Shown here piece by piece: positions 1 through 64,000 of a stretch of 64,000 nt of DNA. Origin of the DNA: a virus; IMG/VR virus record IMGVR_UViG_3300016476_001273, positions 1 through 64,000 of that record; one strand, 5' to 3'. A program made the translations under genes and the position numbers. Each line of letters opens with the position of its first letter. Position 1 is the first letter of the stretch. A model generated the notes under the pieces. The model had not been told where the DNA came from, searched no databases, and worked only from the letters and a program-made list of their open reading frames with translations.

Positions 1-218
1 TTTTTTAAATTAAATTTATGAGACGCTTCTACTCCTCCTACAAAGGGATAAATAGCTAAACATTTAGACCAAATACCATTGTTTTTTAAATTAATTACTA
101 ATTGATTAATAGCATTTCTTTGAGTAGTATTTGTAATATTTGCTGCTGTTATAAAAGTTTGTGCATCTGTATCTAAAATAACACTTTTTGATATGATACC
201 ACTTATTGATTTAATCAT
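1..218 (-). CDS. Partial phage tail/virion-associated protein (runs off the left edge)
   Basis: Hand translation from ATG at 218: MIKSISGIISKSVILDTDAQTFITAANITNTTQRNAINQLVINLKNNGIWSKCLAIYPFVGGVEASHKFNLK. Starts 4 nt after the upstream stop. The AIYPFVGG..HKFNLK segment is familiar from phage tail-associated proteins. Not in the ORF track. Confidence 0.7.
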   Translation of the reverse strand, partial: MIKSISGIISKSVILDTDAQTFITAANITNTTQRNAINQLVINLKNNGIWSKCLAIYPFVGGVEASHKFNLK

Positions 219-221
219 AAA

Positions 222-836
222 TTATGTTGTTAAATCTCCTCCTAAATACCAAATAAAACTTCCTTTATAAATTAAAGTAGCTAATGAGTTCTGACCTGTT
301 AATTTAAATTTATTTCCATTACTTAATAATGTAACACCTGATGCAGGAGATATTGTAGTTTGCCCTGTTCCTGCTTGTGCTATTAAAATCTGAGTTCCAG
401 TTTGAAAAGTTAATTGAGGAACTGTTATTATATTACCAGAAGAAACATTCATTTCTATTAATGTTTGTCTATCTGTTAAAGCTAATGTGTATGAAGCTGT
501 TTTATTTTGAATTGTTAAAGCTTCATTATAAGTAACATTAAAAACATGCCAGACACTTCCATCAGAAATATAACCTACACCTTCTATATCAAAATTTAAT
601 GTTGTATTTGCCCCATAAGACCAAAAAAAGGGGTCTTGAACATTACCTGAAGAAGATGTGATTGTTAATGTTCCTGTAGATGTAGTATCAAATCTTTTTA
701 TCCATATCATTCTATTTTTAAACCTAGTAGCACTAGGAAGAGTGATTGTTATTGCATTTGTACTATTATTACATAAAACAATTCTAAAATTATCTCCTAC
801 AGTATAATTAGAAGTTATTATTGTTGAATTATACAT
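222..836 (-). CDS. Tail fibre-associated beta-strand protein (two tandem small beta modules)
   Basis: 204 aa. Motifs AITITLPSA...GYISDGSVWHV and SYTLALTD...IAQAGTGQTTI...WYLGGDL are typical of phage fibre modules. Coupled to the upstream gene. Confidence 0.6.
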   Translation of the reverse strand: MYNSTIITSNYTVGDNFRIVLCNNSTNAITITLPSATRFKNRMIWIKRFDTTSTGTLTITSSSGNVQDPFFWSYGANTTLNFDIEGVGYISDGSVWHVFNVTYNEALTIQNKTASYTLALTDRQTLIEMNVSSGNIITVPQLTFQTGTQILIAQAGTGQTTISPASGVTLLSNGNKFKLTGQNSLATLIYKGSFIWYLGGDLTT

Positions 837-2380
837 TATGATATTGTTACACTTGTTGTTCCACTATAAATTATTTCTATATCTACTGTTGCTGCTATTG
901 CTGGATTATTATAAGTTATACTAAAAGTTGTCCCTGTCCCAGAATAAGAAGAATTAAAAGTTAACACAAAGCTATTACCGGATATTAATTGATTTGTTAC
1001 AGCAAAATCTTGAGTAACAACACTTGTAGATGAACTATTTCCAGCAACTAATAGTTTATAAATAGAAGATGTGTCCGTTCCTCTATAGTTTACAATTACT
1101 TCTGCTGTAACGTTTTGACTAGCTCCTCCTAAATTAAATACAACTAAATCTCCTGTTCCGTTAGAAGCTAAAGACATTGTTTTTATATATCTTTTTATTT
1201 GATTATTATCCCCTAATGAAATTCTAGGTTCTTGTAATCTAATAAAATTATTATATCCTGATTTAAAAATAGTTCCTATAGTTTCACTCCATGTAATAAC
1301 ATTTGTCCAAATATTTGTACCACCTTTTCCTTGTAAAAATAAACTACCTGTTACATCAAAAACACTTTTTAATCTGGTTCTGAAATTACTAGAATTAGTA
1401 TTTGCTCCTTGTAAAGTAAAAGTATCTGGAGTCCAACCTAAAACATCATTGTTAGATGTAAAATCTGTTACTCTAGCACCAATTACTAAATTTTTATTAG
1501 AACTAGAATCTTCATTTAAAGTAAAAAATCCACTTCCGGGAGTTACTTCATTAGTTTCTAAAAAACAATTAGAAGCACTAACAAAATCAAAAGCATGACC
1601 TGATAAACTATCAGCACAACTTTTATGAAATCCAAAACTATCAATATAACTTCCTTTTATATAAGATACTCCACCCGTAGCCCAACAATTATTAAAATAA
1701 GTATGAGTAATATAAGGTTGACCAGAAGACATTCCATCAGCTTTACAAATATATCTACCTCCTGAAGTTTTCATATTATTAAAAACAAGAAAATATGTAC
1801 CCCATATAGTTCCTGAATTACCCGGAAGTAATTGAATAATATCTACATTATTATTTCCAACAGTAAAATTACAAGTATCAAATGTAGCGTTCCATAATCC
1901 ATCTATTTTTAATATTGTGTTCCCAGATGTATTATTTGTAGAAACAATATTCCAATCAATTGCCCTAAAACCTTTTTTTCTAGTTATAGAAAAACCTACA
2001 TTAGCAGATGTAGTAATAGTAACTCCTTTTCTTTGATATATTGTACTACTATCTAATATGATAGTATCAGATAAACTATAAGAATTATTAATAATACCTA
2101 TTCTACCAGAACACGTATCAATAAAATTTTGAAAACCTATATTTGTATTATCAAACCATGAAGAAAGAATTTCTTCAACTTCTATTCTTTTATATCTAGC
2201 ATTGGAGCTTGTTACTATTGTTATACCTGTATTATCTGTAGTAGTTGTGTCTATTGAATCATATTCAAAAATACCTTCTTTACCATTATCAATTATCATT
2301 ACAACGGGATTGTAAAAAACATCTGATTCTGTAAAAGCTCTTAACTGTGTAATTGTTCTATTTGCTATTCCTATATTCAT
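836..2380 (-). CDS. Tail spike / receptor-binding protein with probable beta-helix (depolymerase-like)
   Basis: N-terminal GIFEYDSIDTTTTDNTGITIV...RYKR is a tailspike anchor-type motif, followed by an N/G/S/T-rich beta-helix-like region. True start is probably ATG 2380 (MNIGIANR), next to the upstream stop at 2383, rather than 2398. Confidence 0.65.
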   Translation of the reverse strand: MNIGIANRTITQLRAFTESDVFYNPVVMIIDNGKEGIFEYDSIDTTTTDNTGITIVTSSNARYKRIEVEEILSSWFDNTNIGFQNFIDTCSGRIGIINNSYSLSDTIILDSSTIYQRKGVTITTSANVGFSITRKKGFRAIDWNIVSTNNTSGNTILKIDGLWNATFDTCNFTVGNNNVDIIQLLPGNSGTIWGTYFLVFNNMKTSGGRYICKADGMSSGQPYITHTYFNNCWATGGVSYIKGSYIDSFGFHKSCADSLSGHAFDFVSASNCFLETNEVTPGSGFFTLNEDSSSNKNLVIGARVTDFTSNNDVLGWTPDTFTLQGANTNSSNFRTRLKSVFDVTGSLFLQGKGGTNIWTNVITWSETIGTIFKSGYNNFIRLQEPRISLGDNNQIKRYIKTMSLASNGTGDLVVFNLGGASQNVTAEVIVNYRGTDTSSIYKLLVAGNSSSTSVVTQDFAVTNQLISGNSFVLTFNSSYSGTGTTFSITYNNPAIAATVDIEIIYSGTTSVTIS

Positions 2381-2382
2381 AA

Positions 2383-4407
2383 TTATATGTAATACCAAGT
2401 TATACCGTTTCCATGAAAAATCATACTTTCTTTAGATTGTAAATTATAAGAACGAGAAGCTATTCCGTCAATATGACCTGTTACAATAATTGAACCATTG
2501 CTTACATTTTTAACTATAAGTTTTGTTTCATTTAAAGACAACGGTAATGTAGCTACTGTTCCAGATGTATCAAATACTACTGTTCCGTCATTTATTGCTG
2601 ATAAAGTAGTATTTACACTCACAACTCTTATTTTATTTCTTGAAAAACTAGCTTCTAAAGAAGTTTCTAAACTTTGTAATGCTGATTTTATTGTACTATT
2701 ATCAGAAATTAATGTACCTGTAAATTCACCTAAAGTTAAAGAATTAGAAGGTACTCCTGATAAAGTAGTTAAGTCATTAACATCTAATTCAATTGCATCT
2801 AAATTAACTGGTTGTGTAATTGATATATTAGAAAGCTTATTAAAATCAGAAGGAATCATTAATCCTGCTATTGTATTAGACGCTGCTAAAATAGTAGCAT
2901 CTGTTCCTGTATCTGACACTACAATTCCGTCTGTTGAAGATGGTGTATATGATAAATTAGTTGTACCATTTCCACCTCCTCCTGTAACATCTATTGTTAA
3001 AGTGTTATTAATTCGTGTTACAGTTACATAATTACCAGTAAAATTAATAGTATTTACTGTTCCAATTCCATCTAAATTTGTACCTTCATCTTGAAATTGT
3101 ATTCCTGATTGTTTACTATTCCAGTTAGAAGATGAAGTAATATAATTATCTGTTATTAATGAAGCATTCCAAACTCCAGTTGTTATAGTTCCTAATGTTG
3201 TTATTGAAGATTGACCTACATAAGAAGAACTAATATCAATAATAGGATTACTTCCTCCTGTTGAAGTAATTCTATTTAAAGTTCCTGTTACACTACTTAC
3301 TCCTCCTGCTGTAGCAGAAGCCAAATTACCATCTAGTTTTTGTATTGCTTGTAAAATAGTATCAGTTGGTAGTACAGTACCAGTAGAAGATGTAAAACCA
3401 GTAAGTACTTTATTAAGTACTGCATTATTATTTAGAGTTACTGAAATAGAAGTACTTCCACTTCCTGTTACTTCACCTGATAAAGTAATTAACTGATTAT
3501 TTGAAATATAATTAGGAGTAAAATATTCTAAAGAAGTACCATCTGAATTAACTTTTAAAAGTTGATTAGATATACCTAAACTACTTAATCCTGTCCCTCC
3601 TTTATTAATACTTAAAGTTCCACCAATACTATTTAAAGAAAGATTTGATTCATTAATATCAATAGAAAATGGTTGTAAAGAAGCTCCAGTAGGAGTTCCT
3701 CCTAATGTAATTTTATTACTAGCTGCTGTTACATTTTTAACTGTTATAGCATCTTGTTTACTATTCCATATATTAGCACTAGCAATTCTATTATCAGCCA
3801 ATAACCCAGTCCAACCTAAGGTTAGAGTTACATTTTTTAATAAAGCTGTATTAGAGTTTCCAGATAAATTTAAAGTGACATTTACATCATCAACTTTAGA
3901 TAAAGCACCTATAGTAATTTCAGGTTTATTTTTTATAAAAGCATCTGAATTAACATTAACTTCATTCCAATCCGATTGTACATTTTGTTCAGCACCATTA
4001 TTTATACTATTCAACTTAACTTTATCAAAAGAACTCATAAGTCCTGATAAAAGCTCTGTTACAGCAGGTATTGTGGTAGAATTTCCATTAGATGATAAAA
4101 TATCTAAAGTGTTATTATTTCTATTACCTATACTTAAATTTGTTTCTAGTACAGAAAATTTACTGTTTATGATTTCAAGAACTTCTTGTAAAGTTGTACC
4201 TTTTTGTATATCATCTATAGTACTACTTAAAAGAATATTTTCAGTAGAAGGAATTCCTTCTTGAAAATCATTCATCCATGTTTGAACACTATCTATTTGT
4301 AATTTTATATTTTCAATTTCATCTTTATTCAAACAACAATTTTTTATTTGTTCTAATATAGAACAAATTGTAATTTCAACATTATGTTGTTCAGAATTAT
4401 TACACAT
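2383..4407 (-). CDS. Tail fibre protein
   Basis: 674 aa, S/T/G/N-rich. Fibre motifs GLMSSFDKVKL, QSDWNEV..DAFIKNKP, DTILQAIQKL and repeated WNSKQ. Confidence 0.7.
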   Translation of the reverse strand: MCNNSEQHNVEITICSILEQIKNCCLNKDEIENIKLQIDSVQTWMNDFQEGIPSTENILLSSTIDDIQKGTTLQEVLEIINSKFSVLETNLSIGNRNNNTLDILSSNGNSTTIPAVTELLSGLMSSFDKVKLNSINNGAEQNVQSDWNEVNVNSDAFIKNKPEITIGALSKVDDVNVTLNLSGNSNTALLKNVTLTLGWTGLLADNRIASANIWNSKQDAITVKNVTAASNKITLGGTPTGASLQPFSIDINESNLSLNSIGGTLSINKGGTGLSSLGISNQLLKVNSDGTSLEYFTPNYISNNQLITLSGEVTGSGSTSISVTLNNNAVLNKVLTGFTSSTGTVLPTDTILQAIQKLDGNLASATAGGVSSVTGTLNRITSTGGSNPIIDISSSYVGQSSITTLGTITTGVWNASLITDNYITSSSNWNSKQSGIQFQDEGTNLDGIGTVNTINFTGNYVTVTRINNTLTIDVTGGGGNGTTNLSYTPSSTDGIVVSDTGTDATILAASNTIAGLMIPSDFNKLSNISITQPVNLDAIELDVNDLTTLSGVPSNSLTLGEFTGTLISDNSTIKSALQSLETSLEASFSRNKIRVVSVNTTLSAINDGTVVFDTSGTVATLPLSLNETKLIVKNVSNGSIIVTGHIDGIASRSYNLQSKESMIFHGNGITWYYI

Positions 4408-4787
4408 TATTGAATATAATTAATATAAAAAATACTTCCTGTATTTCCTGTTACTGTGAAAGTACTAGATGAAGAATAACCACTCCAAGAAAAAGTAGAA
4501 GGTGAAATTGTTATTGTAGTAGATGTAGTTCCATCATTAACTACAACACTTCCTTCTTCTATTGTTAATGTTAATCCATCAACACCTACAGGTTTAACCC
4601 AAGATTGTGTTCCAGTAAATCTAAGAAGTTTACTTGTTTGAGAAACAGACCCGCCAACGCCTGTTTTTTTATTAATTCCTACTAAAACGTCTTTTGTAGA
4701 CATAATAGCATTTAATATTTCTTTTAATATAAGAGATAATCCATAATTATCTCTATTAGTATATGTTTCGTTTCTTTGGTAATACAT
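4407..4787 (-). CDS. Small virion/tail-associated protein
   Basis: 126 aa with a beta-rich C-terminus. Stop/start overlap with the fibre gene. Confidence 0.45.
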   Translation of the reverse strand: MYYQRNETYTNRDNYGLSLILKEILNAIMSTKDVLVGINKKTGVGGSVSQTSKLLRFTGTQSWVKPVGVDGLTLTIEEGSVVVNDGTTSTTITISPSTFSWSGYSSSSTFTVTGNTGSIFYINYIQ

Positions 4788-4871
4788 TATTTTAATTTTT
4801 TTTACTAAATTAAATTTTTAAATAAACATTAAAAAAAACAACTACTTTCAAAATTTATTTTATATTACAAT

Positions 4872-7800
4872 TTAATTATTTTTAAATATTAAATCCATAT
4901 ATTCTAACTGTTGTTCAGGGTTCATCAATCTTAATATTTGATAATAAGGAGATATAACACTTTTTTCTAATTTAGAAACAATTTTATAGTCTCCTTTTTC
5001 ATATCCATCTCCATTTTTTTCATATAAATCATTAGCTCCCCAATCAAGTTCTAAATCTCCTTCTTCATTAAACATAGAAACACTAATTAAATCTCTAACT
5101 AAACCTAAATTAACATCAATCATTCTAGTCATAGTAAAAGGGTCTTTAGCAAATCTTTGTGCTGTATCTATTGTGTAAGATGCAGGAAGACCTTGTCCCG
5201 GAATATATAAAAACGGAGTATAAAATCTCATTTCAGCTTGCATTTTAAAAGCATAAAACTCCATCCATTTTAATACTTTTTTAGAATCTTCGTCTTCGAC
5301 ATCATCAGAAGCTAAATGTATTAAAAAGCCTAACATCATCATTTGAATTATTAAACCTAAGTCTGCACTAGTTCTTTCAATTGCTCTTTTTTGTCTTTCG
5401 TTAATATCTTTTCCATATATTAATTCATCATATTTAGCACTATCAAATAAACTCTTATATCCCTCACTCATTGATAATATTGGTAAGTTTTTTAATCCAC
5501 TTCTTAATGATTCAACTCCAGTTTTCCATACAACATCACCCATAGCTCTTAAATATTTAGGAGCTATTTCTTTAGAAATAAAACCTTTCATTCCATGTTT
5601 ATTAAAAATATCTTTATAATCAGAAATTAATTTAGAAAGATATGTTTTATAATATCCTTCTTCAATTGTATAAGATTCCCAGTCTAATTGTTCACTTTGA
5701 AATCTTGCCATCCATGTGTTATATATCCATCTTTTAAATACTAACATGAGTCTACCATACCATGTTCTACTTAATAAATTTCTATCTTGGTCATTGTAAT
5801 TACCATGTAATTGTCTATTTATTGTTTGAACTAATGAAGAAAATTTAGATTTAACATCATCTGTAACCCAGTCTTCAAACTGAACCAATTCTCCTTCTTT
5901 ATGAATAACACTATTATATAATGTACTTTCTACTAATTCCCCTTTATCATTTTTCTTTTTTACTACATTTCCGTCTTTATCTCTTTGCTTCCATCCTTTC
6001 ATTAAACAAACCATTGTTAATAATTGATTTGTATATTCCGTTCCATTTGATGTAGCCATCCATATATCTTGCATAAATTTTTCAGCTAAATTTTCTTTAT
6101 GTATCATTCCTTTATTATCTAAAAATTCTCCTTGAATTGCATTAAAATAATAAGAAAGCTGAGAAAGCATGCTTTTTTCTATAAAAGAACTTTTACTCCA
6201 ATCAGCAACAAATGTTTTTAATTGACTAAATGATATAAATAATTCTCTATAAGTTTCTCTAAATATTTTTTTATTAAAATTTCTACCCATAGCTGCTTCT
6301 GAATAGTTTGAAATAGTAGAAATAAAATGGTTAGCAGGCATAGCTGCAAAATTAAGAGATAATGCTTGATAAGCACTTAAACCTGTTATGTTTGTAACAA
6401 GTTTTTGCATATCTATTTTAACATTTCCTAAAGCGATAGCATATTCTTTTTTGCTCATCCCATTTATCATATCTTTTAAAAACACTTCTAAATTTTCACT
6501 TAAATTATCAGCATCTACTGTAACTACTTTTCCTGTATTTTCGTCTAATATTTTTTCTCCATCACTACTAAGTACATAAGCTTTTCTTTTACTAATACCT
6601 GCTTTTTCATCTCCAGAATAAATAGTTCGAATTGTATTTAATTTAGGAACTAACGTTGTTCTCAGTGCATAATTATTTACTTTACTATTCATTAATGAAA
6701 AAGCATAAAGTAAATCTTTCTCTCTTTTATAAGGAGGAATGTATTCTGAATATTCAATAGTTACTTCATCTACTATTTTACCATCTACTCCATATTTATT
6801 TTTACTTACTCTAGCAGCATATTCTTCTTCAACTACTTCGTCAATTTCATTTAAAAATTCTATTTTACCTGTTTCAGGATTTCTTCTACTTTTTGGTTCA
6901 GTATTTTCTTTATATGTAATATCTAATTGATTTTCTATTTTATTTAATTTAGATAAAGCTCTTTCTTTTAAAGTTTTTTGTTCAAATAATGGAATATTAT
7001 ACAATCCATAAAATCTTTTATTTCCTAATTGTTCATTTATTTTTTGTTTAGTCATTAATAATAAATCATATATTTTTTTTTCTTGAGAAAGTAAACTTTC
7101 TATTGCTTTAAATTTACTAGAAGCTTCTTTATCAAAAGGAAAAGCGTTTTGACCATCGATTTTATAACGAGAATTAAATTCATTTAATTCTCCTTTTTTA
7201 GTGTAAAATGAAGTAATGTTTTCTACATCTCCAGCAATAAGTTTCCAAGTACTACCTTTTTCTTCGTATATTAAACTATCTAAATAAAACAATTTTGTTT
7301 CTTCATCATATTTTTCTACTAATATTCTTTTTACTCTATTTCCTTCACTATTAAGTATTTCCATTCCTAATAAACTATCCATACTAAATTTAATACGAGA
7401 AGAAAGTGTAGAATATTTTCCATTTTGTTTATTTTCAACTTTTTTAGAAAGTGATGCTAAATTTCTTTTTACTTCTGTAGATTCTTCTAACGCTTTATAA
7501 TTAAAGTCTAATATTCCATCTTCTTTTGTTTTTATTATTTTATTTTCACGTAATATTGTTTTAGTTTCAGAGCGAGATTTAGTTGTCATTCTAGTTTTAT
7601 AAAAACTTTGCCATAAAACACTTTGTATTATATTTTTTAAAACATCTAAATTTTCTAAAGAATCTTCATAAACATCTGTTTTTTCAAAAAATTCCATATC
7701 TGTATAAATATCAATACCTGTCTTTATAAAAGCCTCAGATAAAGGTATTTCATATTCAACATCTAATTCTTTAAAAATATTTTTTACTGTAATTATATCA

Positions 7801-9842
7801 TCTTCCCTCATTTGTTTAAGAGGAATTTTTTTAAATATTTCTCTAATTTTTCTTTCTAAAAGTTGAGTAAAAAGTAATTTTTCATTTCTAAATGTATAAT
7901 CATCATATTCTTTTATAATATCTTCTTCATCAAGCATCTGAACATAATATATCTCATTAAACATTTTTATAGGTTCGTAGCTAATACCTCTTTCTTTATT
8001 TTTTTTATCTGCGTTCTGTTCCTTCATTTTTCTTTCTAATAATTCCATTTGTTCTTCTTTAGAAAGCTTTTGTTCTTCCTCAGATAGTTTTAAAATATCT
8101 TGAATTTTTCCATATTTATTAAGAGCAACTTTTTTAGTTTTAAAAATAAATTTATCAAAAAATTTCTCTTTATCTTCTGAGTTTAAATTATCAATTTTCG
8201 CTTCTTTTCTAAGTTTTTCAAATACAGCATTTTCTTCTATATTAGTTCTATTTACTTTAGCAAACATGTCTTTTATAAAAGAAGTTACTAATTGAGTAAT
8301 TTGGTCATTTAAACCAATAGTTTCTCTGAAATAATGAGACATTGTACTAACATCTTTTAAAGCAACTTTAACGACTTCTTTAAACTTATCTACTTCTAAA
8401 AAATATTTATCTGTTAAATAATTTTCCTCATTATCTAAAAATGCTTTTCTTTTAAACTCCTCCATTTTATCCTTATATTCAGGATAAAATGTAGAAGTGA
8501 ATACATCGACATATAAATCATTCATTCTTTCTTTAAAAACATTAGACATGTTCATACTATCTTTTAATACTTGAAGAAAAGTATTTTTATTTCTTGATAG
8601 TTTTGATAATTCAAGATTTAAAGAATAAACAAAGTCATTAGGATTAGCTACTCCTTCTTTTGTTAAATATTCAGATAAATCAGATAAAGATAAATTTCCT
8701 TCTGTGTTAAATAACTTATATCCTATTTCATTAGCTTCTAATTGTGTATTATTTTCTTCATTAAACTTTTTTACATATTCAACAATAGCATCTGACAATT
8801 TTCGTTTATTAAATTTATCTATATATTTTTCATTACCGTCAATAAGTACTATGTCAGTATATAATTTAGATAAATTATCAAATAAATGATAAAAATATCT
8901 TCCTTGTTGAAGAAGGTCGTTTATATCTTTTAATTCTATTTCAGCATCTATTTTATCTTGTTGTACATCAGATTTTCTTTTTATTTCTATATCTGCTAAC
9001 CTTTGTTTAATAGATTTTGGAGGAAAATCTAAAGTTTTTTGTACTTCTGCAATTTTACTTTTAATATATTCACTATCTGGATTTTTCTTTAATTCACTTT
9101 CAAAATATTTTAGTTTTTCTTTTTGTCTTTTTATATAATCACTAGTAGCTCCAAAAAATAATTGAGAAAGATAGTTAAGTTTGTTTACAGATTGTCTTAC
9201 ATAATTATCAATACCTTTAACTATTTCTTGATTATCTTTATCTTTTAAACTTCTAATCAAAGAATCAATTTCTTTTTTACTTACAGATAATTGATAATTA
9301 TCACTAACATTTTTCATACTTATTAAATAAGCATTTAATTTATCAACAATTTCGTTTCCGAAATCAACTAATATATTTTCATTATCTTTATTAGAAATTG
9401 TTTGTAAATGTGTTTCTAAGTTAATAATAGAAGGAAGAACAAATAATTCTTGAATATATCTTGTTTCACTACTTGTATCAATTTTTAAATCATCTTTTGG
9501 AATACCTTCATCTACTAAAGAAGGAGAATTAAAAACATTTATGCCTATGTAAGTATATGGCTTATTATTATACTCAACATTAAAAAATTTAATAGCACTT
9601 TTATTTTCATCGTCATCATATAATCCTTTTGCTTTTAAAAATTCTAATACTGTAGGATTATCTATATATTCATGTTTTAAATATAAACGTTTTACACCAT
9701 TTCTTTCTTGATGAAAAACAATATTTTTACCTATTAAATATTCTATTACTTCTTTATGAGCATTAGTAGCTAGTGATACATATTCTTCATCAAGTCCACT
9801 ATCTTTAACAGTATTTATTATATATGGTATTCTACAATTCAT
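4872..9842 (-). CDS. Giant ejected (cargo) virion protein, last gene of the RNAP cluster
   Basis: 1656 aa, helical. The C-terminal HGNYNDQDRNLLSRTWYGRLMLVFKRWI motif is typical of the crAss-like ejection protein encoded after the RNAP. Begins MNC. Confidence 0.7.
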   Translation of the reverse strand: MNCRIPYIINTVKDSGLDEEYVSLATNAHKEVIEYLIGKNIVFHQERNGVKRLYLKHEYIDNPTVLEFLKAKGLYDDDENKSAIKFFNVEYNNKPYTYIGINVFNSPSLVDEGIPKDDLKIDTSSETRYIQELFVLPSIINLETHLQTISNKDNENILVDFGNEIVDKLNAYLISMKNVSDNYQLSVSKKEIDSLIRSLKDKDNQEIVKGIDNYVRQSVNKLNYLSQLFFGATSDYIKRQKEKLKYFESELKKNPDSEYIKSKIAEVQKTLDFPPKSIKQRLADIEIKRKSDVQQDKIDAEIELKDINDLLQQGRYFYHLFDNLSKLYTDIVLIDGNEKYIDKFNKRKLSDAIVEYVKKFNEENNTQLEANEIGYKLFNTEGNLSLSDLSEYLTKEGVANPNDFVYSLNLELSKLSRNKNTFLQVLKDSMNMSNVFKERMNDLYVDVFTSTFYPEYKDKMEEFKRKAFLDNEENYLTDKYFLEVDKFKEVVKVALKDVSTMSHYFRETIGLNDQITQLVTSFIKDMFAKVNRTNIEENAVFEKLRKEAKIDNLNSEDKEKFFDKFIFKTKKVALNKYGKIQDILKLSEEEQKLSKEEQMELLERKMKEQNADKKNKERGISYEPIKMFNEIYYVQMLDEEDIIKEYDDYTFRNEKLLFTQLLERKIREIFKKIPLKQMREDDIITVKNIFKELDVEYEIPLSEAFIKTGIDIYTDMEFFEKTDVYEDSLENLDVLKNIIQSVLWQSFYKTRMTTKSRSETKTILRENKIIKTKEDGILDFNYKALEESTEVKRNLASLSKKVENKQNGKYSTLSSRIKFSMDSLLGMEILNSEGNRVKRILVEKYDEETKLFYLDSLIYEEKGSTWKLIAGDVENITSFYTKKGELNEFNSRYKIDGQNAFPFDKEASSKFKAIESLLSQEKKIYDLLLMTKQKINEQLGNKRFYGLYNIPLFEQKTLKERALSKLNKIENQLDITYKENTEPKSRRNPETGKIEFLNEIDEVVEEEYAARVSKNKYGVDGKIVDEVTIEYSEYIPPYKREKDLLYAFSLMNSKVNNYALRTTLVPKLNTIRTIYSGDEKAGISKRKAYVLSSDGEKILDENTGKVVTVDADNLSENLEVFLKDMINGMSKKEYAIALGNVKIDMQKLVTNITGLSAYQALSLNFAAMPANHFISTISNYSEAAMGRNFNKKIFRETYRELFISFSQLKTFVADWSKSSFIEKSMLSQLSYYFNAIQGEFLDNKGMIHKENLAEKFMQDIWMATSNGTEYTNQLLTMVCLMKGWKQRDKDGNVVKKKNDKGELVESTLYNSVIHKEGELVQFEDWVTDDVKSKFSSLVQTINRQLHGNYNDQDRNLLSRTWYGRLMLVFKRWIYNTWMARFQSEQLDWESYTIEEGYYKTYLSKLISDYKDIFNKHGMKGFISKEIAPKYLRAMGDVVWKTGVESLRSGLKNLPILSMSEGYKSLFDSAKYDELIYGKDINERQKRAIERTSADLGLIIQMMMLGFLIHLASDDVEDEDSKKVLKWMEFYAFKMQAEMRFYTPFLYIPGQGLPASYTIDTAQRFAKDPFTMTRMIDVNLGLVRDLISVSMFNEEGDLELDWGANDLYEKNGDGYEKGDYKIVSKLEKSVISPYYQILRLMNPEQQLEYMDLIFKNN

Positions 9843-9852
9843 TTTGTATTAG

Positions 9853-12800
9853 TTATATAAAACATGAAACATTATCTTCAAAATTATTATCATCATTTTC
9901 TTCTTTTTGATAAAAAAGAAATTGGTCATTTTTAAGAGTTGCGTATTTATAGTTTATAAAATTTACCCAATCTTTAATATCTTTTTCTCTAGCAAATTCT
10001 AATTTAGCTTTAAATATAGCATCCCAATTGGTAAATTCTAAAAAAGTCTCAGAAGATTTTGACTTATCATAGTCAAAAACATCAATACAAAGTGCTTTAA
10101 TTCCTATTTGTCGTACTTTCCTAACACCATCTATTATTTTTGATGTATAAGAACCAACTACTTTTAAATTTTTATCTATCAAATCATATTCTTCCACCCA
10201 ATTTCCGTTTTCTCTATTTACATTTATTATAGATATTCCTAAAGGAGGAACAATATATGACTTTGTTGTATAATCACCATGTCTCCACCCATTATGAAAT
10301 TTTATAGAATTAGGAAACAATTCTTTTATTTTATTTTCTACAAGTTGACCTTCTGATGCTATATAATCTAAATCATGTAATAAGTTTTTTGATTTTCTAT
10401 ATATTGTTCCTTGAGTAGATAATGCCGCTGAACCTGTAAGAGTAAAATAATTTTTCATTTTATTATGTATTTGTGTAGCTAAAAAATCATTTTTTAATGC
10501 TGTTTTAAAATCTACTAAAGCTACATCAGAATTATTATTAATATCTAATAACATTTCATTATTAAACACTTTTGTAGCAATCTCTTTTGCATATCTGTTT
10601 AATTGTTGTAAATCATTTTTATATTCAAATAATTGCAACACAAACTTCCATAATGTTTTAAATATATTTTCTTTTATTTCTTTACTTACAGTTGGTTCTT
10701 GTTTAATTAAATGTAAAGCTATAAATTTACCAACTGCCTCTACTTTAATTTTTTCAATATCTCCTTCATACGTAGAATAATAATCATTATATACTTTAGA
10801 ATAACCTTCCCATTTATCAATACTGTTTATCATTTTATCCATCTCAGAAGTGTGTTTTAGTAAAAATGTAAACATATGAGCAGCTTCTTCTGGGAGAGTG
10901 TCAAGAGATTCCCTTTTTTTGTCTATATATATAATTTTATTTAGTATATCTGTTACACCAATAGCGTCTATTTTATTTGTGTTTTCAAATTCTTTTATAT
11001 CTTTTACAGTTATATTATATTTTTTTAAATAATTCATTAAACGATTATTTAATTCTAAGTTTGCCTCTTCAACAAGTCTTTCTATTTTTTTTGTGTTATC
11101 GTATATGTCAACAAAACTATTTAATTGGAAATAATTTTTACTATTATCTTCAAACAGTTTATTATATTTTTCAAAATTTTCATCATATGATGCTATATTA
11201 TTTATAAAAACATTATCTTCAATTTGATTTTGATTAACAAAATTCTGAAACCCTTCTACATCTTGTTTACTACCTAAGATGTGGATTTGTTCTGGTTCAA
11301 ATACTGCATATTGAGTATCTGTATTTAAAGAATATAATTCGTCTGTTTGAATTCCAAAATTTGCATTAAAAGTTACAGTTTTAGTTTTAAAATTTTTCTC
11401 TGCTAATTCTTTAGAAGAAGTATATTCTGTAATATTTTCTAATATTACTCCATCATTATTTTTAGAAGCTTCTCTAAAAATATCTTTTATTTTTTCTCCT
11501 TCTTTACTTAATTTAATATAATCCAAATTACTTTCTTTTTTTGGATTTCTTATATTAAGAATTGCATTTATAACATTATTAGTTTTACCACTTGTATGTT
11601 TATCTAATATTTTTTTTATTTCCTCTAATGATTTTTCTAAATATAATTCAGCTCCTCCAATTTTATTGAAATCTTCTAAAATTAATTCTGAATTTGGCAA
11701 ATTTAATAAATCACTTATATTTTGAGCACCTGCTAATGTGTAAAATATATTATTTTCTATTGAATCATCTTCTAAGTTTAAATCTTTATTTAAATTGATA
11801 ATATTTTTTAAATCTTTTTTTTGAATTTTAATAGGATTCTCAGATTCCCATTTTAAAGCATTTATTATGTTTTTAAAAAAGAAAATAGCTTTTTCGAACC
11901 TTGCTTTAGATAAATCAAACTTATTTTCTTGTAATTTATTTTTACTTCCATGATAAACAATATCCTTCACTTGACTATCAGGAAATATAGTATCTAAGTA
12001 TTGAGAGTATTGTTCAGCAGTACCTATATTAGCTAACTCAGGATTAGAATCAAATAATTCTTCTACTCCAGATTTTATTTTATTTAAATTATAATTTTCA
12101 TCGAATTTTTCATCGTTGACTATTTCGTTTTTACCATCAAAATATCCAACTTTTCCTACAATAATATCATTTAAAGGTTTAATTTTATTTTGATTTTTTT
12201 CTATTTCAGAATTACTTTCAAATGGTTTAACTCCTTCTGCTGTTGATAAAGTTATATGAGGAAATTTATTTTTAGATAATGGATTATCTACTATAAGTAC
12301 ATCTACTTTATCAGTTGTTAATCTACCTATTATTCTAATATTCCTATTTTCTCCAACAGGAAGATTTTCTATTGTTTGAGGTTTAAATTCTATAGTAGAA
12401 TGATGGGAATATAAATTAGGATGTACTTGATTATATTTATTAGTTAATTCATTAGTATTAAAAAATATAGCTGAATAAACAACATTTTTTTGTTGATTAT
12501 TAATGTTTTTATTTTCTGAAGATTGTGGGTTTGAAGTATTAGAATTAAATCTTAAAAACTTTTCATAAGTTTCTTCATAAATACTAGGATATGCTTCTTT
12601 TTCTTCAGGAGGTTTTTTTGGTTTATTTTTTTGTAAAACATCAAATAATTCTTTTTGAGAAGAAACTATTGTTCCCATTCTAATTGTAATCAAATCATAA
12701 TCAAATGGATAAAGTCTCTTTGTAAGAAATAAATTAGGAGAATTATATTTATCTCTAAGCGATTGTAAAATTTTCATTTGTTTTTTTCTCTCCTTTGACA

Positions 12801-12963
12801 TCTTAGGAGAAATTGAATAATATCTTTTTCCTTCATATTCAAATGTAGGAAATTTTTCATCCTTAAATGTTTTCCAAATACTTAATTCAATTTGCTCTAA
12901 ATGTTGAGCAAATTCAGGATTATCTGGAAATTTTTCATAAAGATAATTTAATTTACAGTTCAT
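9853..12963 (-). CDS. Polyvalent ejected protein: 2H phosphoesterase + ADP-ribosyltransferase + zincin-like + nucleotidyltransferase
   Basis: 1036 aa. HST and HIT (2H) motifs; IVYHGS...DGVILENI...YAVFEPEQI (ART of polyvalent proteins); LPEEAAH; LTGSAAL...HDLDY...REKDIKD (Pol-beta-type NTase). Confidence 0.7.
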   Translation of the reverse strand: MNCKLNYLYEKFPDNPEFAQHLEQIELSIWKTFKDEKFPTFEYEGKRYYSISPKMSKERKKQMKILQSLRDKYNSPNLFLTKRLYPFDYDLITIRMGTIVSSQKELFDVLQKNKPKKPPEEKEAYPSIYEETYEKFLRFNSNTSNPQSSENKNINNQQKNVVYSAIFFNTNELTNKYNQVHPNLYSHHSTIEFKPQTIENLPVGENRNIRIIGRLTTDKVDVLIVDNPLSKNKFPHITLSTAEGVKPFESNSEIEKNQNKIKPLNDIIVGKVGYFDGKNEIVNDEKFDENYNLNKIKSGVEELFDSNPELANIGTAEQYSQYLDTIFPDSQVKDIVYHGSKNKLQENKFDLSKARFEKAIFFFKNIINALKWESENPIKIQKKDLKNIINLNKDLNLEDDSIENNIFYTLAGAQNISDLLNLPNSELILEDFNKIGGAELYLEKSLEEIKKILDKHTSGKTNNVINAILNIRNPKKESNLDYIKLSKEGEKIKDIFREASKNNDGVILENITEYTSSKELAEKNFKTKTVTFNANFGIQTDELYSLNTDTQYAVFEPEQIHILGSKQDVEGFQNFVNQNQIEDNVFINNIASYDENFEKYNKLFEDNSKNYFQLNSFVDIYDNTKKIERLVEEANLELNNRLMNYLKKYNITVKDIKEFENTNKIDAIGVTDILNKIIYIDKKRESLDTLPEEAAHMFTFLLKHTSEMDKMINSIDKWEGYSKVYNDYYSTYEGDIEKIKVEAVGKFIALHLIKQEPTVSKEIKENIFKTLWKFVLQLFEYKNDLQQLNRYAKEIATKVFNNEMLLDINNNSDVALVDFKTALKNDFLATQIHNKMKNYFTLTGSAALSTQGTIYRKSKNLLHDLDYIASEGQLVENKIKELFPNSIKFHNGWRHGDYTTKSYIVPPLGISIINVNRENGNWVEEYDLIDKNLKVVGSYTSKIIDGVRKVRQIGIKALCIDVFDYDKSKSSETFLEFTNWDAIFKAKLEFAREKDIKDWVNFINYKYATLKNDQFLFYQKEENDDNNFEDNVSCFI

Positions 12964-13456
12964 AATATTCTCCTATATGACTATCCAACAATAATAAAGT
13001 ATGTTTTTCTATTCCAAATGTTTCTAACATATCGACCAAAGTTTGAGCTTTATCTATTTCTTCTACTTGCTCTTTACAATATCTCATTGCTAAATCAAAC
13101 AGTAAATAATCGTCAGTATCTTTAGCATATCTAGCTAAAGATTTACATTGTTTACTTATTTCTATTTCGTGTTCAAGAGTTTTATTAATAATATCAGGTA
13201 ATCCTTCAAATTCATTTAAAGGACTATCTAATCTTTTTAATTTAGGTGTAATCCCAAATGAAAGTAAATATTCTTTACTCCATCCAGAATGAGTCATTTC
13301 TTCGTTAGCATATTTCTTATATAATTTAGAAAACATTTTAAAACCTTTGTCATCTAAATATAAAGACATTTGTTCATATAGTCTTGAAGAAAGCTCTTCT
13401 TGTTCAATTCTATATTCTAATAATGTAATTACTGATTCGTTAATTAATTCGTTCAT
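12953..13456 (-). CDS. ftnA: Non-heme ferritin
   Basis: 167 aa. Ferroxidase residues are recognisable in EQEELSSRLY, ANEEMTH, LEHE and KEQVEE. Confidence 0.88.
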   Translation of the reverse strand: MNELINESVITLLEYRIEQEELSSRLYEQMSLYLDDKGFKMFSKLYKKYANEEMTHSGWSKEYLLSFGITPKLKRLDSPLNEFEGLPDIINKTLEHEIEISKQCKSLARYAKDTDDYLLFDLAMRYCKEQVEEIDKAQTLVDMLETFGIEKHTLLLLDSHIGEYYEL

Positions 13457-13467
13457 TTTATTTTAAT

Positions 13468-16400
13468 TTATATAAAGTTACAATTTGGTGCATTATCATT
13501 AGATAATTCGTCAAAACTTTGCAAATCATTAGGACTAAATTTACTATAGTTAGAAGATGTATTTAAAACTGCTATCTCTTTCATACTTCTTGTTAAAATA
13601 GTGTATACAGAAGAAGCTTTAGCATCTTCTTTTACATTTTGTTGTCCTAATACATTTGAAATACCTCCATATATTTTTTCAAATCCATCTCCTTGAGTAG
13701 TATGACTACTTCCTAAATATGATTTTTGAAATACATTTTGAGAATAAAATCTATCTTTTGATGTTTTAAATTCTTTTTGATTACTCCCCAATTGATTTAA
13801 TAAATAACTTACTCCTGATTCTTCCTGAAAAGTTATTTTATAAGGAATTGCTAATTTAATAATAATTTTATCAGTATTAGCTTGTCTCATTATAAAAATG
13901 TTTCTTGCATTTATAGTATTCATCATTTCATCTTTACCGTCATCTTCGTAAGTATAAGTAGTATAAGTATTCATAAAATAAGAATACGCTCTTACTCTAT
14001 CTTGTCTAGTATATAATAAAATAGTTTCTAAAATAAGATTCATTTCAGGATTAATGTAAATACCATCTATTTTAACATCTTCTGGATTATTTCTTTTATC
14101 ATTAATATTTTTTGCTAGTTTACTATTTCCAAATTGAGTACTAAGAGAAAAATCATTTATAATATTATCAAAATAACTTTTAGAATTATATCTTTTTTGA
14201 ATTATATCTAACACTCTATATCTTGAAGTAGGTTTAAAACTTCCTTTTCCATCAAAAAATACTTCTCCGTTTAATTTAAGATTAAACCCTTTATCTTGTT
14301 TGTTAATACTTCTCATTACACTTAAAGCATAAGGATTAATATCTTCACTATGAATAGTAAAAGTACTTGAAGCTAAAGGAAAATTATCAGGACTTTGAAC
14401 ATAATCTCCAAATATAAAGTTTCTAATATTTTCTATTTCTATAAATTGAGGAATATTTGTTAATTCTGATTCTTTAATTGAAGAAATTCCTTTTTCATTT
14501 AAAATATTTTTTCCTCCAAATTTATCTAAATAATCATCTACTTGACTAAAAGGAATAGAATGATTTAAATGAGAAGTTGTTCCAAATATCATCTCCATAA
14601 AATTATCTCTAATCTTTTTTAACACGGTCATTGTATAAGGATTATCTATTCTATTATAATGAGAATAATATGCTTTTCTAGGGTTATTTGTTTTAAATAA
14701 TTCATTGGCATAATCTTTTAAAATAGCTTCTTCTGTATTATATACAAAAAGATTTCCTTGTGGCTTTTCTATAAGTCTTAAAAATTCTGTATAATCATAA
14801 GGGTTAGGTGTAAACGTTTCATTAACAGGTGTTTCAAGTCTTTTTTGAATATTCTTTTCAATTTGATTACCAATACTATTATATATCTGATTAAAAAATT
14901 CATCAGATGTTCTCATTATTTGTGTTAATTTAGAAGACTTATTACCATTTAAAATAGCCATAGTAATAAATCCTCTATTAAATCCTGATGATTGATTTAT
15001 AGGAGGAAGTTGTTTCATGTCCCCCAAAAATAACATAAAAGGAATTTTTTTATTATTTCCTACAACTTTACTCATCAATCTTTTTTGTAAAGCTTCTATA
15101 AATGAAACATCTATCATAGAAGATTCATCAAAAATAATAACATCTATATCTGCTCCAAATTTAGGTTTATTTCTTCTAAAATAATTTCCATCTGGAGATA
15201 ACTCAAATACGTCACTATTCTCTTTTGTACTTCCTACTAAAGAAGCATTAGTAAATACATTTCCTTCATCTACTTTTTCACTATCATACCCTAATGATTC
15301 TTGTAATACTGTAGCTGCTTTATGTGTTGGAGCAGAGAATACTAATGTTTTATGAGGATATTTATTAGTAATGTATTTTTTAATAGCTTTAGACAAAGAG
15401 CTTTTTCCTGTGCCGCCCGAACCTTGTAATCCGTACATATTATCGTACATTTCTTTCAAAACTTTCCCTTTATAAACAGCATCTAAATAACTATTATTAA
15501 ATGTAGCTTTTTCATCTGATTTCAAATAAGAATATTTGGTAAATATTTCATCTATTTTATTTTTAATATTATTAAAAGCTATTTGCTGTTGGTCATTCAT
15601 TAAATATACAAAATCATCATCTTCAAATATTACATCATTGCTAGGATTACTTCCTTGAGGAATAATTTTAGTTTTTTGATTTTTAAAACCGAAATTTAAA
15701 GCTGGTGTAGAAATATTCTTTGAAATATTTTCTAAATTTTCTTCTTTATTTGTTTCTGAACCTCTTTGATTACCTTTAATTTTAATTTCCATTACTTCAA
15801 AAGGAGGTAGATTTTTGTCATAAAAATGTTTATCAGATTCAGTTATTTTTTCTCCAGTTTTTTTAAATCCTTGTTTTTCCCAAAAACCTACAGCTTGTTC
15901 TTCACTCCACAAATAAATAGTTTTATCAGATTCAGATGCAATATATTTAACCATATCTACAATATCTTTACCCATTCCTTTATTTTGCATAAATTCAGGA
16001 AGATATAAACTAGAGAAATACCATTTATTTTCATTTTCTTTTTCTATAGTTACAGAAAGCCCTTCACCATCTAATCCAAAATATTTTGGAAAAATTTGCT
16101 TTTCTTCTTCTTCATTTTTAGCAAATTCCATTCCTTTTTCAAAAAACTTATTTAGTATTTCTAAAGGTGTAAAAATATTAGTTTGAAAATCAGACCAATT
16201 AAAACTTAAATTATGTTTTTTTGTAAACTGTTTTAATTTATTTACTATATCTATTTTTTCTTCTTTAGTTGTTTCTACATTTGGTTGATTTGTTTCTGTC
16301 CTATATGCTACTATTGGTTTGGAAGATTGAGTTATTTTACCTGTATCTATCCATTCTTTACTAAATACAATATTAAAAGGAATTTCTCCAGCTTGATTGA

Positions 16401-19400
16401 ACATTTCAATCATTTCTAATCCTGTATAACCATTTAAAGATTTATCAATAGTATTTCTATATCCTATTTTAAATTGTTTATTTGGATTTTGTCTAGCTAC
16501 TTCATAAAGTTTTTGAATATTTTTTACAATTTGTTCAAAAGAAATAGATTTGAATCCATTATTTTCTTTTACCCTTAAATCTTTAGTAGGTAAAGCATAA
16601 GCATTTCCTTGTAATCCTTCTCCTTGTCCGTAAATAGCTCCAAATTGTTCTTTTGCAATTTTAGCTGCACCAGCACCATGTCTTCCTTCAGGATTACTAC
16701 CAAATACAAATATAGTATTAGGTTCAGGTTTTATATTTCCTTCATAGTAATTTTGATTCTCAACAACAGGTTTTTTACCATTTACTTCATCAATAACTAC
16801 ATTTTCTGATATATTTCCTAATTGATTATAAATTTCTTCACTATTAGATAATTGATTTATTTTATTTTCTTCTTGAACTGTTTTTACTTCTACCGTATTT
16901 TCTACATTATTTTTATCACCTACTAAAACAGGTTCGTTATTAGAAAAATTAAAATTTTGATTATTAGAATTAATATTTGATTCTTTAGAAGTAACAGGAA
17001 CATTAGGATTTTCTAAAAACTTTCCTAATTCTTTCGCAACTTTTTCATAAGATTTAGCTAAAACTTTAATAAAATTAGAATTCATTCCTTCTCCTTCCCA
17101 TCTACTATTGGGAACTCCTATAATATGAGAAGAATTTTTTATAAATTCTAATCCTCCTTTCGCATTAATTTCATCTATAAGTTCAGGATGTTTTTCAAAC
17201 TTTTCAACTTGTAATTTGTACATTAAATTCATATCATGTTTTAAAGCTTGTTCTTCTGAAACTACTTTATTGTTCAATATTCTTTGTTTAGTGTTTACAT
17301 CAAATTTTGAAGAATTTTTTTTATAAATTGATTCTACATTATATTCTAATGTAGAATATTCACTAGGATTAGTTAATCTATTAGCTAGTGAATTATATTG
17401 TGTTTTATCTTTTTTTATATTAATTCCTTTTACACTAGATTGTTGTTCTTGTTCAATTTCTTTTATTTCATCTAATTTTTCAATTACAATATTCTTTTTA
17501 ACAGGAAGACTAATAACATTAGGTTTTTCTTCAACTACAACAGCTTCATAAGTAGTTTCAAGTACTTGTTGTATTTCACCATAATAATAAGCATATTGAG
17601 GTACTGTAACTTCTCTAATATTTCCGTCCTTAAACTTTGCTTTTACATTTTTTATTTTATGTAAAACGTTTTCTGGTTTATTAGTATCAGTATTAATTTC
17701 AGAAAAATAATGATAAAGAGGAAATTGAGGATATATTTTTCTTTCAGGACTAATTACTATATAACCTTTATCAACTAACCATGTTAATTTATCTTCAGAA
17801 AGAGAAGCTAAATCAGATAGTTTTATAGTTTTGTTTTTATATATATTTTTCCAAATTCCATCTTGCTTACTATTAGTTTTTCTTACATATTTTAAACCTT
17901 CTTTTTCTTTAACACTTCTTTCAATAGCTAAAAATGTTAAATATTCAGGAGTATATTTTCCTCCAAATAAAGAATTTTCAACTAAACCATCTTCTTCAAA
18001 TAAAAACATATCTAAACTTTTAGAATGGTCAGTATAAAATACAGGAGGAATTACTTTAGATAAACTACCACCTTTAAATGTCCACCCATCCTTACGAATA
18101 GAATAGTGAAATAACTTCCACATTAAATCTTTATAAGGAGTATTTGATAGTTTTGTATGTAAATCCTCATAACTTTCTAATAAACTAATATTTGTAGCTA
18201 TATCTCCTTTTATAAACGTAGGAGCATAAATTCTTCCTTGATTATTAGTTTTTAGTTTAATAAGTAAAGGATTTTGTTTAATTTCTTTCATTAGCTCCTC
18301 TTTAATATTAGCTTTTCCACTAATTACATCTGAAACAAAATCTTTCCATTCTTTTTCTATTTCTTCTAACGGTTTATTTGTAAAATTTCTAAAATCATTT
18401 TCACTAAAATCATTTCTTTTTTCTAAAAAACTAAAATATAATCTTGAATAAAAAAATGAAATCATTTTATCATTCATCCAATTTTTAGCTTCATCATATG
18501 TTGCAGGTTTAAAATTATTTAAAAATAAATATTTAAATTTTCTAAATTTTTCTCTTCTACTAATTATATTTTTATTTAACAATTCAGAAATATATTCATG
18601 TAATTTAATTTGATGTTTATAAATACCTAAACTTTCATTTAAATTTTTTTTAGAAAAAACTAAAGCAGATGTTGTTATATGATTATCAGATAATGTTTCT
18701 TTTGTTGTACTATTAATTTTTTCTTCTCCGTCTTCAAATTCCTCTAATGTTTTACCAAGACCTTTTTTTAAACCTATTACATATTTAGCAAGTCCTACTT
18801 CTTTAGAAATTTGTAACATTTTAGCAGCTAATTCTAAAGCATTAGCCTCAAACTTTCCTTCTTTTAAATCAACAATACTTAAAGGTGTTGTTTTATATCC
18901 TTTTTCTTTATAACTATTAAATAAATTATTTAATATCATTTCATTACTATAACTTAACTCTTCTGTTTCATCTTCTGTTTTAGCTATATTATCTTTTAAA
19001 TCTACTTTATTTAAATATTCTCTAACTCCTTTAGTATTAACTAATCTAATGGCAAAATCTAAGCTTCCTCCTAACATAAGAATAGGGACAACAATATTTA
19101 ATGCTTCAATCGTCAATCCATATTTAGCATTTTGTTGGTCTTTCACTTCATCCGTAGCAGCAGAAATTAATTCAGAAATAATATCAGCAATACGTTGTAA
19201 TTTAACATTTTTAGAAATATTAAAATTACTTAATGTTGTTTCTGTTAAAACATGTAGGCCATCTTTTCCATAAGGAGTTATATCTTCAATCGTAATAAAA
19301 CTTCTTAAATTAATATCTGCTTTTTTAGAAAACAAGTGCAATAAATTACCTACTACAGCTACACCAATATTCTTTTTCCCTGTTACAATATTTTTATGAG

Positions 19401-22400
19401 CAGTACTTTGACCTAACGTCGAATGTGTTGAGTGTTTAACATCTGTTGTAAACTCATCAACGTAAACTTCTTTTTCTACTCCTTCGCTTGTTTTCTCTTT
19501 TGTTACTTTTTTAAATAAATAATAAGGTTTATTATCTTTAATAATATATGCTTGTCTAATTAACTCTTTTAAATTTGTTTGTGTTGCAGGTGTAAGAGCA
19601 ATAGCTTCATCTTCAGTTCTATTTAAAGTGTGTTCGTTCATTAAAAAACGAATCTTTAAATCTAACATCTTATTATTAATAATAGGAATAATTAAAATTC
19701 CTTTTTCTTTTTTAAGTTTTTCAAAAACTTCTTCAGATGTAATTAATTTATTTTTTAAAAAAACAACATGAGCAACAACACTCTTAATATGTTTTCTTCT
19801 CTCATGCAATTCTTTTAAATCAGTTAAAATTTTTATAAATTCAAATTTTTCACTTTTAACATTTTTTAATCTAGTAATAATACCTTTTAAATAAGTTTCT
19901 TGAGTTTTTAAATTTTTTGCTAAATCAGAATACTCATCCTCATTTTCAATAATATTAGATATTTTTTCATTTACAAATTTCTTTTTTAAATTTTTTAATT
20001 CATTTTCAAAATCCTCTTGTGATTCTTTATTTAATTTAGTTAAATCATCTTGAGTTAATTCTGATATATTAGATTCTTCTAATATACTTTTAACAATAAC
20101 ATTCTCTCTAGCTTGTTGTTTTAAATATATTATTTCCTTTCTTATTTCTTCATTTATTTTTTCTTTATTATCATTATAAACTTTATCACGACCTTCTTTA
20201 CGAGATTCTTTTTTTTCTTTCTTTTTTCTCTCTAATAAAGAAATAATTTTATCTATTAATTGATTAGTTTTATTAAAATATTCATCTACATTTTCTAGCT
20301 CTTCTTTATAATTTTCTTTAATGACTTCTATAGCTTTTAAAATATCTTGATATTCTTCATTAGTTTCTAATAATTTATTTATTTGATTTTTAATAAATTT
20401 ATTTTTAGTAGTATGATAAAATTTATACATTTCAAATGTATCATGTTCTTCACTCCATACTACTTCTTCTCCATCTTTTTCAAATGTTTCTTTTCTATGA
20501 ATATATAATTTATCAATGTCATAATCACTTCCAGAAAGATATTGAATTTCTTTTGAACACATTATTGTGTTTCCATAATAACTAGGAATATTATCTACCC
20601 ATATTAAATTTATAGCTGAATGTTTATCTTGTGAAGGAATACGTATTCCGAACATTGCAAACAATTTTTCAAAAGGTAAGTTTTTTTTATATTTAGGATT
20701 AGGTATTAATGACTCTGCTCCATAATATTCTACACCTGTTACAATCCCTTCATTATTAAAAGCATAAACGGGTTTTCCAAATCTTAATTGGTCAATAAAA
20801 TATACATCTTCATTTTCTTTATAAATTTCTTTTAATTTTAATGTTAGTTCACTGTCATTTTTACCATTAAATTCGTCATATTCAGCTACATTAGTGAGAT
20901 TAGTTAAAGGACTTTTTTTATGTTTTTCTAAAGCAATTTTATATTCCGGGTCTGATTCTCTAATATATTTCCAAGAATAAATATCATTACCTTCTTCATC
21001 TTTATATTTAACAACTTTTTTAATACTATTAAATCCGTGAGAAGAAACTAACGCCATAGCATCTCCTGCTACTTTTTGTTGTAATACTCCTTTACTAAAA
21101 TGAGACATTAATAAATTAATAAATTTATCAATACTCAAAGACATATTTAAATTATACTTAGGTTGTCCGTTTTCATCTAAAGAAAATATTTCTAATAACT
21201 GGTCATCTGCTCCGCTATTAATTAAAGTTTCTTTAACTTTATCTAAAAATTTATTATATTGTAAAATTAAATTTTTATCTGCTATTTCATTTAAAGCTTG
21301 TTGAAAAGAAAATTCTACTCTATTAATAGATAATCTTCGCCATTCTTTCATCATTTCTCCAATAGAAAACTTTGTTCCATTTAAAGAAACAGTTACATTT
21401 TCATTCTGTTCATTAAGAATGATTTCTAACATTTGAGAACCGTCAATAATACTTTCTTTCCCTGCTGGGTTTTCCATTTGTTGTCCAAAAAAATTTGTGG
21501 ACATCACATTTATAGAACTATTCCAAATTTCATCTTTTTCTTTTTCTTTATATTTTAAATTATCAAATTCTTCTGTATATTTATTAATTGTGAGTTGTTT
21601 AGAAGCAGTTTGTGGTAAATAATAATCTACCCCACTGTTTTCCATTTTTTCTCTTAAATTGTGTAAAGATTCTTTTCCCGGCTTAGCTTTCCATTTTTTT
21701 TCTACATTATCATAATAAGAAGTTAAATCTTTTGTTAACATTACTGTACCTGTTTTAAAATAAAAATATCCGTCATATCCAACAGGTTTAATAACGTTAA
21801 AATACATATTATTATCTTTCAAATATTCTATATCTTCATCTGTTAAAACCTTTCCATCTTTTATTTTAAACAATATTTCAGATGCCTGTTTTGTTAATTT
21901 AGACATAGAATACAAATACTTAATATATGCTTCTACTGTCATATATGATTGAGCATCAGAACTATCAACAGTATTGTTTTTACCATCATCTGTTAAAGGT
22001 TTAAAAGAAATAACTCCTTCAGTATCATTTCCGACAACATAATTAATTTTATCAAAATTTTTAATTCCGGGAATTAAATCAGAATAAAACGTAGTGGCTA
22101 CTGAAAAAATAGCAGCATTTTGACCACCAGCTCTTTTAACAAAATCAGCACCATCATTTTTTACTAATAAAGCACTATCAGAGTTTAATAATTGATTTAC
22201 CCAAATAGTATTAAGCCATGAAGATAGTTCATCATTAATAAATTCATCGTTAGGTAATGCTATGTTTAAATTATTATATCTACTACTAGAAGGCAATAAT
22301 CCTTTTAAGCTTTTAACTAGTTCTTTAAATTCTAAAATATATTCATTTAATTGAGAAACTATTTCTTTTTTATAATTTCTATCTATTTCGTTTATATTTT

Positions 22401-25368
22401 CTTTATTAAAAACTTCAGTAATAATATTATTAAAACTTTTTTTAGAAAGTAATGATTTTACATTATCAGTAAACTGTAATGCTCTAGCATCAGCTTCTAA
22501 TATTGTTATTTTACCATTTTCTTTTTTTATTACATATGTTCCAGTATGATATTTTTCTATAATACCTTCTGCTGTATCTATATCACTATTTTCTAATACA
22601 TTTTTTCTAGTTAATTTTATTTTATATTTCCCATCTTCTTTATCTTTAGTAAGTACTTCTAACCAATTAATAATTTTTGGTTTTTCACTAAACATTCTTC
22701 TTACTTCTTTTAAAATTTCTTTTTCAAATAAATCTATAGCTTTATCTGTAACAACACCTTTTTTAAATAAATCATCTATAACTAACACTTCTTTAAAAGA
22801 AGATGTTCGTTTAGCTTCCATCAAATTTATATGAATAGGTTGAGTATAATTAATAACTTTATTTTCTTCGTCTTTTTCGTTTGATTTTGTTCTAAATGAT
22901 TTTAAATGTAATTTCCAAAGAAGAAAGTCTCTACTTGTCATTTTTCCAAATGTAGAAGCACCTGTATTATTTACATCTAACCCATCAACAGAATAATAAC
23001 TACCTTTTAAAAAAACACTTTTCCATCTACTTTGTTCATCAAAAACAATGTGATTTAATTCTGGATTATCTGTTTGATAAAGAAAACTTGAAGCTTGTTG
23101 TAAAAATTTTCCATCTCCATATTCATATAACTCTCCTTTTTTAATTCTATCTAAATACTCTTCAAAACCTCCTTCACTAAATATTTCATTAAACATGTAT
23201 AATTGAAAAGTCTTATTCTGATAAGAATATCTTGTTTTATTTTCTGCATCTTTATAAGTAGATTCAATTACATCTTCGTTAATTTTAGATGTATTAACAG
23301 CTAATTTTTCTATTCTACTAACAGCTCCTTCTGTATTATCAAACATTAAAGGAGTTTTAATTACACTTCTTGTATCAAACAATGCTTTTTCAAATATTAT
23401 TTTTACATCTTCTAAAGAAGCAGTTGGTTTAAATGTACCTCCAATACTTTTTTCTGTAGAAGAATCAAGAAGATAATCTATATAAGTTTTTTCTACATTA
23501 CCAAAGATTAATTTAATAGCATCATAAACCGTATCTTCTGTAAATCTTTCATTATCAAAATCAGATTTAAGTTTTAATAATTTATTTCTTATTTCTTCTT
23601 TACTCTCAGGATTTAACATTATTTCAGTCCATCTTTCTTTCCACATAGACATTTGAGCTTTTGTAGCACTATTTTGATTAGCATCAAATACTTTAGTATC
23701 AACACTTTTAGATTTAATATCAATTACTATTTTGTTATTATCTCTTTTCCATAAATCAAAACCTTGAAGTATTGTTTGTAAAATAAAAACATTATCTTTT
23801 TTTAATCCTTTAATATTATTAATTATATAATGATTTTCTTTTTTATTTGATTTCCAATCTGAATATAATTTTGTAATATTTTCTTTAAAACTTTCAAATC
23901 TTTTATTAACGTCTTGTTCATTAGTATCAATAACATCACTTATTACCCTATCTAATAAAAGTCTTGTTTCTTTATTTGAAGAAAAAGAAGCAATTGTTAC
24001 AAGTTTATAAAGCCTTTCTAATTCATGAGTTGTATTTTGCATACTTCTTGCTAAAGAATAATATACTTTATTCTTATCAATAGGGGATAAAATACTAATA
24101 TCTTTACCTTCTATTTCAAATTTTCCTATATATTTCCCTGTTGTAGCTATATATGACCTCAACCACGCAGATATTCCTTCAAATCCTTTTTCATTAGCAG
24201 ATATATTATCACTAAAATCTAAACTTGCTACATCATTTTCACTTTCTTCTATTTCTTCATTTTTTAAACTTGACCCTGTAACAATATTTAAATAATTATT
24301 AACATCTTCAGATAAATATTTTAAATTAGGAAGATTAATTAATGTAAACATTTTTTCATAATCTTGTTCATCAGGATTATATTTTTCTTCTTGATGTTGA
24401 GATAATGCAGAAACAAATCTAGGGTTATCACCTTTATCTTCATAATGTTGTCTTAGTTTATCAATAGCAAATCTAATTCTATTTCCTCTATTTGTTAATT
24501 TTAAATTAACAGCTTGTTCCTTAGTAAGTTTTTGATTTAGTTCAATGACAATACTAGCAATACTAGAAATTATAAATTCAGATTCTTTAACAGTAAGATT
24601 TCTTTTTAATACATTATTTGCTTCACTAATATATTCATATTCAATAAGTCTTAGTGTAGGAACATTAGAATCATTACTATCATTTACACTAGATTTAGAA
24701 AAGTTTCCTTTAATAATATTATCAAAGAATACTTCTAAATTTGTATTATTATTTAACTTATTAAATAAATTTTTCAACCATTTAAATAAATTCTCAAGAA
24801 GTTTTAAAATTCCTTTTTTATTAGAAGGAATAATATTTCTATTAAAATATTCTACATATCTTTTAGCAATAGCTTCTTCAATAATTCTTTCTTCTAATTC
24901 TGTTTCATTTAATAAGAGAGCTTTAGGGTAAGCTTTAAGATATGCTTCTTTTTCTTTATTTATATTATTTATTAAAGACATTCCTTCTTTTAAGTATTTC
25001 TGTTTCATACTAGGAGGAATTACTCTTTGAAAAATAGCATGAAAAGTTTCTTCTGCTATTTGCTCTTTAGTGACATTATCTCCAAAATATAATACATCTT
25101 TAAAAAATGCAGCTTGTGTTGCAGGAGGAAGATTTGCAATAATTTCATCCAAATGTTTCACTTGAAAAACATTTTTAGGAAGAAATTCACTAACAATCTC
25201 TTTTAATTTAGCCTCTGAAAAAGCAATAGAATTATTCTTTAATAATTCATTTAATGAAGGAAGAGAAAAAAGATTTTTTCTTCTAAAATAATCTAATACA
25301 TATTTTTCTCCTAAATTACTTACTAGAGAAAGTGTTTCTTTATTTAAACTAGGTATTGAACAATTCAT
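13468..25368 (-). CDS. Virion DNA-directed RNA polymerase (crAss-like) fused to NADAR, macro-like, GNAT and SF1 helicase domains
   Basis: 3966 aa. GIRIPSQDKHS...LSGSDYDIDKLY (DxDxD at about 20509-20526) and ISELISAATDEVKD are crAss-like vRNAP hallmarks. C-terminal motifs IFVFGSNPEGRHGAGAAK, MQNKGMG...FWEKQGF, GSGGTGKS / APTHKAA / DESSM / GDMKQLPP. Confidence 0.9.
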   Translation of the reverse strand: MNCSIPSLNKETLSLVSNLGEKYVLDYFRRKNLFSLPSLNELLKNNSIAFSEAKLKEIVSEFLPKNVFQVKHLDEIIANLPPATQAAFFKDVLYFGDNVTKEQIAEETFHAIFQRVIPPSMKQKYLKEGMSLINNINKEKEAYLKAYPKALLLNETELEERIIEEAIAKRYVEYFNRNIIPSNKKGILKLLENLFKWLKNLFNKLNNNTNLEVFFDNIIKGNFSKSSVNDSNDSNVPTLRLIEYEYISEANNVLKRNLTVKESEFIISSIASIVIELNQKLTKEQAVNLKLTNRGNRIRFAIDKLRQHYEDKGDNPRFVSALSQHQEEKYNPDEQDYEKMFTLINLPNLKYLSEDVNNYLNIVTGSSLKNEEIEESENDVASLDFSDNISANEKGFEGISAWLRSYIATTGKYIGKFEIEGKDISILSPIDKNKVYYSLARSMQNTTHELERLYKLVTIASFSSNKETRLLLDRVISDVIDTNEQDVNKRFESFKENITKLYSDWKSNKKENHYIINNIKGLKKDNVFILQTILQGFDLWKRDNNKIVIDIKSKSVDTKVFDANQNSATKAQMSMWKERWTEIMLNPESKEEIRNKLLKLKSDFDNERFTEDTVYDAIKLIFGNVEKTYIDYLLDSSTEKSIGGTFKPTASLEDVKIIFEKALFDTRSVIKTPLMFDNTEGAVSRIEKLAVNTSKINEDVIESTYKDAENKTRYSYQNKTFQLYMFNEIFSEGGFEEYLDRIKKGELYEYGDGKFLQQASSFLYQTDNPELNHIVFDEQSRWKSVFLKGSYYSVDGLDVNNTGASTFGKMTSRDFLLWKLHLKSFRTKSNEKDEENKVINYTQPIHINLMEAKRTSSFKEVLVIDDLFKKGVVTDKAIDLFEKEILKEVRRMFSEKPKIINWLEVLTKDKEDGKYKIKLTRKNVLENSDIDTAEGIIEKYHTGTYVIKKENGKITILEADARALQFTDNVKSLLSKKSFNNIITEVFNKENINEIDRNYKKEIVSQLNEYILEFKELVKSLKGLLPSSSRYNNLNIALPNDEFINDELSSWLNTIWVNQLLNSDSALLVKNDGADFVKRAGGQNAAIFSVATTFYSDLIPGIKNFDKINYVVGNDTEGVISFKPLTDDGKNNTVDSSDAQSYMTVEAYIKYLYSMSKLTKQASEILFKIKDGKVLTDEDIEYLKDNNMYFNVIKPVGYDGYFYFKTGTVMLTKDLTSYYDNVEKKWKAKPGKESLHNLREKMENSGVDYYLPQTASKQLTINKYTEEFDNLKYKEKEKDEIWNSSINVMSTNFFGQQMENPAGKESIIDGSQMLEIILNEQNENVTVSLNGTKFSIGEMMKEWRRLSINRVEFSFQQALNEIADKNLILQYNKFLDKVKETLINSGADDQLLEIFSLDENGQPKYNLNMSLSIDKFINLLMSHFSKGVLQQKVAGDAMALVSSHGFNSIKKVVKYKDEEGNDIYSWKYIRESDPEYKIALEKHKKSPLTNLTNVAEYDEFNGKNDSELTLKLKEIYKENEDVYFIDQLRFGKPVYAFNNEGIVTGVEYYGAESLIPNPKYKKNLPFEKLFAMFGIRIPSQDKHSAINLIWVDNIPSYYGNTIMCSKEIQYLSGSDYDIDKLYIHRKETFEKDGEEVVWSEEHDTFEMYKFYHTTKNKFIKNQINKLLETNEEYQDILKAIEVIKENYKEELENVDEYFNKTNQLIDKIISLLERKKKEKKESRKEGRDKVYNDNKEKINEEIRKEIIYLKQQARENVIVKSILEESNISELTQDDLTKLNKESQEDFENELKNLKKKFVNEKISNIIENEDEYSDLAKNLKTQETYLKGIITRLKNVKSEKFEFIKILTDLKELHERRKHIKSVVAHVVFLKNKLITSEEVFEKLKKEKGILIIPIINNKMLDLKIRFLMNEHTLNRTEDEAIALTPATQTNLKELIRQAYIIKDNKPYYLFKKVTKEKTSEGVEKEVYVDEFTTDVKHSTHSTLGQSTAHKNIVTGKKNIGVAVVGNLLHLFSKKADINLRSFITIEDITPYGKDGLHVLTETTLSNFNISKNVKLQRIADIISELISAATDEVKDQQNAKYGLTIEALNIVVPILMLGGSLDFAIRLVNTKGVREYLNKVDLKDNIAKTEDETEELSYSNEMILNNLFNSYKEKGYKTTPLSIVDLKEGKFEANALELAAKMLQISKEVGLAKYVIGLKKGLGKTLEEFEDGEEKINSTTKETLSDNHITTSALVFSKKNLNESLGIYKHQIKLHEYISELLNKNIISRREKFRKFKYLFLNNFKPATYDEAKNWMNDKMISFFYSRLYFSFLEKRNDFSENDFRNFTNKPLEEIEKEWKDFVSDVISGKANIKEELMKEIKQNPLLIKLKTNNQGRIYAPTFIKGDIATNISLLESYEDLHTKLSNTPYKDLMWKLFHYSIRKDGWTFKGGSLSKVIPPVFYTDHSKSLDMFLFEEDGLVENSLFGGKYTPEYLTFLAIERSVKEKEGLKYVRKTNSKQDGIWKNIYKNKTIKLSDLASLSEDKLTWLVDKGYIVISPERKIYPQFPLYHYFSEINTDTNKPENVLHKIKNVKAKFKDGNIREVTVPQYAYYYGEIQQVLETTYEAVVVEEKPNVISLPVKKNIVIEKLDEIKEIEQEQQSSVKGINIKKDKTQYNSLANRLTNPSEYSTLEYNVESIYKKNSSKFDVNTKQRILNNKVVSEEQALKHDMNLMYKLQVEKFEKHPELIDEINAKGGLEFIKNSSHIIGVPNSRWEGEGMNSNFIKVLAKSYEKVAKELGKFLENPNVPVTSKESNINSNNQNFNFSNNEPVLVGDKNNVENTVEVKTVQEENKINQLSNSEEIYNQLGNISENVVIDEVNGKKPVVENQNYYEGNIKPEPNTIFVFGSNPEGRHGAGAAKIAKEQFGAIYGQGEGLQGNAYALPTKDLRVKENNGFKSISFEQIVKNIQKLYEVARQNPNKQFKIGYRNTIDKSLNGYTGLEMIEMFNQAGEIPFNIVFSKEWIDTGKITQSSKPIVAYRTETNQPNVETTKEEKIDIVNKLKQFTKKHNLSFNWSDFQTNIFTPLEILNKFFEKGMEFAKNEEEEKQIFPKYFGLDGEGLSVTIEKENENKWYFSSLYLPEFMQNKGMGKDIVDMVKYIASESDKTIYLWSEEQAVGFWEKQGFKKTGEKITESDKHFYDKNLPPFEVMEIKIKGNQRGSETNKEENLENISKNISTPALNFGFKNQKTKIIPQGSNPSNDVIFEDDDFVYLMNDQQQIAFNNIKNKIDEIFTKYSYLKSDEKATFNNSYLDAVYKGKVLKEMYDNMYGLQGSGGTGKSSLSKAIKKYITNKYPHKTLVFSAPTHKAATVLQESLGYDSEKVDEGNVFTNASLVGSTKENSDVFELSPDGNYFRRNKPKFGADIDVIIFDESSMIDVSFIEALQKRLMSKVVGNNKKIPFMLFLGDMKQLPPINQSSGFNRGFITMAILNGNKSSKLTQIMRTSDEFFNQIYNSIGNQIEKNIQKRLETPVNETFTPNPYDYTEFLRLIEKPQGNLFVYNTEEAILKDYANELFKTNNPRKAYYSHYNRIDNPYTMTVLKKIRDNFMEMIFGTTSHLNHSIPFSQVDDYLDKFGGKNILNEKGISSIKESELTNIPQFIEIENIRNFIFGDYVQSPDNFPLASSTFTIHSEDINPYALSVMRSINKQDKGFNLKLNGEVFFDGKGSFKPTSRYRVLDIIQKRYNSKSYFDNIINDFSLSTQFGNSKLAKNINDKRNNPEDVKIDGIYINPEMNLILETILLYTRQDRVRAYSYFMNTYTTYTYEDDGKDEMMNTINARNIFIMRQANTDKIIIKLAIPYKITFQEESGVSYLLNQLGSNQKEFKTSKDRFYSQNVFQKSYLGSSHTTQGDGFEKIYGGISNVLGQQNVKEDAKASSVYTILTRSMKEIAVLNTSSNYSKFSPNDLQSFDELSNDNAPNCNFI

Positions 25369-28300
25369 TAATTACAAGGTTTTACTTTTTCTAAATATAA
25401 TTTATAAATTTCATTCATCTTAGGTTTTAATATTGCTTTCAATTTATGTAGAGGTGCTTCATTTTTTATTAATAATTTAAAGGCTTTCTCCATATTTTCA
25501 TCATTATTAATAACTTCCTCTAACACGTAAAAATTACTTTTATTAAATACTAAAATCTCTTTATTTTTTACATTCATATTTTGTAACTCTATAGTTCCAA
25601 AAGTACTAAAAAATTTAATTAATTCTGATTCATTCTCAACATTTAATTCTGGTGAGATTTGTTCTCTTATCTCAACTTCTTGTTCTACTTTTTCTTCTTT
25701 AATGACAGTTGGTGTAGTAATTTCTAAAAATGAAGATTTATCTTCTTTAAATAGTTTAGGAGAATCTTCAACTACTTCCACTCTATCATGAAAAAAACTA
25801 TAAGTAGTATCATTTCTCATATCGTCAGAGCCACTTTTAAACTCTATACCTTTAACCACATGAGAATTTTGTGCAACAACATCTTCATATGTTTTAAATT
25901 TTTTAGAAGTAGAACTTACAAAATTAATAGATATATTTTTTAAAAAATTATTAAAATTTACATCTTTTTCATCTGTAACAGGATTAAATTTTTTATTTAT
26001 ATCTTCTTTAATCTTTCTTTTTAAAAATTCTATTGTATTTTGTTTTTTTACTCCGTCTAAATTATAATTTCTTCTCCAAAAAATAGTTTTTCCATTATTA
26101 TCTTTATATCCATAAAGTATACTAATACCTAAAATTTTTTCTTTTTCGTTTTCAAAATTATTATATTCAACTTTATATATTTCAAATTTAGTATTTAATT
26201 GTTCTTGTACACCACTAATATTAATAAACCATCCGTCATCTCTAACATCACCTTTTTTTTCATTTGTTTTAATTAGTGATACTAAATCTGTTGTATCAGG
26301 TAAAGATATATTTTTTGATACTAAATTTTTTACATAAGGTCTATTAGTTTCTGTATCTGTAAAAATTAAATTAAAACCATTAGATAAAAAAGTAGCTGGA
26401 GAATTAGCTAATACAACTTCTCCCTTTTCGTTTACTATTGTTTCATTTAATTGTGCTATTAATTTAATTTTAATTTCTTCTTGTAAACTTTCAGGAATAC
26501 TTCCATAAAAAGTTCCTCCTTGAATCGCTTCTTTAATTATATTTCTAAAATCCGCATTATTAGAAAAAGCAGTTTCTTGTTCATTAATTTGTTCATAAAG
26601 AATTTTTAAATATAATACTGCTGTATATTGATTACCGTTTTCATCTATAACTTTATTATTAGGAAGCTCATCAACAGGTACTAATTCTGTATAATTACTA
26701 TTTAAAGTTGACTTTTGTAATGTTTTAGAAGAAATATAATTAGTAAGTAATCTTTTTAATTTTACATTTTCTCCTTTTAATGATTTTTCTAATGTTTTTT
26801 GTCTTTCAATAGATAAATCTAAATAACTTTTTTCTATACCTAAATTATTTAAAAGTTCTTCTAATTTATTAGTATTATTTTCTTCTAAATATTCAATAAC
26901 ATTAAATAAAGAGACATATCCACTAATAGATTCAAAATTTTTAGCATTAACAATGTTTTTACTATTAAAATTAAAATTATCTTTTAATTCAATTCTTAAA
27001 GATTGTAAATATTGCTTACTAATTCCCCAACCATTTCTTAAATCTCTATATTCTTGTAAAATAATTTCTTCATCATCTTGTTTAGTAGAAATTACAAAAA
27101 TAGGAGCATTGTTAATTTTTAATAATTTACCTCCTGCTATTTCTTGTTTTTCTATTTTATCTAATGTTATTATTGTTTTATCAACTTTAAAATCTATATC
27201 ACTAACATTATTTATAGAATTTAAAAATTTCCTACGTTTTAATAACATTTCATTTCCTTTTTTCTTATTTAATACTCCTAACCCTGTATCATTTAAATAA
27301 AAATCATTTTGCATAAAAATAATATTATCTTTTGAATTAGGAACTGAACTAACAGGTTTACTTATTGGAGGAATCGGTGTTCCTGTATTTTCATTTTCTT
27401 TATTTAATAATAGTTCATCTTCATTTTGTTCTATTTCTTGAGTAGATTCTAATTGTTGATTTTCTATATTGGATTCAAGTGTTTCTGATTTTTCATCATT
27501 TAATGATTGTTCTGTTTCACGTTCATCAATTATATTCACAACAGCTTTTTCAGTTACTTTCCACCCAGTATTTGTTTTTGCAACTACTCCTTCTTTTAGT
27601 ATATCCATCTTTGTAGGAGTAAAACTTAACTTATTAAATTCTAAAGAATTTTGAAAAACGTTTAAATTTTGTATAATAGTATTAACTGTTGATAAAGACG
27701 TATTAGGAATTAATCTACCAGTTTTTCCATTTTCATCAGGAATAATTTGAAAATAAAATTCATCTGTAGATTTTTTTATATAATTATTATCAAATTCTCC
27801 ATTTTCATTATTTCCTCCAAAATAAAGAATTGTAAATTCTTGTCCTTCTAAATCTTTTGTATTAAAATTTTCTTCTAACTTTTCTAGTTCTTCCTCAACA
27901 CTTTTTCTTAATTCAGGAGTATTATACTTATTAAGTATTTTTTGTTCATCTGGTGTAAACTCCGTAATCATTTTACCAGATTCCATTTCTTTATAAAGTT
28001 CTTTAGCTAATTCTTTATCATATTCAGCATTAATTTCTATATACTCATTTACTAATTTTTCAGCATCTTCTCTATTAGCTAATCTATTTGCACCTTTAGG
28101 ATATTTAGGAGTAAAATAAACATTTCTTTCTATAACAGCTAATCTTCCTGAAGAAATAACATCTATATTTTTACCAAAAGTGAATATTAGTTTTTCTTGT
28201 CTCCTTTTTTCTATATCTTCTTTAATAACATCAACAATTTCTTTTTTCTTTTCTGGAACTACATCTTGTGTATTAGACTGGTTTTTATTTTTAATATTAC

Positions 28301-31300
28301 TTAAATAAGTATTCCAGTTATCTAAAAGTGTTTTTATTTTATTATATTGAATATTTTTGTCAAAACCTTGATTTAAATTATTAATATCAATTGTTTCTTT
28401 TTGGTATAATAATAAATTTATTTGTTTACTATTTAATGATTTTTCTCCTTTACTAAAAAGAGGATGAAAATCTTTCAAATTACCTTTTTGTAAATCTAAA
28501 CCACCTTCATAATTTATTTCTTCTGTCAATATATCACCAACAAGTTTAAATAAAGGGTTATCATAATAACGTTCCATTTCAGGAACAGTTCCTTTAATAA
28601 CCCATCCATCTGTACCAAAACCAAAAAAAGGATACCATCTGTTTTTTTCTTTTCCACCTGTACCTTTACTACTCCTATAAAATGGAACTATATCATTTCC
28701 TAATTTCATAAAAACAATGGGTCTATCTACTGTCCAACCTAAATGAACATCATTAATATCATTTGAAAGTTTTCCATCAACATTTAAACTTGTTAAAATA
28801 CCTAATTCAATTAATTTATTTATTTTTTCACTATAAGATAAATTTTCTAATTGTTTTTTTATAGTGTCTTTATCTAAAAATAAAGGTTCAATAAAATCAG
28901 AAGTGTTTTCTATAAAACTTAAAAACTTATCATTTGTACCTGTTAAATATTTTCCATATAACTGAAATCCTATAATGTTTCTAATATTTTGATATAATAA
29001 AGGATGTTTTTCTTTAAGCTTTTTATCAAACACTCCTTTATATAAAACATTTTCACCTTCTATGTAAACATATATATCAGATAAAGAATTTCCATCATAT
29101 TTAACACTTACGATTTTATTATCGTAAATAAAACTAAACTCATCATTGTTAATAACTTTATTTAAATTTGTAGGAACATGATACCCAGAAAAACCTATAT
29201 GTCTACCTTCAATTCTTCCTTTAAATAAATCATCTATTTGAGTATCATCTCCTAGATTTCCAGTAGTAATTAATTCAAGTATATTTGGAAATTTTAACTT
29301 TATATCAGAAATAAATTTTAATACATCATCAGCACTTCCTATATAAATAGTAAAATCTGATTCTCCTATTTCTCCACCAGCGAGATGTTTAAATGGTTCT
29401 CGTTCATTTCCACTATCATCTTTAATAATATAATGGTTTTGAAGATTTTTAGAATTAGCTTTTTCTTTACTTCCGAAATACTCTAAAAGAAAATTTATGA
29501 GTTTTTCTGCTTTTTCATTATATTCTTTATCTATAGATTGTCCATAATAAGAATTATTTGTTTTAGAATTTTTTATGTTAAATCTAATCTTCCATCCAGA
29601 TTGTCCACCTTTTACATTACCATTTGAAAGTCTATTTTGTGTTTTATAATCTAATGAATTTAATATTTTTTCTCCTAATTTTAAATTTTCCTCTTTTATT
29701 TCTTTTTGTATTCTTCTTTCTATATCAGCTTTTTTAGCTTCTATATCTGTAGCAGTTTTACTTTTTAAAGTGGCTAGTTCTGCATCATATTTAGCATTGA
29801 TTTTACTTATTTTGGATTTAGTTGACTTAGCAGCTTTTTCTATATTTTGTTGGTTTTTGTTTATATATTCTTGAACTAAAGGATTTTCATCAGAACCTTT
29901 TTGTATATCTTCAGGAACCAAATTAGCAATGATATAATCAAGAAAATCACTAAGCTCTTTATTAGTTGGATTGTTTTTAACTTCTTCATGTAAATTATTA
30001 AAAGCTTCTCTTACAGTACTACCATAAGTTTGAAACTCCTTAAATTTTTTATCATATTCGTACAAACCTGTATTGCTTAATTCTTCTTGTCTTCTTCTTT
30101 CTATATCAGCTTTTTTAGCTTCTAATTCTGCTTCTTGTTGTTTTTGTGTATTTTGTTGGTTTAAGGATTCTAATTCTTTATCATATTTATCATTGATTTG
30201 TTTTTCTTTATTTTCATCATACCCTTTCTTTTGTGCATGAGATAAAATTTCTTTTGCCTCTTCTCTTGATGTATTATGAATATCATATTCTAGTCCACTT
30301 TTACTTATTACAATGACAACATTTCCTTCTTCATCAAGAACATTTTTATAATATTTACTAAATCCTTTTACAATAGTATAATTTTTTCCTTTAGATGTAA
30401 ACTCTGTAATAGCTTGAAAAAACATACCTAAAAGTTTCCATAATGTTTCATCACGGTGATTTGTAAAATCTAATGTTTTTGCTAAATCTGCTTCTTTTTT
30501 TAATCTGTCCTCTACATAAACAGTTTCAAATCTTCTTCTTTTTTCTATATCATCTTTAACTACTTCTAATACATCTTTTTTATCTGGATTGGGAATAGGT
30601 TTTAATGTACCATCTTCATTTTGATAAAAAATTAAACCTTCATTCACATAGTAATTAGATGTTCCTATTTGGCCTTCTATTTCTGATTTTGTGGAAGAAG
30701 GTGTTTTTAAAGTTGTTACTAATTTATTATTTTCATCAAACTTTAGTGTATATATAAATGGTGAGGTTTTAGCTAACTTTAAATCAAAAGGAAGAGGATT
30801 AAAATTTTCTACATCTATTTTGTTTTTAAAATCTCCTTCAAATTTTTCTTTCTTATAAGATACAGGAATAACAACAATGTTTATATTAGGTTTATATCCT
30901 AATGTCTGTTCTAACATTATTGAATATGCTGTTTGCTGGTCAGTCCATTTTTCTTTATCTGATTTTTGTTTTTTACTAAACGGTTTTTCTATTTTATCTT
31001 TATTTATAGGATAGCGAGAATCATTTTCTGCTTTTGTTTTAAAATCATAAATATGTACAATACCTTTACTATCAACAACAACCATGTCTAATGTTCCTGC
31101 CACTCCATCCCATCCTTCTTCTAATTTAATATCTGTATGAACAAATATTTCATCTGTAATGAATACTAAATTATTATCATTTAATTGTTTTTTAATATCA
31201 TCTTGTATTTGTTTAAATTTGTTCTTACTCTCATTAAATATTTTTTCTACTTCTATTTTTGTAAATTGTTCTTTTCCGTCTTTGGTTTCTTTTTCTTTTA

Positions 31301-34300
31301 ATGCTTTCTGAAACTCTTCTATTGTTAAATTATTATTTTTAAAATACATTCTTGCAAACACATCAAAATAATTACCAACAACTAAAGAATTTTTTATATT
31401 TGTAACTTTATCTTTATCAGTAAAATCTAATAAATCACCAATAAAATTACTTACTCTTTTATATAATTTTCCTAAAAAACTATAATGTGATTCTTTATCT
31501 TTAGTTTCTTTTATTAATTTTGCTTTTTTACCATCTTCTATAAGACTATTAATTTTATCAAGTGTTGTTTTTTGTGAAGAAGAAATATTTTCATTATTGT
31601 TTCCTGTTTCATTATTTATTAGTTTACGGAAATAACTTTGTAAATCACGGTCAGTAATTTGTTTTTCAATTATCTGCTCTTCAATCAATGTTAATTTTTC
31701 ACCATTCAATTGTTTTTTATAAATCTCTTTAGTTATTTCTATAGTAAGGTCAGGTTTTCCTACAATTCTCCACTTACTCATATCATTTTCATATGTATTT
31801 AACATACCAAGTAAAACTTCTTCTTTTAAATACAGTTTAATTGAAGGGTAATTTGGGTCAACAGTATAATATTTATTAATTGTTTTATCTAAAACATAAG
31901 AATAAACAGCAACTATTTTATCACTATAATTATATACCTCAATTTCAAATTTATCTCCTAAGTCATTTAAACTTTTTAATGTAAAAGGTAATTGACTCGT
32001 AGATGATGAATCCGAACTTGGGAGTACATTAGGTTCATTATTTATTATTTTAGAAACATCATCTAATTTTTCTTTATCTACTACACTTGTAGCTTCTTTT
32101 TCTTTTTCTTTTTCAGCATCTTTAGATAAATCAGGAGTTTCTTGACTTTTATTAACAACATTATCTTTAACCTTTTCAACAGGTTTTAATTTATCTTTAA
32201 ACTTTTGAATTACAGATTCTTTTTGAGTTTTCTTTTCTTCTTTACTTAGTTTATCATTTTCTTCTATTTGAATAATTTCACTAATAATATCTAACTTTGT
32301 TTTATGAGACTCTTTATCAAATTCTTTATCTACTTCTTTTTTAATATTCTTTAATCTTTCTTCTTTAGCAAAAAATTCATCTAAAACTTTAAAATAATCT
32401 TTATTTTCTTCTAAATAAAAATTAAAATCATTATATAATTTTTTATATCTTTTTATCGTATTGCTATTATTAGATAAGGATTCGTCTATTATTTTTATAT
32501 CATTTGCTTTAACTAAATCCTCATATGCTGTTTTAGTTGTGTTTTCATTATTATTTTCAATTAAGTTATAAGCATCTGCAATATTTTGAAGATTGACATT
32601 ATCTAATACTTCTATCTCTTCTCCGTCTTCGTTTTCAATTACTTCATACGTAGTTGATTTTTTTATTAAATCTAACGCATTTTCTAATCTTTTTAATTCT
32701 TCTTGTACATTAGTATAATCTTGTGTATCTGGTTGTACTAATTTTAATGTATTAATTCTATTTTCTAATTCAGAATAATCAGAAATAAGAAATTTAGAAA
32801 GACTATTTATTTTAGGAGACATTAACCCATTTCTTCTTTCTTTTTGTCTATCAATCATAAATTTCATATGAGACAATTCTCTTTTGTATTTACTATATTT
32901 TATTTGAGTAAGAGGGTCTTTGAAATCATCATTAAATGAAAATTTTATTGTTTTAGAAATATTTTCTATTTTATTTAACTTATCTAAAACATCATTTACA
33001 AATGAGGTATGGTCACGTGTTTGCTCATTTATATCAATATTATATAATTGATTAATAACTTTTACAGGGCTACTAGCTATTTGACTAAGATGGTCTTTAA
33101 AAACATCTTGTTTTCCTGTTTCTACAACATCATGTAATATTTGAGAAATATGTCTGTCTTTAATATTATAATACCATCTTTGAGCATGAACACTTTCAGA
33201 TTTTAAAATATTTTCTAATACTGATAAACTATTTAAACTAGAAAGAGCTTGATTATATTTTTCTTCTAATGTTCCTCCTAAACTATTTTGATTTAAACTG
33301 TTACTCAAAATATCTATTAACATTTTTTTATCTTCTTCTGTAACAGATTCTTTCATACTATCTTTAGAAAATATTGACTTAGAAAGTTCTTCTAATTTAG
33401 AAGCTATTATTTCATTTTGTGCAATTTTATTTTTTAATCTATTAGAACCTGTAGCTATTTCATAACCAGTATTAAAAGTTTGCTGAATACCTCCTCCAAT
33501 ACTACCCATTAAAAAAGATTGTATAGCTTCTTTATTAAGACCTTTATCAGCAATAGTCTTAAACATTTCACTTATATATTCTCCTGTCTTAATAGATGTT
33601 TCTGGGTGCATATAAACACCTTTATATAATGAATTACTATATTCATCTATTATATATTGCATATATTCTTCCATTCCTTCTGAAAAAGATAAAGGAATTT
33701 TAGAATATTCTTGACCATATTTTATAGTTTTTTCTGCCGCATTTTTGAGAAATTTTCCTACTTTACCTTCTGGAGTCCAGTTTAATTTAATATCTTTTGT
33801 TTTTTTAACAGAAAATTTTCCACTATCACTAACTATTTCTCCTAATGTATTTTCACCAAATACTTTTTTACTAAATTTTTCAGCTCCGGGAAAAGTTTTT
33901 AATAATGCCCCCATTTGTAAATAATTAGGAATCATTAAAACTGCTAGATTTAACCCATATCTCATGTCACCAATTTCTTGAGCTGTGCTTTTTATATTTT
34001 CTAAAGTTTTTTGGTCTGGTAACATACCAAAATTATTTTCTTTATATTTTTGAATAGCTTCTTCTTCAAATCTTTTAGCTCCTTCAAGTCCTTCAAACGC
34101 GGATTCAAAATGTGAACCAGCATACATTCTATATAATTGTGGGGCTTCTTCAATTCCTTTTCCAATTAAATAACCTACTTCTCCTATTACTTTTCTAACA
34201 TTATCTTCTTTATTTATAGCTTTAAACAAAGAAAGTATTTTATCTAATTTTGCAGGATTATTTAAGTATTTAGATATTCTTCCTCCCAATCCTGCAAGTT

Positions 34301-35015
34301 TAGTTCCTTTAGATATAACACTTCCTATATTTCCTGTTAAAAAAGCTTCTGCCATAGCTCCCACTGTATATCCACTTGAAGCTACAATATCTTGAAACCC
34401 ACCATCTCCAAAAAAAGGTATCATATCTCGTATCCAATTTTCCTTACTCCAATTAGATTTATAATTTCTATTATTTTCTGCTACTTCATTTGAAAATTCA
34501 AAAAGAGTTTTATTTAATCCACTATCCCATCCTACATTAAAAAATTCAGAAATAGGTTTATCTCTTCCAGATAGATAACCTGCTACATTAATAGTACTAC
34601 CAATAATATTAGGTATTGCGGCTAATCCACCTATAAATGAAGAACTAGCTGCTACTCCAAAATTTTTAGCTGTATTTAAATATCTTTCAGTATCTGTTTG
34701 AGTACTCCTCATAAGAGCCTCATAGTTATCATCAAATTTTATTCTTTCACTAATTTCATCTCCTTTATTAATTTTTTTTAATTCATCAGGAGTTACTTTT
34801 ACATATTTATCTTGATATTGTTCATCAATTTTATCTAAATCAACTTTAGGACTATTTAAAATATCTCTTTGTATTTTTTTAATAATATCTTCTTCTTTTT
34901 TCTCTGTAGGAATAGGAGAAAACTCTGGAGAATTTAAAGGAGAATTTAAAGAAATATCAAAATCTAAAGGTGATAATTTAGGAGCTTCTATTTTAGGTAT
35001 TAATATTTTATCCAT
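25368..35015 (-). CDS. Giant ejected virion protein with PD-(D/E)XK nuclease and repeat-bracketed variable domains
   Basis: 3215 aa. Gly/Ala-rich hydrophobic N-terminal region and SEGMEEYMQ motif typical of the crAss-like protein upstream of the RNAP. AGTLDMVVVD...IYDFKT nuclease motif. TAATG overlaps at both ends. Confidence 0.75.
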   Translation of the reverse strand: MDKILIPKIEAPKLSPLDFDISLNSPLNSPEFSPIPTEKKEEDIIKKIQRDILNSPKVDLDKIDEQYQDKYVKVTPDELKKINKGDEISERIKFDDNYEALMRSTQTDTERYLNTAKNFGVAASSSFIGGLAAIPNIIGSTINVAGYLSGRDKPISEFFNVGWDSGLNKTLFEFSNEVAENNRNYKSNWSKENWIRDMIPFFGDGGFQDIVASSGYTVGAMAEAFLTGNIGSVISKGTKLAGLGGRISKYLNNPAKLDKILSLFKAINKEDNVRKVIGEVGYLIGKGIEEAPQLYRMYAGSHFESAFEGLEGAKRFEEEAIQKYKENNFGMLPDQKTLENIKSTAQEIGDMRYGLNLAVLMIPNYLQMGALLKTFPGAEKFSKKVFGENTLGEIVSDSGKFSVKKTKDIKLNWTPEGKVGKFLKNAAEKTIKYGQEYSKIPLSFSEGMEEYMQYIIDEYSNSLYKGVYMHPETSIKTGEYISEMFKTIADKGLNKEAIQSFLMGSIGGGIQQTFNTGYEIATGSNRLKNKIAQNEIIASKLEELSKSIFSKDSMKESVTEEDKKMLIDILSNSLNQNSLGGTLEEKYNQALSSLNSLSVLENILKSESVHAQRWYYNIKDRHISQILHDVVETGKQDVFKDHLSQIASSPVKVINQLYNIDINEQTRDHTSFVNDVLDKLNKIENISKTIKFSFNDDFKDPLTQIKYSKYKRELSHMKFMIDRQKERRNGLMSPKINSLSKFLISDYSELENRINTLKLVQPDTQDYTNVQEELKRLENALDLIKKSTTYEVIENEDGEEIEVLDNVNLQNIADAYNLIENNNENTTKTAYEDLVKANDIKIIDESLSNNSNTIKRYKKLYNDFNFYLEENKDYFKVLDEFFAKEERLKNIKKEVDKEFDKESHKTKLDIISEIIQIEENDKLSKEEKKTQKESVIQKFKDKLKPVEKVKDNVVNKSQETPDLSKDAEKEKEKEATSVVDKEKLDDVSKIINNEPNVLPSSDSSSTSQLPFTLKSLNDLGDKFEIEVYNYSDKIVAVYSYVLDKTINKYYTVDPNYPSIKLYLKEEVLLGMLNTYENDMSKWRIVGKPDLTIEITKEIYKKQLNGEKLTLIEEQIIEKQITDRDLQSYFRKLINNETGNNNENISSSQKTTLDKINSLIEDGKKAKLIKETKDKESHYSFLGKLYKRVSNFIGDLLDFTDKDKVTNIKNSLVVGNYFDVFARMYFKNNNLTIEEFQKALKEKETKDGKEQFTKIEVEKIFNESKNKFKQIQDDIKKQLNDNNLVFITDEIFVHTDIKLEEGWDGVAGTLDMVVVDSKGIVHIYDFKTKAENDSRYPINKDKIEKPFSKKQKSDKEKWTDQQTAYSIMLEQTLGYKPNINIVVIPVSYKKEKFEGDFKNKIDVENFNPLPFDLKLAKTSPFIYTLKFDENNKLVTTLKTPSSTKSEIEGQIGTSNYYVNEGLIFYQNEDGTLKPIPNPDKKDVLEVVKDDIEKRRRFETVYVEDRLKKEADLAKTLDFTNHRDETLWKLLGMFFQAITEFTSKGKNYTIVKGFSKYYKNVLDEEGNVVIVISKSGLEYDIHNTSREEAKEILSHAQKKGYDENKEKQINDKYDKELESLNQQNTQKQQEAELEAKKADIERRRQEELSNTGLYEYDKKFKEFQTYGSTVREAFNNLHEEVKNNPTNKELSDFLDYIIANLVPEDIQKGSDENPLVQEYINKNQQNIEKAAKSTKSKISKINAKYDAELATLKSKTATDIEAKKADIERRIQKEIKEENLKLGEKILNSLDYKTQNRLSNGNVKGGQSGWKIRFNIKNSKTNNSYYGQSIDKEYNEKAEKLINFLLEYFGSKEKANSKNLQNHYIIKDDSGNEREPFKHLAGGEIGESDFTIYIGSADDVLKFISDIKLKFPNILELITTGNLGDDTQIDDLFKGRIEGRHIGFSGYHVPTNLNKVINNDEFSFIYDNKIVSVKYDGNSLSDIYVYIEGENVLYKGVFDKKLKEKHPLLYQNIRNIIGFQLYGKYLTGTNDKFLSFIENTSDFIEPLFLDKDTIKKQLENLSYSEKINKLIELGILTSLNVDGKLSNDINDVHLGWTVDRPIVFMKLGNDIVPFYRSSKGTGGKEKNRWYPFFGFGTDGWVIKGTVPEMERYYDNPLFKLVGDILTEEINYEGGLDLQKGNLKDFHPLFSKGEKSLNSKQINLLLYQKETIDINNLNQGFDKNIQYNKIKTLLDNWNTYLSNIKNKNQSNTQDVVPEKKKEIVDVIKEDIEKRRQEKLIFTFGKNIDVISSGRLAVIERNVYFTPKYPKGANRLANREDAEKLVNEYIEINAEYDKELAKELYKEMESGKMITEFTPDEQKILNKYNTPELRKSVEEELEKLEENFNTKDLEGQEFTILYFGGNNENGEFDNNYIKKSTDEFYFQIIPDENGKTGRLIPNTSLSTVNTIIQNLNVFQNSLEFNKLSFTPTKMDILKEGVVAKTNTGWKVTEKAVVNIIDERETEQSLNDEKSETLESNIENQQLESTQEIEQNEDELLLNKENENTGTPIPPISKPVSSVPNSKDNIIFMQNDFYLNDTGLGVLNKKKGNEMLLKRRKFLNSINNVSDIDFKVDKTIITLDKIEKQEIAGGKLLKINNAPIFVISTKQDDEEIILQEYRDLRNGWGISKQYLQSLRIELKDNFNFNSKNIVNAKNFESISGYVSLFNVIEYLEENNTNKLEELLNNLGIEKSYLDLSIERQKTLEKSLKGENVKLKRLLTNYISSKTLQKSTLNSNYTELVPVDELPNNKVIDENGNQYTAVLYLKILYEQINEQETAFSNNADFRNIIKEAIQGGTFYGSIPESLQEEIKIKLIAQLNETIVNEKGEVVLANSPATFLSNGFNLIFTDTETNRPYVKNLVSKNISLPDTTDLVSLIKTNEKKGDVRDDGWFINISGVQEQLNTKFEIYKVEYNNFENEKEKILGISILYGYKDNNGKTIFWRRNYNLDGVKKQNTIEFLKRKIKEDINKKFNPVTDEKDVNFNNFLKNISINFVSSTSKKFKTYEDVVAQNSHVVKGIEFKSGSDDMRNDTTYSFFHDRVEVVEDSPKLFKEDKSSFLEITTPTVIKEEKVEQEVEIREQISPELNVENESELIKFFSTFGTIELQNMNVKNKEILVFNKSNFYVLEEVINNDENMEKAFKLLIKNEAPLHKLKAILKPKMNEIYKLYLEKVKPCN
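28003..30575 (-). repeat. Dispersed coding repeats DIE[KR]RR (4 copies) and IN[AD][KE]YD[AK]EL (3 copies)
   Basis: Exact 33-nt repeat ttcttctttctatatcagcttttttagcttcta at 29711-29743 and 30092-30124. Degenerate copies near 28190-28240 and 30525-30575. Closing motifs near 28003-28040, 29765-29810 and 30165-30200. Confidence 0.85.
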
Positions 35016-37591
35016 TATTTTGCTACTTTTTCTGTATATTTTTGGACTAACAAATCAAAAATTAATTGTCGTTTTTTTTCACTAGGAGGCATTGCTGCTA
35101 AATTAGGAGAGTTATTTAATTCATTCATAATCATTTGATTTATTTTAGCTTTAGCAGCAGAAGGATTAACTCCGTCTAAATTAAAATGTACAATTTCATT
35201 AGAATTACTTGTTAACATTAATTTTACATCAAATTTTTTAGTATAATGATTTCTAACTACTGTATAAAATAAAGGAGGTGTAGTACCAGACATCATAATA
35301 GGACTACTACCATATGCTTCAACTACATCATTAAAATCAGTATCACCAGATTTTTGATTTAATCCTTTTTTATACATTTCATTAATACTTTCTGGTTTTA
35401 ATTTTACATATCCTCTCGCTTTTTCTTTTTTATCACCTTCCCCAATAATAACTTCTACTTCTGCAATTCCACTATCTGAATATATTTTTGTAACATTAAA
35501 ATCAGTAGCTTTTGCAAATTTTTGATTATTTGTCGGTTTTCCTGCTCTTTTTCCATAAAGACCAATAGGGTCATCTGTTCTCGTAATTGTTTCGTATATA
35601 CCTCCATTGCTTATAGCATCAGAAACAATATTTTTAATAGTAGCATAATTTTCTTTATTCATACTATCTTCTGATAATAAATAAGGTTTTTCTAAACTAA
35701 TAGTTTGTTCTTCTAAATAAGAATCAATATATCTATTATAATTATTATTAAAAGCATCTTTAGAAGAAACTCTTTGAGAACTAGTATTAGACGAAAACAA
35801 TCCCGCATTTGAAGAACCTTGTTCATAAGTAATTATTTCTTTAGCATTTTTATCTTGTAAGAATTTTTGTCTATTTCCACTATACACTTCAGTAATCATT
35901 TTATCCTCTGCTTGTTTTCTAGCTTTTGCTAATATTTCTTCTTTTAATTTCATATTGTAACTTCTCATTTGTATTTTAGTTAATGCTTCTTGTGTTTCTG
36001 GTTTAAATTCCCAAGAAGAATAATCTACGTCTTGCTTTCCATCTAATACATCTCTATATGCAGAATTTAAATGATTATATTGAGCTATTAAATTTCTTTT
36101 TACAATACTTTGTAATTTGTTATAAGAAGGAGTTTTTTTAATATAATCATCAAAAAACTTACTACCAAGCCCATCAAGTCCTTTTTTTTTATTTGCAACA
36201 AATGCCTCTCTCACAGCTTTAAAAATTGTATCAGGACTATCGGTTTTTATTTTTTCACTAATTATCTGAGACATAAGATTAATAAAATCTTCTCCATTTT
36301 GAGATTTAAAAGATTCTATTTGTTGATTAAGTAAACTTTCTTTACTTCCTTCTATCATTTTTTCTGTAGGAAGAGCTTCTCCAATAGGATTAATCCCAGA
36401 AGAAGTTTTATCAGAGTTTTTACTGTTTCCTGTATCAATTCCTAACGCATCCATTGTTTTAGCTTTTTCAATATCTAATCTAGTTTTTTCGTGTTCTAAT
36501 GCCATGTCATAACCAAATTTTTCCTTCATTAATTCAGATTTATATTTACTAGATTGAGCTAAAATAGAAAATCTATTTTCTTTCATTTGAACATTTTGAG
36601 GAAATGATAATAAAGCCCTATCTTCTAATTGTAATAATTCATAATACATTTTTTTTTCTAAGAGTTCTGTTTCAGTATCATTTAAATCATCTCTTACTTT
36701 AGAAAATTGTTTTATTTTGTTTTCAAGAGATTGTTTTTGAGCTAATAATAATTCATATTCTTTTTCTTTACCTACACCTTTTGCATTAACTAAAGCCGCA
36801 GAATTATTTTCTATTTCATTGTTTAATGCCTCTATTCTATCATCATAACTTTTAATTAAAGGAGAAAGATAATTATTATTAAATACTTTGTCATTATTAT
36901 ATTTCCATTTAGCATTAATTTCTAGTTGTCTTCTGTTAGCAGCATCAGTCATTATATCCTGATGAACTTTAGCTCTTAATTCTTCTTCTGTTAATCCCTC
37001 AGTAGTATAAATATAAACTCCATCAGACCTTTGTCTTTTAATTTTCATTTTTTTTTCTAATTCATCATCTATTTTTTTATTTAAATCAATTTTATAAGTG
37101 GGAGTATTAGTTCTAAATTTATGCTTTAAAGTTTTATCTTCAAGATACGCTAAAACTTTTTCGTTATCTTCTGCTTCATTATAAGGAGAATAATATTTTT
37201 CATATAATTGTGGATTTGCTTTTAGCTTTTTTGTATTTTCCATAAACTCATAATAATTTTGTTTATTTAATATAGCATTTTGAATAATTTCATCTTTAGC
37301 TATATTTATAACTTCATTACCTAAAGCATTTATTACCTTATTGTCTGAGTAATCAATATTTCCTAGTTTATTTACTTTTTCAGTTGTTTCTTTAATTTTA
37401 TCTTGTAGATATTTTTTTTCATATTCATTAACTAACCCCAATCCTTCTACAGATTGAAACATTTTTTGTAAATTAGCATAGCCGCTATCATATTGTTCTT
37501 GTTTTTTAACAAGTACTTGATGAGCAAAATTTACATCTATACTATCTATAGGTTTTATAATAGGAACTCCTGTTGTATATTTATTAACCAT
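35015..37591 (-). CDS. crAss-like cargo/ejection protein
   Basis: 858 aa, coiled-coil rich. N-terminal KQEQYD motif and position directly upstream of the giant cargo genes. Confidence 0.6.
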   Translation of the reverse strand: MVNKYTTGVPIIKPIDSIDVNFAHQVLVKKQEQYDSGYANLQKMFQSVEGLGLVNEYEKKYLQDKIKETTEKVNKLGNIDYSDNKVINALGNEVINIAKDEIIQNAILNKQNYYEFMENTKKLKANPQLYEKYYSPYNEAEDNEKVLAYLEDKTLKHKFRTNTPTYKIDLNKKIDDELEKKMKIKRQRSDGVYIYTTEGLTEEELRAKVHQDIMTDAANRRQLEINAKWKYNNDKVFNNNYLSPLIKSYDDRIEALNNEIENNSAALVNAKGVGKEKEYELLLAQKQSLENKIKQFSKVRDDLNDTETELLEKKMYYELLQLEDRALLSFPQNVQMKENRFSILAQSSKYKSELMKEKFGYDMALEHEKTRLDIEKAKTMDALGIDTGNSKNSDKTSSGINPIGEALPTEKMIEGSKESLLNQQIESFKSQNGEDFINLMSQIISEKIKTDSPDTIFKAVREAFVANKKKGLDGLGSKFFDDYIKKTPSYNKLQSIVKRNLIAQYNHLNSAYRDVLDGKQDVDYSSWEFKPETQEALTKIQMRSYNMKLKEEILAKARKQAEDKMITEVYSGNRQKFLQDKNAKEIITYEQGSSNAGLFSSNTSSQRVSSKDAFNNNYNRYIDSYLEEQTISLEKPYLLSEDSMNKENYATIKNIVSDAISNGGIYETITRTDDPIGLYGKRAGKPTNNQKFAKATDFNVTKIYSDSGIAEVEVIIGEGDKKEKARGYVKLKPESINEMYKKGLNQKSGDTDFNDVVEAYGSSPIMMSGTTPPLFYTVVRNHYTKKFDVKLMLTSNSNEIVHFNLDGVNPSAAKAKINQMIMNELNNSPNLAAMPPSEKKRQLIFDLLVQKYTEKVAK

Positions 37592-37663
37592 TTTTCATTA
37601 ACTTAATTAATTCTAATTAGTTGTAAAATTAATTATAAATTTATTTAATTAATTTATATTAAT

Positions 37664-37702
37664 AAAAAAAAAAGTCCACTTATTACAAATGGACATTTTT
37701 TT
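37664..37702 (-). terminator. Rho-independent terminator
   Basis: Minus strand GTCCATT-TGTAATA-AGTGGAC followed by a T10 tract, right after the stop of the 623-aa gene. Confidence 0.7.
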
Positions 37703-39574
37703 TTATTTTTTTCTTCTTTTTATTCCGTATTTTGCCACTCTTGTTTTTAATTCTTCATTTTCTTTTGAAAGTTTTTCATTTTGTTCTTGTAAATAATCAG
37801 CATATCCTTTATTGAAAGGACTCGGTTTTCTTATCATAGTACCATCATCTGTTATTACATAATTAGGATGCAACATTTGAGAAAGAAGCATATTATTTTT
37901 ATTTCTGATTCTCATCTGTTTAAATTCATAAGCCATTCTATCTATTATATTATCTATATTTTGTTTATTAGCTATTGTTCTATTAACATCATCGTCATAA
38001 TTTCTTCTATTTTGTTCATCTACTTGTTGTTGTTGATTATATATTCCTGCTAAAGAGTTTTCCCAATTTACTTTTTGCTGTTGATTATTATTATACACAC
38101 TTCCTGATATTTTATTAATTCTATCCATTGTATTAGCACCTAATTGCATTTGAGCAGCTTGTCCTATAGCAGAATTTAAATCAGTATTTTGTTTATATGC
38201 GTTATTAACTGAATATATTTCATTTAAATAAGGAGAAATATTTTGAGTGTAAACACCGGGAATTTTTAAATCTGTTCTCCCAAAATAAGGAAGTTTTATA
38301 ATATTATTTCTTAATTTCATATTAGATAAATATCTTCCCGAATAATCATTATTATTTAATTTTCCTAAGACAACATCATCCATATTTACTTCATCATTGC
38401 TCTCATCAACTCCTTCCTCTTTAGGAAGAGCAACTTCTGGTATTTCTTGAACAGAAGATTGTTGATTTGTATTAGCATTAGGAAACACCACATCTTCTAC
38501 TAAAGGAAGAGGGTCTTCTTTTCCTATTAAATTAGAAGGACGCATTAAATTAGTTCCTTCTGCAAACATTCCGTCTGTTAATAGTTTATCAGGACTATCT
38601 TTATAACCCCAATTATTTAATTGTTGAATTACATTATTATAATTTAAACCACTTTGATTTTTCTTTATCCAATCTAAAGCTTGTTTTTGTTGTTCAGGAT
38701 AAGGAAGAGATTTAAAATTAGGAATAACTCGATTCCATTCATCCGTCCAAGATGTATAAGCTGCAATATTATCTTTTCTACTTTTTTCACTCATTTTAGA
38801 TAAATCTGAAACAAAAGAATATTCATCTTTTTTAGTAGAAGGTTTTTGTTTTTTATTATCTACAGATTCGTATCCTTGAGAATTAAAATTTAATTGAGAA
38901 GTAAGAGGAATATTATTAAAAGGTTGAAAATAATTAGGACTATTAGACCTTCTACTTTTTACTATTACTTCTGGTAAATTATTTTTTAAAAGTTTATTTT
39001 TTTCCGCATCTGTAAGATTAAAATCTTCTACTTCAATATCTTCATTAGGTACAATTTCTTTTGTAAATGTATTTATTTTATAAAACTGATTTCTACTTTC
39101 ATCATATCCATATTTATTACCATCATTTCCAATAAAAACTCCTTCTGCGTTTTTCTTTAGTTTAACCTTTCCTCCATTTTTCATCTTACTAATTCCAAAT
39201 TTTCCTTTAGGAATTTCTAATACATTATTAGCATCAAAATTATAATCTTCATCTGGATACATAGTTTCAAGAAATTCTCCTGTATCTGCATTATACGCAT
39301 CTACAGGATAGTCAATACCTTTCATTGTAATATTTCCATTGGGTACAATTACAGGAGTATTTTCATATTCATAAAGACCATCCATAGAAACAGGAATACC
39401 TCCATATTGCATCATTTGCTCTTCTTGATTATTTCCTTGTAATTGTTGTTGCATATTTCCAATTACTTGCTGTAATTGTTGTTCATCTAATTGTTGTAAT
39501 TCTTGAATGAGCTGTTGAGCTTGTTGTTCATTTAACCCTTTAGCTTGTATATATTGTTGGATTATTTGTTCCAT
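37703..39574 (-). CDS. Internal virion (cargo) protein with Gln-rich N-terminus
   Basis: 623 aa. Poly-Q helical N-terminus, MQYGG and MKNGG motifs, and ITMKGIDYPV...MYPDEDYNF segment familiar from crAss-like cargo proteins. Confidence 0.55.
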   Translation of the reverse strand: MEQIIQQYIQAKGLNEQQAQQLIQELQQLDEQQLQQVIGNMQQQLQGNNQEEQMMQYGGIPVSMDGLYEYENTPVIVPNGNITMKGIDYPVDAYNADTGEFLETMYPDEDYNFDANNVLEIPKGKFGISKMKNGGKVKLKKNAEGVFIGNDGNKYGYDESRNQFYKINTFTKEIVPNEDIEVEDFNLTDAEKNKLLKNNLPEVIVKSRRSNSPNYFQPFNNIPLTSQLNFNSQGYESVDNKKQKPSTKKDEYSFVSDLSKMSEKSRKDNIAAYTSWTDEWNRVIPNFKSLPYPEQQKQALDWIKKNQSGLNYNNVIQQLNNWGYKDSPDKLLTDGMFAEGTNLMRPSNLIGKEDPLPLVEDVVFPNANTNQQSSVQEIPEVALPKEEGVDESNDEVNMDDVVLGKLNNNDYSGRYLSNMKLRNNIIKLPYFGRTDLKIPGVYTQNISPYLNEIYSVNNAYKQNTDLNSAIGQAAQMQLGANTMDRINKISGSVYNNNQQQKVNWENSLAGIYNQQQQVDEQNRRNYDDDVNRTIANKQNIDNIIDRMAYEFKQMRIRNKNNMLLSQMLHPNYVITDDGTMIRKPSPFNKGYADYLQEQNEKLSKENEELKTRVAKYGIKRRKK

Positions 39575-39819
39575 TTTTTATTTTTTCTAATTTTTAAATA
39601 TTTAATAACTGTATCTTTTTGAGCTATCTTTAATTTATAATTCCTATCTAATTCTTGTATAGTGTTACTGTTAGTAATTAAAGAAGAAGAAAGAAATTTT
39701 ACATTCTTTCTTAATTCAATATTTTCATTTTGTAATTGTTCCAATTCATAAAAATAATTATGTTTTGTACAACTACATATACAAAACATAATTATAAAAA
39801 TAAAGAAATATTTTAACAT
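39562..39819 (-). CDS. Putative lipoprotein with coiled coil
   Basis: MLKYFFIFIIMFCICSC: signal peptide II-like with lipobox Cys, then heptad repeats. Confidence 0.55.
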   Translation of the reverse strand: MLKYFFIFIIMFCICSCTKHNYFYELEQLQNENIELRKNVKFLSSSLITNSNTIQELDRNYKLKIAQKDTVIKYLKIRKNKKWNK

Positions 39820-39902
39820 TTCTTTCCACCTTTTTTCATTCCTCCATATTTCATAGAAGGAACAGGTTTTTTAGGTGCTGGTTTTGTAGTTTGTTTTTTC
39901 AT
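39813..39902 (-). CDS. 29-aa basic peptide MKKQTTKPAPKKPVPSMKYGGMKKGGKKC
   Basis: Hand translation. Its stop overlaps the start of the next gene (AAATGTTAA). Contains two K-x-GG motifs. Below the ORF-track size cutoff. Confidence 0.6.
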   Translation of the reverse strand: MKKQTTKPAPKKPVPSMKYGGMKKGGKKC

Positions 39903-40077
39903 TGATTTTATTAGTTATAATTGAACAATATTCATATAATTCTTCTTCACATACATTTAAAAAACATTGTAAATCTTTTACTGTTGCTGATATTTCTAAA
40001 AACTCTCTTACTTCATTTATTGATTTAAATAAATTAGAAGGAGAAAGAAGTTGTTTTATTCTGTATTCTTCAAACAT
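39871..40077 (-). CDS. Hypothetical protein
   Basis: 68-aa ORF on the coding strand with an ATG start. No recognisable motif. Confidence 0.45.
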   Translation of the reverse strand: MFEEYRIKQLLSPSNLFKSINEVREFLEISATVKDLQCFLNVCEEELYEYCSIITNKINEKTNYKTST

Positions 40078-40174
40078 ATTATAAAAGATTTAATAAATCA
40101 AAATAAATTATTTTTTTTTGTTTTTAATTTTAATTTTCATTTTTTTACATTTTAAATATAATAATTTTTTTACT

Positions 40175-40648
40175 ATGAAACGCTTTCTATTAATTTTTGT
40201 CTTTTTACTTACTTATTTTCTGTCCTTTTCACAAAACTATATTTTGGTTAATTACAACATTTCTTCAAATAAAAAAAGAATGTTTATTATTATTAATAAC
40301 AAAATAGTTAATAAATTTATGGTTTGCTCTGGAAAAACAGATATAAATAATAAAGTTATATTTTCAAATTTAGTTGACTCTAATTGTTCATCAAAAGGTA
40401 AGATTAAAATAGGTAATAGTTATTATGGTACTTATGGTAAAGCTTATAAACTACACGGTTTAGAAAAAACTAATTCAAACATATTTAAAAGATTTGTTGT
40501 GTTACATTCTCATAGTTGTGTTCCTCAAAATGAAACATCTTATTATATTTGTAATAGTATGGGATGTCTAACAGTTAATCCTAAAGATTTTGAAACTATT
40601 GAAAACTACATTAAAAAATATAAAATAAAAACTATTTTAGTTCAATAG
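40175..40648 (+). CDS. Secreted murein L,D-transpeptidase catalytic-domain protein (YkuD-like)
   Basis: Signal peptide MKRFLLIFVFLLTYFLSFSQ from ATG 40175. FSN...SSKG, YYGTYG, LHGLEKTNSN...VVLHS...SMGC with catalytic His/Cys. Confidence 0.8.
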   Translation: MKRFLLIFVFLLTYFLSFSQNYILVNYNISSNKKRMFIIINNKIVNKFMVCSGKTDINNKVIFSNLVDSNCSSKGKIKIGNSYYGTYGKAYKLHGLEKTNSNIFKRFVVLHSHSCVPQNETSYYICNSMGCLTVNPKDFETIENYIKKYKIKTILVQ

Positions 40649-43600
40649 CGTCATATTCTTTTTTATAGTTTTTTACTGGTTTAAAATCACCTTTTGCTTC
40701 ATTTGGTTTTTTCTTAAAAAATTTAGGAGCAACATTTCTATACGCTACTTTTTCTATTCTACTTAATGGTGTTGTATTTTTATCTAATTCAGAGTTAATA
40801 TATTTTAGATATAACAAAGTAGCAGGTACAATATGTTTAGAATCATATGGGTCATAATTATCTTCTGTAATATTGAGGGCTTTTAATCTTTTTGCTATTC
40901 TTTCATCTTTAAACAAATTATCTACATTTAATTGTGTAATTCCTTTTGTTTTAGCAAACGGATTAAATCTTTCTGTCCAATAAGTAGGGACAGGAATTAT
41001 TCCTTTCATTCTAATAATTGTATCATCTCCACCCTTAGACTCTGCTAATGCCATAGCAACTGCTTGTCTAGCAAATTCATTATAAGAATTATTAGAAATT
41101 CCTAAAACATCCATATACTGGTCTTTAAACGTCTCTAAAGTATCTTTAAAAGGCAAAAACTCATCTTCATCATAATTTGCTTTTCCTTTGTAGTTTATTT
41201 TTAAAGGAGTTATTTTTTCTTCTAATAAATTATTGTCTGCTAAATATTTTCTAGTATATTTTTTATATTCATTAGGTATTGTGATATTATTTAGTTTAAA
41301 ACCTAAACCAGAATCTCCTATTCTTAATAGCTGATTATAGTCGTAAACAATAGGTATTCCTTTTTCATCATAACCTATAACTCTTGCAGAATGTCTTGAA
41401 CTTGAAAGATTTTTCTTTTTGTTATAAGCATTATTAACAGACTCGTTTTCACCATATCCTAATAGTGTACCAATAGGAAGAGAGTTTAAATCTACTTTAT
41501 TTACATCTTCTCCTGTATAATTAACATGGCCTTTTTCTTTTAACAATCCATGTATATCCCAACTGTCAGCACTTTCTCCGTATTCGTTATATCTACTATG
41601 ATTTCTTCCTGAACTTATATTATATTTTTCTTTTAACTCATTTGAATTTGGGATAGAAAGTATCGGAGAAACATATTTATCAAAATATAAATTAGTCTCT
41701 TCTAAACAATTCCCTGTTTTACATTGTTCAAGTCTTTTATTAATTTTATAGTCATTACCATTTAATTCTTCTTTTGTATATAAAAAATCTCTGGGATTTG
41801 TTGTAACCCCACTTTGAGCTTTAGGTAGTTTTTCTATTAATCCTAATTGAGAAAGAATAGAATCATTTCCTCCAAATTGTTGTTTTTTAGTTCTATATTT
41901 TTCTAAATCTTTTTTTAATTGTTTTTTTATTTCTGGTTTATAAAAAACATGATGATAATCATTTTCAATAGGGTTATCTAATGTTCCTACTGTTGTAAAA
42001 GGTTTTCCTATATAATCATCGAGTTTTATATTTTTAAATTCTAAATCCCAATCATCTTTATAAACTTCTCGAATACTTTCTTTGTCAGTTTGAATATCTA
42101 TAATTTTACCATTTTTATCAGTGTTTACATAAATTCTTGGAAATATTTCTTCTGAAGAAGAAAATCCTCCCATAGGAGTATATGATTTATACATTATTTT
42201 TCCTTCTTCTGTAACTCGCGCAGGATTAATCTTATCATGAGGATTATAGTTATCATAAATAAACATATCTTTATTATTATTTTTCCCTATATAAGCATAA
42301 GTATTATTTTTTTGAGGAATTCCTAAATATAATTTCCAACTATCGTCTCTTGCATCTATCTCTGTTTTGTTTACAAAACCAGGTAAAATATTTCCTTTTA
42401 GATTTTTATTGTTTTTCCACCCTCCCGATAATAAATTATCTTTTATTATTTCAGAATAATTTGAATATATATCAGGATAACCAAAAGGATGAATTAAGGT
42501 ATTTAAAGACTCACTAATTACAGGATTATATGCTTTTCTTTGATTAAATGTTATACCATAATCTCTCATTTGTTGAAATCGTCTTGTTTTTTCAGGAATC
42601 TTGGATATTCTTCCTTCTATCTCACTTAAAGCTATTTTCATACCTGTTTTATTTAAAAAAGGTTTAGTATAAGAATAACTCATAGGGATTGTACTCATAA
42701 CAGCATCAGTATATTCACCTTGAGCAGCATCTACCATCCCGTTAGCTATTGTATTAGCTGTGTTGTATATTTCTCCTAATACAGGAACAGGAGACAAAGC
42801 CAATCCTAACATATTTGTTTGGTCTTGTCTAGTATTTATTCTTTCATTAGCTTCTTTTTTTAAATTTTCTCTTTCCCAATATTCTCTATTAGGATTATTT
42901 TGTTTTTTAGGACTTAAATATGTTTGTCTTTTTTTTAATTCTTCTGCTAATATTTCTTTTTGATTTTTTTGTATTTGAAAAGGGTTAATTGGTCTTTGTA
43001 CAGATGTACTATATTGTCCTTTAGGAATAAGATTTAAACTACTTAATAAAGAATTATTACTTCCCCCATATTGTTTTTTCTTTACTTTAAATTTATCATC
43101 AGAAGGGTTTATTATATCCATACTTGTTCCTAATATTTGTCCACCTATTCTAAGAGGAAGTTGATGTTTCTTACCAGCTATTTGCATAATGTTAGAAGCT
43201 AAATCTACTTTATCATTCATTTCATTTCCGATTAAATCTAGTCCTGTATTTATAGCTAAACTTCCGTATTTAAAGTATGGATTAGGAGCTAATGCTGTCA
43301 AAGCTGTAAGAGCAGAAAGTTTATCTTTTGATGTTGGATATTGATTATCAATTTTTTTCCAGTCTTGATACAACGGAGTGTTTTTAATTTTATTTATCAT
43401 ATTTCTTAAAGGATTATCAAAATAGTCATCTTCTAAAGAATTAATTTCTCCTCCATACTGAGCTTGTGCTTCTTCCTCAAAGTCTATTCCACTTTCATCT
43501 TTTTTATTTTCTACATAATCAAATATAGCATCATATATTTCTTCGTCTGTAGGAAGTGCTGATATTTGACTTCTATTTATATTATTAGAATTAGCTGATT

Positions 43601-44057
43601 CTCTATTATTTATAAAATTTTTACTTTTTCCTAATATTTTTAAAACTTGTTTATCTTTAACTTTTTGAATTTCTAAAAATAATTGAGAAGGACTTACAGC
43701 TTTCTTCAATCTAATATCTAATCCTAATTGTCCAGCTATACTTTCTCCTTCAATAGGTTTGATTTTAACTATTTGCTCCTTTACGTTATGTTCTCTATTG
43801 CCATTTTCCACTTGTCTATAACTATCAGACAATACACTATCTGCATCTATTTCTACTCCACCATCTCCTTTATTCACTTTATTGATTCCGAATTTATTAA
43901 TTCTCATTTCATCATCATGCGAAGGAGCATTATTAGAAATTTTTTGTATTTGACCATCAGGAGTTTTAAATACTTCACCTTGTTCAGCTAATATTTTTTG
44001 TTCACCAGACCACCCTTCAAACCCACTTTGAGCTTTTTTAATGTTAAATCTTGACAT
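40632..44057 (-). CDS. Multidomain cargo protein with CHAP/NlpC-P60-like and lysozyme-like domains
   Basis: 1141 aa. N-terminal AEQGE...PSH...GGV crAss-like cargo motif; GNCLE...DSWD...RHSARVIG (Cys/His); ALAESKGG...KGITQ (lysozyme fold). Domains separated by QYGG/QFGG linkers. Confidence 0.65.
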   Translation of the reverse strand: MSRFNIKKAQSGFEGWSGEQKILAEQGEVFKTPDGQIQKISNNAPSHDDEMRINKFGINKVNKGDGGVEIDADSVLSDSYRQVENGNREHNVKEQIVKIKPIEGESIAGQLGLDIRLKKAVSPSQLFLEIQKVKDKQVLKILGKSKNFINNRESANSNNINRSQISALPTDEEIYDAIFDYVENKKDESGIDFEEEAQAQYGGEINSLEDDYFDNPLRNMINKIKNTPLYQDWKKIDNQYPTSKDKLSALTALTALAPNPYFKYGSLAINTGLDLIGNEMNDKVDLASNIMQIAGKKHQLPLRIGGQILGTSMDIINPSDDKFKVKKKQYGGSNNSLLSSLNLIPKGQYSTSVQRPINPFQIQKNQKEILAEELKKRQTYLSPKKQNNPNREYWERENLKKEANERINTRQDQTNMLGLALSPVPVLGEIYNTANTIANGMVDAAQGEYTDAVMSTIPMSYSYTKPFLNKTGMKIALSEIEGRISKIPEKTRRFQQMRDYGITFNQRKAYNPVISESLNTLIHPFGYPDIYSNYSEIIKDNLLSGGWKNNKNLKGNILPGFVNKTEIDARDDSWKLYLGIPQKNNTYAYIGKNNNKDMFIYDNYNPHDKINPARVTEEGKIMYKSYTPMGGFSSSEEIFPRIYVNTDKNGKIIDIQTDKESIREVYKDDWDLEFKNIKLDDYIGKPFTTVGTLDNPIENDYHHVFYKPEIKKQLKKDLEKYRTKKQQFGGNDSILSQLGLIEKLPKAQSGVTTNPRDFLYTKEELNGNDYKINKRLEQCKTGNCLEETNLYFDKYVSPILSIPNSNELKEKYNISSGRNHSRYNEYGESADSWDIHGLLKEKGHVNYTGEDVNKVDLNSLPIGTLLGYGENESVNNAYNKKKNLSSSRHSARVIGYDEKGIPIVYDYNQLLRIGDSGLGFKLNNITIPNEYKKYTRKYLADNNLLEEKITPLKINYKGKANYDEDEFLPFKDTLETFKDQYMDVLGISNNSYNEFARQAVAMALAESKGGDDTIIRMKGIIPVPTYWTERFNPFAKTKGITQLNVDNLFKDERIAKRLKALNITEDNYDPYDSKHIVPATLLYLKYINSELDKNTTPLSRIEKVAYRNVAPKFFKKKPNEAKGDFKPVKNYKKEYDAIELK

Positions 44058-44131
44058 ATCTTTATAAATTTATACTTACAGAGTTAATAAAAAGTAATTA
44101 AAGAAAAATATAACTTTTAATAAAATTATAT

Positions 44132-44139
44132 TATATTTG
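44132..44139 (+). promoter_or_regulatory. Bacteroidota-type -7 promoter element (TAnnTTTG)
   Basis: TATATTTG about 33 nt upstream of the GIY-YIG ORF. The AT-rich background weakens the inference. Confidence 0.5.
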
Positions 44140-44171
44140 TATATATAAATAATTTTTAATTAAAAATTATA

Positions 44172-44426
44172 GTGAAAATGTATTACACATATTTATTAAA
44201 AGCTAACGGGTTATACAAAATAGGAAAAAGTAAAAATGTTAGTAAAAGAATTAAACAATTAAGAACAGCTTCTCCTGATATTAAATTAATAGCTTATATA
44301 AATATAGATATTGAAAAAGAATTACATTTAATTTTACTTCCTTATAAATATAAATTAGAATGGTATAAGTTAAATAATCCCGATTGGGTATTAGAGTATT
44401 TTATTGATAGAAAAATAAATAATTAA
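44172..44426 (+). CDS. GIY-YIG / T5orf172-like nuclease domain protein
   Basis: YTYLL...YKIGKS..VSKRIKQLRTASP...EKELH...EWY pattern. Confidence 0.8.
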   Translation: MKMYYTYLLKANGLYKIGKSKNVSKRIKQLRTASPDIKLIAYINIDIEKELHLILLPYKYKLEWYKLNNPDWVLEYFIDRKINN

Positions 44427-44432
44427 TATATC

Positions 44433-44464
44433 TTGACATTGTAATAATAATTATATTATATTTG
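44433..44464 (+). promoter_or_regulatory. Promoter: TTGACA plus TAnnTTTG element
   Basis: TTGACA at 44433-44438 and TATATTTG at 44457-44464, immediately before a hairpin and the tRNA-like element. Confidence 0.55.
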
Positions 44465-44561
44465 CATTGTTATTCTTCTACTTCCTTTATACCCAGTCGA
44501 ATTATTTATATTGTGAAGTAGAGGAATATTTTAAATAGCTAACCTAATTAATTTTTATATA

Positions 44562-44637
44562 GCTGGGGGTAGGTGAGGTATCTATCTTGTCTCATAAGCA
44601 AGAACTAAAGTCAGTTTGATTCTGACCCGTAGCAACT
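44562..44637 (+). tRNA. Degenerate tRNA-Met/Ile2-like gene (anticodon CAT), possibly a pseudo-tRNA
   Basis: Anticodon arm CTTGT-CTCATAA-GCAAG, T arm GTCAG-TTTGATT-CTGAC, short D arm AGGT/ATCT, imperfect acceptor GCTGGGG/CCGTAGC with a G-G mismatch. T loop reads TTT rather than TTC. No encoded CCA. Confidence 0.55.
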
Positions 44638-44665
44638 AAGTAATATTTTTCATATATTTTAATTC

Positions 44666-44700
44666 AAAAGCTCTAAGAAAATTTCCTAGAGCTTTTTTTT
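44666..44700. terminator. Probable bidirectional intrinsic terminator
   Basis: AAAAGCTCTA...TAGAGCTTTTTTTT, between the plus-strand island and the converging minus-strand gene. Confidence 0.7.
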
Positions 44701-44959
44701 ATTCAATCATTCTTGTTATAATTTCTACATCATTAAAAGTAGATATTTTTCCATCAAATCTAGTTTTAGTTTCACCTATTAATTTAGGAATTTCTTCTAT
44801 TATTATTTCTTTAGACGGATAATAAAAAGTACAAACTAAATCAAATAAATTATCAGATGAACATTTTTTAAATATATATTCATCATCATCTTTTAAATTA
44901 TTTAATTTTTTAAAGCACCAATTATTTTCTTCAAAACTTATAATAATATTATTTTTCAT
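44699..44959 (-). CDS. Hypothetical protein
   Basis: 86 aa, overlapping the upstream gene. Confidence 0.5.
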   Translation of the reverse strand: MKNNIIISFEENNWCFKKLNNLKDDDEYIFKKCSSDNLFDLVCTFYYPSKEIIIEEIPKLIGETKTRFDGKISTFNDVEIITRMIE

Positions 44960-45305
44960 CCGCTTCTAAATATTCTTTAACTATTGACATTACTTTATAT
45001 TGTAAATCTTCCCTAAGTATTTCATCACTTATCATATATTGTATTTCTGTTCCTGTTTCTGTACTAATTGCTAATGATGTACACATTACTTCTTTTAAAA
45101 AATTAAATTTTCGTTTAGCTTTTTCTTGTTTGGTTTCTTTAGTTTTTCTTTTCTTTTTTATTGGAATTGTTTCTAAAGAAATACTTTTAACTGATTCTTC
45201 TGACATTGGTATATATTTTTTTTTAATTTTTTCTTCACTAAGATTAAATATTTTAGAAAGAATAGAAATTATTTTTTCATCCTGTTTACTAAATTCTTGA
45301 TTCAT
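44949..45305 (-). CDS. Hypothetical protein (basic central segment)
   Basis: 118 aa, coupled to the SLT gene. Confidence 0.5.
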   Translation of the reverse strand: MNQEFSKQDEKIISILSKIFNLSEEKIKKKYIPMSEESVKSISLETIPIKKKRKTKETKQEKAKRKFNFLKEVMCTSLAISTETGTEIQYMISDEILREDLQYKVMSIVKEYLEADEK

Positions 45306-45306
45306 A

Positions 45307-46335
45307 TTAAATATAAGCTACTTGTTTATTATCAGTTTGTTTTAAAGAATTATAACGGTTCTCATTCATTCCTTTTTCATTCATTCTTTTTTCATATTCC
45401 ATTAAATTATTAGCGTTTTGAATATTTGATAAATATGAAATTGAATTATCTATTCCATTTTCTATTCCAGTTAATATATTATTTTTTCTTTCTTTAACAA
45501 AATCGTTAATATTATTAATTGCACTTACACCTTTAGATACATAATTTGAAATATTTTCCCAATTTACTCCTTCATTATTTAATGAGGTTGCAGAATCATT
45601 TTTTGGTATTAATTTATCTATTTCTAAATCAGATGGTGTTGCTCCTTTAAATGTAAAATTAAATTGCGCTTTTTTTAGAGTTCCTGAAGGAATAAACCCT
45701 CCGTATTGTCTTAATCTACTGTAATTTTGCGTTTCTTCAGGAAGAGATATTCCTTTTTGATAATAATTTTTAACTCTGCCTATACCACCATTATATGCTG
45801 CATCTATTGTTTGTTCGTTAATAGGAAGATTATAATGTCTTAACATTTCAGGAATCCGTTTATGTTTATACCAAGAACCTACTTCTACATTTAATTCTGG
45901 GTCAAACATATCATCCATTGAATAAGAAGTCCCGTTTATATTATTATAATCCTCTAAAGCTATAGGCATTATTTGCATTAATCCTCTAGCTCCAGCACTA
46001 GATACTGCGTTAGGATTTCCTCCTGATTCTTTTTGGATTGTTCTTTTAATACTTTCATCATCAGAAAAAAAAGAATAGTTTTTATTATTTTTAGATTTTG
46101 TGTTTGATAAACTTTGATAATCTTCATCGTCATCATCAAAAAATAAAAACTCATCTTCTATTTCTTCGTCTTCTTCTTCCTCTTCCATTTGATTTTCTAT
46201 TTCTTCTTGTTTTTTTCTATTAAAATCTCTTTCTTCCATTTCTTTAGCTTCTTCTTCTGCTTGTTCCATTAGTTTGTCTATCCAATCTACAGCATCATCA
46301 TCCCAAATACTTTTACCACTATAAATATCCTCCAT
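45307..46335 (-). CDS. Virion-associated lytic transglycosylase (SLT domain)
   Basis: KESGGNPNAVSSAGARGLMQIMP, FDPELNV, AAYNGGIGRV, ETQNY. Highly acidic N-terminus. Confidence 0.88.
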   Translation of the reverse strand: MEDIYSGKSIWDDDAVDWIDKLMEQAEEEAKEMEERDFNRKKQEEIENQMEEEEEDEEIEDEFLFFDDDDEDYQSLSNTKSKNNKNYSFFSDDESIKRTIQKESGGNPNAVSSAGARGLMQIMPIALEDYNNINGTSYSMDDMFDPELNVEVGSWYKHKRIPEMLRHYNLPINEQTIDAAYNGGIGRVKNYYQKGISLPEETQNYSRLRQYGGFIPSGTLKKAQFNFTFKGATPSDLEIDKLIPKNDSATSLNNEGVNWENISNYVSKGVSAINNINDFVKERKNNILTGIENGIDNSISYLSNIQNANNLMEYEKRMNEKGMNENRYNSLKQTDNKQVAYI

Positions 46336-49300
46336 TTAATATTGTTAATTTATGTGTTATTTTATAATTACTTTCTTTATCATTTATTAATCTTACTTTA
46401 AACTGGTTTCCTTCTATGTGTTTATTAATATTATTATCTACTACATTAAATGCTGCCACATTTAAATAACTACTAACCCCGTTACATCCTTGAATAAACG
46501 CAGGAATATTATTTGTATTAGATGAAAGATTATTTTTAAATTGATTAAAAAAGTAAATACCTTTTTTACTATTTATATTTATTTTTGTTTTACTTAAAGA
46601 ATACTCGGGTATTAATATGTTTTCTTTATTATAATCTATCAAATTTAAAATTCCTGAATTACTATTTTCATTATAAACAATTGCGTTATTAAAAGGACTA
46701 TTATTTATATCAATAAATTTATCAAATTCATTATGTACTCTAATTTTATCTGCTTCAAAACTAATATTATTTAACTTTTCAAATTTAGCAGAATATTTTG
46801 ATATTGTTTCTACAATAAAAGGAAATAATTTTCCATAATAAACTTGATATGATTTATTAGAAAAATTATGAATCCATATACTAGAGTTATAATTTTTAAT
46901 AATAGAATTTAATCCTGTAAAATAATAATTAACTCCATCAATATAATAATTAGGAGTAAAAGAATGAAAACTTATCCAGTCTTTTTTAAAAAAATTATAA
47001 CTAATTGTAAAACTTTTATTGCAAAAATATCTTGTATCTAATATTGATATTTCTTCACCTTTATAATAAAATTTATTATTAGTATATTTTATTTCTGAAT
47101 TAACAGGTTGATAATCTAATTTAGTCAAATAAAAAGTATTAAATCTTCTATCATATCCTAAGCTAATTCCAATTCCTTCATAATTATTATCTATATTAAT
47201 ATCAAAATATTTATTAATTGTAAAAGGAAGGTGAGTTCTAAACCAACTTTTCATTTTACCTCTACTAAGTTCTTGTAAACCATTTCCAGAAGAGGCTAAT
47301 AAAAATACAGCACCTCTTTTACTATCTACTGTAATATGTCCAAATTCAGTAGATATAGACGTTTTGTGTTGACTACCAAAATATCCTAAATCTGGTTTTG
47401 AAAACTCTAAAGGTCTATTTCTAAATATTCCCCCATTACCAACAATTATTGTATTTAAATTTGTTTCTAACGTTTGATAAGCACTAAATAATTTGCTATC
47501 ATTTTCAAATTGTACAAGTATTTTATCATTTTCAATTTGTTTTATACTTGTCAGCTTACCATTTTTATAATCAAAGTCTTTATAATCTAAAGCTAAATTA
47601 TATAAATAATTATCTTTAAAATCATTATTTTCTATATCGCTACCTTGTAAAGAATAAATTATTCTATTAGAATGTTCTATTTTACAATTTTCTTTTGGTG
47701 TATAATTAATATCATATGTAGTTATTACTTCTTCTCTATTTTGTTTTGAATAATCATTATTATAATAATAAAAATTATCCCATCTAGGAGAAATATTTTT
47801 TTCTTGTAACCACCAATCTAAATCTTGCTGTCTTGGATAAAAATCTTTTTCTTCTGTGTTTTTAGCATATCTTAAATCTAAATTATAATCACTTTCACAA
47901 ATAAAATAAGGTATTCCATAAGAATATAAATATATTTTTCCTTGTAAAGGTCTTGTTGAAAATAACTTACTATTTTTATCAAAATTCTTTATTTCACAAT
48001 CTAATGAATAATCTGGTACTTTAAAAAAACTATAGGGGTCTAAAAGTGTACTTCTAAAAAACCCACCTATATATTTTAAATATTTATAAAAATTATATCT
48101 ATTATTAGCATAATCATTAATTGCCCATATATTGCCTCCGGGAATAGCTAATAACCACCATTTAAGTCTAGTTTTACTTTGTTGTGTTGTTTCTATAATT
48201 TCTCTAGGATTTACACCTGTTATAAGCATTGTAACAATAGTATCAATTAAAGGATTTCCTCCTAAATTCAAACTAGAGTGTCTGTAACCTTTATAAGTAG
48301 TATCAAAATAATATTTAGGAAAAGCTATATTCGGATAATCAGAATACCAAATATCACTGTCTCTTGGTAAATTAAATAATGTTCTAGTAAAATAAGAATG
48401 TTTTCTCTTTAAAGCAAATCTTCCTATAAATTTATCACCTCCAAATAAACTAAAAAGTTCTCTAGTGTTTCTAGTTATTCCGTCAGTAGGAATCCAATTA
48501 ATATCAAATACATTTCCATACTGATTAATTCTTTCATTTTTAATTGTAGCATAATATGAGATAATATCTCTTTCTATTATGTCATTTTCATTATAATCAC
48601 AATCTATTTGTGAAATAGTTGTTTTACTATTTTCTATAACACTTGACGGATTTGGTAATTTTGTTTCTACTTGTAAAAATACAGAACTTTCTCTTAACCA
48701 ATTATTAAATAATATAGAATTACTTTGAGTAATACTATCTTTATTATTTAAAGGAATCGAAAGTCTATCACTATCTAAATATAAACCTGTATCAATAACT
48801 CTGATTTTTTCTCCTTTATTTAATACAGCATTGTAATTTGTATATTTTCCTACTGTTTGATATTGCCAGTGATAATTTTCATAATTAGCTAATAATTTAA
48901 ATAATTGTAATATTTTTTCTATTTGAGAAATAATTGTATTTGCTCTCCAAAACTGTTCTAAATCATCATTTTTAGAAATAGCTCCTCCTATTAATCCTCC
49001 TGCAACAGAACCTATTAATCCTCCTACTGCTGTACCAATAGATGTTCCTACTCCGGGGGCTATCGCACTTCCTGCTATACCTCCTGCAACAGAACCTATA
49101 CTTTGCCCTATTGTTTGTGCTTGTCCAGTAGCTCCGTCTTTAAATTCAACTAACTCTCCTAATATTGTTCCTAAAACAATAGCTAAATCATATTGCTCTT
49201 TTGATAATAATTTTAATTCTGCTTGATTTTCACATTTATTAAAATATCCTCTTGATTTTCCAAATTCTTCTGTTTCTAATTTTAATACATTTCCTAAAGT

Positions 49301-51298
49301 AGGATTAGAAAAATGTGTATCTGGAGAATGAAATGTGTATTTATTAGATGCTTTAAATCTTAAATTAAATGCTAAACTTATATCTACATTAGTATTATCT
49401 ATTGTTACTTTTCCTTTTTCATATTCTATTAATGTAGAATCTTCTCTTAAATCATTTAAAGGAAAATTAGGATAAAAATATGTTTGATTATCTTTTTTAT
49501 AATTCCATACATCATACAATAATCCTCTAGCAACAATAGTTTCATTTCCTACTCTATTTCCTCTAACAATCTCATAACCTTCTATACTATCAAACTCCTC
49601 TTTAGTTATAATATTTTCATTTAAACATTCTAAAAGAATTTGATATATTGATACATTATCTTTAAGCTTAACACCTAAAGGAAATATATAATTTTCAGAA
49701 TCAAATGTATTTTTTTTATCGTGAATATGTGTAATTACACTATCGGGGAATTTATGATGACGAATAGGAGTATTTGATAATTCTCCATAAACATCAGGAA
49801 TATTTGGATAAAGTTCAGATGATTCCCAATAAGAAAATTCTCCCTCTTGATAAATCTTTGGAGAACATTTATCATATATTAAACTATATATTTTAGTAAT
49901 ATAAGCTGTATTATACAGTTCCCATTTTTCTATTTTATATTTAGTTTTACAAGAATCAATTGTTCTGTCAAAATTTACAATATCTAATAACTCAATATCT
50001 AATGGTTGTTTTTTCCTTGAGGGAATAATTCCTACACTACTATATTCTCCTCTTGTAAAAAATAATCTTAACCCCATTGCATAAACTTCATCTCTCGAAT
50101 AACTGCGGTATTTAGAAGCTATTTCAGGATTAGCATAATCTCCTTCTTTTAAACAAACTGTAAACCAATTTAATTTACCACTTAATTTATTAGCTATTTT
50201 TTGAATATTGATTCTACTAAATTCTTTTAAATCAGCTTTAAATAAATAATCATTTGCTATAGCTATATTTCCACTATTTTGATAAAATATATTTTTAGCA
50301 AAAACATCTTGTTCTGATAAAGTTATTTTTTTATCTAAACTTGTACAAACATACGACAATTGTTCTTTATTAACAGGTAGAGTTTGTACTAATTTATATG
50401 TTGTTGTACCTCTTAATGTATGGGCTACAACAATATTTAAATATTTATATTTAGAATTAACATTTAATGAAGAAACATCTATCCTTAAAGAAACATTAGT
50501 TTCGTAATCAACTTCTTCAGTTACTTTTTTAGTAAAAACAGGAATTGGAAAAGAAGAATTAAAATAACTTGTTATAGATTGTCCTTTACTTGTAGAATAA
50601 GCAACCAATACTTGATAAACTCCTGAATTTAATTTACCTCCATTTTCTAATGATGTAACTATTTTTGGAGCTTTTATTTTTCCATACCATTTAATTTTAT
50701 CGCAATCAATGTTTTTATTATAAATAGGAAGAAGATTTTCGTCATAACCGTCTATTTGATAAAATTCTTTTTCTACTTCTAATGTTTCAGAGTTTAAATA
50801 AACATATCTATCTTCATTGATTCCGTCTGCAAAATATATATTAATAGAACAATCTGTTAATTTATATACTATTTGTTGAGAAACATTAAAATTAAAACAA
50901 GGCGAAGATTCTATTGTAGTTAGTTTAAATAAATCTTTTTGTTGTATTTGTTCTAAAGGTGTTTGAGTAGTAGCATTAAAACAATCTTTACAATCTGCAA
51001 ATTCCCAATTAGAATTTATATCTAACCCGTTTACATTTTTAATATATTTAATGTAAGAATTAGTTTTATCTGATGTAAAAAATAAAAATAAATTCTTTTC
51101 TAATATATGTAATTTTCCATAGACTTTTTCATTTTCCTTAAATGTAGAAATAAGATAATTTGAAGGAGTATTTCCTAATAAATAATTTTTCCCATCAAAA
51201 TCTTCTACTGTAGCGTTTAAAGCATAAGTATAACTATTACCATCTAAATTAATTTCGTCTACATCTTTATTTATATTATTTGCGATATTTAACTGCAT
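46319..51298 (-). CDS. Tail stabilisation / muzzle protein (P22 gp10-like, crAss-like)
   Basis: 1659 aa. YTYALNA, YRSYSRDEVYAMG, PIRHHKFPD, FGGDKFI, GYFGSQH, FTISYN...WISFHSF motifs. Follows the tubular protein gene. Confidence 0.8.
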   Translation of the reverse strand: MQLNIANNINKDVDEINLDGNSYTYALNATVEDFDGKNYLLGNTPSNYLISTFKENEKVYGKLHILEKNLFLFFTSDKTNSYIKYIKNVNGLDINSNWEFADCKDCFNATTQTPLEQIQQKDLFKLTTIESSPCFNFNVSQQIVYKLTDCSINIYFADGINEDRYVYLNSETLEVEKEFYQIDGYDENLLPIYNKNIDCDKIKWYGKIKAPKIVTSLENGGKLNSGVYQVLVAYSTSKGQSITSYFNSSFPIPVFTKKVTEEVDYETNVSLRIDVSSLNVNSKYKYLNIVVAHTLRGTTTYKLVQTLPVNKEQLSYVCTSLDKKITLSEQDVFAKNIFYQNSGNIAIANDYLFKADLKEFSRINIQKIANKLSGKLNWFTVCLKEGDYANPEIASKYRSYSRDEVYAMGLRLFFTRGEYSSVGIIPSRKKQPLDIELLDIVNFDRTIDSCKTKYKIEKWELYNTAYITKIYSLIYDKCSPKIYQEGEFSYWESSELYPNIPDVYGELSNTPIRHHKFPDSVITHIHDKKNTFDSENYIFPLGVKLKDNVSIYQILLECLNENIITKEEFDSIEGYEIVRGNRVGNETIVARGLLYDVWNYKKDNQTYFYPNFPLNDLREDSTLIEYEKGKVTIDNTNVDISLAFNLRFKASNKYTFHSPDTHFSNPTLGNVLKLETEEFGKSRGYFNKCENQAELKLLSKEQYDLAIVLGTILGELVEFKDGATGQAQTIGQSIGSVAGGIAGSAIAPGVGTSIGTAVGGLIGSVAGGLIGGAISKNDDLEQFWRANTIISQIEKILQLFKLLANYENYHWQYQTVGKYTNYNAVLNKGEKIRVIDTGLYLDSDRLSIPLNNKDSITQSNSILFNNWLRESSVFLQVETKLPNPSSVIENSKTTISQIDCDYNENDIIERDIISYYATIKNERINQYGNVFDINWIPTDGITRNTRELFSLFGGDKFIGRFALKRKHSYFTRTLFNLPRDSDIWYSDYPNIAFPKYYFDTTYKGYRHSSLNLGGNPLIDTIVTMLITGVNPREIIETTQQSKTRLKWWLLAIPGGNIWAINDYANNRYNFYKYLKYIGGFFRSTLLDPYSFFKVPDYSLDCEIKNFDKNSKLFSTRPLQGKIYLYSYGIPYFICESDYNLDLRYAKNTEEKDFYPRQQDLDWWLQEKNISPRWDNFYYYNNDYSKQNREEVITTYDINYTPKENCKIEHSNRIIYSLQGSDIENNDFKDNYLYNLALDYKDFDYKNGKLTSIKQIENDKILVQFENDSKLFSAYQTLETNLNTIIVGNGGIFRNRPLEFSKPDLGYFGSQHKTSISTEFGHITVDSKRGAVFLLASSGNGLQELSRGKMKSWFRTHLPFTINKYFDINIDNNYEGIGISLGYDRRFNTFYLTKLDYQPVNSEIKYTNNKFYYKGEEISILDTRYFCNKSFTISYNFFKKDWISFHSFTPNYYIDGVNYYFTGLNSIIKNYNSSIWIHNFSNKSYQVYYGKLFPFIVETISKYSAKFEKLNNISFEADKIRVHNEFDKFIDINNSPFNNAIVYNENSNSGILNLIDYNKENILIPEYSLSKTKININSKKGIYFFNQFKNNLSSNTNNIPAFIQGCNGVSSYLNVAAFNVVDNNINKHIEGNQFKVRLINDKESNYKITHKLTILNGGYL

Positions 51299-52211
51299 CT
51301 GTAAAATTATTAAAGCTTGCTGTAACTAAATAAGGATTATACCACCAACTATTCATTCTTCTTACTTCAGGAGTAATATATTTATGATTTTTAGTTTGAT
51401 TTTTATAAGCATAATCAATCATACTTTTCCAAGAAGGAAGATGTAAATGAGTTTTTGCTACATTAAATTTTTCATCATTTTTTAATTGAGCATATTGCAA
51501 TCTTTGTAGTACATTCTCTTCTCCTGATATAAATTTTTTTTCTAACTCTTTATATATAATATAGTATTCAATTGCTTCTTCAATTCTTATATCATCTGGA
51601 ATCATTGGTAATCCGTCTTCATCTTTTGGAAAAGCAAAATATTGTATTAATACTGTTCCTTCTTTAAAATTAAATGTTGCTGTATTTTCTTTTAAATGAA
51701 ATTCATTTTCATTTTCACAATTTTTATTTAAACACCCTTCAACACAAAAACCATTTTTTTTATTTACTAACTTTAAAAGTTGAACATCTTCATAATATTC
51801 TCTTTCTTCTAACTCTTCTCCTACAAATACATCTCTCATTATTACATTAGGTGTTCCTGTAGGAATTAGATTTGAACTAAAATAACCCTCGTTTGTATTT
51901 TTTAAACAAGTATCTTCATAATAAAAAATTAACTTATCTTGTTGATGTTCTCTATAAATAGTCTTTGTTTCATTTTTTCCTTTTGCTTTCCATAAAGCCC
52001 ATAAACTAGAAAAATCATCAGGAAGATAACATTTATAATTATCTACTGCTAATACAGTTTCAGCTAAACTAGTACCTTCCACATTTAATCTTTTTAAAAC
52101 TGATTTAGTATAATAATACCAATCATTTTCATCTATATCCGAAGAATTAGTAAATGCTGATAAGTATTTATTTATTCTTGAATAAAGTATTTCACTACTC
52201 CTAAAGTTCAT
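51276..52211 (-). CDS. Tail tubular / ring protein (P22 gp4-like, crAss-like)
   Basis: LPDDF and NFKEGTVLIQYFAFPKDEDGLPMIPDD...EAIEYYI motifs, plus synteny. Confidence 0.75.
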   Translation of the reverse strand: MNFRSSEILYSRINKYLSAFTNSSDIDENDWYYYTKSVLKRLNVEGTSLAETVLAVDNYKCYLPDDFSSLWALWKAKGKNETKTIYREHQQDKLIFYYEDTCLKNTNEGYFSSNLIPTGTPNVIMRDVFVGEELEEREYYEDVQLLKLVNKKNGFCVEGCLNKNCENENEFHLKENTATFNFKEGTVLIQYFAFPKDEDGLPMIPDDIRIEEAIEYYIIYKELEKKFISGEENVLQRLQYAQLKNDEKFNVAKTHLHLPSWKSMIDYAYKNQTKNHKYITPEVRRMNSWWYNPYLVTASFNNFTDAVKYRK

Positions 52212-52635
52212 AATCTTTTTTATTAATATAAGGAATACCCTTATCTGAAAATAAAATATTATATAAAGGTTTTTTTAATGTATCTCTATTTGGTTTAAAT
52301 TTAAAAATCCTAATCATATTATGTTTAGGTTGTCCTTTCCAATGAAACTTAGCTATTAAACCAAAAGTATGAAAATTAAAGACTTCTTTTTTTTCTCCTT
52401 TATCTGTTATTGAATAAAGATTTTCTATTCTTTTATGCGGTTCATCCATTAAAATAATAATTTTACCAAGCCCTCCTAAAATATTAAAACCTAATTTTTC
52501 TAATACATCATGTGTACTAGAAATTAAACAATCTAATATTATATTTTTCCAAACTTGATAAGAAAGTTTACTATTACATTTATTATGAAAATCTTTATTG
52601 ACAGTACCTGTCCCTTTAATTATTGATTTTCTCAT
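52201..52635 (-). CDS. IHF/HU-like protein of the crAss-like tail cluster
   Basis: 144 aa, basic. GLGKI...FHW...FKFKPNR pattern. Sits between two ring genes as in crAss-like phages. Confidence 0.6.
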   Translation of the reverse strand: MRKSIIKGTGTVNKDFHNKCNSKLSYQVWKNIILDCLISSTHDVLEKLGFNILGGLGKIIILMDEPHKRIENLYSITDKGEKKEVFNFHTFGLIAKFHWKGQPKHNMIRIFKFKPNRDTLKKPLYNILFSDKGIPYINKKDYEL

Positions 52636-53270
52636 GTTTTATTATTTAGGTTAGTGTTATCATCACTAGTTATTCTTTTATTAAATGTGAATATTTCTTC
52701 TAATGTTAATTTAAATAAATCTTTTTGTAAATATTCAGGTATATTAAACGTCTGGTCAAGAAAAGTTTTTTCATATTCATAATCTTCTTGAAAAAACCCT
52801 CTTACGTTTACAGCATCTAATTCTGTATCTGGTACAACTATTTTATTATTTTCAAACCAATAATATTTTTTTCTTCCTTTAAATTCACCTTTTTTGTATT
52901 GTGCATATTCAAAAGGAGTGCTTAATATCATTTCCTCACTATCGTCTATTCCACTAACATAAATTAAAGGTTTATTATTATAACTATAATAAGGAGAAGG
53001 AAATGTAAATACTGATTCTTTAATAGAAGAACAACTTTTTAAAATTATAGGAGAACAACTCTTAACATTAACATCTTCTAATTCAATACATTCGTATTTA
53101 TTTATATTTGTAAGATTTTGAAATAATTTTTTATTCCTACTATCTTGTTTCATTAATAATTGAGCAACACTATTTAAAACAGAATAAACGTATTGATTAC
53201 TAATACGTTCATCTCGTTTAATACTTTTTAATGAGTTTTTTACTCTTGATATAGCCTCTCTTATAGTCAT
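52632..53270 (-). CDS. crAss-like tail ring/adaptor protein
   Basis: MTIREAISRV...CIELEDV...YYWFENNKI...VNVRGFF pattern and synteny. Confidence 0.65.
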   Translation of the reverse strand: MTIREAISRVKNSLKSIKRDERISNQYVYSVLNSVAQLLMKQDSRNKKLFQNLTNINKYECIELEDVNVKSCSPIILKSCSSIKESVFTFPSPYYSYNNKPLIYVSGIDDSEEMILSTPFEYAQYKKGEFKGRKKYYWFENNKIVVPDTELDAVNVRGFFQEDYEYEKTFLDQTFNIPEYLQKDLFKLTLEEIFTFNKRITSDDNTNLNNKT

Positions 53271-53743
53271 TTAAATCTAATATAAATAATTGTAGCACTA
53301 ATTAATAAAACATTTTCAGCTACGAATCCAAAAATCCATTTTCTTTTTCTTTTATTTTTATTATTTAAATTATTAATTTCTTTTTTCTTATTATCTAAAT
53401 ATAAATTTAAATTATAATTACTATCTGTTAATACTTTATTATTATTTTCTAATATAGAACGCTGAGATTCTAAATTTGAATTAATTATTTTTAATTTTTC
53501 TATACGTAAAGATTGTATTTCTTCTCTTTTTTTCAATTGTCTAACTAATGTATCTAACAAAATATTTTCTTTCTCATAAAGAAGTATTAATGTGTCTTTG
53601 CGAAAATTATCTTCTAATAATTCATATAATACTTTTTCATCAACTGTTCTTGTTTTTTGAGTATATCCTAAGAAGGCTATCAAGTTTAGTAGAACTATAA
53701 GGACTACCAACTTTATATCTATGTTTAAGAATATCTTTCTCAT
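53267..53743 (-). CDS. Spanin-like periplasmic coiled-coil protein
   Basis: N-terminal hydrophobic signal, long coiled coil and C-terminal TM segment. Overlaps the upstream gene by about 100 nt. Confidence 0.5.
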   Translation of the reverse strand: MRKIFLNIDIKLVVLIVLLNLIAFLGYTQKTRTVDEKVLYELLEDNFRKDTLILLYEKENILLDTLVRQLKKREEIQSLRIEKLKIINSNLESQRSILENNNKVLTDSNYNLNLYLDNKKKEINNLNNKNKRKRKWIFGFVAENVLLISATIIYIRFK

Positions 53744-54017
53744 TTTTGATTATATTTATATTAGTAGTTGTTTTTTCTATTTTGTTATCCATTACAGATT
53801 TTAAATCTTCTAATTCTTTTTGTTCTTGCTCAACTTTAAGTTGTTTTTCTTGTAATATTTCTAAATAACTTTTTTGTGCATCATTCAACTGTTGAAGAGC
53901 ATTTTGAATTTTTTCTTGGTCAGTTGTTTTAATTTTATCTTTTATAACATATCCTATAAAAGATAATAAAAGTATAATTACAACTATTTCTTTCCAATAT
54001 TTTTTTAAAGTATTCAT
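53640..54017 (-). CDS. i-spanin-like protein
   Basis: N-terminal TM (IVVIILLLSFIGYVI) plus coiled coil, directly downstream of the endolysin. Confidence 0.55.
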   Translation of the reverse strand: MNTLKKYWKEIVVIILLLSFIGYVIKDKIKTTDQEKIQNALQQLNDAQKSYLEILQEKQLKVEQEQKELEDLKSVMDNKIEKTTTNINIIKNEKDILKHRYKVGSPYSSTKLDSLLRIYSKNKNS

Positions 54018-54030
54018 ATAATAAATTACA

Positions 54031-54561
54031 TTAAAATCCTTTTTCTTTAAACCAATTTAAACATTTTTTATATCTTACTTGTGTGTCAACTAAACCGTTA
54101 TATCCTCCGTTTATTCTTCTTGTAATTTCATTAATATCACCTTTATCAGCTAATTTATTTAATTCTTTCCAATTCCAAAACCATCCGGCAGATTTAGCAG
54201 ACCATTCAATTTCTTTCAATAAATTTGGATTAGCTACAAAATCTTTATTAAATACCTTAGAAAGAGTTGTGTAATTATTTCTACCTGTAATCATTATAAA
54301 ACCTCTTCCTTTATATTTTACTCCATCACCTTTTTGAATATTACCTAAATCCTTACGTCCCTCATAAGCTTCTCCTGAAGCAATTTCTTCTAAAGATGTA
54401 AAAGATAAACATTCATGTCCAGTACGAGCTAAAAAAGCACTTACTCTTAAAGGATTATCAATTTTATAATACTCAAAAATCCAATTAAGCCATCTAACTA
54501 TTTCTTCATTTCTAGGAAAATCTTTAACTAATTGTATATATTCTGACAATGTAAATTCCAT
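54031..54561 (-). CDS. GH19-family endolysin
   Basis: GHE...YEGRKDLGN..GDG.KYKGRG..ITGRNNY...SAGWFW...ITRRINGGYNG. Confidence 0.9.
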   Translation of the reverse strand: MEFTLSEYIQLVKDFPRNEEIVRWLNWIFEYYKIDNPLRVSAFLARTGHECLSFTSLEEIASGEAYEGRKDLGNIQKGDGVKYKGRGFIMITGRNNYTTLSKVFNKDFVANPNLLKEIEWSAKSAGWFWNWKELNKLADKGDINEITRRINGGYNGLVDTQVRYKKCLNWFKEKGF

Positions 54562-54588
54562 AATAAATATTATTTGTTTTTACAAAGT

Positions 54589-54738
54589 TTAAATTTTATT
54601 TACAATTTGTTGTTGTTGTTTCTCCTCTTTTTTATGATTAGAAAATAAGTTATAAAATACTAAAAACAAAATTAATAAAAAAAGAAGAAGTTCCTTATCC
54701 AGATATTTTGTCACCAATTTTTTCCAAGAGCCTTCCAT
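54589..54738 (-). CDS. 49-aa single-TM protein (holin/antiholin candidate)
   Basis: Hand translation MEGSWKKLVTKYLDKELLLFLLILFLVFYNLFSNHKKEEKQQQQIVNKI. Overlaps the end of the upstream gene. Not in the ORF track. Confidence 0.5.
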   Translation of the reverse strand: MEGSWKKLVTKYLDKELLLFLLILFLVFYNLFSNHKKEEKQQQQIVNKI

Positions 54739-55051
54739 AATTTTCTAATGTTTTAGTATTTTCCATAACCACTTGTTTAAACTCAGAAAACATTTCTGTT
54801 TGTTTTACAGAATATTCATAAATTTTAGTATTAAGTTCTTGAATTTGTCTATCTTTTTCTTCTCTAATTTCTTCTAATCTTATTTTTGTATCTTTAGATT
54901 CTTTATATAAAAACCAACAAGCTAATAATAATAATCCAGATATTGTTATCTTTTCAATATTTACAACAGAAATAATATCAGTAGCTTCTGACTGAGAGAA
55001 GCTACTGATTGAAAATAAACTAAGATAAAATGTTAAAAATAGTTTTTTCAT
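54695..55051 (-). CDS. Holin-like membrane protein
   Basis: Signal/TM segment, second TM (ITISGLLLLACWFLY) and coiled coil. First gene of the lysis cassette. Confidence 0.55.
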   Translation of the reverse strand: MKKLFLTFYLSLFSISSFSQSEATDIISVVNIEKITISGLLLLACWFLYKESKDTKIRLEEIREEKDRQIQELNTKIYEYSVKQTEMFSEFKQVVMENTKTLENYGRLLEKIGDKISG

Positions 55052-55109
55052 AACTATTATAAAATAAAAAATATTAAATTTTTATTTTATTAATTTTTTA
55101 AATTAAACT

Positions 55110-56117
55110 TTAAGAACAATTTGCAGTTTCTACTCTTTTACAAACTATATTTTGAGTATCAGAGTTATCTAAAACGTAACCAGAAGGACAAGAGTATTTA
55201 GAGCAAAACCCTTCTCCATATTTAGGAGAACCTACTCTATAATCTCCTGTAGTAAAAAGTATATTTAAATTAGATTCACTTGTAGCTGTTGATAGTTGAG
55301 ATACATTATTATCATATATTTCAGCAGCAAATGCTCCTTCAGAAATAACATTAGTATTTGTCATTTCAATGATATTTGTTCCTGCTTGTAGTTGTACAGG
55401 ATATATATTCCAATACCAAAAATTAGCATAAGGGGGTGACATTATTTGAACCTGTTGTAAAATTGTATTTCCATTTACTCTAATACTACAATAATCATCT
55501 CCTGCTATTCCTATGTAATAAGTTTTACTAAAAGAAATATTCATAGTGTAACAATATGAAAGAGTTCCTATATAAGCAGAGTTATTGCTATTTATAGCCC
55601 ATGTTCCTTTTAAGTTCAACCTACCTCCAGTAGATTGATTACCAGCCCAAAAAACTCTTACTGGGTCAGTAGTTGCACTTGCTATATAATCCAAACTATT
55701 TGTACCGTTTGTAGGACTACCATCTAAGTTATATTGTCCAACTTTAAAAATTCTTACTCCACTAGTACCATAAGCTGTGCTGGTACTTCCATTTGTAGGA
55801 GTAATACCTTGTTGTGTTATTGTAGGTGATGTTGTTAATATTCTAACACAATAAGTTCCGTCAACACTTACAGAATAACCAGAAGGACAATTACATGAAA
55901 GACAATTAAGTGAATTATCACTACTTATGTAAGTTACACATCCCTCTTTTTCTATAACAGCATAATAACTTTGACCATTTATGTGATTAAATGTCCCAGA
56001 ATAATCTGCATTAAAAGTAATGTCTGTAAAAATAGGGGTACTGTTCCCTACTTGATAAACTTTTATCGTATAAGGAGCAGTACCACCTGAAATACCATTT
56101 ATATTAATTTGAGCCAT
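55110..56117 (-). CDS. Cys-rich virion surface protein with PA14-like carbohydrate-binding domain
   Basis: GIAGDDYCSIRVNG...VQLQAGTNIIE (PA14-like DD motif) flanked by two CPSGY...C segments. SprB-like SGGTAPYT at the N-terminus. Confidence 0.55.
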   Translation of the reverse strand: MAQININGISGGTAPYTIKVYQVGNSTPIFTDITFNADYSGTFNHINGQSYYAVIEKEGCVTYISSDNSLNCLSCNCPSGYSVSVDGTYCVRILTTSPTITQQGITPTNGSTSTAYGTSGVRIFKVGQYNLDGSPTNGTNSLDYIASATTDPVRVFWAGNQSTGGRLNLKGTWAINSNNSAYIGTLSYCYTMNISFSKTYYIGIAGDDYCSIRVNGNTILQQVQIMSPPYANFWYWNIYPVQLQAGTNIIEMTNTNVISEGAFAAEIYDNNVSQLSTATSESNLNILFTTGDYRVGSPKYGEGFCSKYSCPSGYVLDNSDTQNIVCKRVETANCS

Positions 56118-56120
56118 ATA

Positions 56121-56663
56121 TTATGAGCAAGCATTTACACCAGTTACAGATAAAGCTAAAGTACAAGGTACGTTTTGTGTAGTAAGAGAACAAGTAACAG
56201 GTGAATTTCTACCACATTCATCTGTAATTGTTGCTGTAACTACATAATTTCCTGCTGTAGGAAAATTAAAAGTGGCGTCTAATGTATTTTGTCCTGAAAC
56301 AAGACTTGCTCCTGCACTAACACTCCAAGTAACTGCAATCGGGCCATCAAATCCTGAAAGATTAAATGTTCTAGTACCAACATTAATAACTCCAGAAGGA
56401 CAATTTAAAGAACCTCCTGTTGTAGGACAACAGTGATTAAAATTAATAGAAGAATTACCACACCCTGATTTAGATATTTCTAATACCATTGTATGAGAAA
56501 CTCCTTTATTTAGTCCGGTAGCATTATAATTTTCTACATTAGCTCCTACTTGTGTTGCTTGACATGTAGTACATCTTTCTGTTGACTCTCCTGATTTTTT
56601 TACTGATACAGCAAAAGGAGGAGTACCATTAGTTGCTGTTACATTATAACTTATACTTGGCAT
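56121..56663 (-). CDS. Cys-rich Ig/PKD-like virion protein (paralog of the next gene)
   Basis: SVKKSGESTERC...LNKGVSH...CCPTTGGS and FPTAGNYVVTATITDECG. Confidence 0.55.
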   Translation of the reverse strand: MPSISYNVTATNGTPPFAVSVKKSGESTERCTTCQATQVGANVENYNATGLNKGVSHTMVLEISKSGCGNSSINFNHCCPTTGGSLNCPSGVINVGTRTFNLSGFDGPIAVTWSVSAGASLVSGQNTLDATFNFPTAGNYVVTATITDECGRNSPVTCSLTTQNVPCTLALSVTGVNACS

Positions 56664-56687
56664 TTTTTATTTTATTTTAAATTTTTA

Positions 56688-57230
56688 TTAACATGTTATT
56701 GAAGTACTTCCTACAGTTATTATACAACCAGTAGTTTGGGGATTTATACTAATACAAATGCTTCTAGGTTCATTACAAGATAAAATATTGTAACATAATG
56801 TAAAAGGTTGATTTCCAACATTTATATTAGCTACACCTTCAGAAGGAGTACCATTAAAATAAGCATTTCCTCCAGAAATAGAAAACCCTCCGTTACTACC
56901 AAATTCAGAATATATTCCATCTATCCCACTTACAGTAAAGCTTTGTTGAGTATTTTGTTCAGGAGTAAGTCCCCCTAATATACTTCCCCCTGTTGCAGGA
57001 CAACATATATTTTGATTACTACTATCACTACAAGCTCCTTCTGATAAAACCAGATTAATAGAGTGAGTTACACCTTTTTGTAAGTCAGAATTATTGAAAT
57101 TAGATACATGACTTCCATTACCCATACCTGAGCAATTACTTTGACATCTTTCTGTTCCGTCTCCACTTTTTTTAATACTTACATTTACACCTCCATTACT
57201 ACCCGCTATAGTATAACTTATTTGAGCCAT
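56688..57230 (-). CDS. Cys-rich Ig-like virion protein (paralog of the previous gene)
   Basis: SIKKSGDGTERC...LQKGVTH...CCPATGGS. Same length, 180 aa. Confidence 0.55.
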   Translation of the reverse strand: MAQISYTIAGSNGGVNVSIKKSGDGTERCQSNCSGMGNGSHVSNFNNSDLQKGVTHSINLVLSEGACSDSSNQNICCPATGGSILGGLTPEQNTQQSFTVSGIDGIYSEFGSNGGFSISGGNAYFNGTPSEGVANINVGNQPFTLCYNILSCNEPRSICISINPQTTGCIITVGSTSITC

Positions 57231-57231
57231 A

Positions 57232-58728
57232 TTAACAATTTACATTTGGATTATCTACATCTAATTCACAACAATTTGAAAAAACATTAACAGTTACACA
57301 GCTAGATGCACAAAATTCAGAGGTATAATATTTTATATAATAAGTACCAATTGCTAAATTAGTTATAGTGTGTGTAGTTCCTGTTACCATTTGACCACTA
57401 CTCCATGTATTATTATTACAATTTGTTGAGTAGCTTATTCTATTTACATTAACTAAATTTGAAAATGTTAAAGAAGCATTTGAATTTGGTATGCCGTTTG
57501 TACAAGTTGCGTTAGATACACTAGGGATATTAGCACTAATTGGTAAACAACCACAAGTAGTACTTGTTAATACAGAAGCAAATTCTTTAGGAGAACAACT
57601 AGAATTTTGTGGCTTAATTCTTATCAAATAGCTTCCAGCACTTAACCCTATAAATTTATGAGAATTACTTGTGCTACCTAAACCATTTAATGCTACATAC
57701 GCACCACCATTAATAGATATTTGAGTACCATTAACAATATTATTAACTATTATTTGACCATTAGCTTGTAAAATATTTTCAGAACAAGAAGGATTAATAG
57801 ATGTAACATTAGCTGATACAGTAGGACAATTTACACTATTATTTATAATAACCGTATTAGAATTAGCACTATTACAATTATTTGTACATTTAGCATAATA
57901 TGAACCAGCACTTACTGCTTTAGTTTGTCCTGTACCTATTAATTGATTTTGTGAATTATACCAAGACAAAGTACCGTTACAATTGTTAGCAGTCAAAAGA
58001 ATTGTTTCTCCTACATTTACTGTTCCTGAATTAGGAATTATATTAGGTGTAGTTGCTAGAGGTGTACATCCACAATCTGAAGCATAAGAAATATTTATTT
58101 CATTACTATTTTCAAATCCACATGTGGTAGTATTTTTTACATAATAAGTACCACTTTGTTCTGTTAAAATAAGAGAAAAAGTATTAGCATTATTAATAGG
58201 TACACCGTTTCTAAACCATTGTAAACTTCCATTATAATTAGATGCTACAATTGTTATAGAACTTTCTCCACAATAACTAGAATTATTAGATATAATATTA
58301 GGTTTTAATGCTTTAGGAGTACATTCTATTTCTCCTGTAGTACATCCTATTTGTGATAATTTAGAACATAAACAATTATAATCAATATCTATTTTTAATT
58401 TTTCTAATTCTATAGATTTTATTAAACAGTCCCCTAATACTATTTTATCCCATAAATATCCAGCTTTATCTTCTCCGTTTACACTTACTTTTTCATCTTT
58501 AAATTGATTAGATATTCCACATAATTCTTTATCCCAAATTTCTAAAATTTCTTCTACAGAAGTATTAGGAGAAATATCAGTTATACATGTAAGATTAGAT
58601 TCTTCTTGATTGTGTTTATATATAACACATTTACTGTCAAGTTTTTCTTCACAAAATCCATCCGTACAATATTCTAAACTTATATGTCCACAATCTTCAC
58701 AATTATTATTTTGACAATTATTGCACAT
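57232..58728 (-). CDS. Cys-rich protein with tandem Ig-like and SprB-like repeats
   Basis: LQWFRNG...SGTYYV and LSWYN...AGSYYAKC Ig modules. GLSAGSY and NLAIGTY SprB-like modules. Confidence 0.6.
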   Translation of the reverse strand: MCNNCQNNNCEDCGHISLEYCTDGFCEEKLDSKCVIYKHNQEESNLTCITDISPNTSVEEILEIWDKELCGISNQFKDEKVSVNGEDKAGYLWDKIVLGDCLIKSIELEKLKIDIDYNCLCSKLSQIGCTTGEIECTPKALKPNIISNNSSYCGESSITIVASNYNGSLQWFRNGVPINNANTFSLILTEQSGTYYVKNTTTCGFENSNEINISYASDCGCTPLATTPNIIPNSGTVNVGETILLTANNCNGTLSWYNSQNQLIGTGQTKAVSAGSYYAKCTNNCNSANSNTVIINNSVNCPTVSANVTSINPSCSENILQANGQIIVNNIVNGTQISINGGAYVALNGLGSTSNSHKFIGLSAGSYLIRIKPQNSSCSPKEFASVLTSTTCGCLPISANIPSVSNATCTNGIPNSNASLTFSNLVNVNRISYSTNCNNNTWSSGQMVTGTTHTITNLAIGTYYIKYYTSEFCASSCVTVNVFSNCCELDVDNPNVNC

Positions 58729-58740
58729 TATTTAAATTTT

Positions 58741-60027
58741 TTAAGCTATTCCTAAACAAGTAATTACTAAAGAAGAATTAGTCATGACTGAACCCGGTAT
58801 TTGTCTTACTCCTGAAATATATTGACCTATATTATTACTATTACTTGCAGGAATAGTTATAGGAGTAGATACACCCGAGCAATTAATATAACTTATTTCT
58901 ACAGCTGTTGCAGAAGTATTTCTAATATAAAAAGAAAAACAATTAGCACAACTATTTGTAAGTATTTGACAAAAAGTAGTTCTTAAAGGACTATTAGAAG
59001 CCGAAACATTTATTTCATTTAATATATCTTGAGCATTTGATTTAGGGACATATACTCCATTATTTCTTTTTTCTAAAATATTATTTGCATCTTGACTTAA
59101 TTGAATATCGGCACTTAAAATATGTCCTAAAATACCACCAGTTTCTATTTTAATAGACGCTGTATTATTTGTAGTAATACTTTGCTGAGTAGAATTAAGT
59201 ACCATAGATAAATTTACTGTAGTAGAACTACCAACTATACCTAATGTACTACCGTTTAAAGTTAATGTTGCCGAAGGAAGTGTTATTGTATTTCCGTTAC
59301 TAATAGATAACTGATTTCCTGCTATTGTTAATCTTTGTGTAAAATCAGGAATATTAATTGGAGATACGTATAGTCCATCAGGTTTTACTTGAAGAACATT
59401 TCCATTATAAGAACTTACTTTTACATTCGCTTTAATTTCATGATTTAAATTACCTTGCAATATAAATTTTACTGTATTACTTTCTATAGAAGTTATTGAA
59501 GGTGTATTTATATTTGTAACACTTAATATTCCTACTTTATCGGTTAATTTTTGTAAAACAGTTTTTATATCACTGTTAACTGTAAATCCTGCTGCCGCAC
59601 TATCATTTATTTTAGGATATTTTATTTTTTCAATATCTGTTGTATTTGTTGTAACAGCAATATCTAAAGCATCTACATTAATTTTAGTAACTTTTAATAA
59701 ATTATCATTTTTAAATAATTCTGTACTTACTGCTTCTGAAAATTGTTTAATATTAATAATATTATATTTTCCTTTTAAATAAGGAATTTTAAAAGCTGTA
59801 AAATCAGGATTACTAGATTTATTTAATTTAGAATCAAATTCTTCTAATATAGTATTTAAAGGTGTTCCGTTTTCAGCTTTAATTGAATATAATCTGGAAT
59901 TACTTTGATTTTCTAACTTGTAAAAAATACAACTTGTAGAATATTTATTATCACAAGCATTTGTTTTTTCACAACAAGTATCAAAACAATTAGATTTTTT
60001 TTCTTCACAATTACAATTTCTACACAT
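58741..60027 (-). CDS. Fibre-like virion protein with Cys-rich N-terminus
   Basis: Repeated NVLQVKPDGLYV / NILEKRNNGVYV and LSISNGNTITLP fibre motifs. Confidence 0.55.
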   Translation of the reverse strand: MCRNCNCEEKKSNCFDTCCEKTNACDNKYSTSCIFYKLENQSNSRLYSIKAENGTPLNTILEEFDSKLNKSSNPDFTAFKIPYLKGKYNIINIKQFSEAVSTELFKNDNLLKVTKINVDALDIAVTTNTTDIEKIKYPKINDSAAAGFTVNSDIKTVLQKLTDKVGILSVTNINTPSITSIESNTVKFILQGNLNHEIKANVKVSSYNGNVLQVKPDGLYVSPINIPDFTQRLTIAGNQLSISNGNTITLPSATLTLNGSTLGIVGSSTTVNLSMVLNSTQQSITTNNTASIKIETGGILGHILSADIQLSQDANNILEKRNNGVYVPKSNAQDILNEINVSASNSPLRTTFCQILTNSCANCFSFYIRNTSATAVEISYINCSGVSTPITIPASNSNNIGQYISGVRQIPGSVMTNSSLVITCLGIA

Positions 60028-60451
60028 TTGGTATATAAATATTTGATGTGTTTGAATTTATTTTATTTTTTAAAGCATTTATTTCACTAATTATTAAACT
60101 AAATGCTTTATCTATATTTACAATAGAATCATTGCATAATGACGATTGTAAATCTGAAATATTTACTGATATAACTTTTTCTTCAACTTTAGTATTTCTT
60201 TTTTCTAATTCTCTATCTAATAACCATTGTATATAATCAACAATATCATTAGATGGAGATATAATCATACCTTTTTTATCTAAAGGTTTATTTAAAATAT
60301 CTTTTAAATTTTTAACTTCTTCTCCTAACTTTTCTAAATTTTCATTTAAATCTTTTTTATTTGTTAATGTAGAAGAAAAATAAAAAGGTTTTCCTTCCCA
60401 CTTAATACAATTAGAAGAAGTAAATGTTGTACAAGTGTTACATTTAATCAT
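60020..60451 (-). CDS. Small structural protein (Cys-containing N-terminus, coiled coil)
   Basis: SSNCIKWEG resembles STSCIFY and DSKCVIY in the neighbouring proteins. Confidence 0.5.
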   Translation of the reverse strand: MIKCNTCTTFTSSNCIKWEGKPFYFSSTLTNKKDLNENLEKLGEEVKNLKDILNKPLDKKGMIISPSNDIVDYIQWLLDRELEKRNTKVEEKVISVNISDLQSSLCNDSIVNIDKAFSLIISEINALKNKINSNTSNIYIPNV

Positions 60452-60563
60452 TTTCTTTACATTTACAGATAGAATATTTTATTAATAAATAACCAAACTT
60501 ATCAGCATAAATGTTAGGCTTACCTTTTACATTTAGTTTAGCATGAGCTAATCTTTGGTTCAT
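60444..60563 (-). CDS. 39-aa hypothetical protein
   Basis: Hand translation MNQRLAHAKLNVKGKPNIYADKFGYLLIKYSICKCKEND. Fills the gap and overlaps the next start. Confidence 0.45.
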   Translation of the reverse strand: MNQRLAHAKLNVKGKPNIYADKFGYLLIKYSICKCKEND

Positions 60564-60579
60564 ACTTTTTTTATATGAT

Positions 60580-60849
60580 TCAATTACACTCTTCATAAAT
60601 TACTGATAAATAAAAGTTTAATATATCGTATTTATAAGGTTGATTTTGCTCTAACATTTCAGTAACGTAATTTAAATATAAAGCATTATTTTCAGAATAA
60701 TTTTTCCTATTTAAACAAATAAGTTTATCTTGTAAAGATAAAAGCATTTCTAAACTTTGTCCGTAATATCCTTCTTGAATTATGTTTTCTTCTATAACTA
60801 TATTAGAAGACGTTATTGGTTGAGCTACATTTCCACAAGGACAAGGCAT
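60580..60849 (-). CDS. Hypothetical structural-cluster protein
   Basis: 89 aa, starts MPCPCG. TAATG coupling with the upstream gene. Confidence 0.5.
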   Translation of the reverse strand: MPCPCGNVAQPITSSNIVIEENIIQEGYYGQSLEMLLSLQDKLICLNRKNYSENNALYLNYVTEMLEQNQPYKYDILNFYLSVIYEECN

Positions 60850-61343
60850 TATTCACATTCAATTTTATTTATTAATTTACTAGCATATTTAAATAATTCA
60901 ATAGATTGTTGAGAGTTTTCTTCAGCATATGCTTTAGCTACCATTACCCACTTATCTATTTCATAAATTAAATTAATTCTGTCTTTATCTTCAATAGAAG
61001 TACTTTGTAATAATTTTTTTATATTACAATTATATTGAACAGTTCTTAAATAATGTTTACATATAAATACTTTATCATGTGGTGCTACACTATATCTAAC
61101 TTCATACATTCCGTCAGGAAAAACACCTCTTTGTTTTGTCCAACCTAAAAAAGATGTTGTAATATTATTTAATTGATTAGGAATTATTGGACATTTAAAC
61201 CAATCATCCATGTTAGGAAATTTTACTTCTAATACTGGAACAGAAGGGTTTTCCATATATATAGATTTATCATTAAATAATAATATTTCTTCATCATTAA
61301 TTAATTCATCTATAATATCAAAATTCAAATTATGTTTAGCCAT
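60849..61343 (-). CDS. Conserved crAss-like structural protein (third gene after the major capsid gene in the usual order)
   Basis: FPDGMYEVRYSVAP motif and synteny. Confidence 0.6.
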   Translation of the reverse strand: MAKHNLNFDIIDELINDEEILLFNDKSIYMENPSVPVLEVKFPNMDDWFKCPIIPNQLNNITTSFLGWTKQRGVFPDGMYEVRYSVAPHDKVFICKHYLRTVQYNCNIKKLLQSTSIEDKDRINLIYEIDKWVMVAKAYAEENSQQSIELFKYASKLINKIECE

Positions 61344-61361
61344 TTTAGTTTTTATTTAAAG

Positions 61362-61393
61362 AAAAAGGACAGCAATAAACATCACTGTCCTTT
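61362..61393 (-). terminator. Rho-independent terminator
   Basis: Minus strand GGACAGTGAT-GTTT-ATTGCTGTCC-TTTTT, downstream of the 686-aa gene. Confidence 0.75.
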
Positions 61394-61422
61394 AAAAATA
61401 ACTAACCTAATTATAAAAAATT

Positions 61423-63483
61423 TTATAGAACAACTGGTGCAAACATTTTATTAGGAATACTTGCAACATAACCGTTAATTACATTTTCAAAGGATTTACC
61501 TGTACCTTCTTTAAAGAAAGCTCTAATAGCAATACTATCATGTACTTGAGTATTACCAAATGGATGGTCGCCTCCTTGATATTCCTTATAAGTAAGACGA
61601 TATTCATCATAATAAAACTCAGGTTTAGCAATTGCTGTCATACCATATAAAGCTCTATCTACAGGGTCTACTTTAAAAGCAGACATATATTCATAAAAAT
61701 TAAACCATCTGTTTTCAACCTCTCTTACAGCAGCACCATAACCTTTTTCATATTCAATTTCTCTTACTTTTGTAACAGGAAATTCAAATGTACTATCACA
61801 AAGAGAAAGTGTATGGTCATGTTTTTGTACAGTTACTTTAATCATAACTGGGTCAACATCACTAGCATCCCACATAAAATAACCGTAAGAACATTCGTCA
61901 GTATAACGATTAAAAGAAGCTGCTTCAAATCTTAATCCTACTGCTTCACAAATTTCTGTTGGGGCAGTTGGAGTAGTACAATCAGGAGTAGTTACAACTT
62001 CTGTAAATTCTTCCCAGTTCATACCTCTTTCAAAAGGAGCAGGAGGTTCAATTGTAAATACAGCATCTTCTCCACATTCTTCTGTAGTACAAGATGATGT
62101 TACAGTTGTTTTATATACTGCCATACATGTACCAGCCTCTTCTTCTGTGATTGTAAGGTAAGGATATTTAGCTTGTACTTCTGTCAAACGAGAAGAAAAA
62201 GACCCATTACAATCTTTTAACATTAAAGTAAGAGAATAATCTTTACTAGCTTTATACGCACTATCTACCTGAACCCATGAAAAAGTTTGAGGAGTAGTTA
62301 GATTACAAATAGAACTCTTAACTCCTACAAGACTAATTTGAACATTAACAACTGTAGATAATTGTGTTTGTACAATAGCAAGAGTAGTTGTAGTAGGAAC
62401 TACAATGTGATAAACATCTTCCATTGTATTTGCTGCTACTTTAGTACGAGAAATTTCTACCGAAGCAGGAGTTCCAGCTCCGTCATTAATTACAGGTACA
62501 GTAACACCAGCAGGTACTCTTACTTCAAATAAATTAGCTGCATTTACTTTAGTATATCCTGTAGGACATGTTCCAGCACAATCTGTAACTGTTGCTGATG
62601 TAATAGACAATGTCGCAGGAGCATTTTGAGCTACTGTTCTCCACATTGTATAAGTAGTTTCTTTAGTAGCGTTATTTCTTGATTCTTGAACTACCTTATA
62701 TCCGGGATATTGAGCTTGTACTCTACCTAATGCTGTTCCATCTCCTTCATCACATGTAACTGTTACAGAATATTTTCTACACGCTACAGTTTTAGCTATT
62801 TGAGAAGGATTTGTTTTTCTAAGTTTAGTAGCCTTAACCATTCTACTAACAGGAATTGATGTTCCTAAGAATTTATAAGAGTTCCACTTATCTAAAAAAT
62901 CATTAGCAAGAGCATCAGCAGAAGCATTATCATAAGAAGGAGCTGAACCAATTTGGTCAGTAGTTACATATTGTTTTTCAATACAACCTTTATCAATAAA
63001 AATACTTACTTCTTGACTATAAGTACCTGTAGCTTTATAAATAGGAGTACCCCACATTTGAACAGATATAATAGCTTCACTCCAATCTTTAGGAGCTTTT
63101 AATGTTTTATCAGCATTAATACCGTCATAACCTACTGTCCAAACTTCTCCTGTACTACCACCTTTAAGTTTTTTAGCTTTAAAACCTTCCCAATTAGTAA
63201 TTGAATCTCTACTAATAATTGGAAATTCTACAGGTTTTTTATCAAAAAAAGTAGCTTTAGCTTTTTGTGCAGGAAAAGGAGCTTTTCCATATACAATTTT
63301 AAATAAAGGATGTGTTTGAGCATTTAAACTTGTTACAGTTTTTGGGTCGCCTCCAGTAAGTTTAATTGGAAGAAAACCAATAGTTTGTGCTGGTACATCT
63401 TTACTTGATAAGTTTGCTGGAGCAATCGCACCTGTGTTTGTTACAAAACCTCTCCAATGTGCTTGTTTAAAACTTCCTAACAT
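61423..63483 (-). CDS. Abundant conserved crAss-like structural protein (auxiliary capsid-type)
   Basis: 686 aa, Thr/Cys-rich, with higher GC and GCT/GTA/ACT codon usage suggesting high expression. Has its own terminator. VGYDG and GYGAAVRE motifs, plus synteny. Confidence 0.6.
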   Translation of the reverse strand: MLGSFKQAHWRGFVTNTGAIAPANLSSKDVPAQTIGFLPIKLTGGDPKTVTSLNAQTHPLFKIVYGKAPFPAQKAKATFFDKKPVEFPIISRDSITNWEGFKAKKLKGGSTGEVWTVGYDGINADKTLKAPKDWSEAIISVQMWGTPIYKATGTYSQEVSIFIDKGCIEKQYVTTDQIGSAPSYDNASADALANDFLDKWNSYKFLGTSIPVSRMVKATKLRKTNPSQIAKTVACRKYSVTVTCDEGDGTALGRVQAQYPGYKVVQESRNNATKETTYTMWRTVAQNAPATLSITSATVTDCAGTCPTGYTKVNAANLFEVRVPAGVTVPVINDGAGTPASVEISRTKVAANTMEDVYHIVVPTTTTLAIVQTQLSTVVNVQISLVGVKSSICNLTTPQTFSWVQVDSAYKASKDYSLTLMLKDCNGSFSSRLTEVQAKYPYLTITEEEAGTCMAVYKTTVTSSCTTEECGEDAVFTIEPPAPFERGMNWEEFTEVVTTPDCTTPTAPTEICEAVGLRFEAASFNRYTDECSYGYFMWDASDVDPVMIKVTVQKHDHTLSLCDSTFEFPVTKVREIEYEKGYGAAVREVENRWFNFYEYMSAFKVDPVDRALYGMTAIAKPEFYYDEYRLTYKEYQGGDHPFGNTQVHDSIAIRAFFKEGTGKSFENVINGYVASIPNKMFAPVVL

Positions 63484-63521
63484 GTTGTTTGCTTTTTGAG
63501 GATAAAAGTCGAAACCTTTTA

Positions 63522-64000
63522 TTATAAATTAATTTTTTCTCTATCTCTTCCTAATTGTACCCCGTTAGTATTTTGATATTGTCTCATTACTTCCGTTACA
63601 CAACCATCTAAAATTTGTTCTAAGTAAAAATCACTAATATCTGGATTTATTGTTTTAGATAATTCTCCGTTAATTTTTCTATAACCTTCTACATCAATTT
63701 CACCTACTTCTTTATAATAAGACAAATATGTATTTTCTATTAAATAATTTTTATAAAAAACAATTAATTTGTTATCTGTTATATTACAAATTGATTCTTC
63801 AAATTCAAAAGAAGGACTATTAAAATCATCAGACAAAAATTCATTTTGGTCTTTTGGTTTTACTAAATGATTTATAATTTTTCCTTTTTTATTATTTTTT
63901 ACTGCATCAGAATAACAAGATGCTATGGCAAAATAATTATCAGGAAGATTATATAATACAGAATTATTAAATGAAGAATACTCTTTTAATTTTAAATTAG
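63522..64000 (-). CDS. Partial conserved crAss-like neck/ring protein (usually follows the major capsid gene)
   Basis: The frame stays open to the window edge: ...YNLPDNYF...FLSDDFNSPSFEFEE...YYKEVGEIDVEGY. The 104-aa ORF in the track is only its C-terminal part. Confidence 0.65.
   Translation of the reverse strand, partial: NLKLKEYSSFNNSVLYNLPDNYFAIASCYSDAVKNNKKGKIINHLVKPKDQNEFLSDDFNSPSFEFEESICNITDNKLIVFYKNYLIENTYLSYYKEVGEIDVEGYRKINGELSKTINPDISDFYLEQILDGCVTEVMRQYQNTNGVQLGRDREKINL

Follow-up and report, generated by a model that had tools for sequence, protein, structure and literature searches.

Why do four neighbouring giant proteins of a virus keep most of their few cysteines at the termini that face one another? 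The question is raised by a 64,000-nt stretch of viral DNA (IMG/VR record IMGVR_UViG_3300016476_001273, positions 1 to 64,000; hereafter the window), in which four very long open reading frames (ORFs) and one ferritin ORF, all on the minus strand, form a block. In gene order, the features are as follows:

35015–39574, minus strand: two proteins (858 and 623 aa) that precede the chain and occupy the place of cargo proteins gp45 and gp46
25368–35015, minus strand: 3215-aa first link, counterpart of crAss001 gp47 and phi14:2 gp67; C-terminus ...VKPCN
13468–25368, minus strand: 3966-aa RNA polymerase, counterpart of crAss001 gp50 and phi14:2 gp66; MNCSIP...PNCNFI
12953–13456, minus strand: 167-aa ferritin (PF00210), between two links
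9853–12963, minus strand: 1036-aa middle link with both tags; MNCKLN...VSCFI
4872–9842, minus strand: 1656-aa last link, C-terminal core of crAss001 gp49 and phi14:2 gp65; MNCRIP...

The first link has a tail tag only, its sole cysteine being Cys3214 (codon 25374–25376). The polymerase carries a head cysteine, Cys3 (25360–25362), a tail cysteine, Cys3963 (13480–13482), and a single internal one, Cys1604; the 1036-aa protein has head Cys3 (12955–12957), tail Cys1034 (9862–9864) and one further cysteine, 959; and the 1656-aa protein has head Cys3 (9834–9836), one internal cysteine, 1279, and none at its C-terminus. Read in gene order, the facing ends hold cysteines at −2 and 3, −4 and 3, and −3 and 3. 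Six of the nine cysteines in 9,873 residues therefore occupy the six neighbour-facing termini, neither outer end of the series carries any, and the other cysteines number 0, 1, 1 and 1. These positions bear out the pattern described in an earlier, sequence-only reading (tail only, both, both, head only), together with its remarks that the proteins are otherwise nearly cysteine-free and that the ferritin lacks both motifs. The ferritin (PF00210, 73.2 bits against a cut-off of 24.5) has cysteines at 104 and 127, neither terminal, and is not part of the chain. Both upstream proteins contain zero cysteines and mark the chain start. Cysteines would fall within six given 5-residue ends by chance with P of about 3e-9, taking the window-wide frequency of 146 in 19,389 residues.

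We next consider what these proteins are. The polymerase label given in the sequence-only reading stands: the DYDID motif at residue 1615 aligned to the DFDVD region of crAss001 gp50, and BLASTP matched residues 1564–1798 to gp50 (E 1e-9). The polymerase had 257 database homologues, and its tree placed the window sequence within a clade of crAss-like contigs. Its C-terminal add-ons comprise an N4 gp14-like domain (2871–3008), a PIF1/AAA_30 helicase (3309–3493) and a borderline GNAT match. Cys3 was invariant and Cys3963 at least 90% conserved in one polymerase alignment (A3), and conservation of Cys3963 was again 90% or higher across 26 distant homologues (A1). The 3215-aa protein showed weak homology to gp47 (E 4.7e-4) and a match to the N-terminal part of a fused polymerase ORF (L019, E 1.6e-22); in its family (P0274–P0278) five of five members have a single cysteine, at −1 to −3, and Cys3214 was invariant (alignment A2). 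Both remaining links matched gp49 (E 6e-11 for the 1036-aa protein, 2e-11 for the 1656-aa protein), the latter also matching gp49-like cores (E 8e-33). Giants of the gp47-like and gp49-like types thus flank the window polymerase in the order seen in cultured crassviruses. By analogy, the four proteins would be a "polyprotein" split over four genes, namely the RNA-polymerase block that a crAss-like phage packages in its virion.

The 1036-aa protein is, to judge from its sequence, a multi-domain payload whose domains make up the N-terminal half of gp49-like proteins elsewhere. Its relatives, 166 to 843 aa long, retain both Cys3 and a C-terminal cysteine, with two cysteines in total, and two relatives of the 1656-aa protein have their sole cysteine at residue 2 (P0122) and residue 3 (P0123). 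Word-based homologue searches returned three proteins for the 1656-aa query and five for the 3215-aa query; the 1036-aa query gave no match against viral contigs, and the ferritin query found one locus only (L002), which is not crAss-like. An HMM covering residues 1–1000 of the 3215-aa family retrieved no distant relatives; these were reached by BLASTP with free-standing gp47-like proteins. Foldseek with the 1036-aa model gave no match at E ≤0.001, the best rows being Pol-beta-type nucleotidyltransferases (E 0.017–0.03).

The same arrangement holds in cultured crassviruses. In crAss001, the sole cysteine of gp47 is residue 2339 of 2341, gp50 has cysteines 5, 1334 and 2404 of 2412, and the sole cysteine of gp49 is residue 5. 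In phi14:2, gp67 ends on its sole cysteine, gp66 has cysteines 3 and 2179 only, and gp65 has a sole cysteine at 3. Mass spectrometry detected gp47, gp50 and gp49 in crAss001 virions (PMC10172136), and the three phi14:2 proteins are also virion components; virion packaging and host delivery are established for these two phages only. Inter-subunit disulfides occur in crAss001 virions, in the tail barrel, hubs and gp57, and the cryo-EM analysis, in which gp47, gp49 and gp50 were not resolved, reports disulfides in its accessible text only for the tail and gp57 (PMC10172136). The accessible text of that paper contains the word "cysteine" 0 times, its disulfide passages concerning the tail and gp57, and the accessible text of the phi14:2 preprint (10.1101/2020.03.07.982082) has 0 occurrences of cysteine or disulfide.

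We then surveyed 80 uncultured IMG/VR loci, which form 55 clusters at 50% identity and ten of which were read with TAG as a sense codon. A cysteine lay in the last 10 residues of 73 of the 76 polymerase-bearing ORFs complete at the 3′ end and in the first 10 residues of all 69 downstream ORFs of at least 800 aa, compared with background ORFs carrying one at the N-terminus in 19 of 135 cases and at the C-terminus in 29 of 179. Only one of 63 complete downstream ORFs also had a C-terminal cysteine, and that one precedes another head-tagged protein. Among head-tagged polymerases, 15 of 16 had a visible tail-tagged partner; complete ORFs without a head cysteine had exactly one cysteine in 32 of 49 cases. 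Chain-protein cores contained 190 cysteines in 441,297 residues (0.043%) versus 1.0% in other ORFs of the same loci. The cysteine-free core is not universal, since some gut lineages have 8–16 internal cysteines (e.g., L060, L069 and L074). One family (P0109, P0113 and P0116) is ruled out as an exception by a tail cysteine at −14, beyond the last-10 limit, and its neighbours obey the rule; another protein, P0034, has a head cysteine only. Terminal cysteines are thus conserved and complementary across crAss001, phi14:2 and the 80 uncultured loci, the check that had been proposed for Crassvirales. The suggestion that added proteins could carry both tags was likewise matched by two-tag proteins of very different length and content.

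The cysteines follow gene breaks. Fusion was measured independently of them, through a fused gp49-like module, the length before the catalytic motif and gp47-like N-terminal matches. All three polymerase ORFs without a tail cysteine have a gp49-like module fused C-terminally; two of these (L041 and L049) have zero cysteines in 5005 and 4933 aa, and the third (L073) retains the head cysteine alone. At the other junction, ORFs without a head cysteine have 2540–5116 residues before the catalytic motif versus 278–2287 (one 3179) in those with it, and in their N-terminal parts the long ORFs match gp47-like proteins that stand alone elsewhere, crAss001 gp47 matching 28 of these ORFs. Where the first link is fused, none of 41 upstream neighbours has a C-terminal cysteine and 40 of the 41 are cysteine-free throughout. 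Breaks elsewhere carry the pair too: inside the polymerase N-terminal half (L051), inside its C-terminal part (L019) and, in the window, inside the gp49-like protein. Across these sequences, the pair is absent at fused neighbours and present at breaks of several different positions, in line with the expectation that fused junctions would lose the motifs. The polymerase tree showed 7 state changes at the upstream junction and 3 at the downstream one, the states being defined by the cysteines themselves. One locus (L039) consists of 3449 aa, a 300-nt gap and 1213 aa, a break without the pair that may reflect an intron, a faulty assembly or a genuine exception.

These observations suggest that reversible disulfides between facing cysteines join the proteins into a thread of cargo that is later reduced in the host, a reading to which we give a probability of about 0.6. 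What is demonstrated is that the tags exist, are conserved and strictly follow gene breaks, and that a solved structure provides a precedent with the same signature; from this we infer the bond itself, the time at which it forms, its reduction and its part in packaging or ejection. Each gene cut would be marked by a cysteine a few residues before the upstream C-terminus and by Cys3 downstream, within otherwise nearly cysteine-free proteins. Particles are assembled in a reducing cytoplasm, so the disulfides could arise only afterwards, in the assembled or released particle. In the window, 3215, 3966, 1036 and 1656 residues would become a single 9,873-residue thread, co-packaged in fixed proportion. 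It would exit through the tail N-terminus first, each protein pulling its successor, and thiol reductants of the host cytoplasm would cut it back to separate proteins.

The cysteines at a break might instead not be bonded to each other, each anchoring its terminus to a common third component. The heads are indeed alike across junctions, with MNC at all three in the window, and a head motif that roughly half of the clusters share, C-x-N-x-N-[TS]-x-E-[YW]-K-x-L, would suit one recognition factor. We nevertheless consider this unlikely: the outer free termini of the series never carry a cysteine, tail and head cysteines are always gained or lost jointly at breaks, and a cyanophage with the same signature, A4, has a direct Cys–Cys bond (PMC12002296). 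Candidates for such a component include the portal, a capsid-interior or scaffold site and a packaging factor.

Quite unlikely, in our judgement, is a pair linked without a disulfide, by a bridging metal ion or other thiol chemistry. The ferritin gene inside the window block and the reducing cytoplasm of assembly would fit such a link, but there is one cysteine per end with no conserved histidine or second cysteine adjoining, two thiols make a poor metal site, and the small ORFs (150–399 aa) of the 80 loci include no ferritin homologue. Pfam likewise found no Hint or intein domain. Split inteins and protein trans-splicing were rejected for want of a Hint domain and because only 0–13 residues follow the tail cysteine and 1–8 precede the head cysteine.

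The bonds could also form only after ejection, in the oxidising periplasm, assembling or locking a trans-envelope structure rather than acting inside the particle. Transit through the periplasm has been offered as the reason for cysteine suppression in N4-like ejected proteins (PMC11445570). This reading seems improbable given that the polymerase must reach the cytoplasm for early gene transcription (10.1101/2020.03.07.982082) and that the A4 bond is visible within the packaged capsid (PMC12002296). More improbable is a different topology, such as the polymerase N-terminus bonded to its own C-terminus or the first protein to the last. Self-closure is chemically possible for the middle proteins, which have both tags, but when the first protein is fused to the polymerase, precisely the tail cysteine of the former and the head cysteine of the latter are lost, while the polymerase tail cysteine and its partner's head cysteine stay; when the polymerase is fused to the last protein, those two are lost instead (L073). 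Neighbour pairing is favoured as the sole topology that explains both fusion cases without a change of partner.

Finally, it is hardly credible, and refuted as far as sequence data can do so, that the cysteines arose by chance or from a DNA-level gene-boundary signal incidentally encoding them: the genome is AT-rich and all three starts read ATGAA[TC]TGT, but the chance estimate for the window is minute, cysteine is kept though it lies anywhere from 1 to 14 residues from the end and amid varying neighbours, the rule is also true of TAG-recoded genomes, and cysteine is absent altogether from fused junctions. The second codon of the three MNC starts varies synonymously (AAT, AAC, AAT), and in relatives the residues around the terminal cysteine change while the cysteine itself is kept, which places the signal at the protein level.

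The sequence-only reading had proposed docking modules linking an ordered train. In the predicted 1036-aa model, residues 1–6 and 1007–1036 have pLDDT <50, so the tags look short and flexible rather than folded. The three window heads are near-identical (MNC[SKR][IL][PN]), so that the immediate motif encodes no fixed order. Co-folding residues 837–1036 of the 1036-aa protein with residues 1–400 of the 1656-aa protein, as single sequences, scored 0.00 (mark, 0.34), a result that speaks neither for binding nor against it. The 136-kb genome has no thioredoxin-fold gene; a thiol oxidase was not found in it either, in a search whose Erv1 controls also gave no signal.

More tentatively, the cysteines may constitute a general, programmable "disulfide polyprotein", in which any protein tagged at head and tail could be spliced into the polymerase thread, co-packaged, pulled in serially and released by host reductants. 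We regard this as possible rather than probable. It would account for the numerous two-cysteine proteins with unrelated payloads, whose lengths run from 166 to more than 1000 aa, and, if true, would be a natural plug-in system for cargo delivery. Among phages of the human gut, crassviruses are the most abundant. The cysteine-pair rule would also explain how separate genes behave like the fused polyprotein of relatives, how ejection stoichiometry and order could be set, and how new payload proteins are recruited. In uncultured phages, the terminal-cysteine rule provides a signature by which ejected proteins could be recognised from sequence.

Several known systems resemble this block. Closest are crAss001 gp47–gp50–gp49 and phi14:2 gp67–gp66–gp65, virion-packaged giants around a DFDxD-motif polymerase; packaging in the window phage is by analogy with them. 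Gene order and the terminal-cysteine rule are the same. The window differs in its number of links, four against three, since its gp49-like part is split in two, in the ferritin gene inserted into the block, and in its 3966-aa polymerase with helicase and other add-ons. Fused "polyprotein" crAss polymerase blocks have the same modules in the same order but, unlike the split forms, no cysteine pairs where the breaks would lie; a reversible bond would let the split forms mimic fusion.

Outside Crassvirales, the ejected proteins of N4-like phages (Schitoviridae gp71, gp72 and gp73), including a giant virion polymerase, are strongly cysteine-suppressed; they are essentially cysteine-free, ends included, whereas the crAss chain keeps a single cysteine at each facing end (PMC11445570). 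The earlier statement that no description of such a mechanism was known holds in part. Literature searches, covering passages of main text, turned up no account of terminal cysteines in crassvirus cargo. A terminal disulfide between ejection proteins is, however, known from Anabaena phage A-4L (A4), a cyanopodophage of another family (Saffermanviridae), in the cryo-EM structure of its packaged pre-ejectosome: gp27 Cys1715 is bonded to gp26 Cys5 (PMC12002296). Cysteine 1715 of 1717 is the sole one in gp27, and residue 5 the sole one in gp26. BLASTP searches with gp26 and gp27, covering the 80-locus set as well as the window and reference proteins, gave no match at E <1e-3. The A4 system has one link, two proteins and no polymerase, and the accessible text of its paper presents the bond as a detail that lends stability rather than as a rule tied to gene breaks (PMC12002296). 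Like the window, it places a sole or nearly sole cysteine near one C-terminus and another near the N-terminus of the next gene's product.

We translated the open reading frames (ORFs) of the window and confirmed the observation on terminal cysteines made in the sequence-only reading, whose statements on terminal motifs and Cys positions all agreed with the translated proteins. These genes belong to a long run of minus-strand genes:

25368-35015, minus strand: 3215-aa protein, C-terminus VKPCN, Cys3214 its sole Cys
13468-25368, minus strand: 3966-aa protein (RNA polymerase), MNCSIP start and PNCNFI end, Cys 3, 1604 and 3963
12953-13456, minus strand: 167-aa protein of the ferritin family (PF00210 match, 73 bits), its two Cys at 104 and 127
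9853-12963, minus strand: 1036-aa protein, MNCKLN start and VSCFI end, Cys 3, 959 and 1034
4872-9842, minus strand: 1656-aa protein, MNCRIP start, Cys 3 and 1279, C-terminal end without Cys

With the window-wide Cys frequency as base, Cys in all six given 5-residue ends has p ~ 3e-9. The 858-aa and 623-aa proteins directly upstream of the chain contain zero Cys each. The ferritin-family gene, inside the polymerase block, shares 11 nt with the beginning of the 1036-aa gene, and a search of small ORFs (150-399 aa) in 80 related loci found no ferritin homologue. Elsewhere, at 55110-60027, four adjacent Cys-rich proteins (3.0-6.6%), some with MCNNCQNNNC or MCRNCNC starts, contrast sharply with the Cys-poor cargo block.

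Pfam and PHROGs gave few matches for these chain genes. The 3966-aa protein carries DYDID at 1615, in a stretch aligning with the DFDVD region of crAss001 gp50, and has 257 database homologues, with DFDxD in nearly all of the 120 listed. Its add-on region in the C-terminal third (residues about 2870-3966, window 13468-17000, minus strand) includes a PHROG 2072 domain at residues 2871-3008, which shares 40-74% identity with N4 gp14-like proteins from many unrelated phages, a PIF1/AAA_30 helicase (residues 3309-3493) and a borderline GNAT match just below the Pfam cut-off. Polymerase relatives have quite different C-terminal domains and keep the tail Cys. The 3215-aa protein is a remote relative of crAss001 gp47 and of fused polymerase ORFs in their N-terminal part. 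Elsewhere, gp49-like proteins contain domains of the 1036-aa protein in the N-terminal half, and the 1656-aa protein aligns with their C-terminal core; a gp49-like protein seems to be divided into two genes here. Large phage proteins very commonly share modules with the 1036-aa protein (1793 representatives at E <= 0.001). In Foldseek, the confidently modelled domain towards its C-terminus (about residues 810-1005) showed no more than a weak resemblance to Pol-beta-type nucleotidyltransferases (E 0.017-0.03, probability up to 0.98).

We aligned 26 distantly related polymerase homologues, and the C-terminal Cys ranked among the ~37 best-kept columns. With this alignment 80 IMG/VR loci were retrieved (55 clusters at 50% identity); 70 could be read with the standard code, and the other 10 required TAG to be read as a sense codon. 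Of the polymerase-bearing ORFs with a complete 3' end, 73 of 76 had Cys within the last 10 residues, and downstream ORFs of 800 aa or more had Cys within the first 10 in 69/69 cases, showing the tags to be conserved and complementary across Crassvirales as had been proposed. Background ORFs of the same loci had terminal Cys in 19/135 (N-terminus) and 29/179 (C-terminus). The N-terminal Cys was the sole Cys in 40 of 63 complete downstream ORFs, and only one of the 63 also had a C-terminal Cys; there another head-tagged protein follows. Chain-protein cores held 190 Cys per 441,297 residues, versus 1.0% in other ORFs of these loci, and internal Cys are numerous in some gut lineages. The ten TAG-sense loci (L043, L056, L066, L067, L071, L072, L075, L076, L078, L081) also obey the rule. 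Among the 120 listed homologues, 10-residue windows gave 96 with both tags, 17 tail only, 5 head only (three of which have a tail Cys after all, at -14) and 2 with neither; the account of the rule leaves out homologues P0034 and P0022.

The strongest point of the case, as read from sequence, is the tie of Cys pairs to gene breaks. The catalytic motif is preceded by 2540-5116 residues in polymerase ORFs that lack a head Cys, versus 278-2287 (one 3179) in those that have it. These long ORFs are fusions, since their additional N-terminal sequence has homology to gp47-like proteins that stand alone elsewhere; crAss001 gp47 matches 28 of them near their N-termini. Exactly one Cys, the tail Cys, occurs in 32 of 49 complete ORFs without a head Cys, and their upstream neighbours have a C-terminal Cys in 0/41 cases and are wholly Cys-free in 40/41. 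The three ORFs without a tail Cys have a gp49-like module fused at the C-terminus, and two of these three, with all modules fused, contain zero Cys in 5005 and 4933 residues. The Cys pair is absent where modules are fused, as the sequence-only reading had predicted. For 15 of 16 polymerases with a head tag, a partner with a tail tag is visible, either on the same strand or, the crAss001 arrangement, on the opposite one. Pairs also occur at unusual breaks: within the polymerase N-terminal half (locus L051), within its C-terminal part (L019) and within the gp49-like protein (the window). FastTree on 45 polymerase cores gave at least 7 state changes at the upstream junction and 3 at the downstream one, with states taken from the Cys themselves, and the count leans on independent fusion evidence (lengths, homology, fused modules). 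Two polymerase ORFs are broken without a Cys pair: one (L024, 216-14479) is a frameshifted copy of an intact ORF in L025, and the other (L039, 1883-16173) is interrupted by 300 nt, which may represent an intron, an error or a genuine exception.

Cultured crassviruses carry the same tags. In crAss001, gp47, gp50 and gp49 (first link, polymerase and last link), all detected in virions (PMC10172136), have a single Cys at residue 2339 of 2341, Cys 5, 1334 and 2404 of 2412, and a single Cys at residue 5, respectively. Their phi14:2 counterparts, annotated from virion MS/MS, have a single Cys as the last residue (gp67), Cys 3 and 2179 only (gp66) and a single Cys at residue 3 (gp65). Most of the pattern is present in the uncultured Steigviridae phage cr116_1: a 2556-aa protein with its sole Cys in a C-terminal NCR, a polymerase MSC...KMC, an 833-aa protein ending KKLC (N-terminal Cys absent as annotated) and a 1281-aa protein starting MAKNSC.

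Middle links vary in size, fitting the proposal that a payload enters the series by bearing both tags. Five relatives of the 1036-aa protein (166, 553, 584, 738 and 843 aa) retain Cys3 and one C-terminal Cys, two Cys in total; both tags occur in 49 of 150 representatives sharing a domain with it, and L054/L064 (169 aa) and L032 (345 aa) encode small double-tagged proteins as well. The distance of the tail Cys from the end is 1-5 residues in 70/73, 9 in three and 14 in one further family, and K-K often precedes this Cys. The head Cys is at position 3-5 in 66/69, followed in about half of clusters by x-N-x-N-[TS]-x-E-[YW]-K-x-L. AlphaFold modelled the 1036-aa protein with a mean pLDDT of 58.7; residues 1-6 and 1007-1036 fall below 50, and the tags are predicted to sit on flexible ends.

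Neighbour-to-neighbour disulfides would be the simplest, most economical account of this rule. Such bonds would reversibly rebuild the polyprotein of fused relatives, and the linked window chain would run to 9,873 residues as a single thread. Other pairings of the tagged ends, anchoring of these ends to a third partner, metal bridging between facing Cys, or bonds formed only in the periplasm are possible explanations, each with less support than direct disulfides. No recognisable thiol-redox enzyme was found in the source genome (a 136-kb virus record, 92% complete), a result that covers the thioredoxin fold; controls of the Erv1 search gave no signal. The interpretation as a linked chain is partly supported, because its sequence predictions (conserved complementary tags, fused junctions without the pair, double-tagged payloads) all held and the disulfide itself is putative.

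A disulfide between end-tagged ejection proteins has a precedent in cyanopodophage A4, where cryo-EM places the gp27 C-terminal helix in gp26 with a Cys1715-Cys5 disulfide within the packaged capsid (PMC12002296). Each is the sole Cys of its protein in the A-4L record (1717-aa gp27, 1114-aa gp26), and by BLAST neither protein has similarity to crAss proteins. Inter-subunit disulfides are described in crAss001 virions at the tail and portal vertex (PMC10172136). N4-like phages suppress Cys altogether in ejected proteins (PMC11445570), whereas the crAss chain has Cys-poor cores and tagged facing ends. The accessible text of the phi14:2 preprint notes fused polyprotein forms as 'likely cleaved' and does not mention cysteines; nor, in its accessible text, does a survey of crAss-like genomes from the gut. 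In the literature searched, as far as its accessible text goes, the rule was not found described for Crassvirales. Given the known A4 precedent, the terminal-Cys rule of Crassvirales would be a variant, not found described, of something known.

Follow-up and report, generated by a model that had tools for sequence, protein, structure and literature searches.

Paired helical motifs bracket variable cassettes in a giant, probable virion cargo protein of a freshwater crAss-like phage

Genomic context of the giant gene

The window analyzed here, a stretch of 64,000 nucleotides, belongs to a 136-kb viral record (IMGVR_UViG_3300016476_001273) estimated to be 92% complete (CheckV). Its source is a freshwater phage, a distant member of the crAss-like group, whose identity to Crassvirales cargo and RNA polymerase proteins amounts to 24–30%, over short stretches only. 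The locus comprises two adjacent giant genes.

25368..35015, minus strand: gene of the giant protein P0001 (3215 aa), a single open reading frame (ORF) holding all seven motifs described below
13468..25368, minus strand: neighboring gene (3966 aa) with a crAss-type virion RNA polymerase (vRNAP) catalytic motif, as well as PIF1/AAA_30 helicase and GNAT domains

The 3966-aa neighbor aligned with gp66 of phage phi14:2 at the catalytic GSD(Y/F)DID motif (E 4e-8; GSDYDIDKLYI and GSDFDIDKMYV, respectively). The P0001 gene lies directly upstream of this vRNAP-like gene, the position held by g067 in phi14:2, and the order of the two genes is the g067–g066 order of that phage. Of P0001, only domain B (see below; E 2e-16) and a closer motif matched g067, and g067 has one degenerate bracket of its own, with a degenerate opener and closer. 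The g067 record is annotated as a virion structural protein based on MS/MS proteomics. Near the N-terminus, residues 216–585 of P0001 shared 24% identity with a csAssE-Sib structural protein (E 2e-6). Pfam searches of P0001 returned nothing above E 0.068, and detected neither a hallmark polyvalent domain nor a peptidase domain. From the synteny with the vRNAP gene and the partial homology of domain B to g067, we infer packaging and ejection: P0001 is probably a giant virion cargo protein that is injected with the phage DNA.

Layout of the bracketed region

The central part of P0001 contains short opening and closing motifs (openers and closers), which enclose inserts.

30564..30659, minus strand: pre-opener segment, aa 1453–1484, GTSNY..GLI.Y.N.DG..P..NP; joint at 30657
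30531..30563, minus strand: opener 1 (VVKDDIEKRRR), aa 1485–1495; a weak variant (9.8 bits, weakest of the four); joint of an X3 contig at 30536
30201..30530, minus strand: insert 1, 110 aa; a different insert in an X3 contig (294 nt) and in P0043
30171..30200, minus strand: closer 1 (QINDKYDKEL), aa 1606–1615; found by HMM; joint of an X3 contig at 30199
30078..30122, minus strand: opener 2 (EAKKADIERRRQEEL), aa 1632–1646; DNA equals the cross-phage consensus
29805..30077, minus strand: insert 2, 91 aa, all-helical; homologs at 63–80% identity in otherwise unrelated giant proteins
29775..29804, minus strand: closer 2 (KINAKYDAEL), aa 1738–1747; DNA equals the commonest closer 27-mer; the P0004 homology block stops within it
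29700..29741, minus strand: opener 3 (EAKKADIERRIQKE), aa 1759–1772; orphan, without a matching closer
28914..29699, minus strand: domain A, aa 1773–2034; bracketed in 13 other proteins, without both motifs in others
28260..28892, minus strand: domain B, aa 2042–2252; unbracketed module, homologous to part of phi14:2 g067
28188..28229, minus strand: opener 4 (VIKEDIEKRRQEKL), aa 2263–2276; joint of the P0003/X17 hybrid opener at 28217
28038..28187, minus strand: insert 4, 50 aa; also bracketed in P0027 (86% identity)
28008..28037, minus strand: closer 3 (EINAEYDKEL), aa 2327–2336; found by HMM
29711..29743, no strand assigned: exact 33-nt repeat, copy 1, inside opener 3; identical to copy 2
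30092..30124, no strand assigned: exact 33-nt repeat, copy 2, inside opener 2; identical to copy 1

We searched the whole 136-kb genome with two motif HMMs, taking in all of its 314 six-frame ORFs with a length of 60 aa or more. The HMMs matched the P0001 gene only, with four openers and three closers at E ≤ 0.01 (best match elsewhere E 0.033); the opener/closer pattern in P0001 is beyond chance. The same search of the 92% complete record found no spare bracketed cassette or motif outside this gene. All motifs that an initial annotation of the window had reported (four openers and three closers), along with its exact 33-nt repeat, were located where it had placed them, in one minus-strand ORF. 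The seven motifs amount to three full opener–closer pairs and a further, orphan opener. As that annotation also stated, the inserts of 110, 91 and 50 aa are unrelated to each other (all-against-all blastp, best E 0.37).

Two of its observations needed revision. The ~490 aa following opener 3 do lack a closer, but they are not one cassette: they consist of two modules, A (bracketed elsewhere) and B (unbracketed), and opener 3 is therefore an orphan left by rearrangement. The 33-nt repeat is exact and extends to 54 nt at 91% (repeat family D1), but lies near the codon-bias expectation: openers 2 and 3 share 12/12 codons, against 8.8 expected from the codon bias of the genome, so the repeat exceeds only mildly what a conserved peptide and AT-rich codon usage would give. 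The pre-opener segment moves together with unit 1 and was seen again ahead of different inserts in P0043 and P0049. At least six P0001 modules were found singly in other giant proteins, at different positions.

The bracket in other viral contigs

We compiled at least 119 viral contigs, chosen solely for a match to a degenerate DNA pattern of the closer, so that openers were unselected. Among the matches listed, 110/132 closers came directly after an opener of their own ORF, 13–264 aa away (of the others, six were truncated at the end of the locus and 16 lacked an opener); 110 of 113 openers were followed by a closer; and 94 of the 119 host ORFs exceeded 1000 aa. The consensus is ..EAKKADIE[KR]RRQEEL for the opener and KINAKYDAELAAL for the closer. 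No family model or paper that we found describes this bracket. The 101 distinct units among the matches listed fell into 77 unrelated insert clusters, which include all-helical and strand-rich sequences, and "empty" hairpins with loops of 13–20 aa also exist. The enclosed domains vary as the initial annotation proposed, but the effector role that it gave them is unproven, since just 3/79 bracketed units from other phages had a Pfam match (Peptidase_M78, UPF0180 and ATLF).

The two motifs also pair structurally in AlphaFold models, again as proposed. A 66-aa empty unit was predicted as two helices (pLDDT 79.8, pTM 0.61) and superimposed on the designed helical hairpin 5izs_A over 66/66 residues (2.0 Å, Z 8.7) and on Nup58/45 at 2.2 Å. 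For unit 2 of the window (pLDDT 71), two-helix hairpin chains aligned with 57–74 residues from a model range of about 25–165, which takes in opener 2 and closer 2 and passes over the insert. Opener and closer are thus predicted to pack as an antiparallel two-helix hairpin. This pairing was read from pTM, secondary structure and structural-alignment ranges; the models are of moderate confidence, and helical models commonly reach Z values of 7–9. The bracket resembles the designed hairpins 5izs_A and 6dkm_B and the beta-prime MtbSI insertion of Mycobacterium tuberculosis RNA polymerase (5uh7_B) in its two-helix antiparallel geometry. Compared with antiparallel coiled-coil hairpins, a group that includes carriers of lineage-specific insertions and hairpins formed by such insertions, 66 residues of the bracket model align at 2.0–2.2 Å with a sequence identity of 8–15%, a geometric likeness that implies neither homology nor common function.

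Cassette exchange at the motifs

Close relatives do not carry identical inserts in a fixed order, in keeping with the swappable cassettes of the initial annotation; P0003 and P0004 differ from P0001 by whole modules. Unit 2 and domain A are absent from P0003 and from the X17 contig (19.9 kb, depth 200), both of which carry domain B upstream of unit 1 and connect units 1 and 4 through a hybrid opener (at 28217/30137 in the X17 contig); the P0003 block ends overlap where openers 2 and 4 have their DIE core. In P0004, the homology block stops at KINA of closer 2. In an X3 contig (depth 60), 294 nt replace 336 nt in frame between 30199 and 30536, a replacement of insert 1 that runs exactly from opener 1 to closer 1. 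Across these close relatives, 5/11 block ends lay inside motifs, which make up 3.9% of the protein (P 3.5e-5), and six lay outside. The conserved motif marks a border for the exchange of variable domains. Domain B, which has no brackets, is mobile too, and brackets are therefore not needed for exchange. A deletion between the two 33-nt repeats, for which the initial annotation advised looking, was not among the listed joints. Breakpoints at domain edges are also expected from selection for intact domains.

Cassettes are shared among distant phages as well. Among the matches listed, the shared block in 40/58 high-identity unit pairs stopped −9 to +20 aa from the opener core and −9 to +17 aa from the closer core, and the sequence beyond it was unrelated on at least one side. 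For five of eight locus pairs (up to 15 kb), the sole blastn match was the cassette itself, at 91–94% identity and stopping inside both brackets; a sixth pair had one additional short bracket-to-bracket match. Locus L107 differs from its 99–100% identical relative L022 by ~88 aa, bordered by a direct repeat of 39 nt of opener sequence. With DNA homology confined to the cassette and ending inside the brackets, the view that the conserved DNA ends may act as recombination points gains independent support.

Bracket codons were kept at synonymous sites across phages of 24–50% GC. Among the matches listed, the closer Ile was ATC at 74/111 sites (11.0 expected) and its Leu was CTA at 61/111 (11.9 expected), while its two Ala positions used consistently different codons (GCT 101/111, GCA 90/111). 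The opener Ile was ATA at 78 of 92 sites among the matches listed (38.4 expected), and the openers in these counts were picked by no DNA pattern. The ATC bias appeared again in a complete scan of genome contigs (17/25, 2.2 expected, P 7e-13). Synonymous conservation of a coding motif across such different base compositions is unusual in itself. It could also reflect a recent spread of bracket DNA, or another constraint at the nucleotide or translation level. The proposal that conserved DNA ends are recombination points draws support from block ends in motifs, cassette-only homology and synonymous conservation, with the qualification that six of the 11 block ends in close relatives lie outside motifs. 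Overall, the interpretation of the initial annotation is largely supported.

Proposed mechanism and alternatives

We consider it likely that P0001 is a giant polyvalent-type virion cargo protein with bracketed cassettes, in which hairpin brackets, homologous in DNA, serve in-frame domain swapping. Each cassette would be a conserved antiparallel two-helix hairpin of ~55 aa (opener helix plus closer helix) whose loop houses a variable domain. The hairpin would keep both ends of the insert together, so that a self-folding domain of 13 to >260 aa could fit without disturbing its neighbors. The 40–45 nt encoding each helix are nearly identical across many unrelated phages, at synonymous positions as well, and would thereby offer short homology tracts for recombination. 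Phages infecting the same cell, or units within one gene, could then recombine to swap, insert or delete cassettes in frame. Motif pairing in sequence, insert diversity, motif breakpoints, synonymous conservation and the modeled hairpin come from the present analysis; homology-driven recombination as the mechanism, packaging and ejection, and a role of the inserts as host-directed effectors are what we infer beyond it. We put forward a bolder version only tentatively, namely that the bracket might be a shared in-frame docking adaptor, an "integron for protein domains", with DNA identity itself selected or recognized by an enzyme, a common environmental pool of injected-effector domains on which any bracket-bearing phage could draw through short-homology recombination in co-infections, and refolding of each domain by itself after tail threading.

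The two helices could instead be a mere structural linker or spacer, with recombinants cut within domains being lost and DNA homology mechanistically irrelevant. Several results agree with such a linker: the majority of block ends outside motifs together with the mobility of unbracketed domain B, a 33-nt repeat close to codon-bias expectation, and a genome in which no RecT, ERF or YqaJ recombination gene was found. Selection at the protein level, however, leaves the fixed synonymous choices unexplained (rare ATC and CTA, differing Ala codons, persistence over the whole GC range), and crossovers fall inside the motif itself, as in the P0003/X17 hybrid opener and the direct repeat at the L107 insertion. 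We regard a pure linker as unlikely.

Less probable still is a role of the brackets as elements recognized by another protein, for instance a maturation or auto-processing protease that releases the domains, or a packaging or refolding factor; that interaction would account for their strong conservation, with exchange as a side effect. The peptide is conserved far beyond the needs of a plain coiled-coil hairpin. Polyvalent proteins have been argued to be processed into units by peptidases (Iyer et al. 2017, PMC5512222, in the part of the text available), and Crassvirales cargo has been proposed to be partly unfolded during ejection and to refold afterwards (Bayfield et al. 2023, PMC10172136, likewise in part). 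The Pfam search of P0001 yielded no peptidase domain, a cleavage signal needs one site between domains rather than a pair around each, and single brackets sit deep inside giant proteins whose other domains have none. A recognition role is compatible with bracket-mediated domain swapping and does not exclude it. That the units are diverged tandem duplicates with just the terminal helices recognizable, or chance matches in a helical Lys/Glu-rich protein, is very improbable: P0001 has a high content of K, E and D, and an AT-rich codon bias raises the number of DNA repeats, but inserts range from 13 to 264 aa in 77 clusters from 101 listed units of both all-helical and strand-rich type, the HMMs match no other ORF of the genome, and loci picked by the closer carry an opener in 110/132 listed cases.

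Relation to known systems

Like P0001, the polyvalent proteins found in phages and conjugative elements are giant and multidomain, with mosaic architectures that vary between relatives; they are presumed to enter the host together with the DNA, as P0001 probably does (Iyer, Burroughs, Anand, de Souza and Aravind 2017, PMC5512222, in the available part of the text). By the criterion of many separable domains in an architecture that varies between relatives, P0001 is of the polyvalent type, but the hallmark domains (MuF, ART, MPTase, methylase-helicase and the LPD families in Pfam) were not detected in it. The same article raises cassette-like recombinational variability as a possibility; its available text contains none of the words "linker", "coiled" or "shuffling", and a conserved bracket around domains was not found there. 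With Crassvirales cargo (phiCrAss001 gp45–gp50, PMC10172136; phi14:2 g067 and g066), P0001 shares giant size and a position by the virion RNA polymerase gene, and with g067 also the domain B homology. A bracketed cassette array as in P0001 is not described for phiCrAss001 cargo in the accessible portion of PMC10172136.

Polymorphic toxins likewise combine a conserved carrier with variable domains swapped by cassette recombination at a conserved boundary; there, the variable domain is C-terminal, accompanied by an immunity gene and fed by silent cassettes of the same locus (Zhang et al. 2012, PMC3482391, available in part). By contrast, the bracketed cassettes lie within the protein, with a motif at either end, and frequently follow one another in series; no spare cassette was found elsewhere in the genome of P0001.

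In T-even tail-fiber adhesin genes, conserved motifs flanking variable segments are said to be recombination points, as Tetart, Desplats and Krisch reportedly described in 1998. These genes and the bracket have in common short conserved coding motifs as in-frame crossover points for swapping variable segments. The adhesins, however, are receptor-binding fibers whose motifs form no helical hairpin and whose exchange takes place among close relatives, whereas the bracket lies in a cargo protein that is probably ejected, and its DNA is common to otherwise unrelated phage genomes.

The mosaicism of giant cargo and polyvalent proteins is known, but no particular sequence device is known to account for the in-frame exchange of whole domains between distant phages, and the bracket offers a candidate for one. 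Recognizable from two short motifs and 40–45 nt of consensus DNA, it delimits the members of at least 77 domain families, most of them without annotation, across at least 119 viral contigs and provides a simple route to cataloguing candidate injected domains in metagenomes. It also leads to a hypothesis open to testing, in which domain exchange is driven by short tracts of conserved homology, and suggests a natural plug-in site for a chosen domain in a phage-delivered protein in laboratory phage–host systems. Brackets also occur in tandem arrays, in which a closer leads straight into the next opener.

Bracketed inserts in a giant phage gene

One open reading frame (ORF) of the window, encoding the 3215-aa protein P0001, holds the entire set of opener and closer motifs. 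A script search for the motif strings recovered all openers and closers quoted in the initial annotation at their window coordinates.

Location of the motifs, all on the minus strand

25368-35015: single ORF of P0001, 3215 aa
aa 1485-1495: opener 1
aa 1606-1615: closer 1
aa 1632-1646: opener 2
aa 1738-1747: closer 2
aa 1759-1772: opener 3, without its own closer
aa 2263-2276: opener 4
aa 2327-2336: closer 3, paired with opener 4

Insert lengths between paired motifs are 110, 91 and 50 aa; opener 3 is followed by ~490 aa. The inserts are unrelated, as had been claimed (best E only 0.37, all-against-all blastp). Motif HMMs were built from homologues and run on the 314 six-frame ORFs (≥60 aa) of the 136-kb genome; matches were confined to the P0001 gene (four openers and three closers; best elsewhere E 0.033), so the pattern is real and no by-product of K/E-rich composition. 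Chance low-complexity matches are rejected as an explanation, as the HMMs match no other ORF of the genome. The observation of bracketed inserts in P0001 is thus confirmed. The proposed 33-nt repeat (29711-29743 and 30092-30124) is likewise identical, and a repeat search lengthens the pair to 54 nt (91% identical). At 12/12 identical residues, openers 2 and 3 use the same codon, with 8.8 expected from genome codon bias; the 33-nt repeat alone is only weak evidence for a DNA-level process.

The initial annotation had read the brackets as helical hairpin stalks around variable domains, with conserved DNA ends as in-frame recombination points. This interpretation was largely supported: bracket pairing and breakpoints stood, whereas the ~490-aa stretch did not prove to be one cassette. 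It contains domain A (aa 1773-2034), which occurs with both brackets in 13 other homologues (e.g. P0006, P0007, P0010-P0012, P0014, P0015, P0023, and P0024) and without brackets in others (e.g. P0017), and domain B (aa 2042-2252), a separate unbracketed module found at a different place in the homologue P0003. The orphan opener 3 is therefore explained by history, since domain A is bracketed elsewhere and domain B is unbracketed and mobile.

One bracket frames many inserts

In 29 homologues from a large protein search, openers and closers mostly alternate, and some proteins contain lone opener-closer pairs without adjacent pairs. P0002 is identical to P0001 and was excluded from all counts. 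A degenerate DNA pattern that encodes only the nine-residue closer matched at least 119 IMG/VR contigs; the matches listed comprise at least 132 closers in at least 119 ORFs. Among these, 110/132 closers had an opener directly before them in the same ORF (spacing 13-264 aa, median 80), six were cut by the locus end, and 16 were without opener; conversely, a closer followed 110 of the 113 openers. In tandem units, 9/11 closer-to-opener gaps measured -1 to 10 aa, and 94/119 ORFs exceeded 1000 aa, many being truncated at the edge of the fetched locus. The closer pattern occurred 24 times in a prokaryotic set with one genome per species (185,579 species), always in metagenome-assembled genomes and with the same architecture in giant ORFs. 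A crAss-type RNA polymerase (RNAP) motif, GSD[FYW]D[IVL]D[KQR], lay nearby in 16/143 fetched loci, with an RNAP core match in three loci. Neither the first 1000 aa of P0001 nor its C-terminal part matched any of the 143 loci at E 1e-5.

At least 101 distinct units among the matches listed fell into at least 77 insert clusters, and 'empty' units with loops of 13-20 aa occur, so one bracket frames very many different inserts. Diverged tandem duplication is rejected on this number of clusters and on insert lengths of 13-264 aa. Pfam matched only 3/79 units (inserts ≥40 aa; 79 of 101 scanned), the families being Peptidase_M78 (E 3.6e-5), ATLF metalloprotease (E 8.8e-4), and UPF0180. Pfam labels precomputed for proteins hosting units include PF12684, PF13671, PF01443, and PF13604. 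Judged by these annotations, the domain pool looks enzyme-rich yet mostly unannotated.

In P0004 (aa ~1573-1625) and P0043 (aa ~1604-1650), the closer continues into ..Y(I/V).AVK.GE(M/I)TKEQA..AL...GR..S.AYAEL..LEG, which resembles a small helical module that was inserted into the closer or fused to it. The element GTSNY..GLI.Y.N.DG..P..NP (30564-30659, minus strand) lies just before the V(V/I)K.DIE opener type and recurs in P0003, P0004, P0043, and P0049 ahead of different inserts; this may represent a bracket subtype extended at its N-terminus. P0033 (209 aa) is a stand-alone protein that starts inside insert-2 family sequence; it lacks an opener, has a degenerate closer, and may be a free-standing cassette form or a fragment from a contig end.

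Structure models support a helical hairpin

The model of a 66-aa empty unit (16-sequence alignment, pLDDT 79.8, pTM 0.61) consists of two helices (residues 5-26 and 34-65), and its top structural matches among 48,161 PDB chains scanned were two-helix hairpins. These included 5izs_A (Z 8.7, 66/66 residues, 2.0 Å) and Nup58/45 (2osz_A, Z 8.0, 2.2 Å), such Z scores being common for helical models, and the M. tuberculosis RNAP beta-prime insertion (5uh7_B, 2.2 Å). Foldseek returned nothing for model 1 at E ≤ 0.001, merely weak antiparallel coiled coils. Unit 2 with its flanks (aa 1598-1780, nine-sequence alignment, pLDDT 71, pTM 0.44) was predicted as all-helical, with the highest confidence at opener 2 and closer 2 and with closer 2 and opener 3 forming a single continuous helix. 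Hairpin chains (the designed hairpins 6dkm_B and 6dlc_A, and also 3udc_A and 6qeq_A) aligned to 57-74 residues drawn from the range ~25-165 of this model, which corresponds to opener 2 plus closer 2; the alignments leave the insert out. The models thus support pairing of opener and closer as a predicted hairpin.

Breakpoints in close relatives

P0003 shares most blocks with P0001 at 97-99% identity (94% in the unit 1 block), with the modules rearranged.

Corresponding blocks in P0001 and P0003

P0001 aa 1-993: P0003 aa 1-993
P0001 aa 2042-2252 (domain B): P0003 aa 996-1206
P0001 aa 1463-1639: P0003 aa 1247-1423
P0001 aa 2267-2799: P0003 aa 1421-1953

The last two blocks overlap in P0003 on the DIE core, so that unit 1 runs through a hybrid opener straight into insert 4. 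The same type of hybrid was found at the DNA level in sequencing run X17 (19.9-kb contig, depth 200), where 28217 is joined to 30137 with 29 letters between, corresponding to the first half of opener-3-type sequence, for a net in-frame loss of 1890 nt. Uncovered gene parts in X17 were disregarded, save where a long contig joins across them. P0004 matches P0001 at 97% identity across aa 1158-1741; divergence sets in after KINA, inside closer 2. A contig of run X3 (depth 60) replaces 336 nt with 294 other nt, in frame, between 30199 (closer 1) and 30536 (opener 1), with 105 and 3753 matching bases on the two sides; the window's version of insert 1 is still present in X3 at depth ~3. The more distant relative P0043 has the pre-opener context of unit 1, a different insert and then a unit 2 homologue.

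Overall, 5/11 block ends lay ≤3 aa from a motif, with motifs plus tolerance making up 3.9% of the protein (binomial P 3.5e-5), and the remaining six (aa 378, 993, 1158, 1463, 2042, and 2252) lay outside motifs; brackets are therefore favoured, not exclusive, breakpoint sites. Joints from 29798-29809 to 30081, seen in X3 and X7, were not counted: their sides span just 26-33 nt, and because bracket DNA is common to other phages, other organisms are a possible source. The 15 of 31 joints listed, which derive from contigs that drop rare variants, do not include a simple deletion of the 381 nt from one 33-nt repeat to the other.

Mosaicism far from the brackets was seen in the X17 contig, with in-frame swaps of a C-terminal segment (25661-25770, 108 nt by 111 nt) and of 129 nt for a diverged stretch of equal length (26465-26595). 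In X3, depth over 27826-28884 (domain B, unit 4 and ~60 aa beyond) was 23-28 vs ~60-65 on either side, and a short-sided joint skips this stretch, which hints that most of the X3 population lacks it or carries a replacement.

Shared cassettes and codon conservation between unrelated phages

Each of the region's modules recurs in giant proteins of otherwise unrelated sequence, where its position differs widely. Among 166 units, 58 pairs shared a block of ≥85% identity; excluded as transfers were 16/58 collinear pairs (block past the bracket on both sides) and two same-lineage pairs (block end outside the bracket on one side). The other 40/58 pairs, representing at least 11 independent insert families, had block ends within -9 to +20 aa of the opener core and -9 to +17 aa of the closer core, and the 100 aa past the bracket on at least one side were at random-level identity (11-28%). 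At the nucleotide level, the cassette was the sole blastn match in 5/8 locus pairs of up to 15 kb (91-94% identity; L033/L043, L033/L049, L053/L075, L057/L038, and L059/L069), and in each the match ended within the opener on one side and the closer on the other. The pair L031/L081 showed the cassette match plus a single 52-nt closer-to-closer match. Separately, L107 (766-1107) carries ~88 extra aa relative to L022, the two being 99-100% identical phage contigs; this insertion lies inside a motif, with a 39-nt direct opener repeat on its two sides, and has its own opener and no closer of its own.

Codon choice in the closer was evaluated at no fewer than 111 distinct sites in viral contigs (locus GC 24-45%), with expectations derived from each ORF's own usage.

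Codon use in the closer (sites among the matches listed)

Ile, ATC: observed 74/111, expected 11.0, P 4e-47
First Ala, GCT: observed 101/111, expected 62.9
Second Ala, GCA: observed 90/111, expected 37.7
Leu, CTA: observed 61/111, expected 11.9

Different codons are consistently used at the two Ala positions. The complete genome-contig scan repeated the bias for ATC (17/25 vs 2.2 expected, P 7e-13), GCA (17/25 vs 8.8), and CTA (10/25 vs 2.3). In openers, which were chosen without any DNA pattern, Ile was encoded by ATA in 78/92 sites vs 38.4 expected (P 2e-17). The consensus DNA spans ~45 nt in the opener and ~42 nt in the closer, and opener 2 and closer 2 of the window match its codons exactly. 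Selection at the protein level fails to account for this codon choice; bracket DNA that is copied repeatedly from phage to phage fits it, as does selection acting directly on nucleotides.

Proposed mechanism and relation to known systems

We propose that the two-helix hairpin would clamp both ends of an inserted domain and make it a self-contained plug-in, while the near-identical 40-45-nt helix DNA would supply in-frame homology for exchange during co-infection. Within one gene, the same homology could let units be deleted or duplicated. The motif HMMs found no spare bracketed cassettes in the 136-kb record, so donors must be other phages rather than a within-genome switching system. Genes of the RecT, ERF, and YqaJ families, the three sought, were not found in the phage genome.

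T-even tail-fibre genes recombine at conserved motifs, and cassette exchange at conserved boundaries is already known in phage conflict proteins. The closest concept is that of polyvalent proteins, for which Iyer et al. (2017, PMC5512222) note mosaicism and possible cassette-like recombination, in a text without the words 'linker', 'coiled', or 'shuffling'. Polymorphic toxins recombine with cassettes at a conserved boundary, according to the portion of Zhang et al. (2012) considered. What is new here is a defined hairpin bracket with nucleotide-level conservation across unrelated phages. The bracket has no counterpart among the models of Pfam, PHROGs, or NCBIfam; one PDB sequence matched in a profile search (E 0.81), and a protein atlas gave nothing usable. 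The motifs were not found in open full texts, and literature on Crassvirales, virion RNAP and mosaic domains, or on tail-fibre His boxes, yielded no such bracket; an earlier description may exist in supplements or subscription journals.

P0001 is a candidate virion cargo protein

The virus record holding the window comprises 136,013 bases (92% complete, CheckV). Its lineage is present in freshwater samples, with parts of the window occurring in 20 sequencing runs from 8 studies. Pfam and PHROGs found nothing in P0001. The gene directly downstream encodes a 3966-aa protein (13468-25368, minus strand) with PIF1/AAA_30 helicase and GNAT domains; the helicase is C-terminal (aa 3307-3493), the GNAT-like stretch covers aa 3112-3177, and a crAss-type virion RNAP catalytic motif lies at aa ~1610. 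This protein aligns across the catalytic motif (GSDYDIDKLYI vs GSDFDIDKMYV) with gp66, the virion RNA polymerase of the crAss-like Cellulophaga phage phi14:2 (E 4e-8). Upstream of gp66 lies g067, annotated in its record as a virion structural protein based on MS/MS proteomics. Searching isolate phages by tblastn with P0001 aa 1306-2472 returned domain B only, in Cellulophaga phages, and the empty unit gave nothing at E ≤ 1; a related-locus search of IMG/VR viral contigs with aa 1306-2472 found no relative. In g067, a degenerate opener and a closer, visible with the HMM only, immediately precede domain B.

Virions of crassviruses contain several giant cargo proteins associated with RNAP, for which ejection with partial unfolding has been proposed, according to the portions of Bayfield et al. 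(2023, PMC10172136) considered. The P0001 gene occupies the position of g067, the two share domain B (E 2e-16), and P0001 aa 216-585 show weak similarity to a structural protein from an epsilon crAss-like phage. Given these similarities and the known cargo proteins, it is reasonable to infer that P0001 is a candidate ejected cargo protein.
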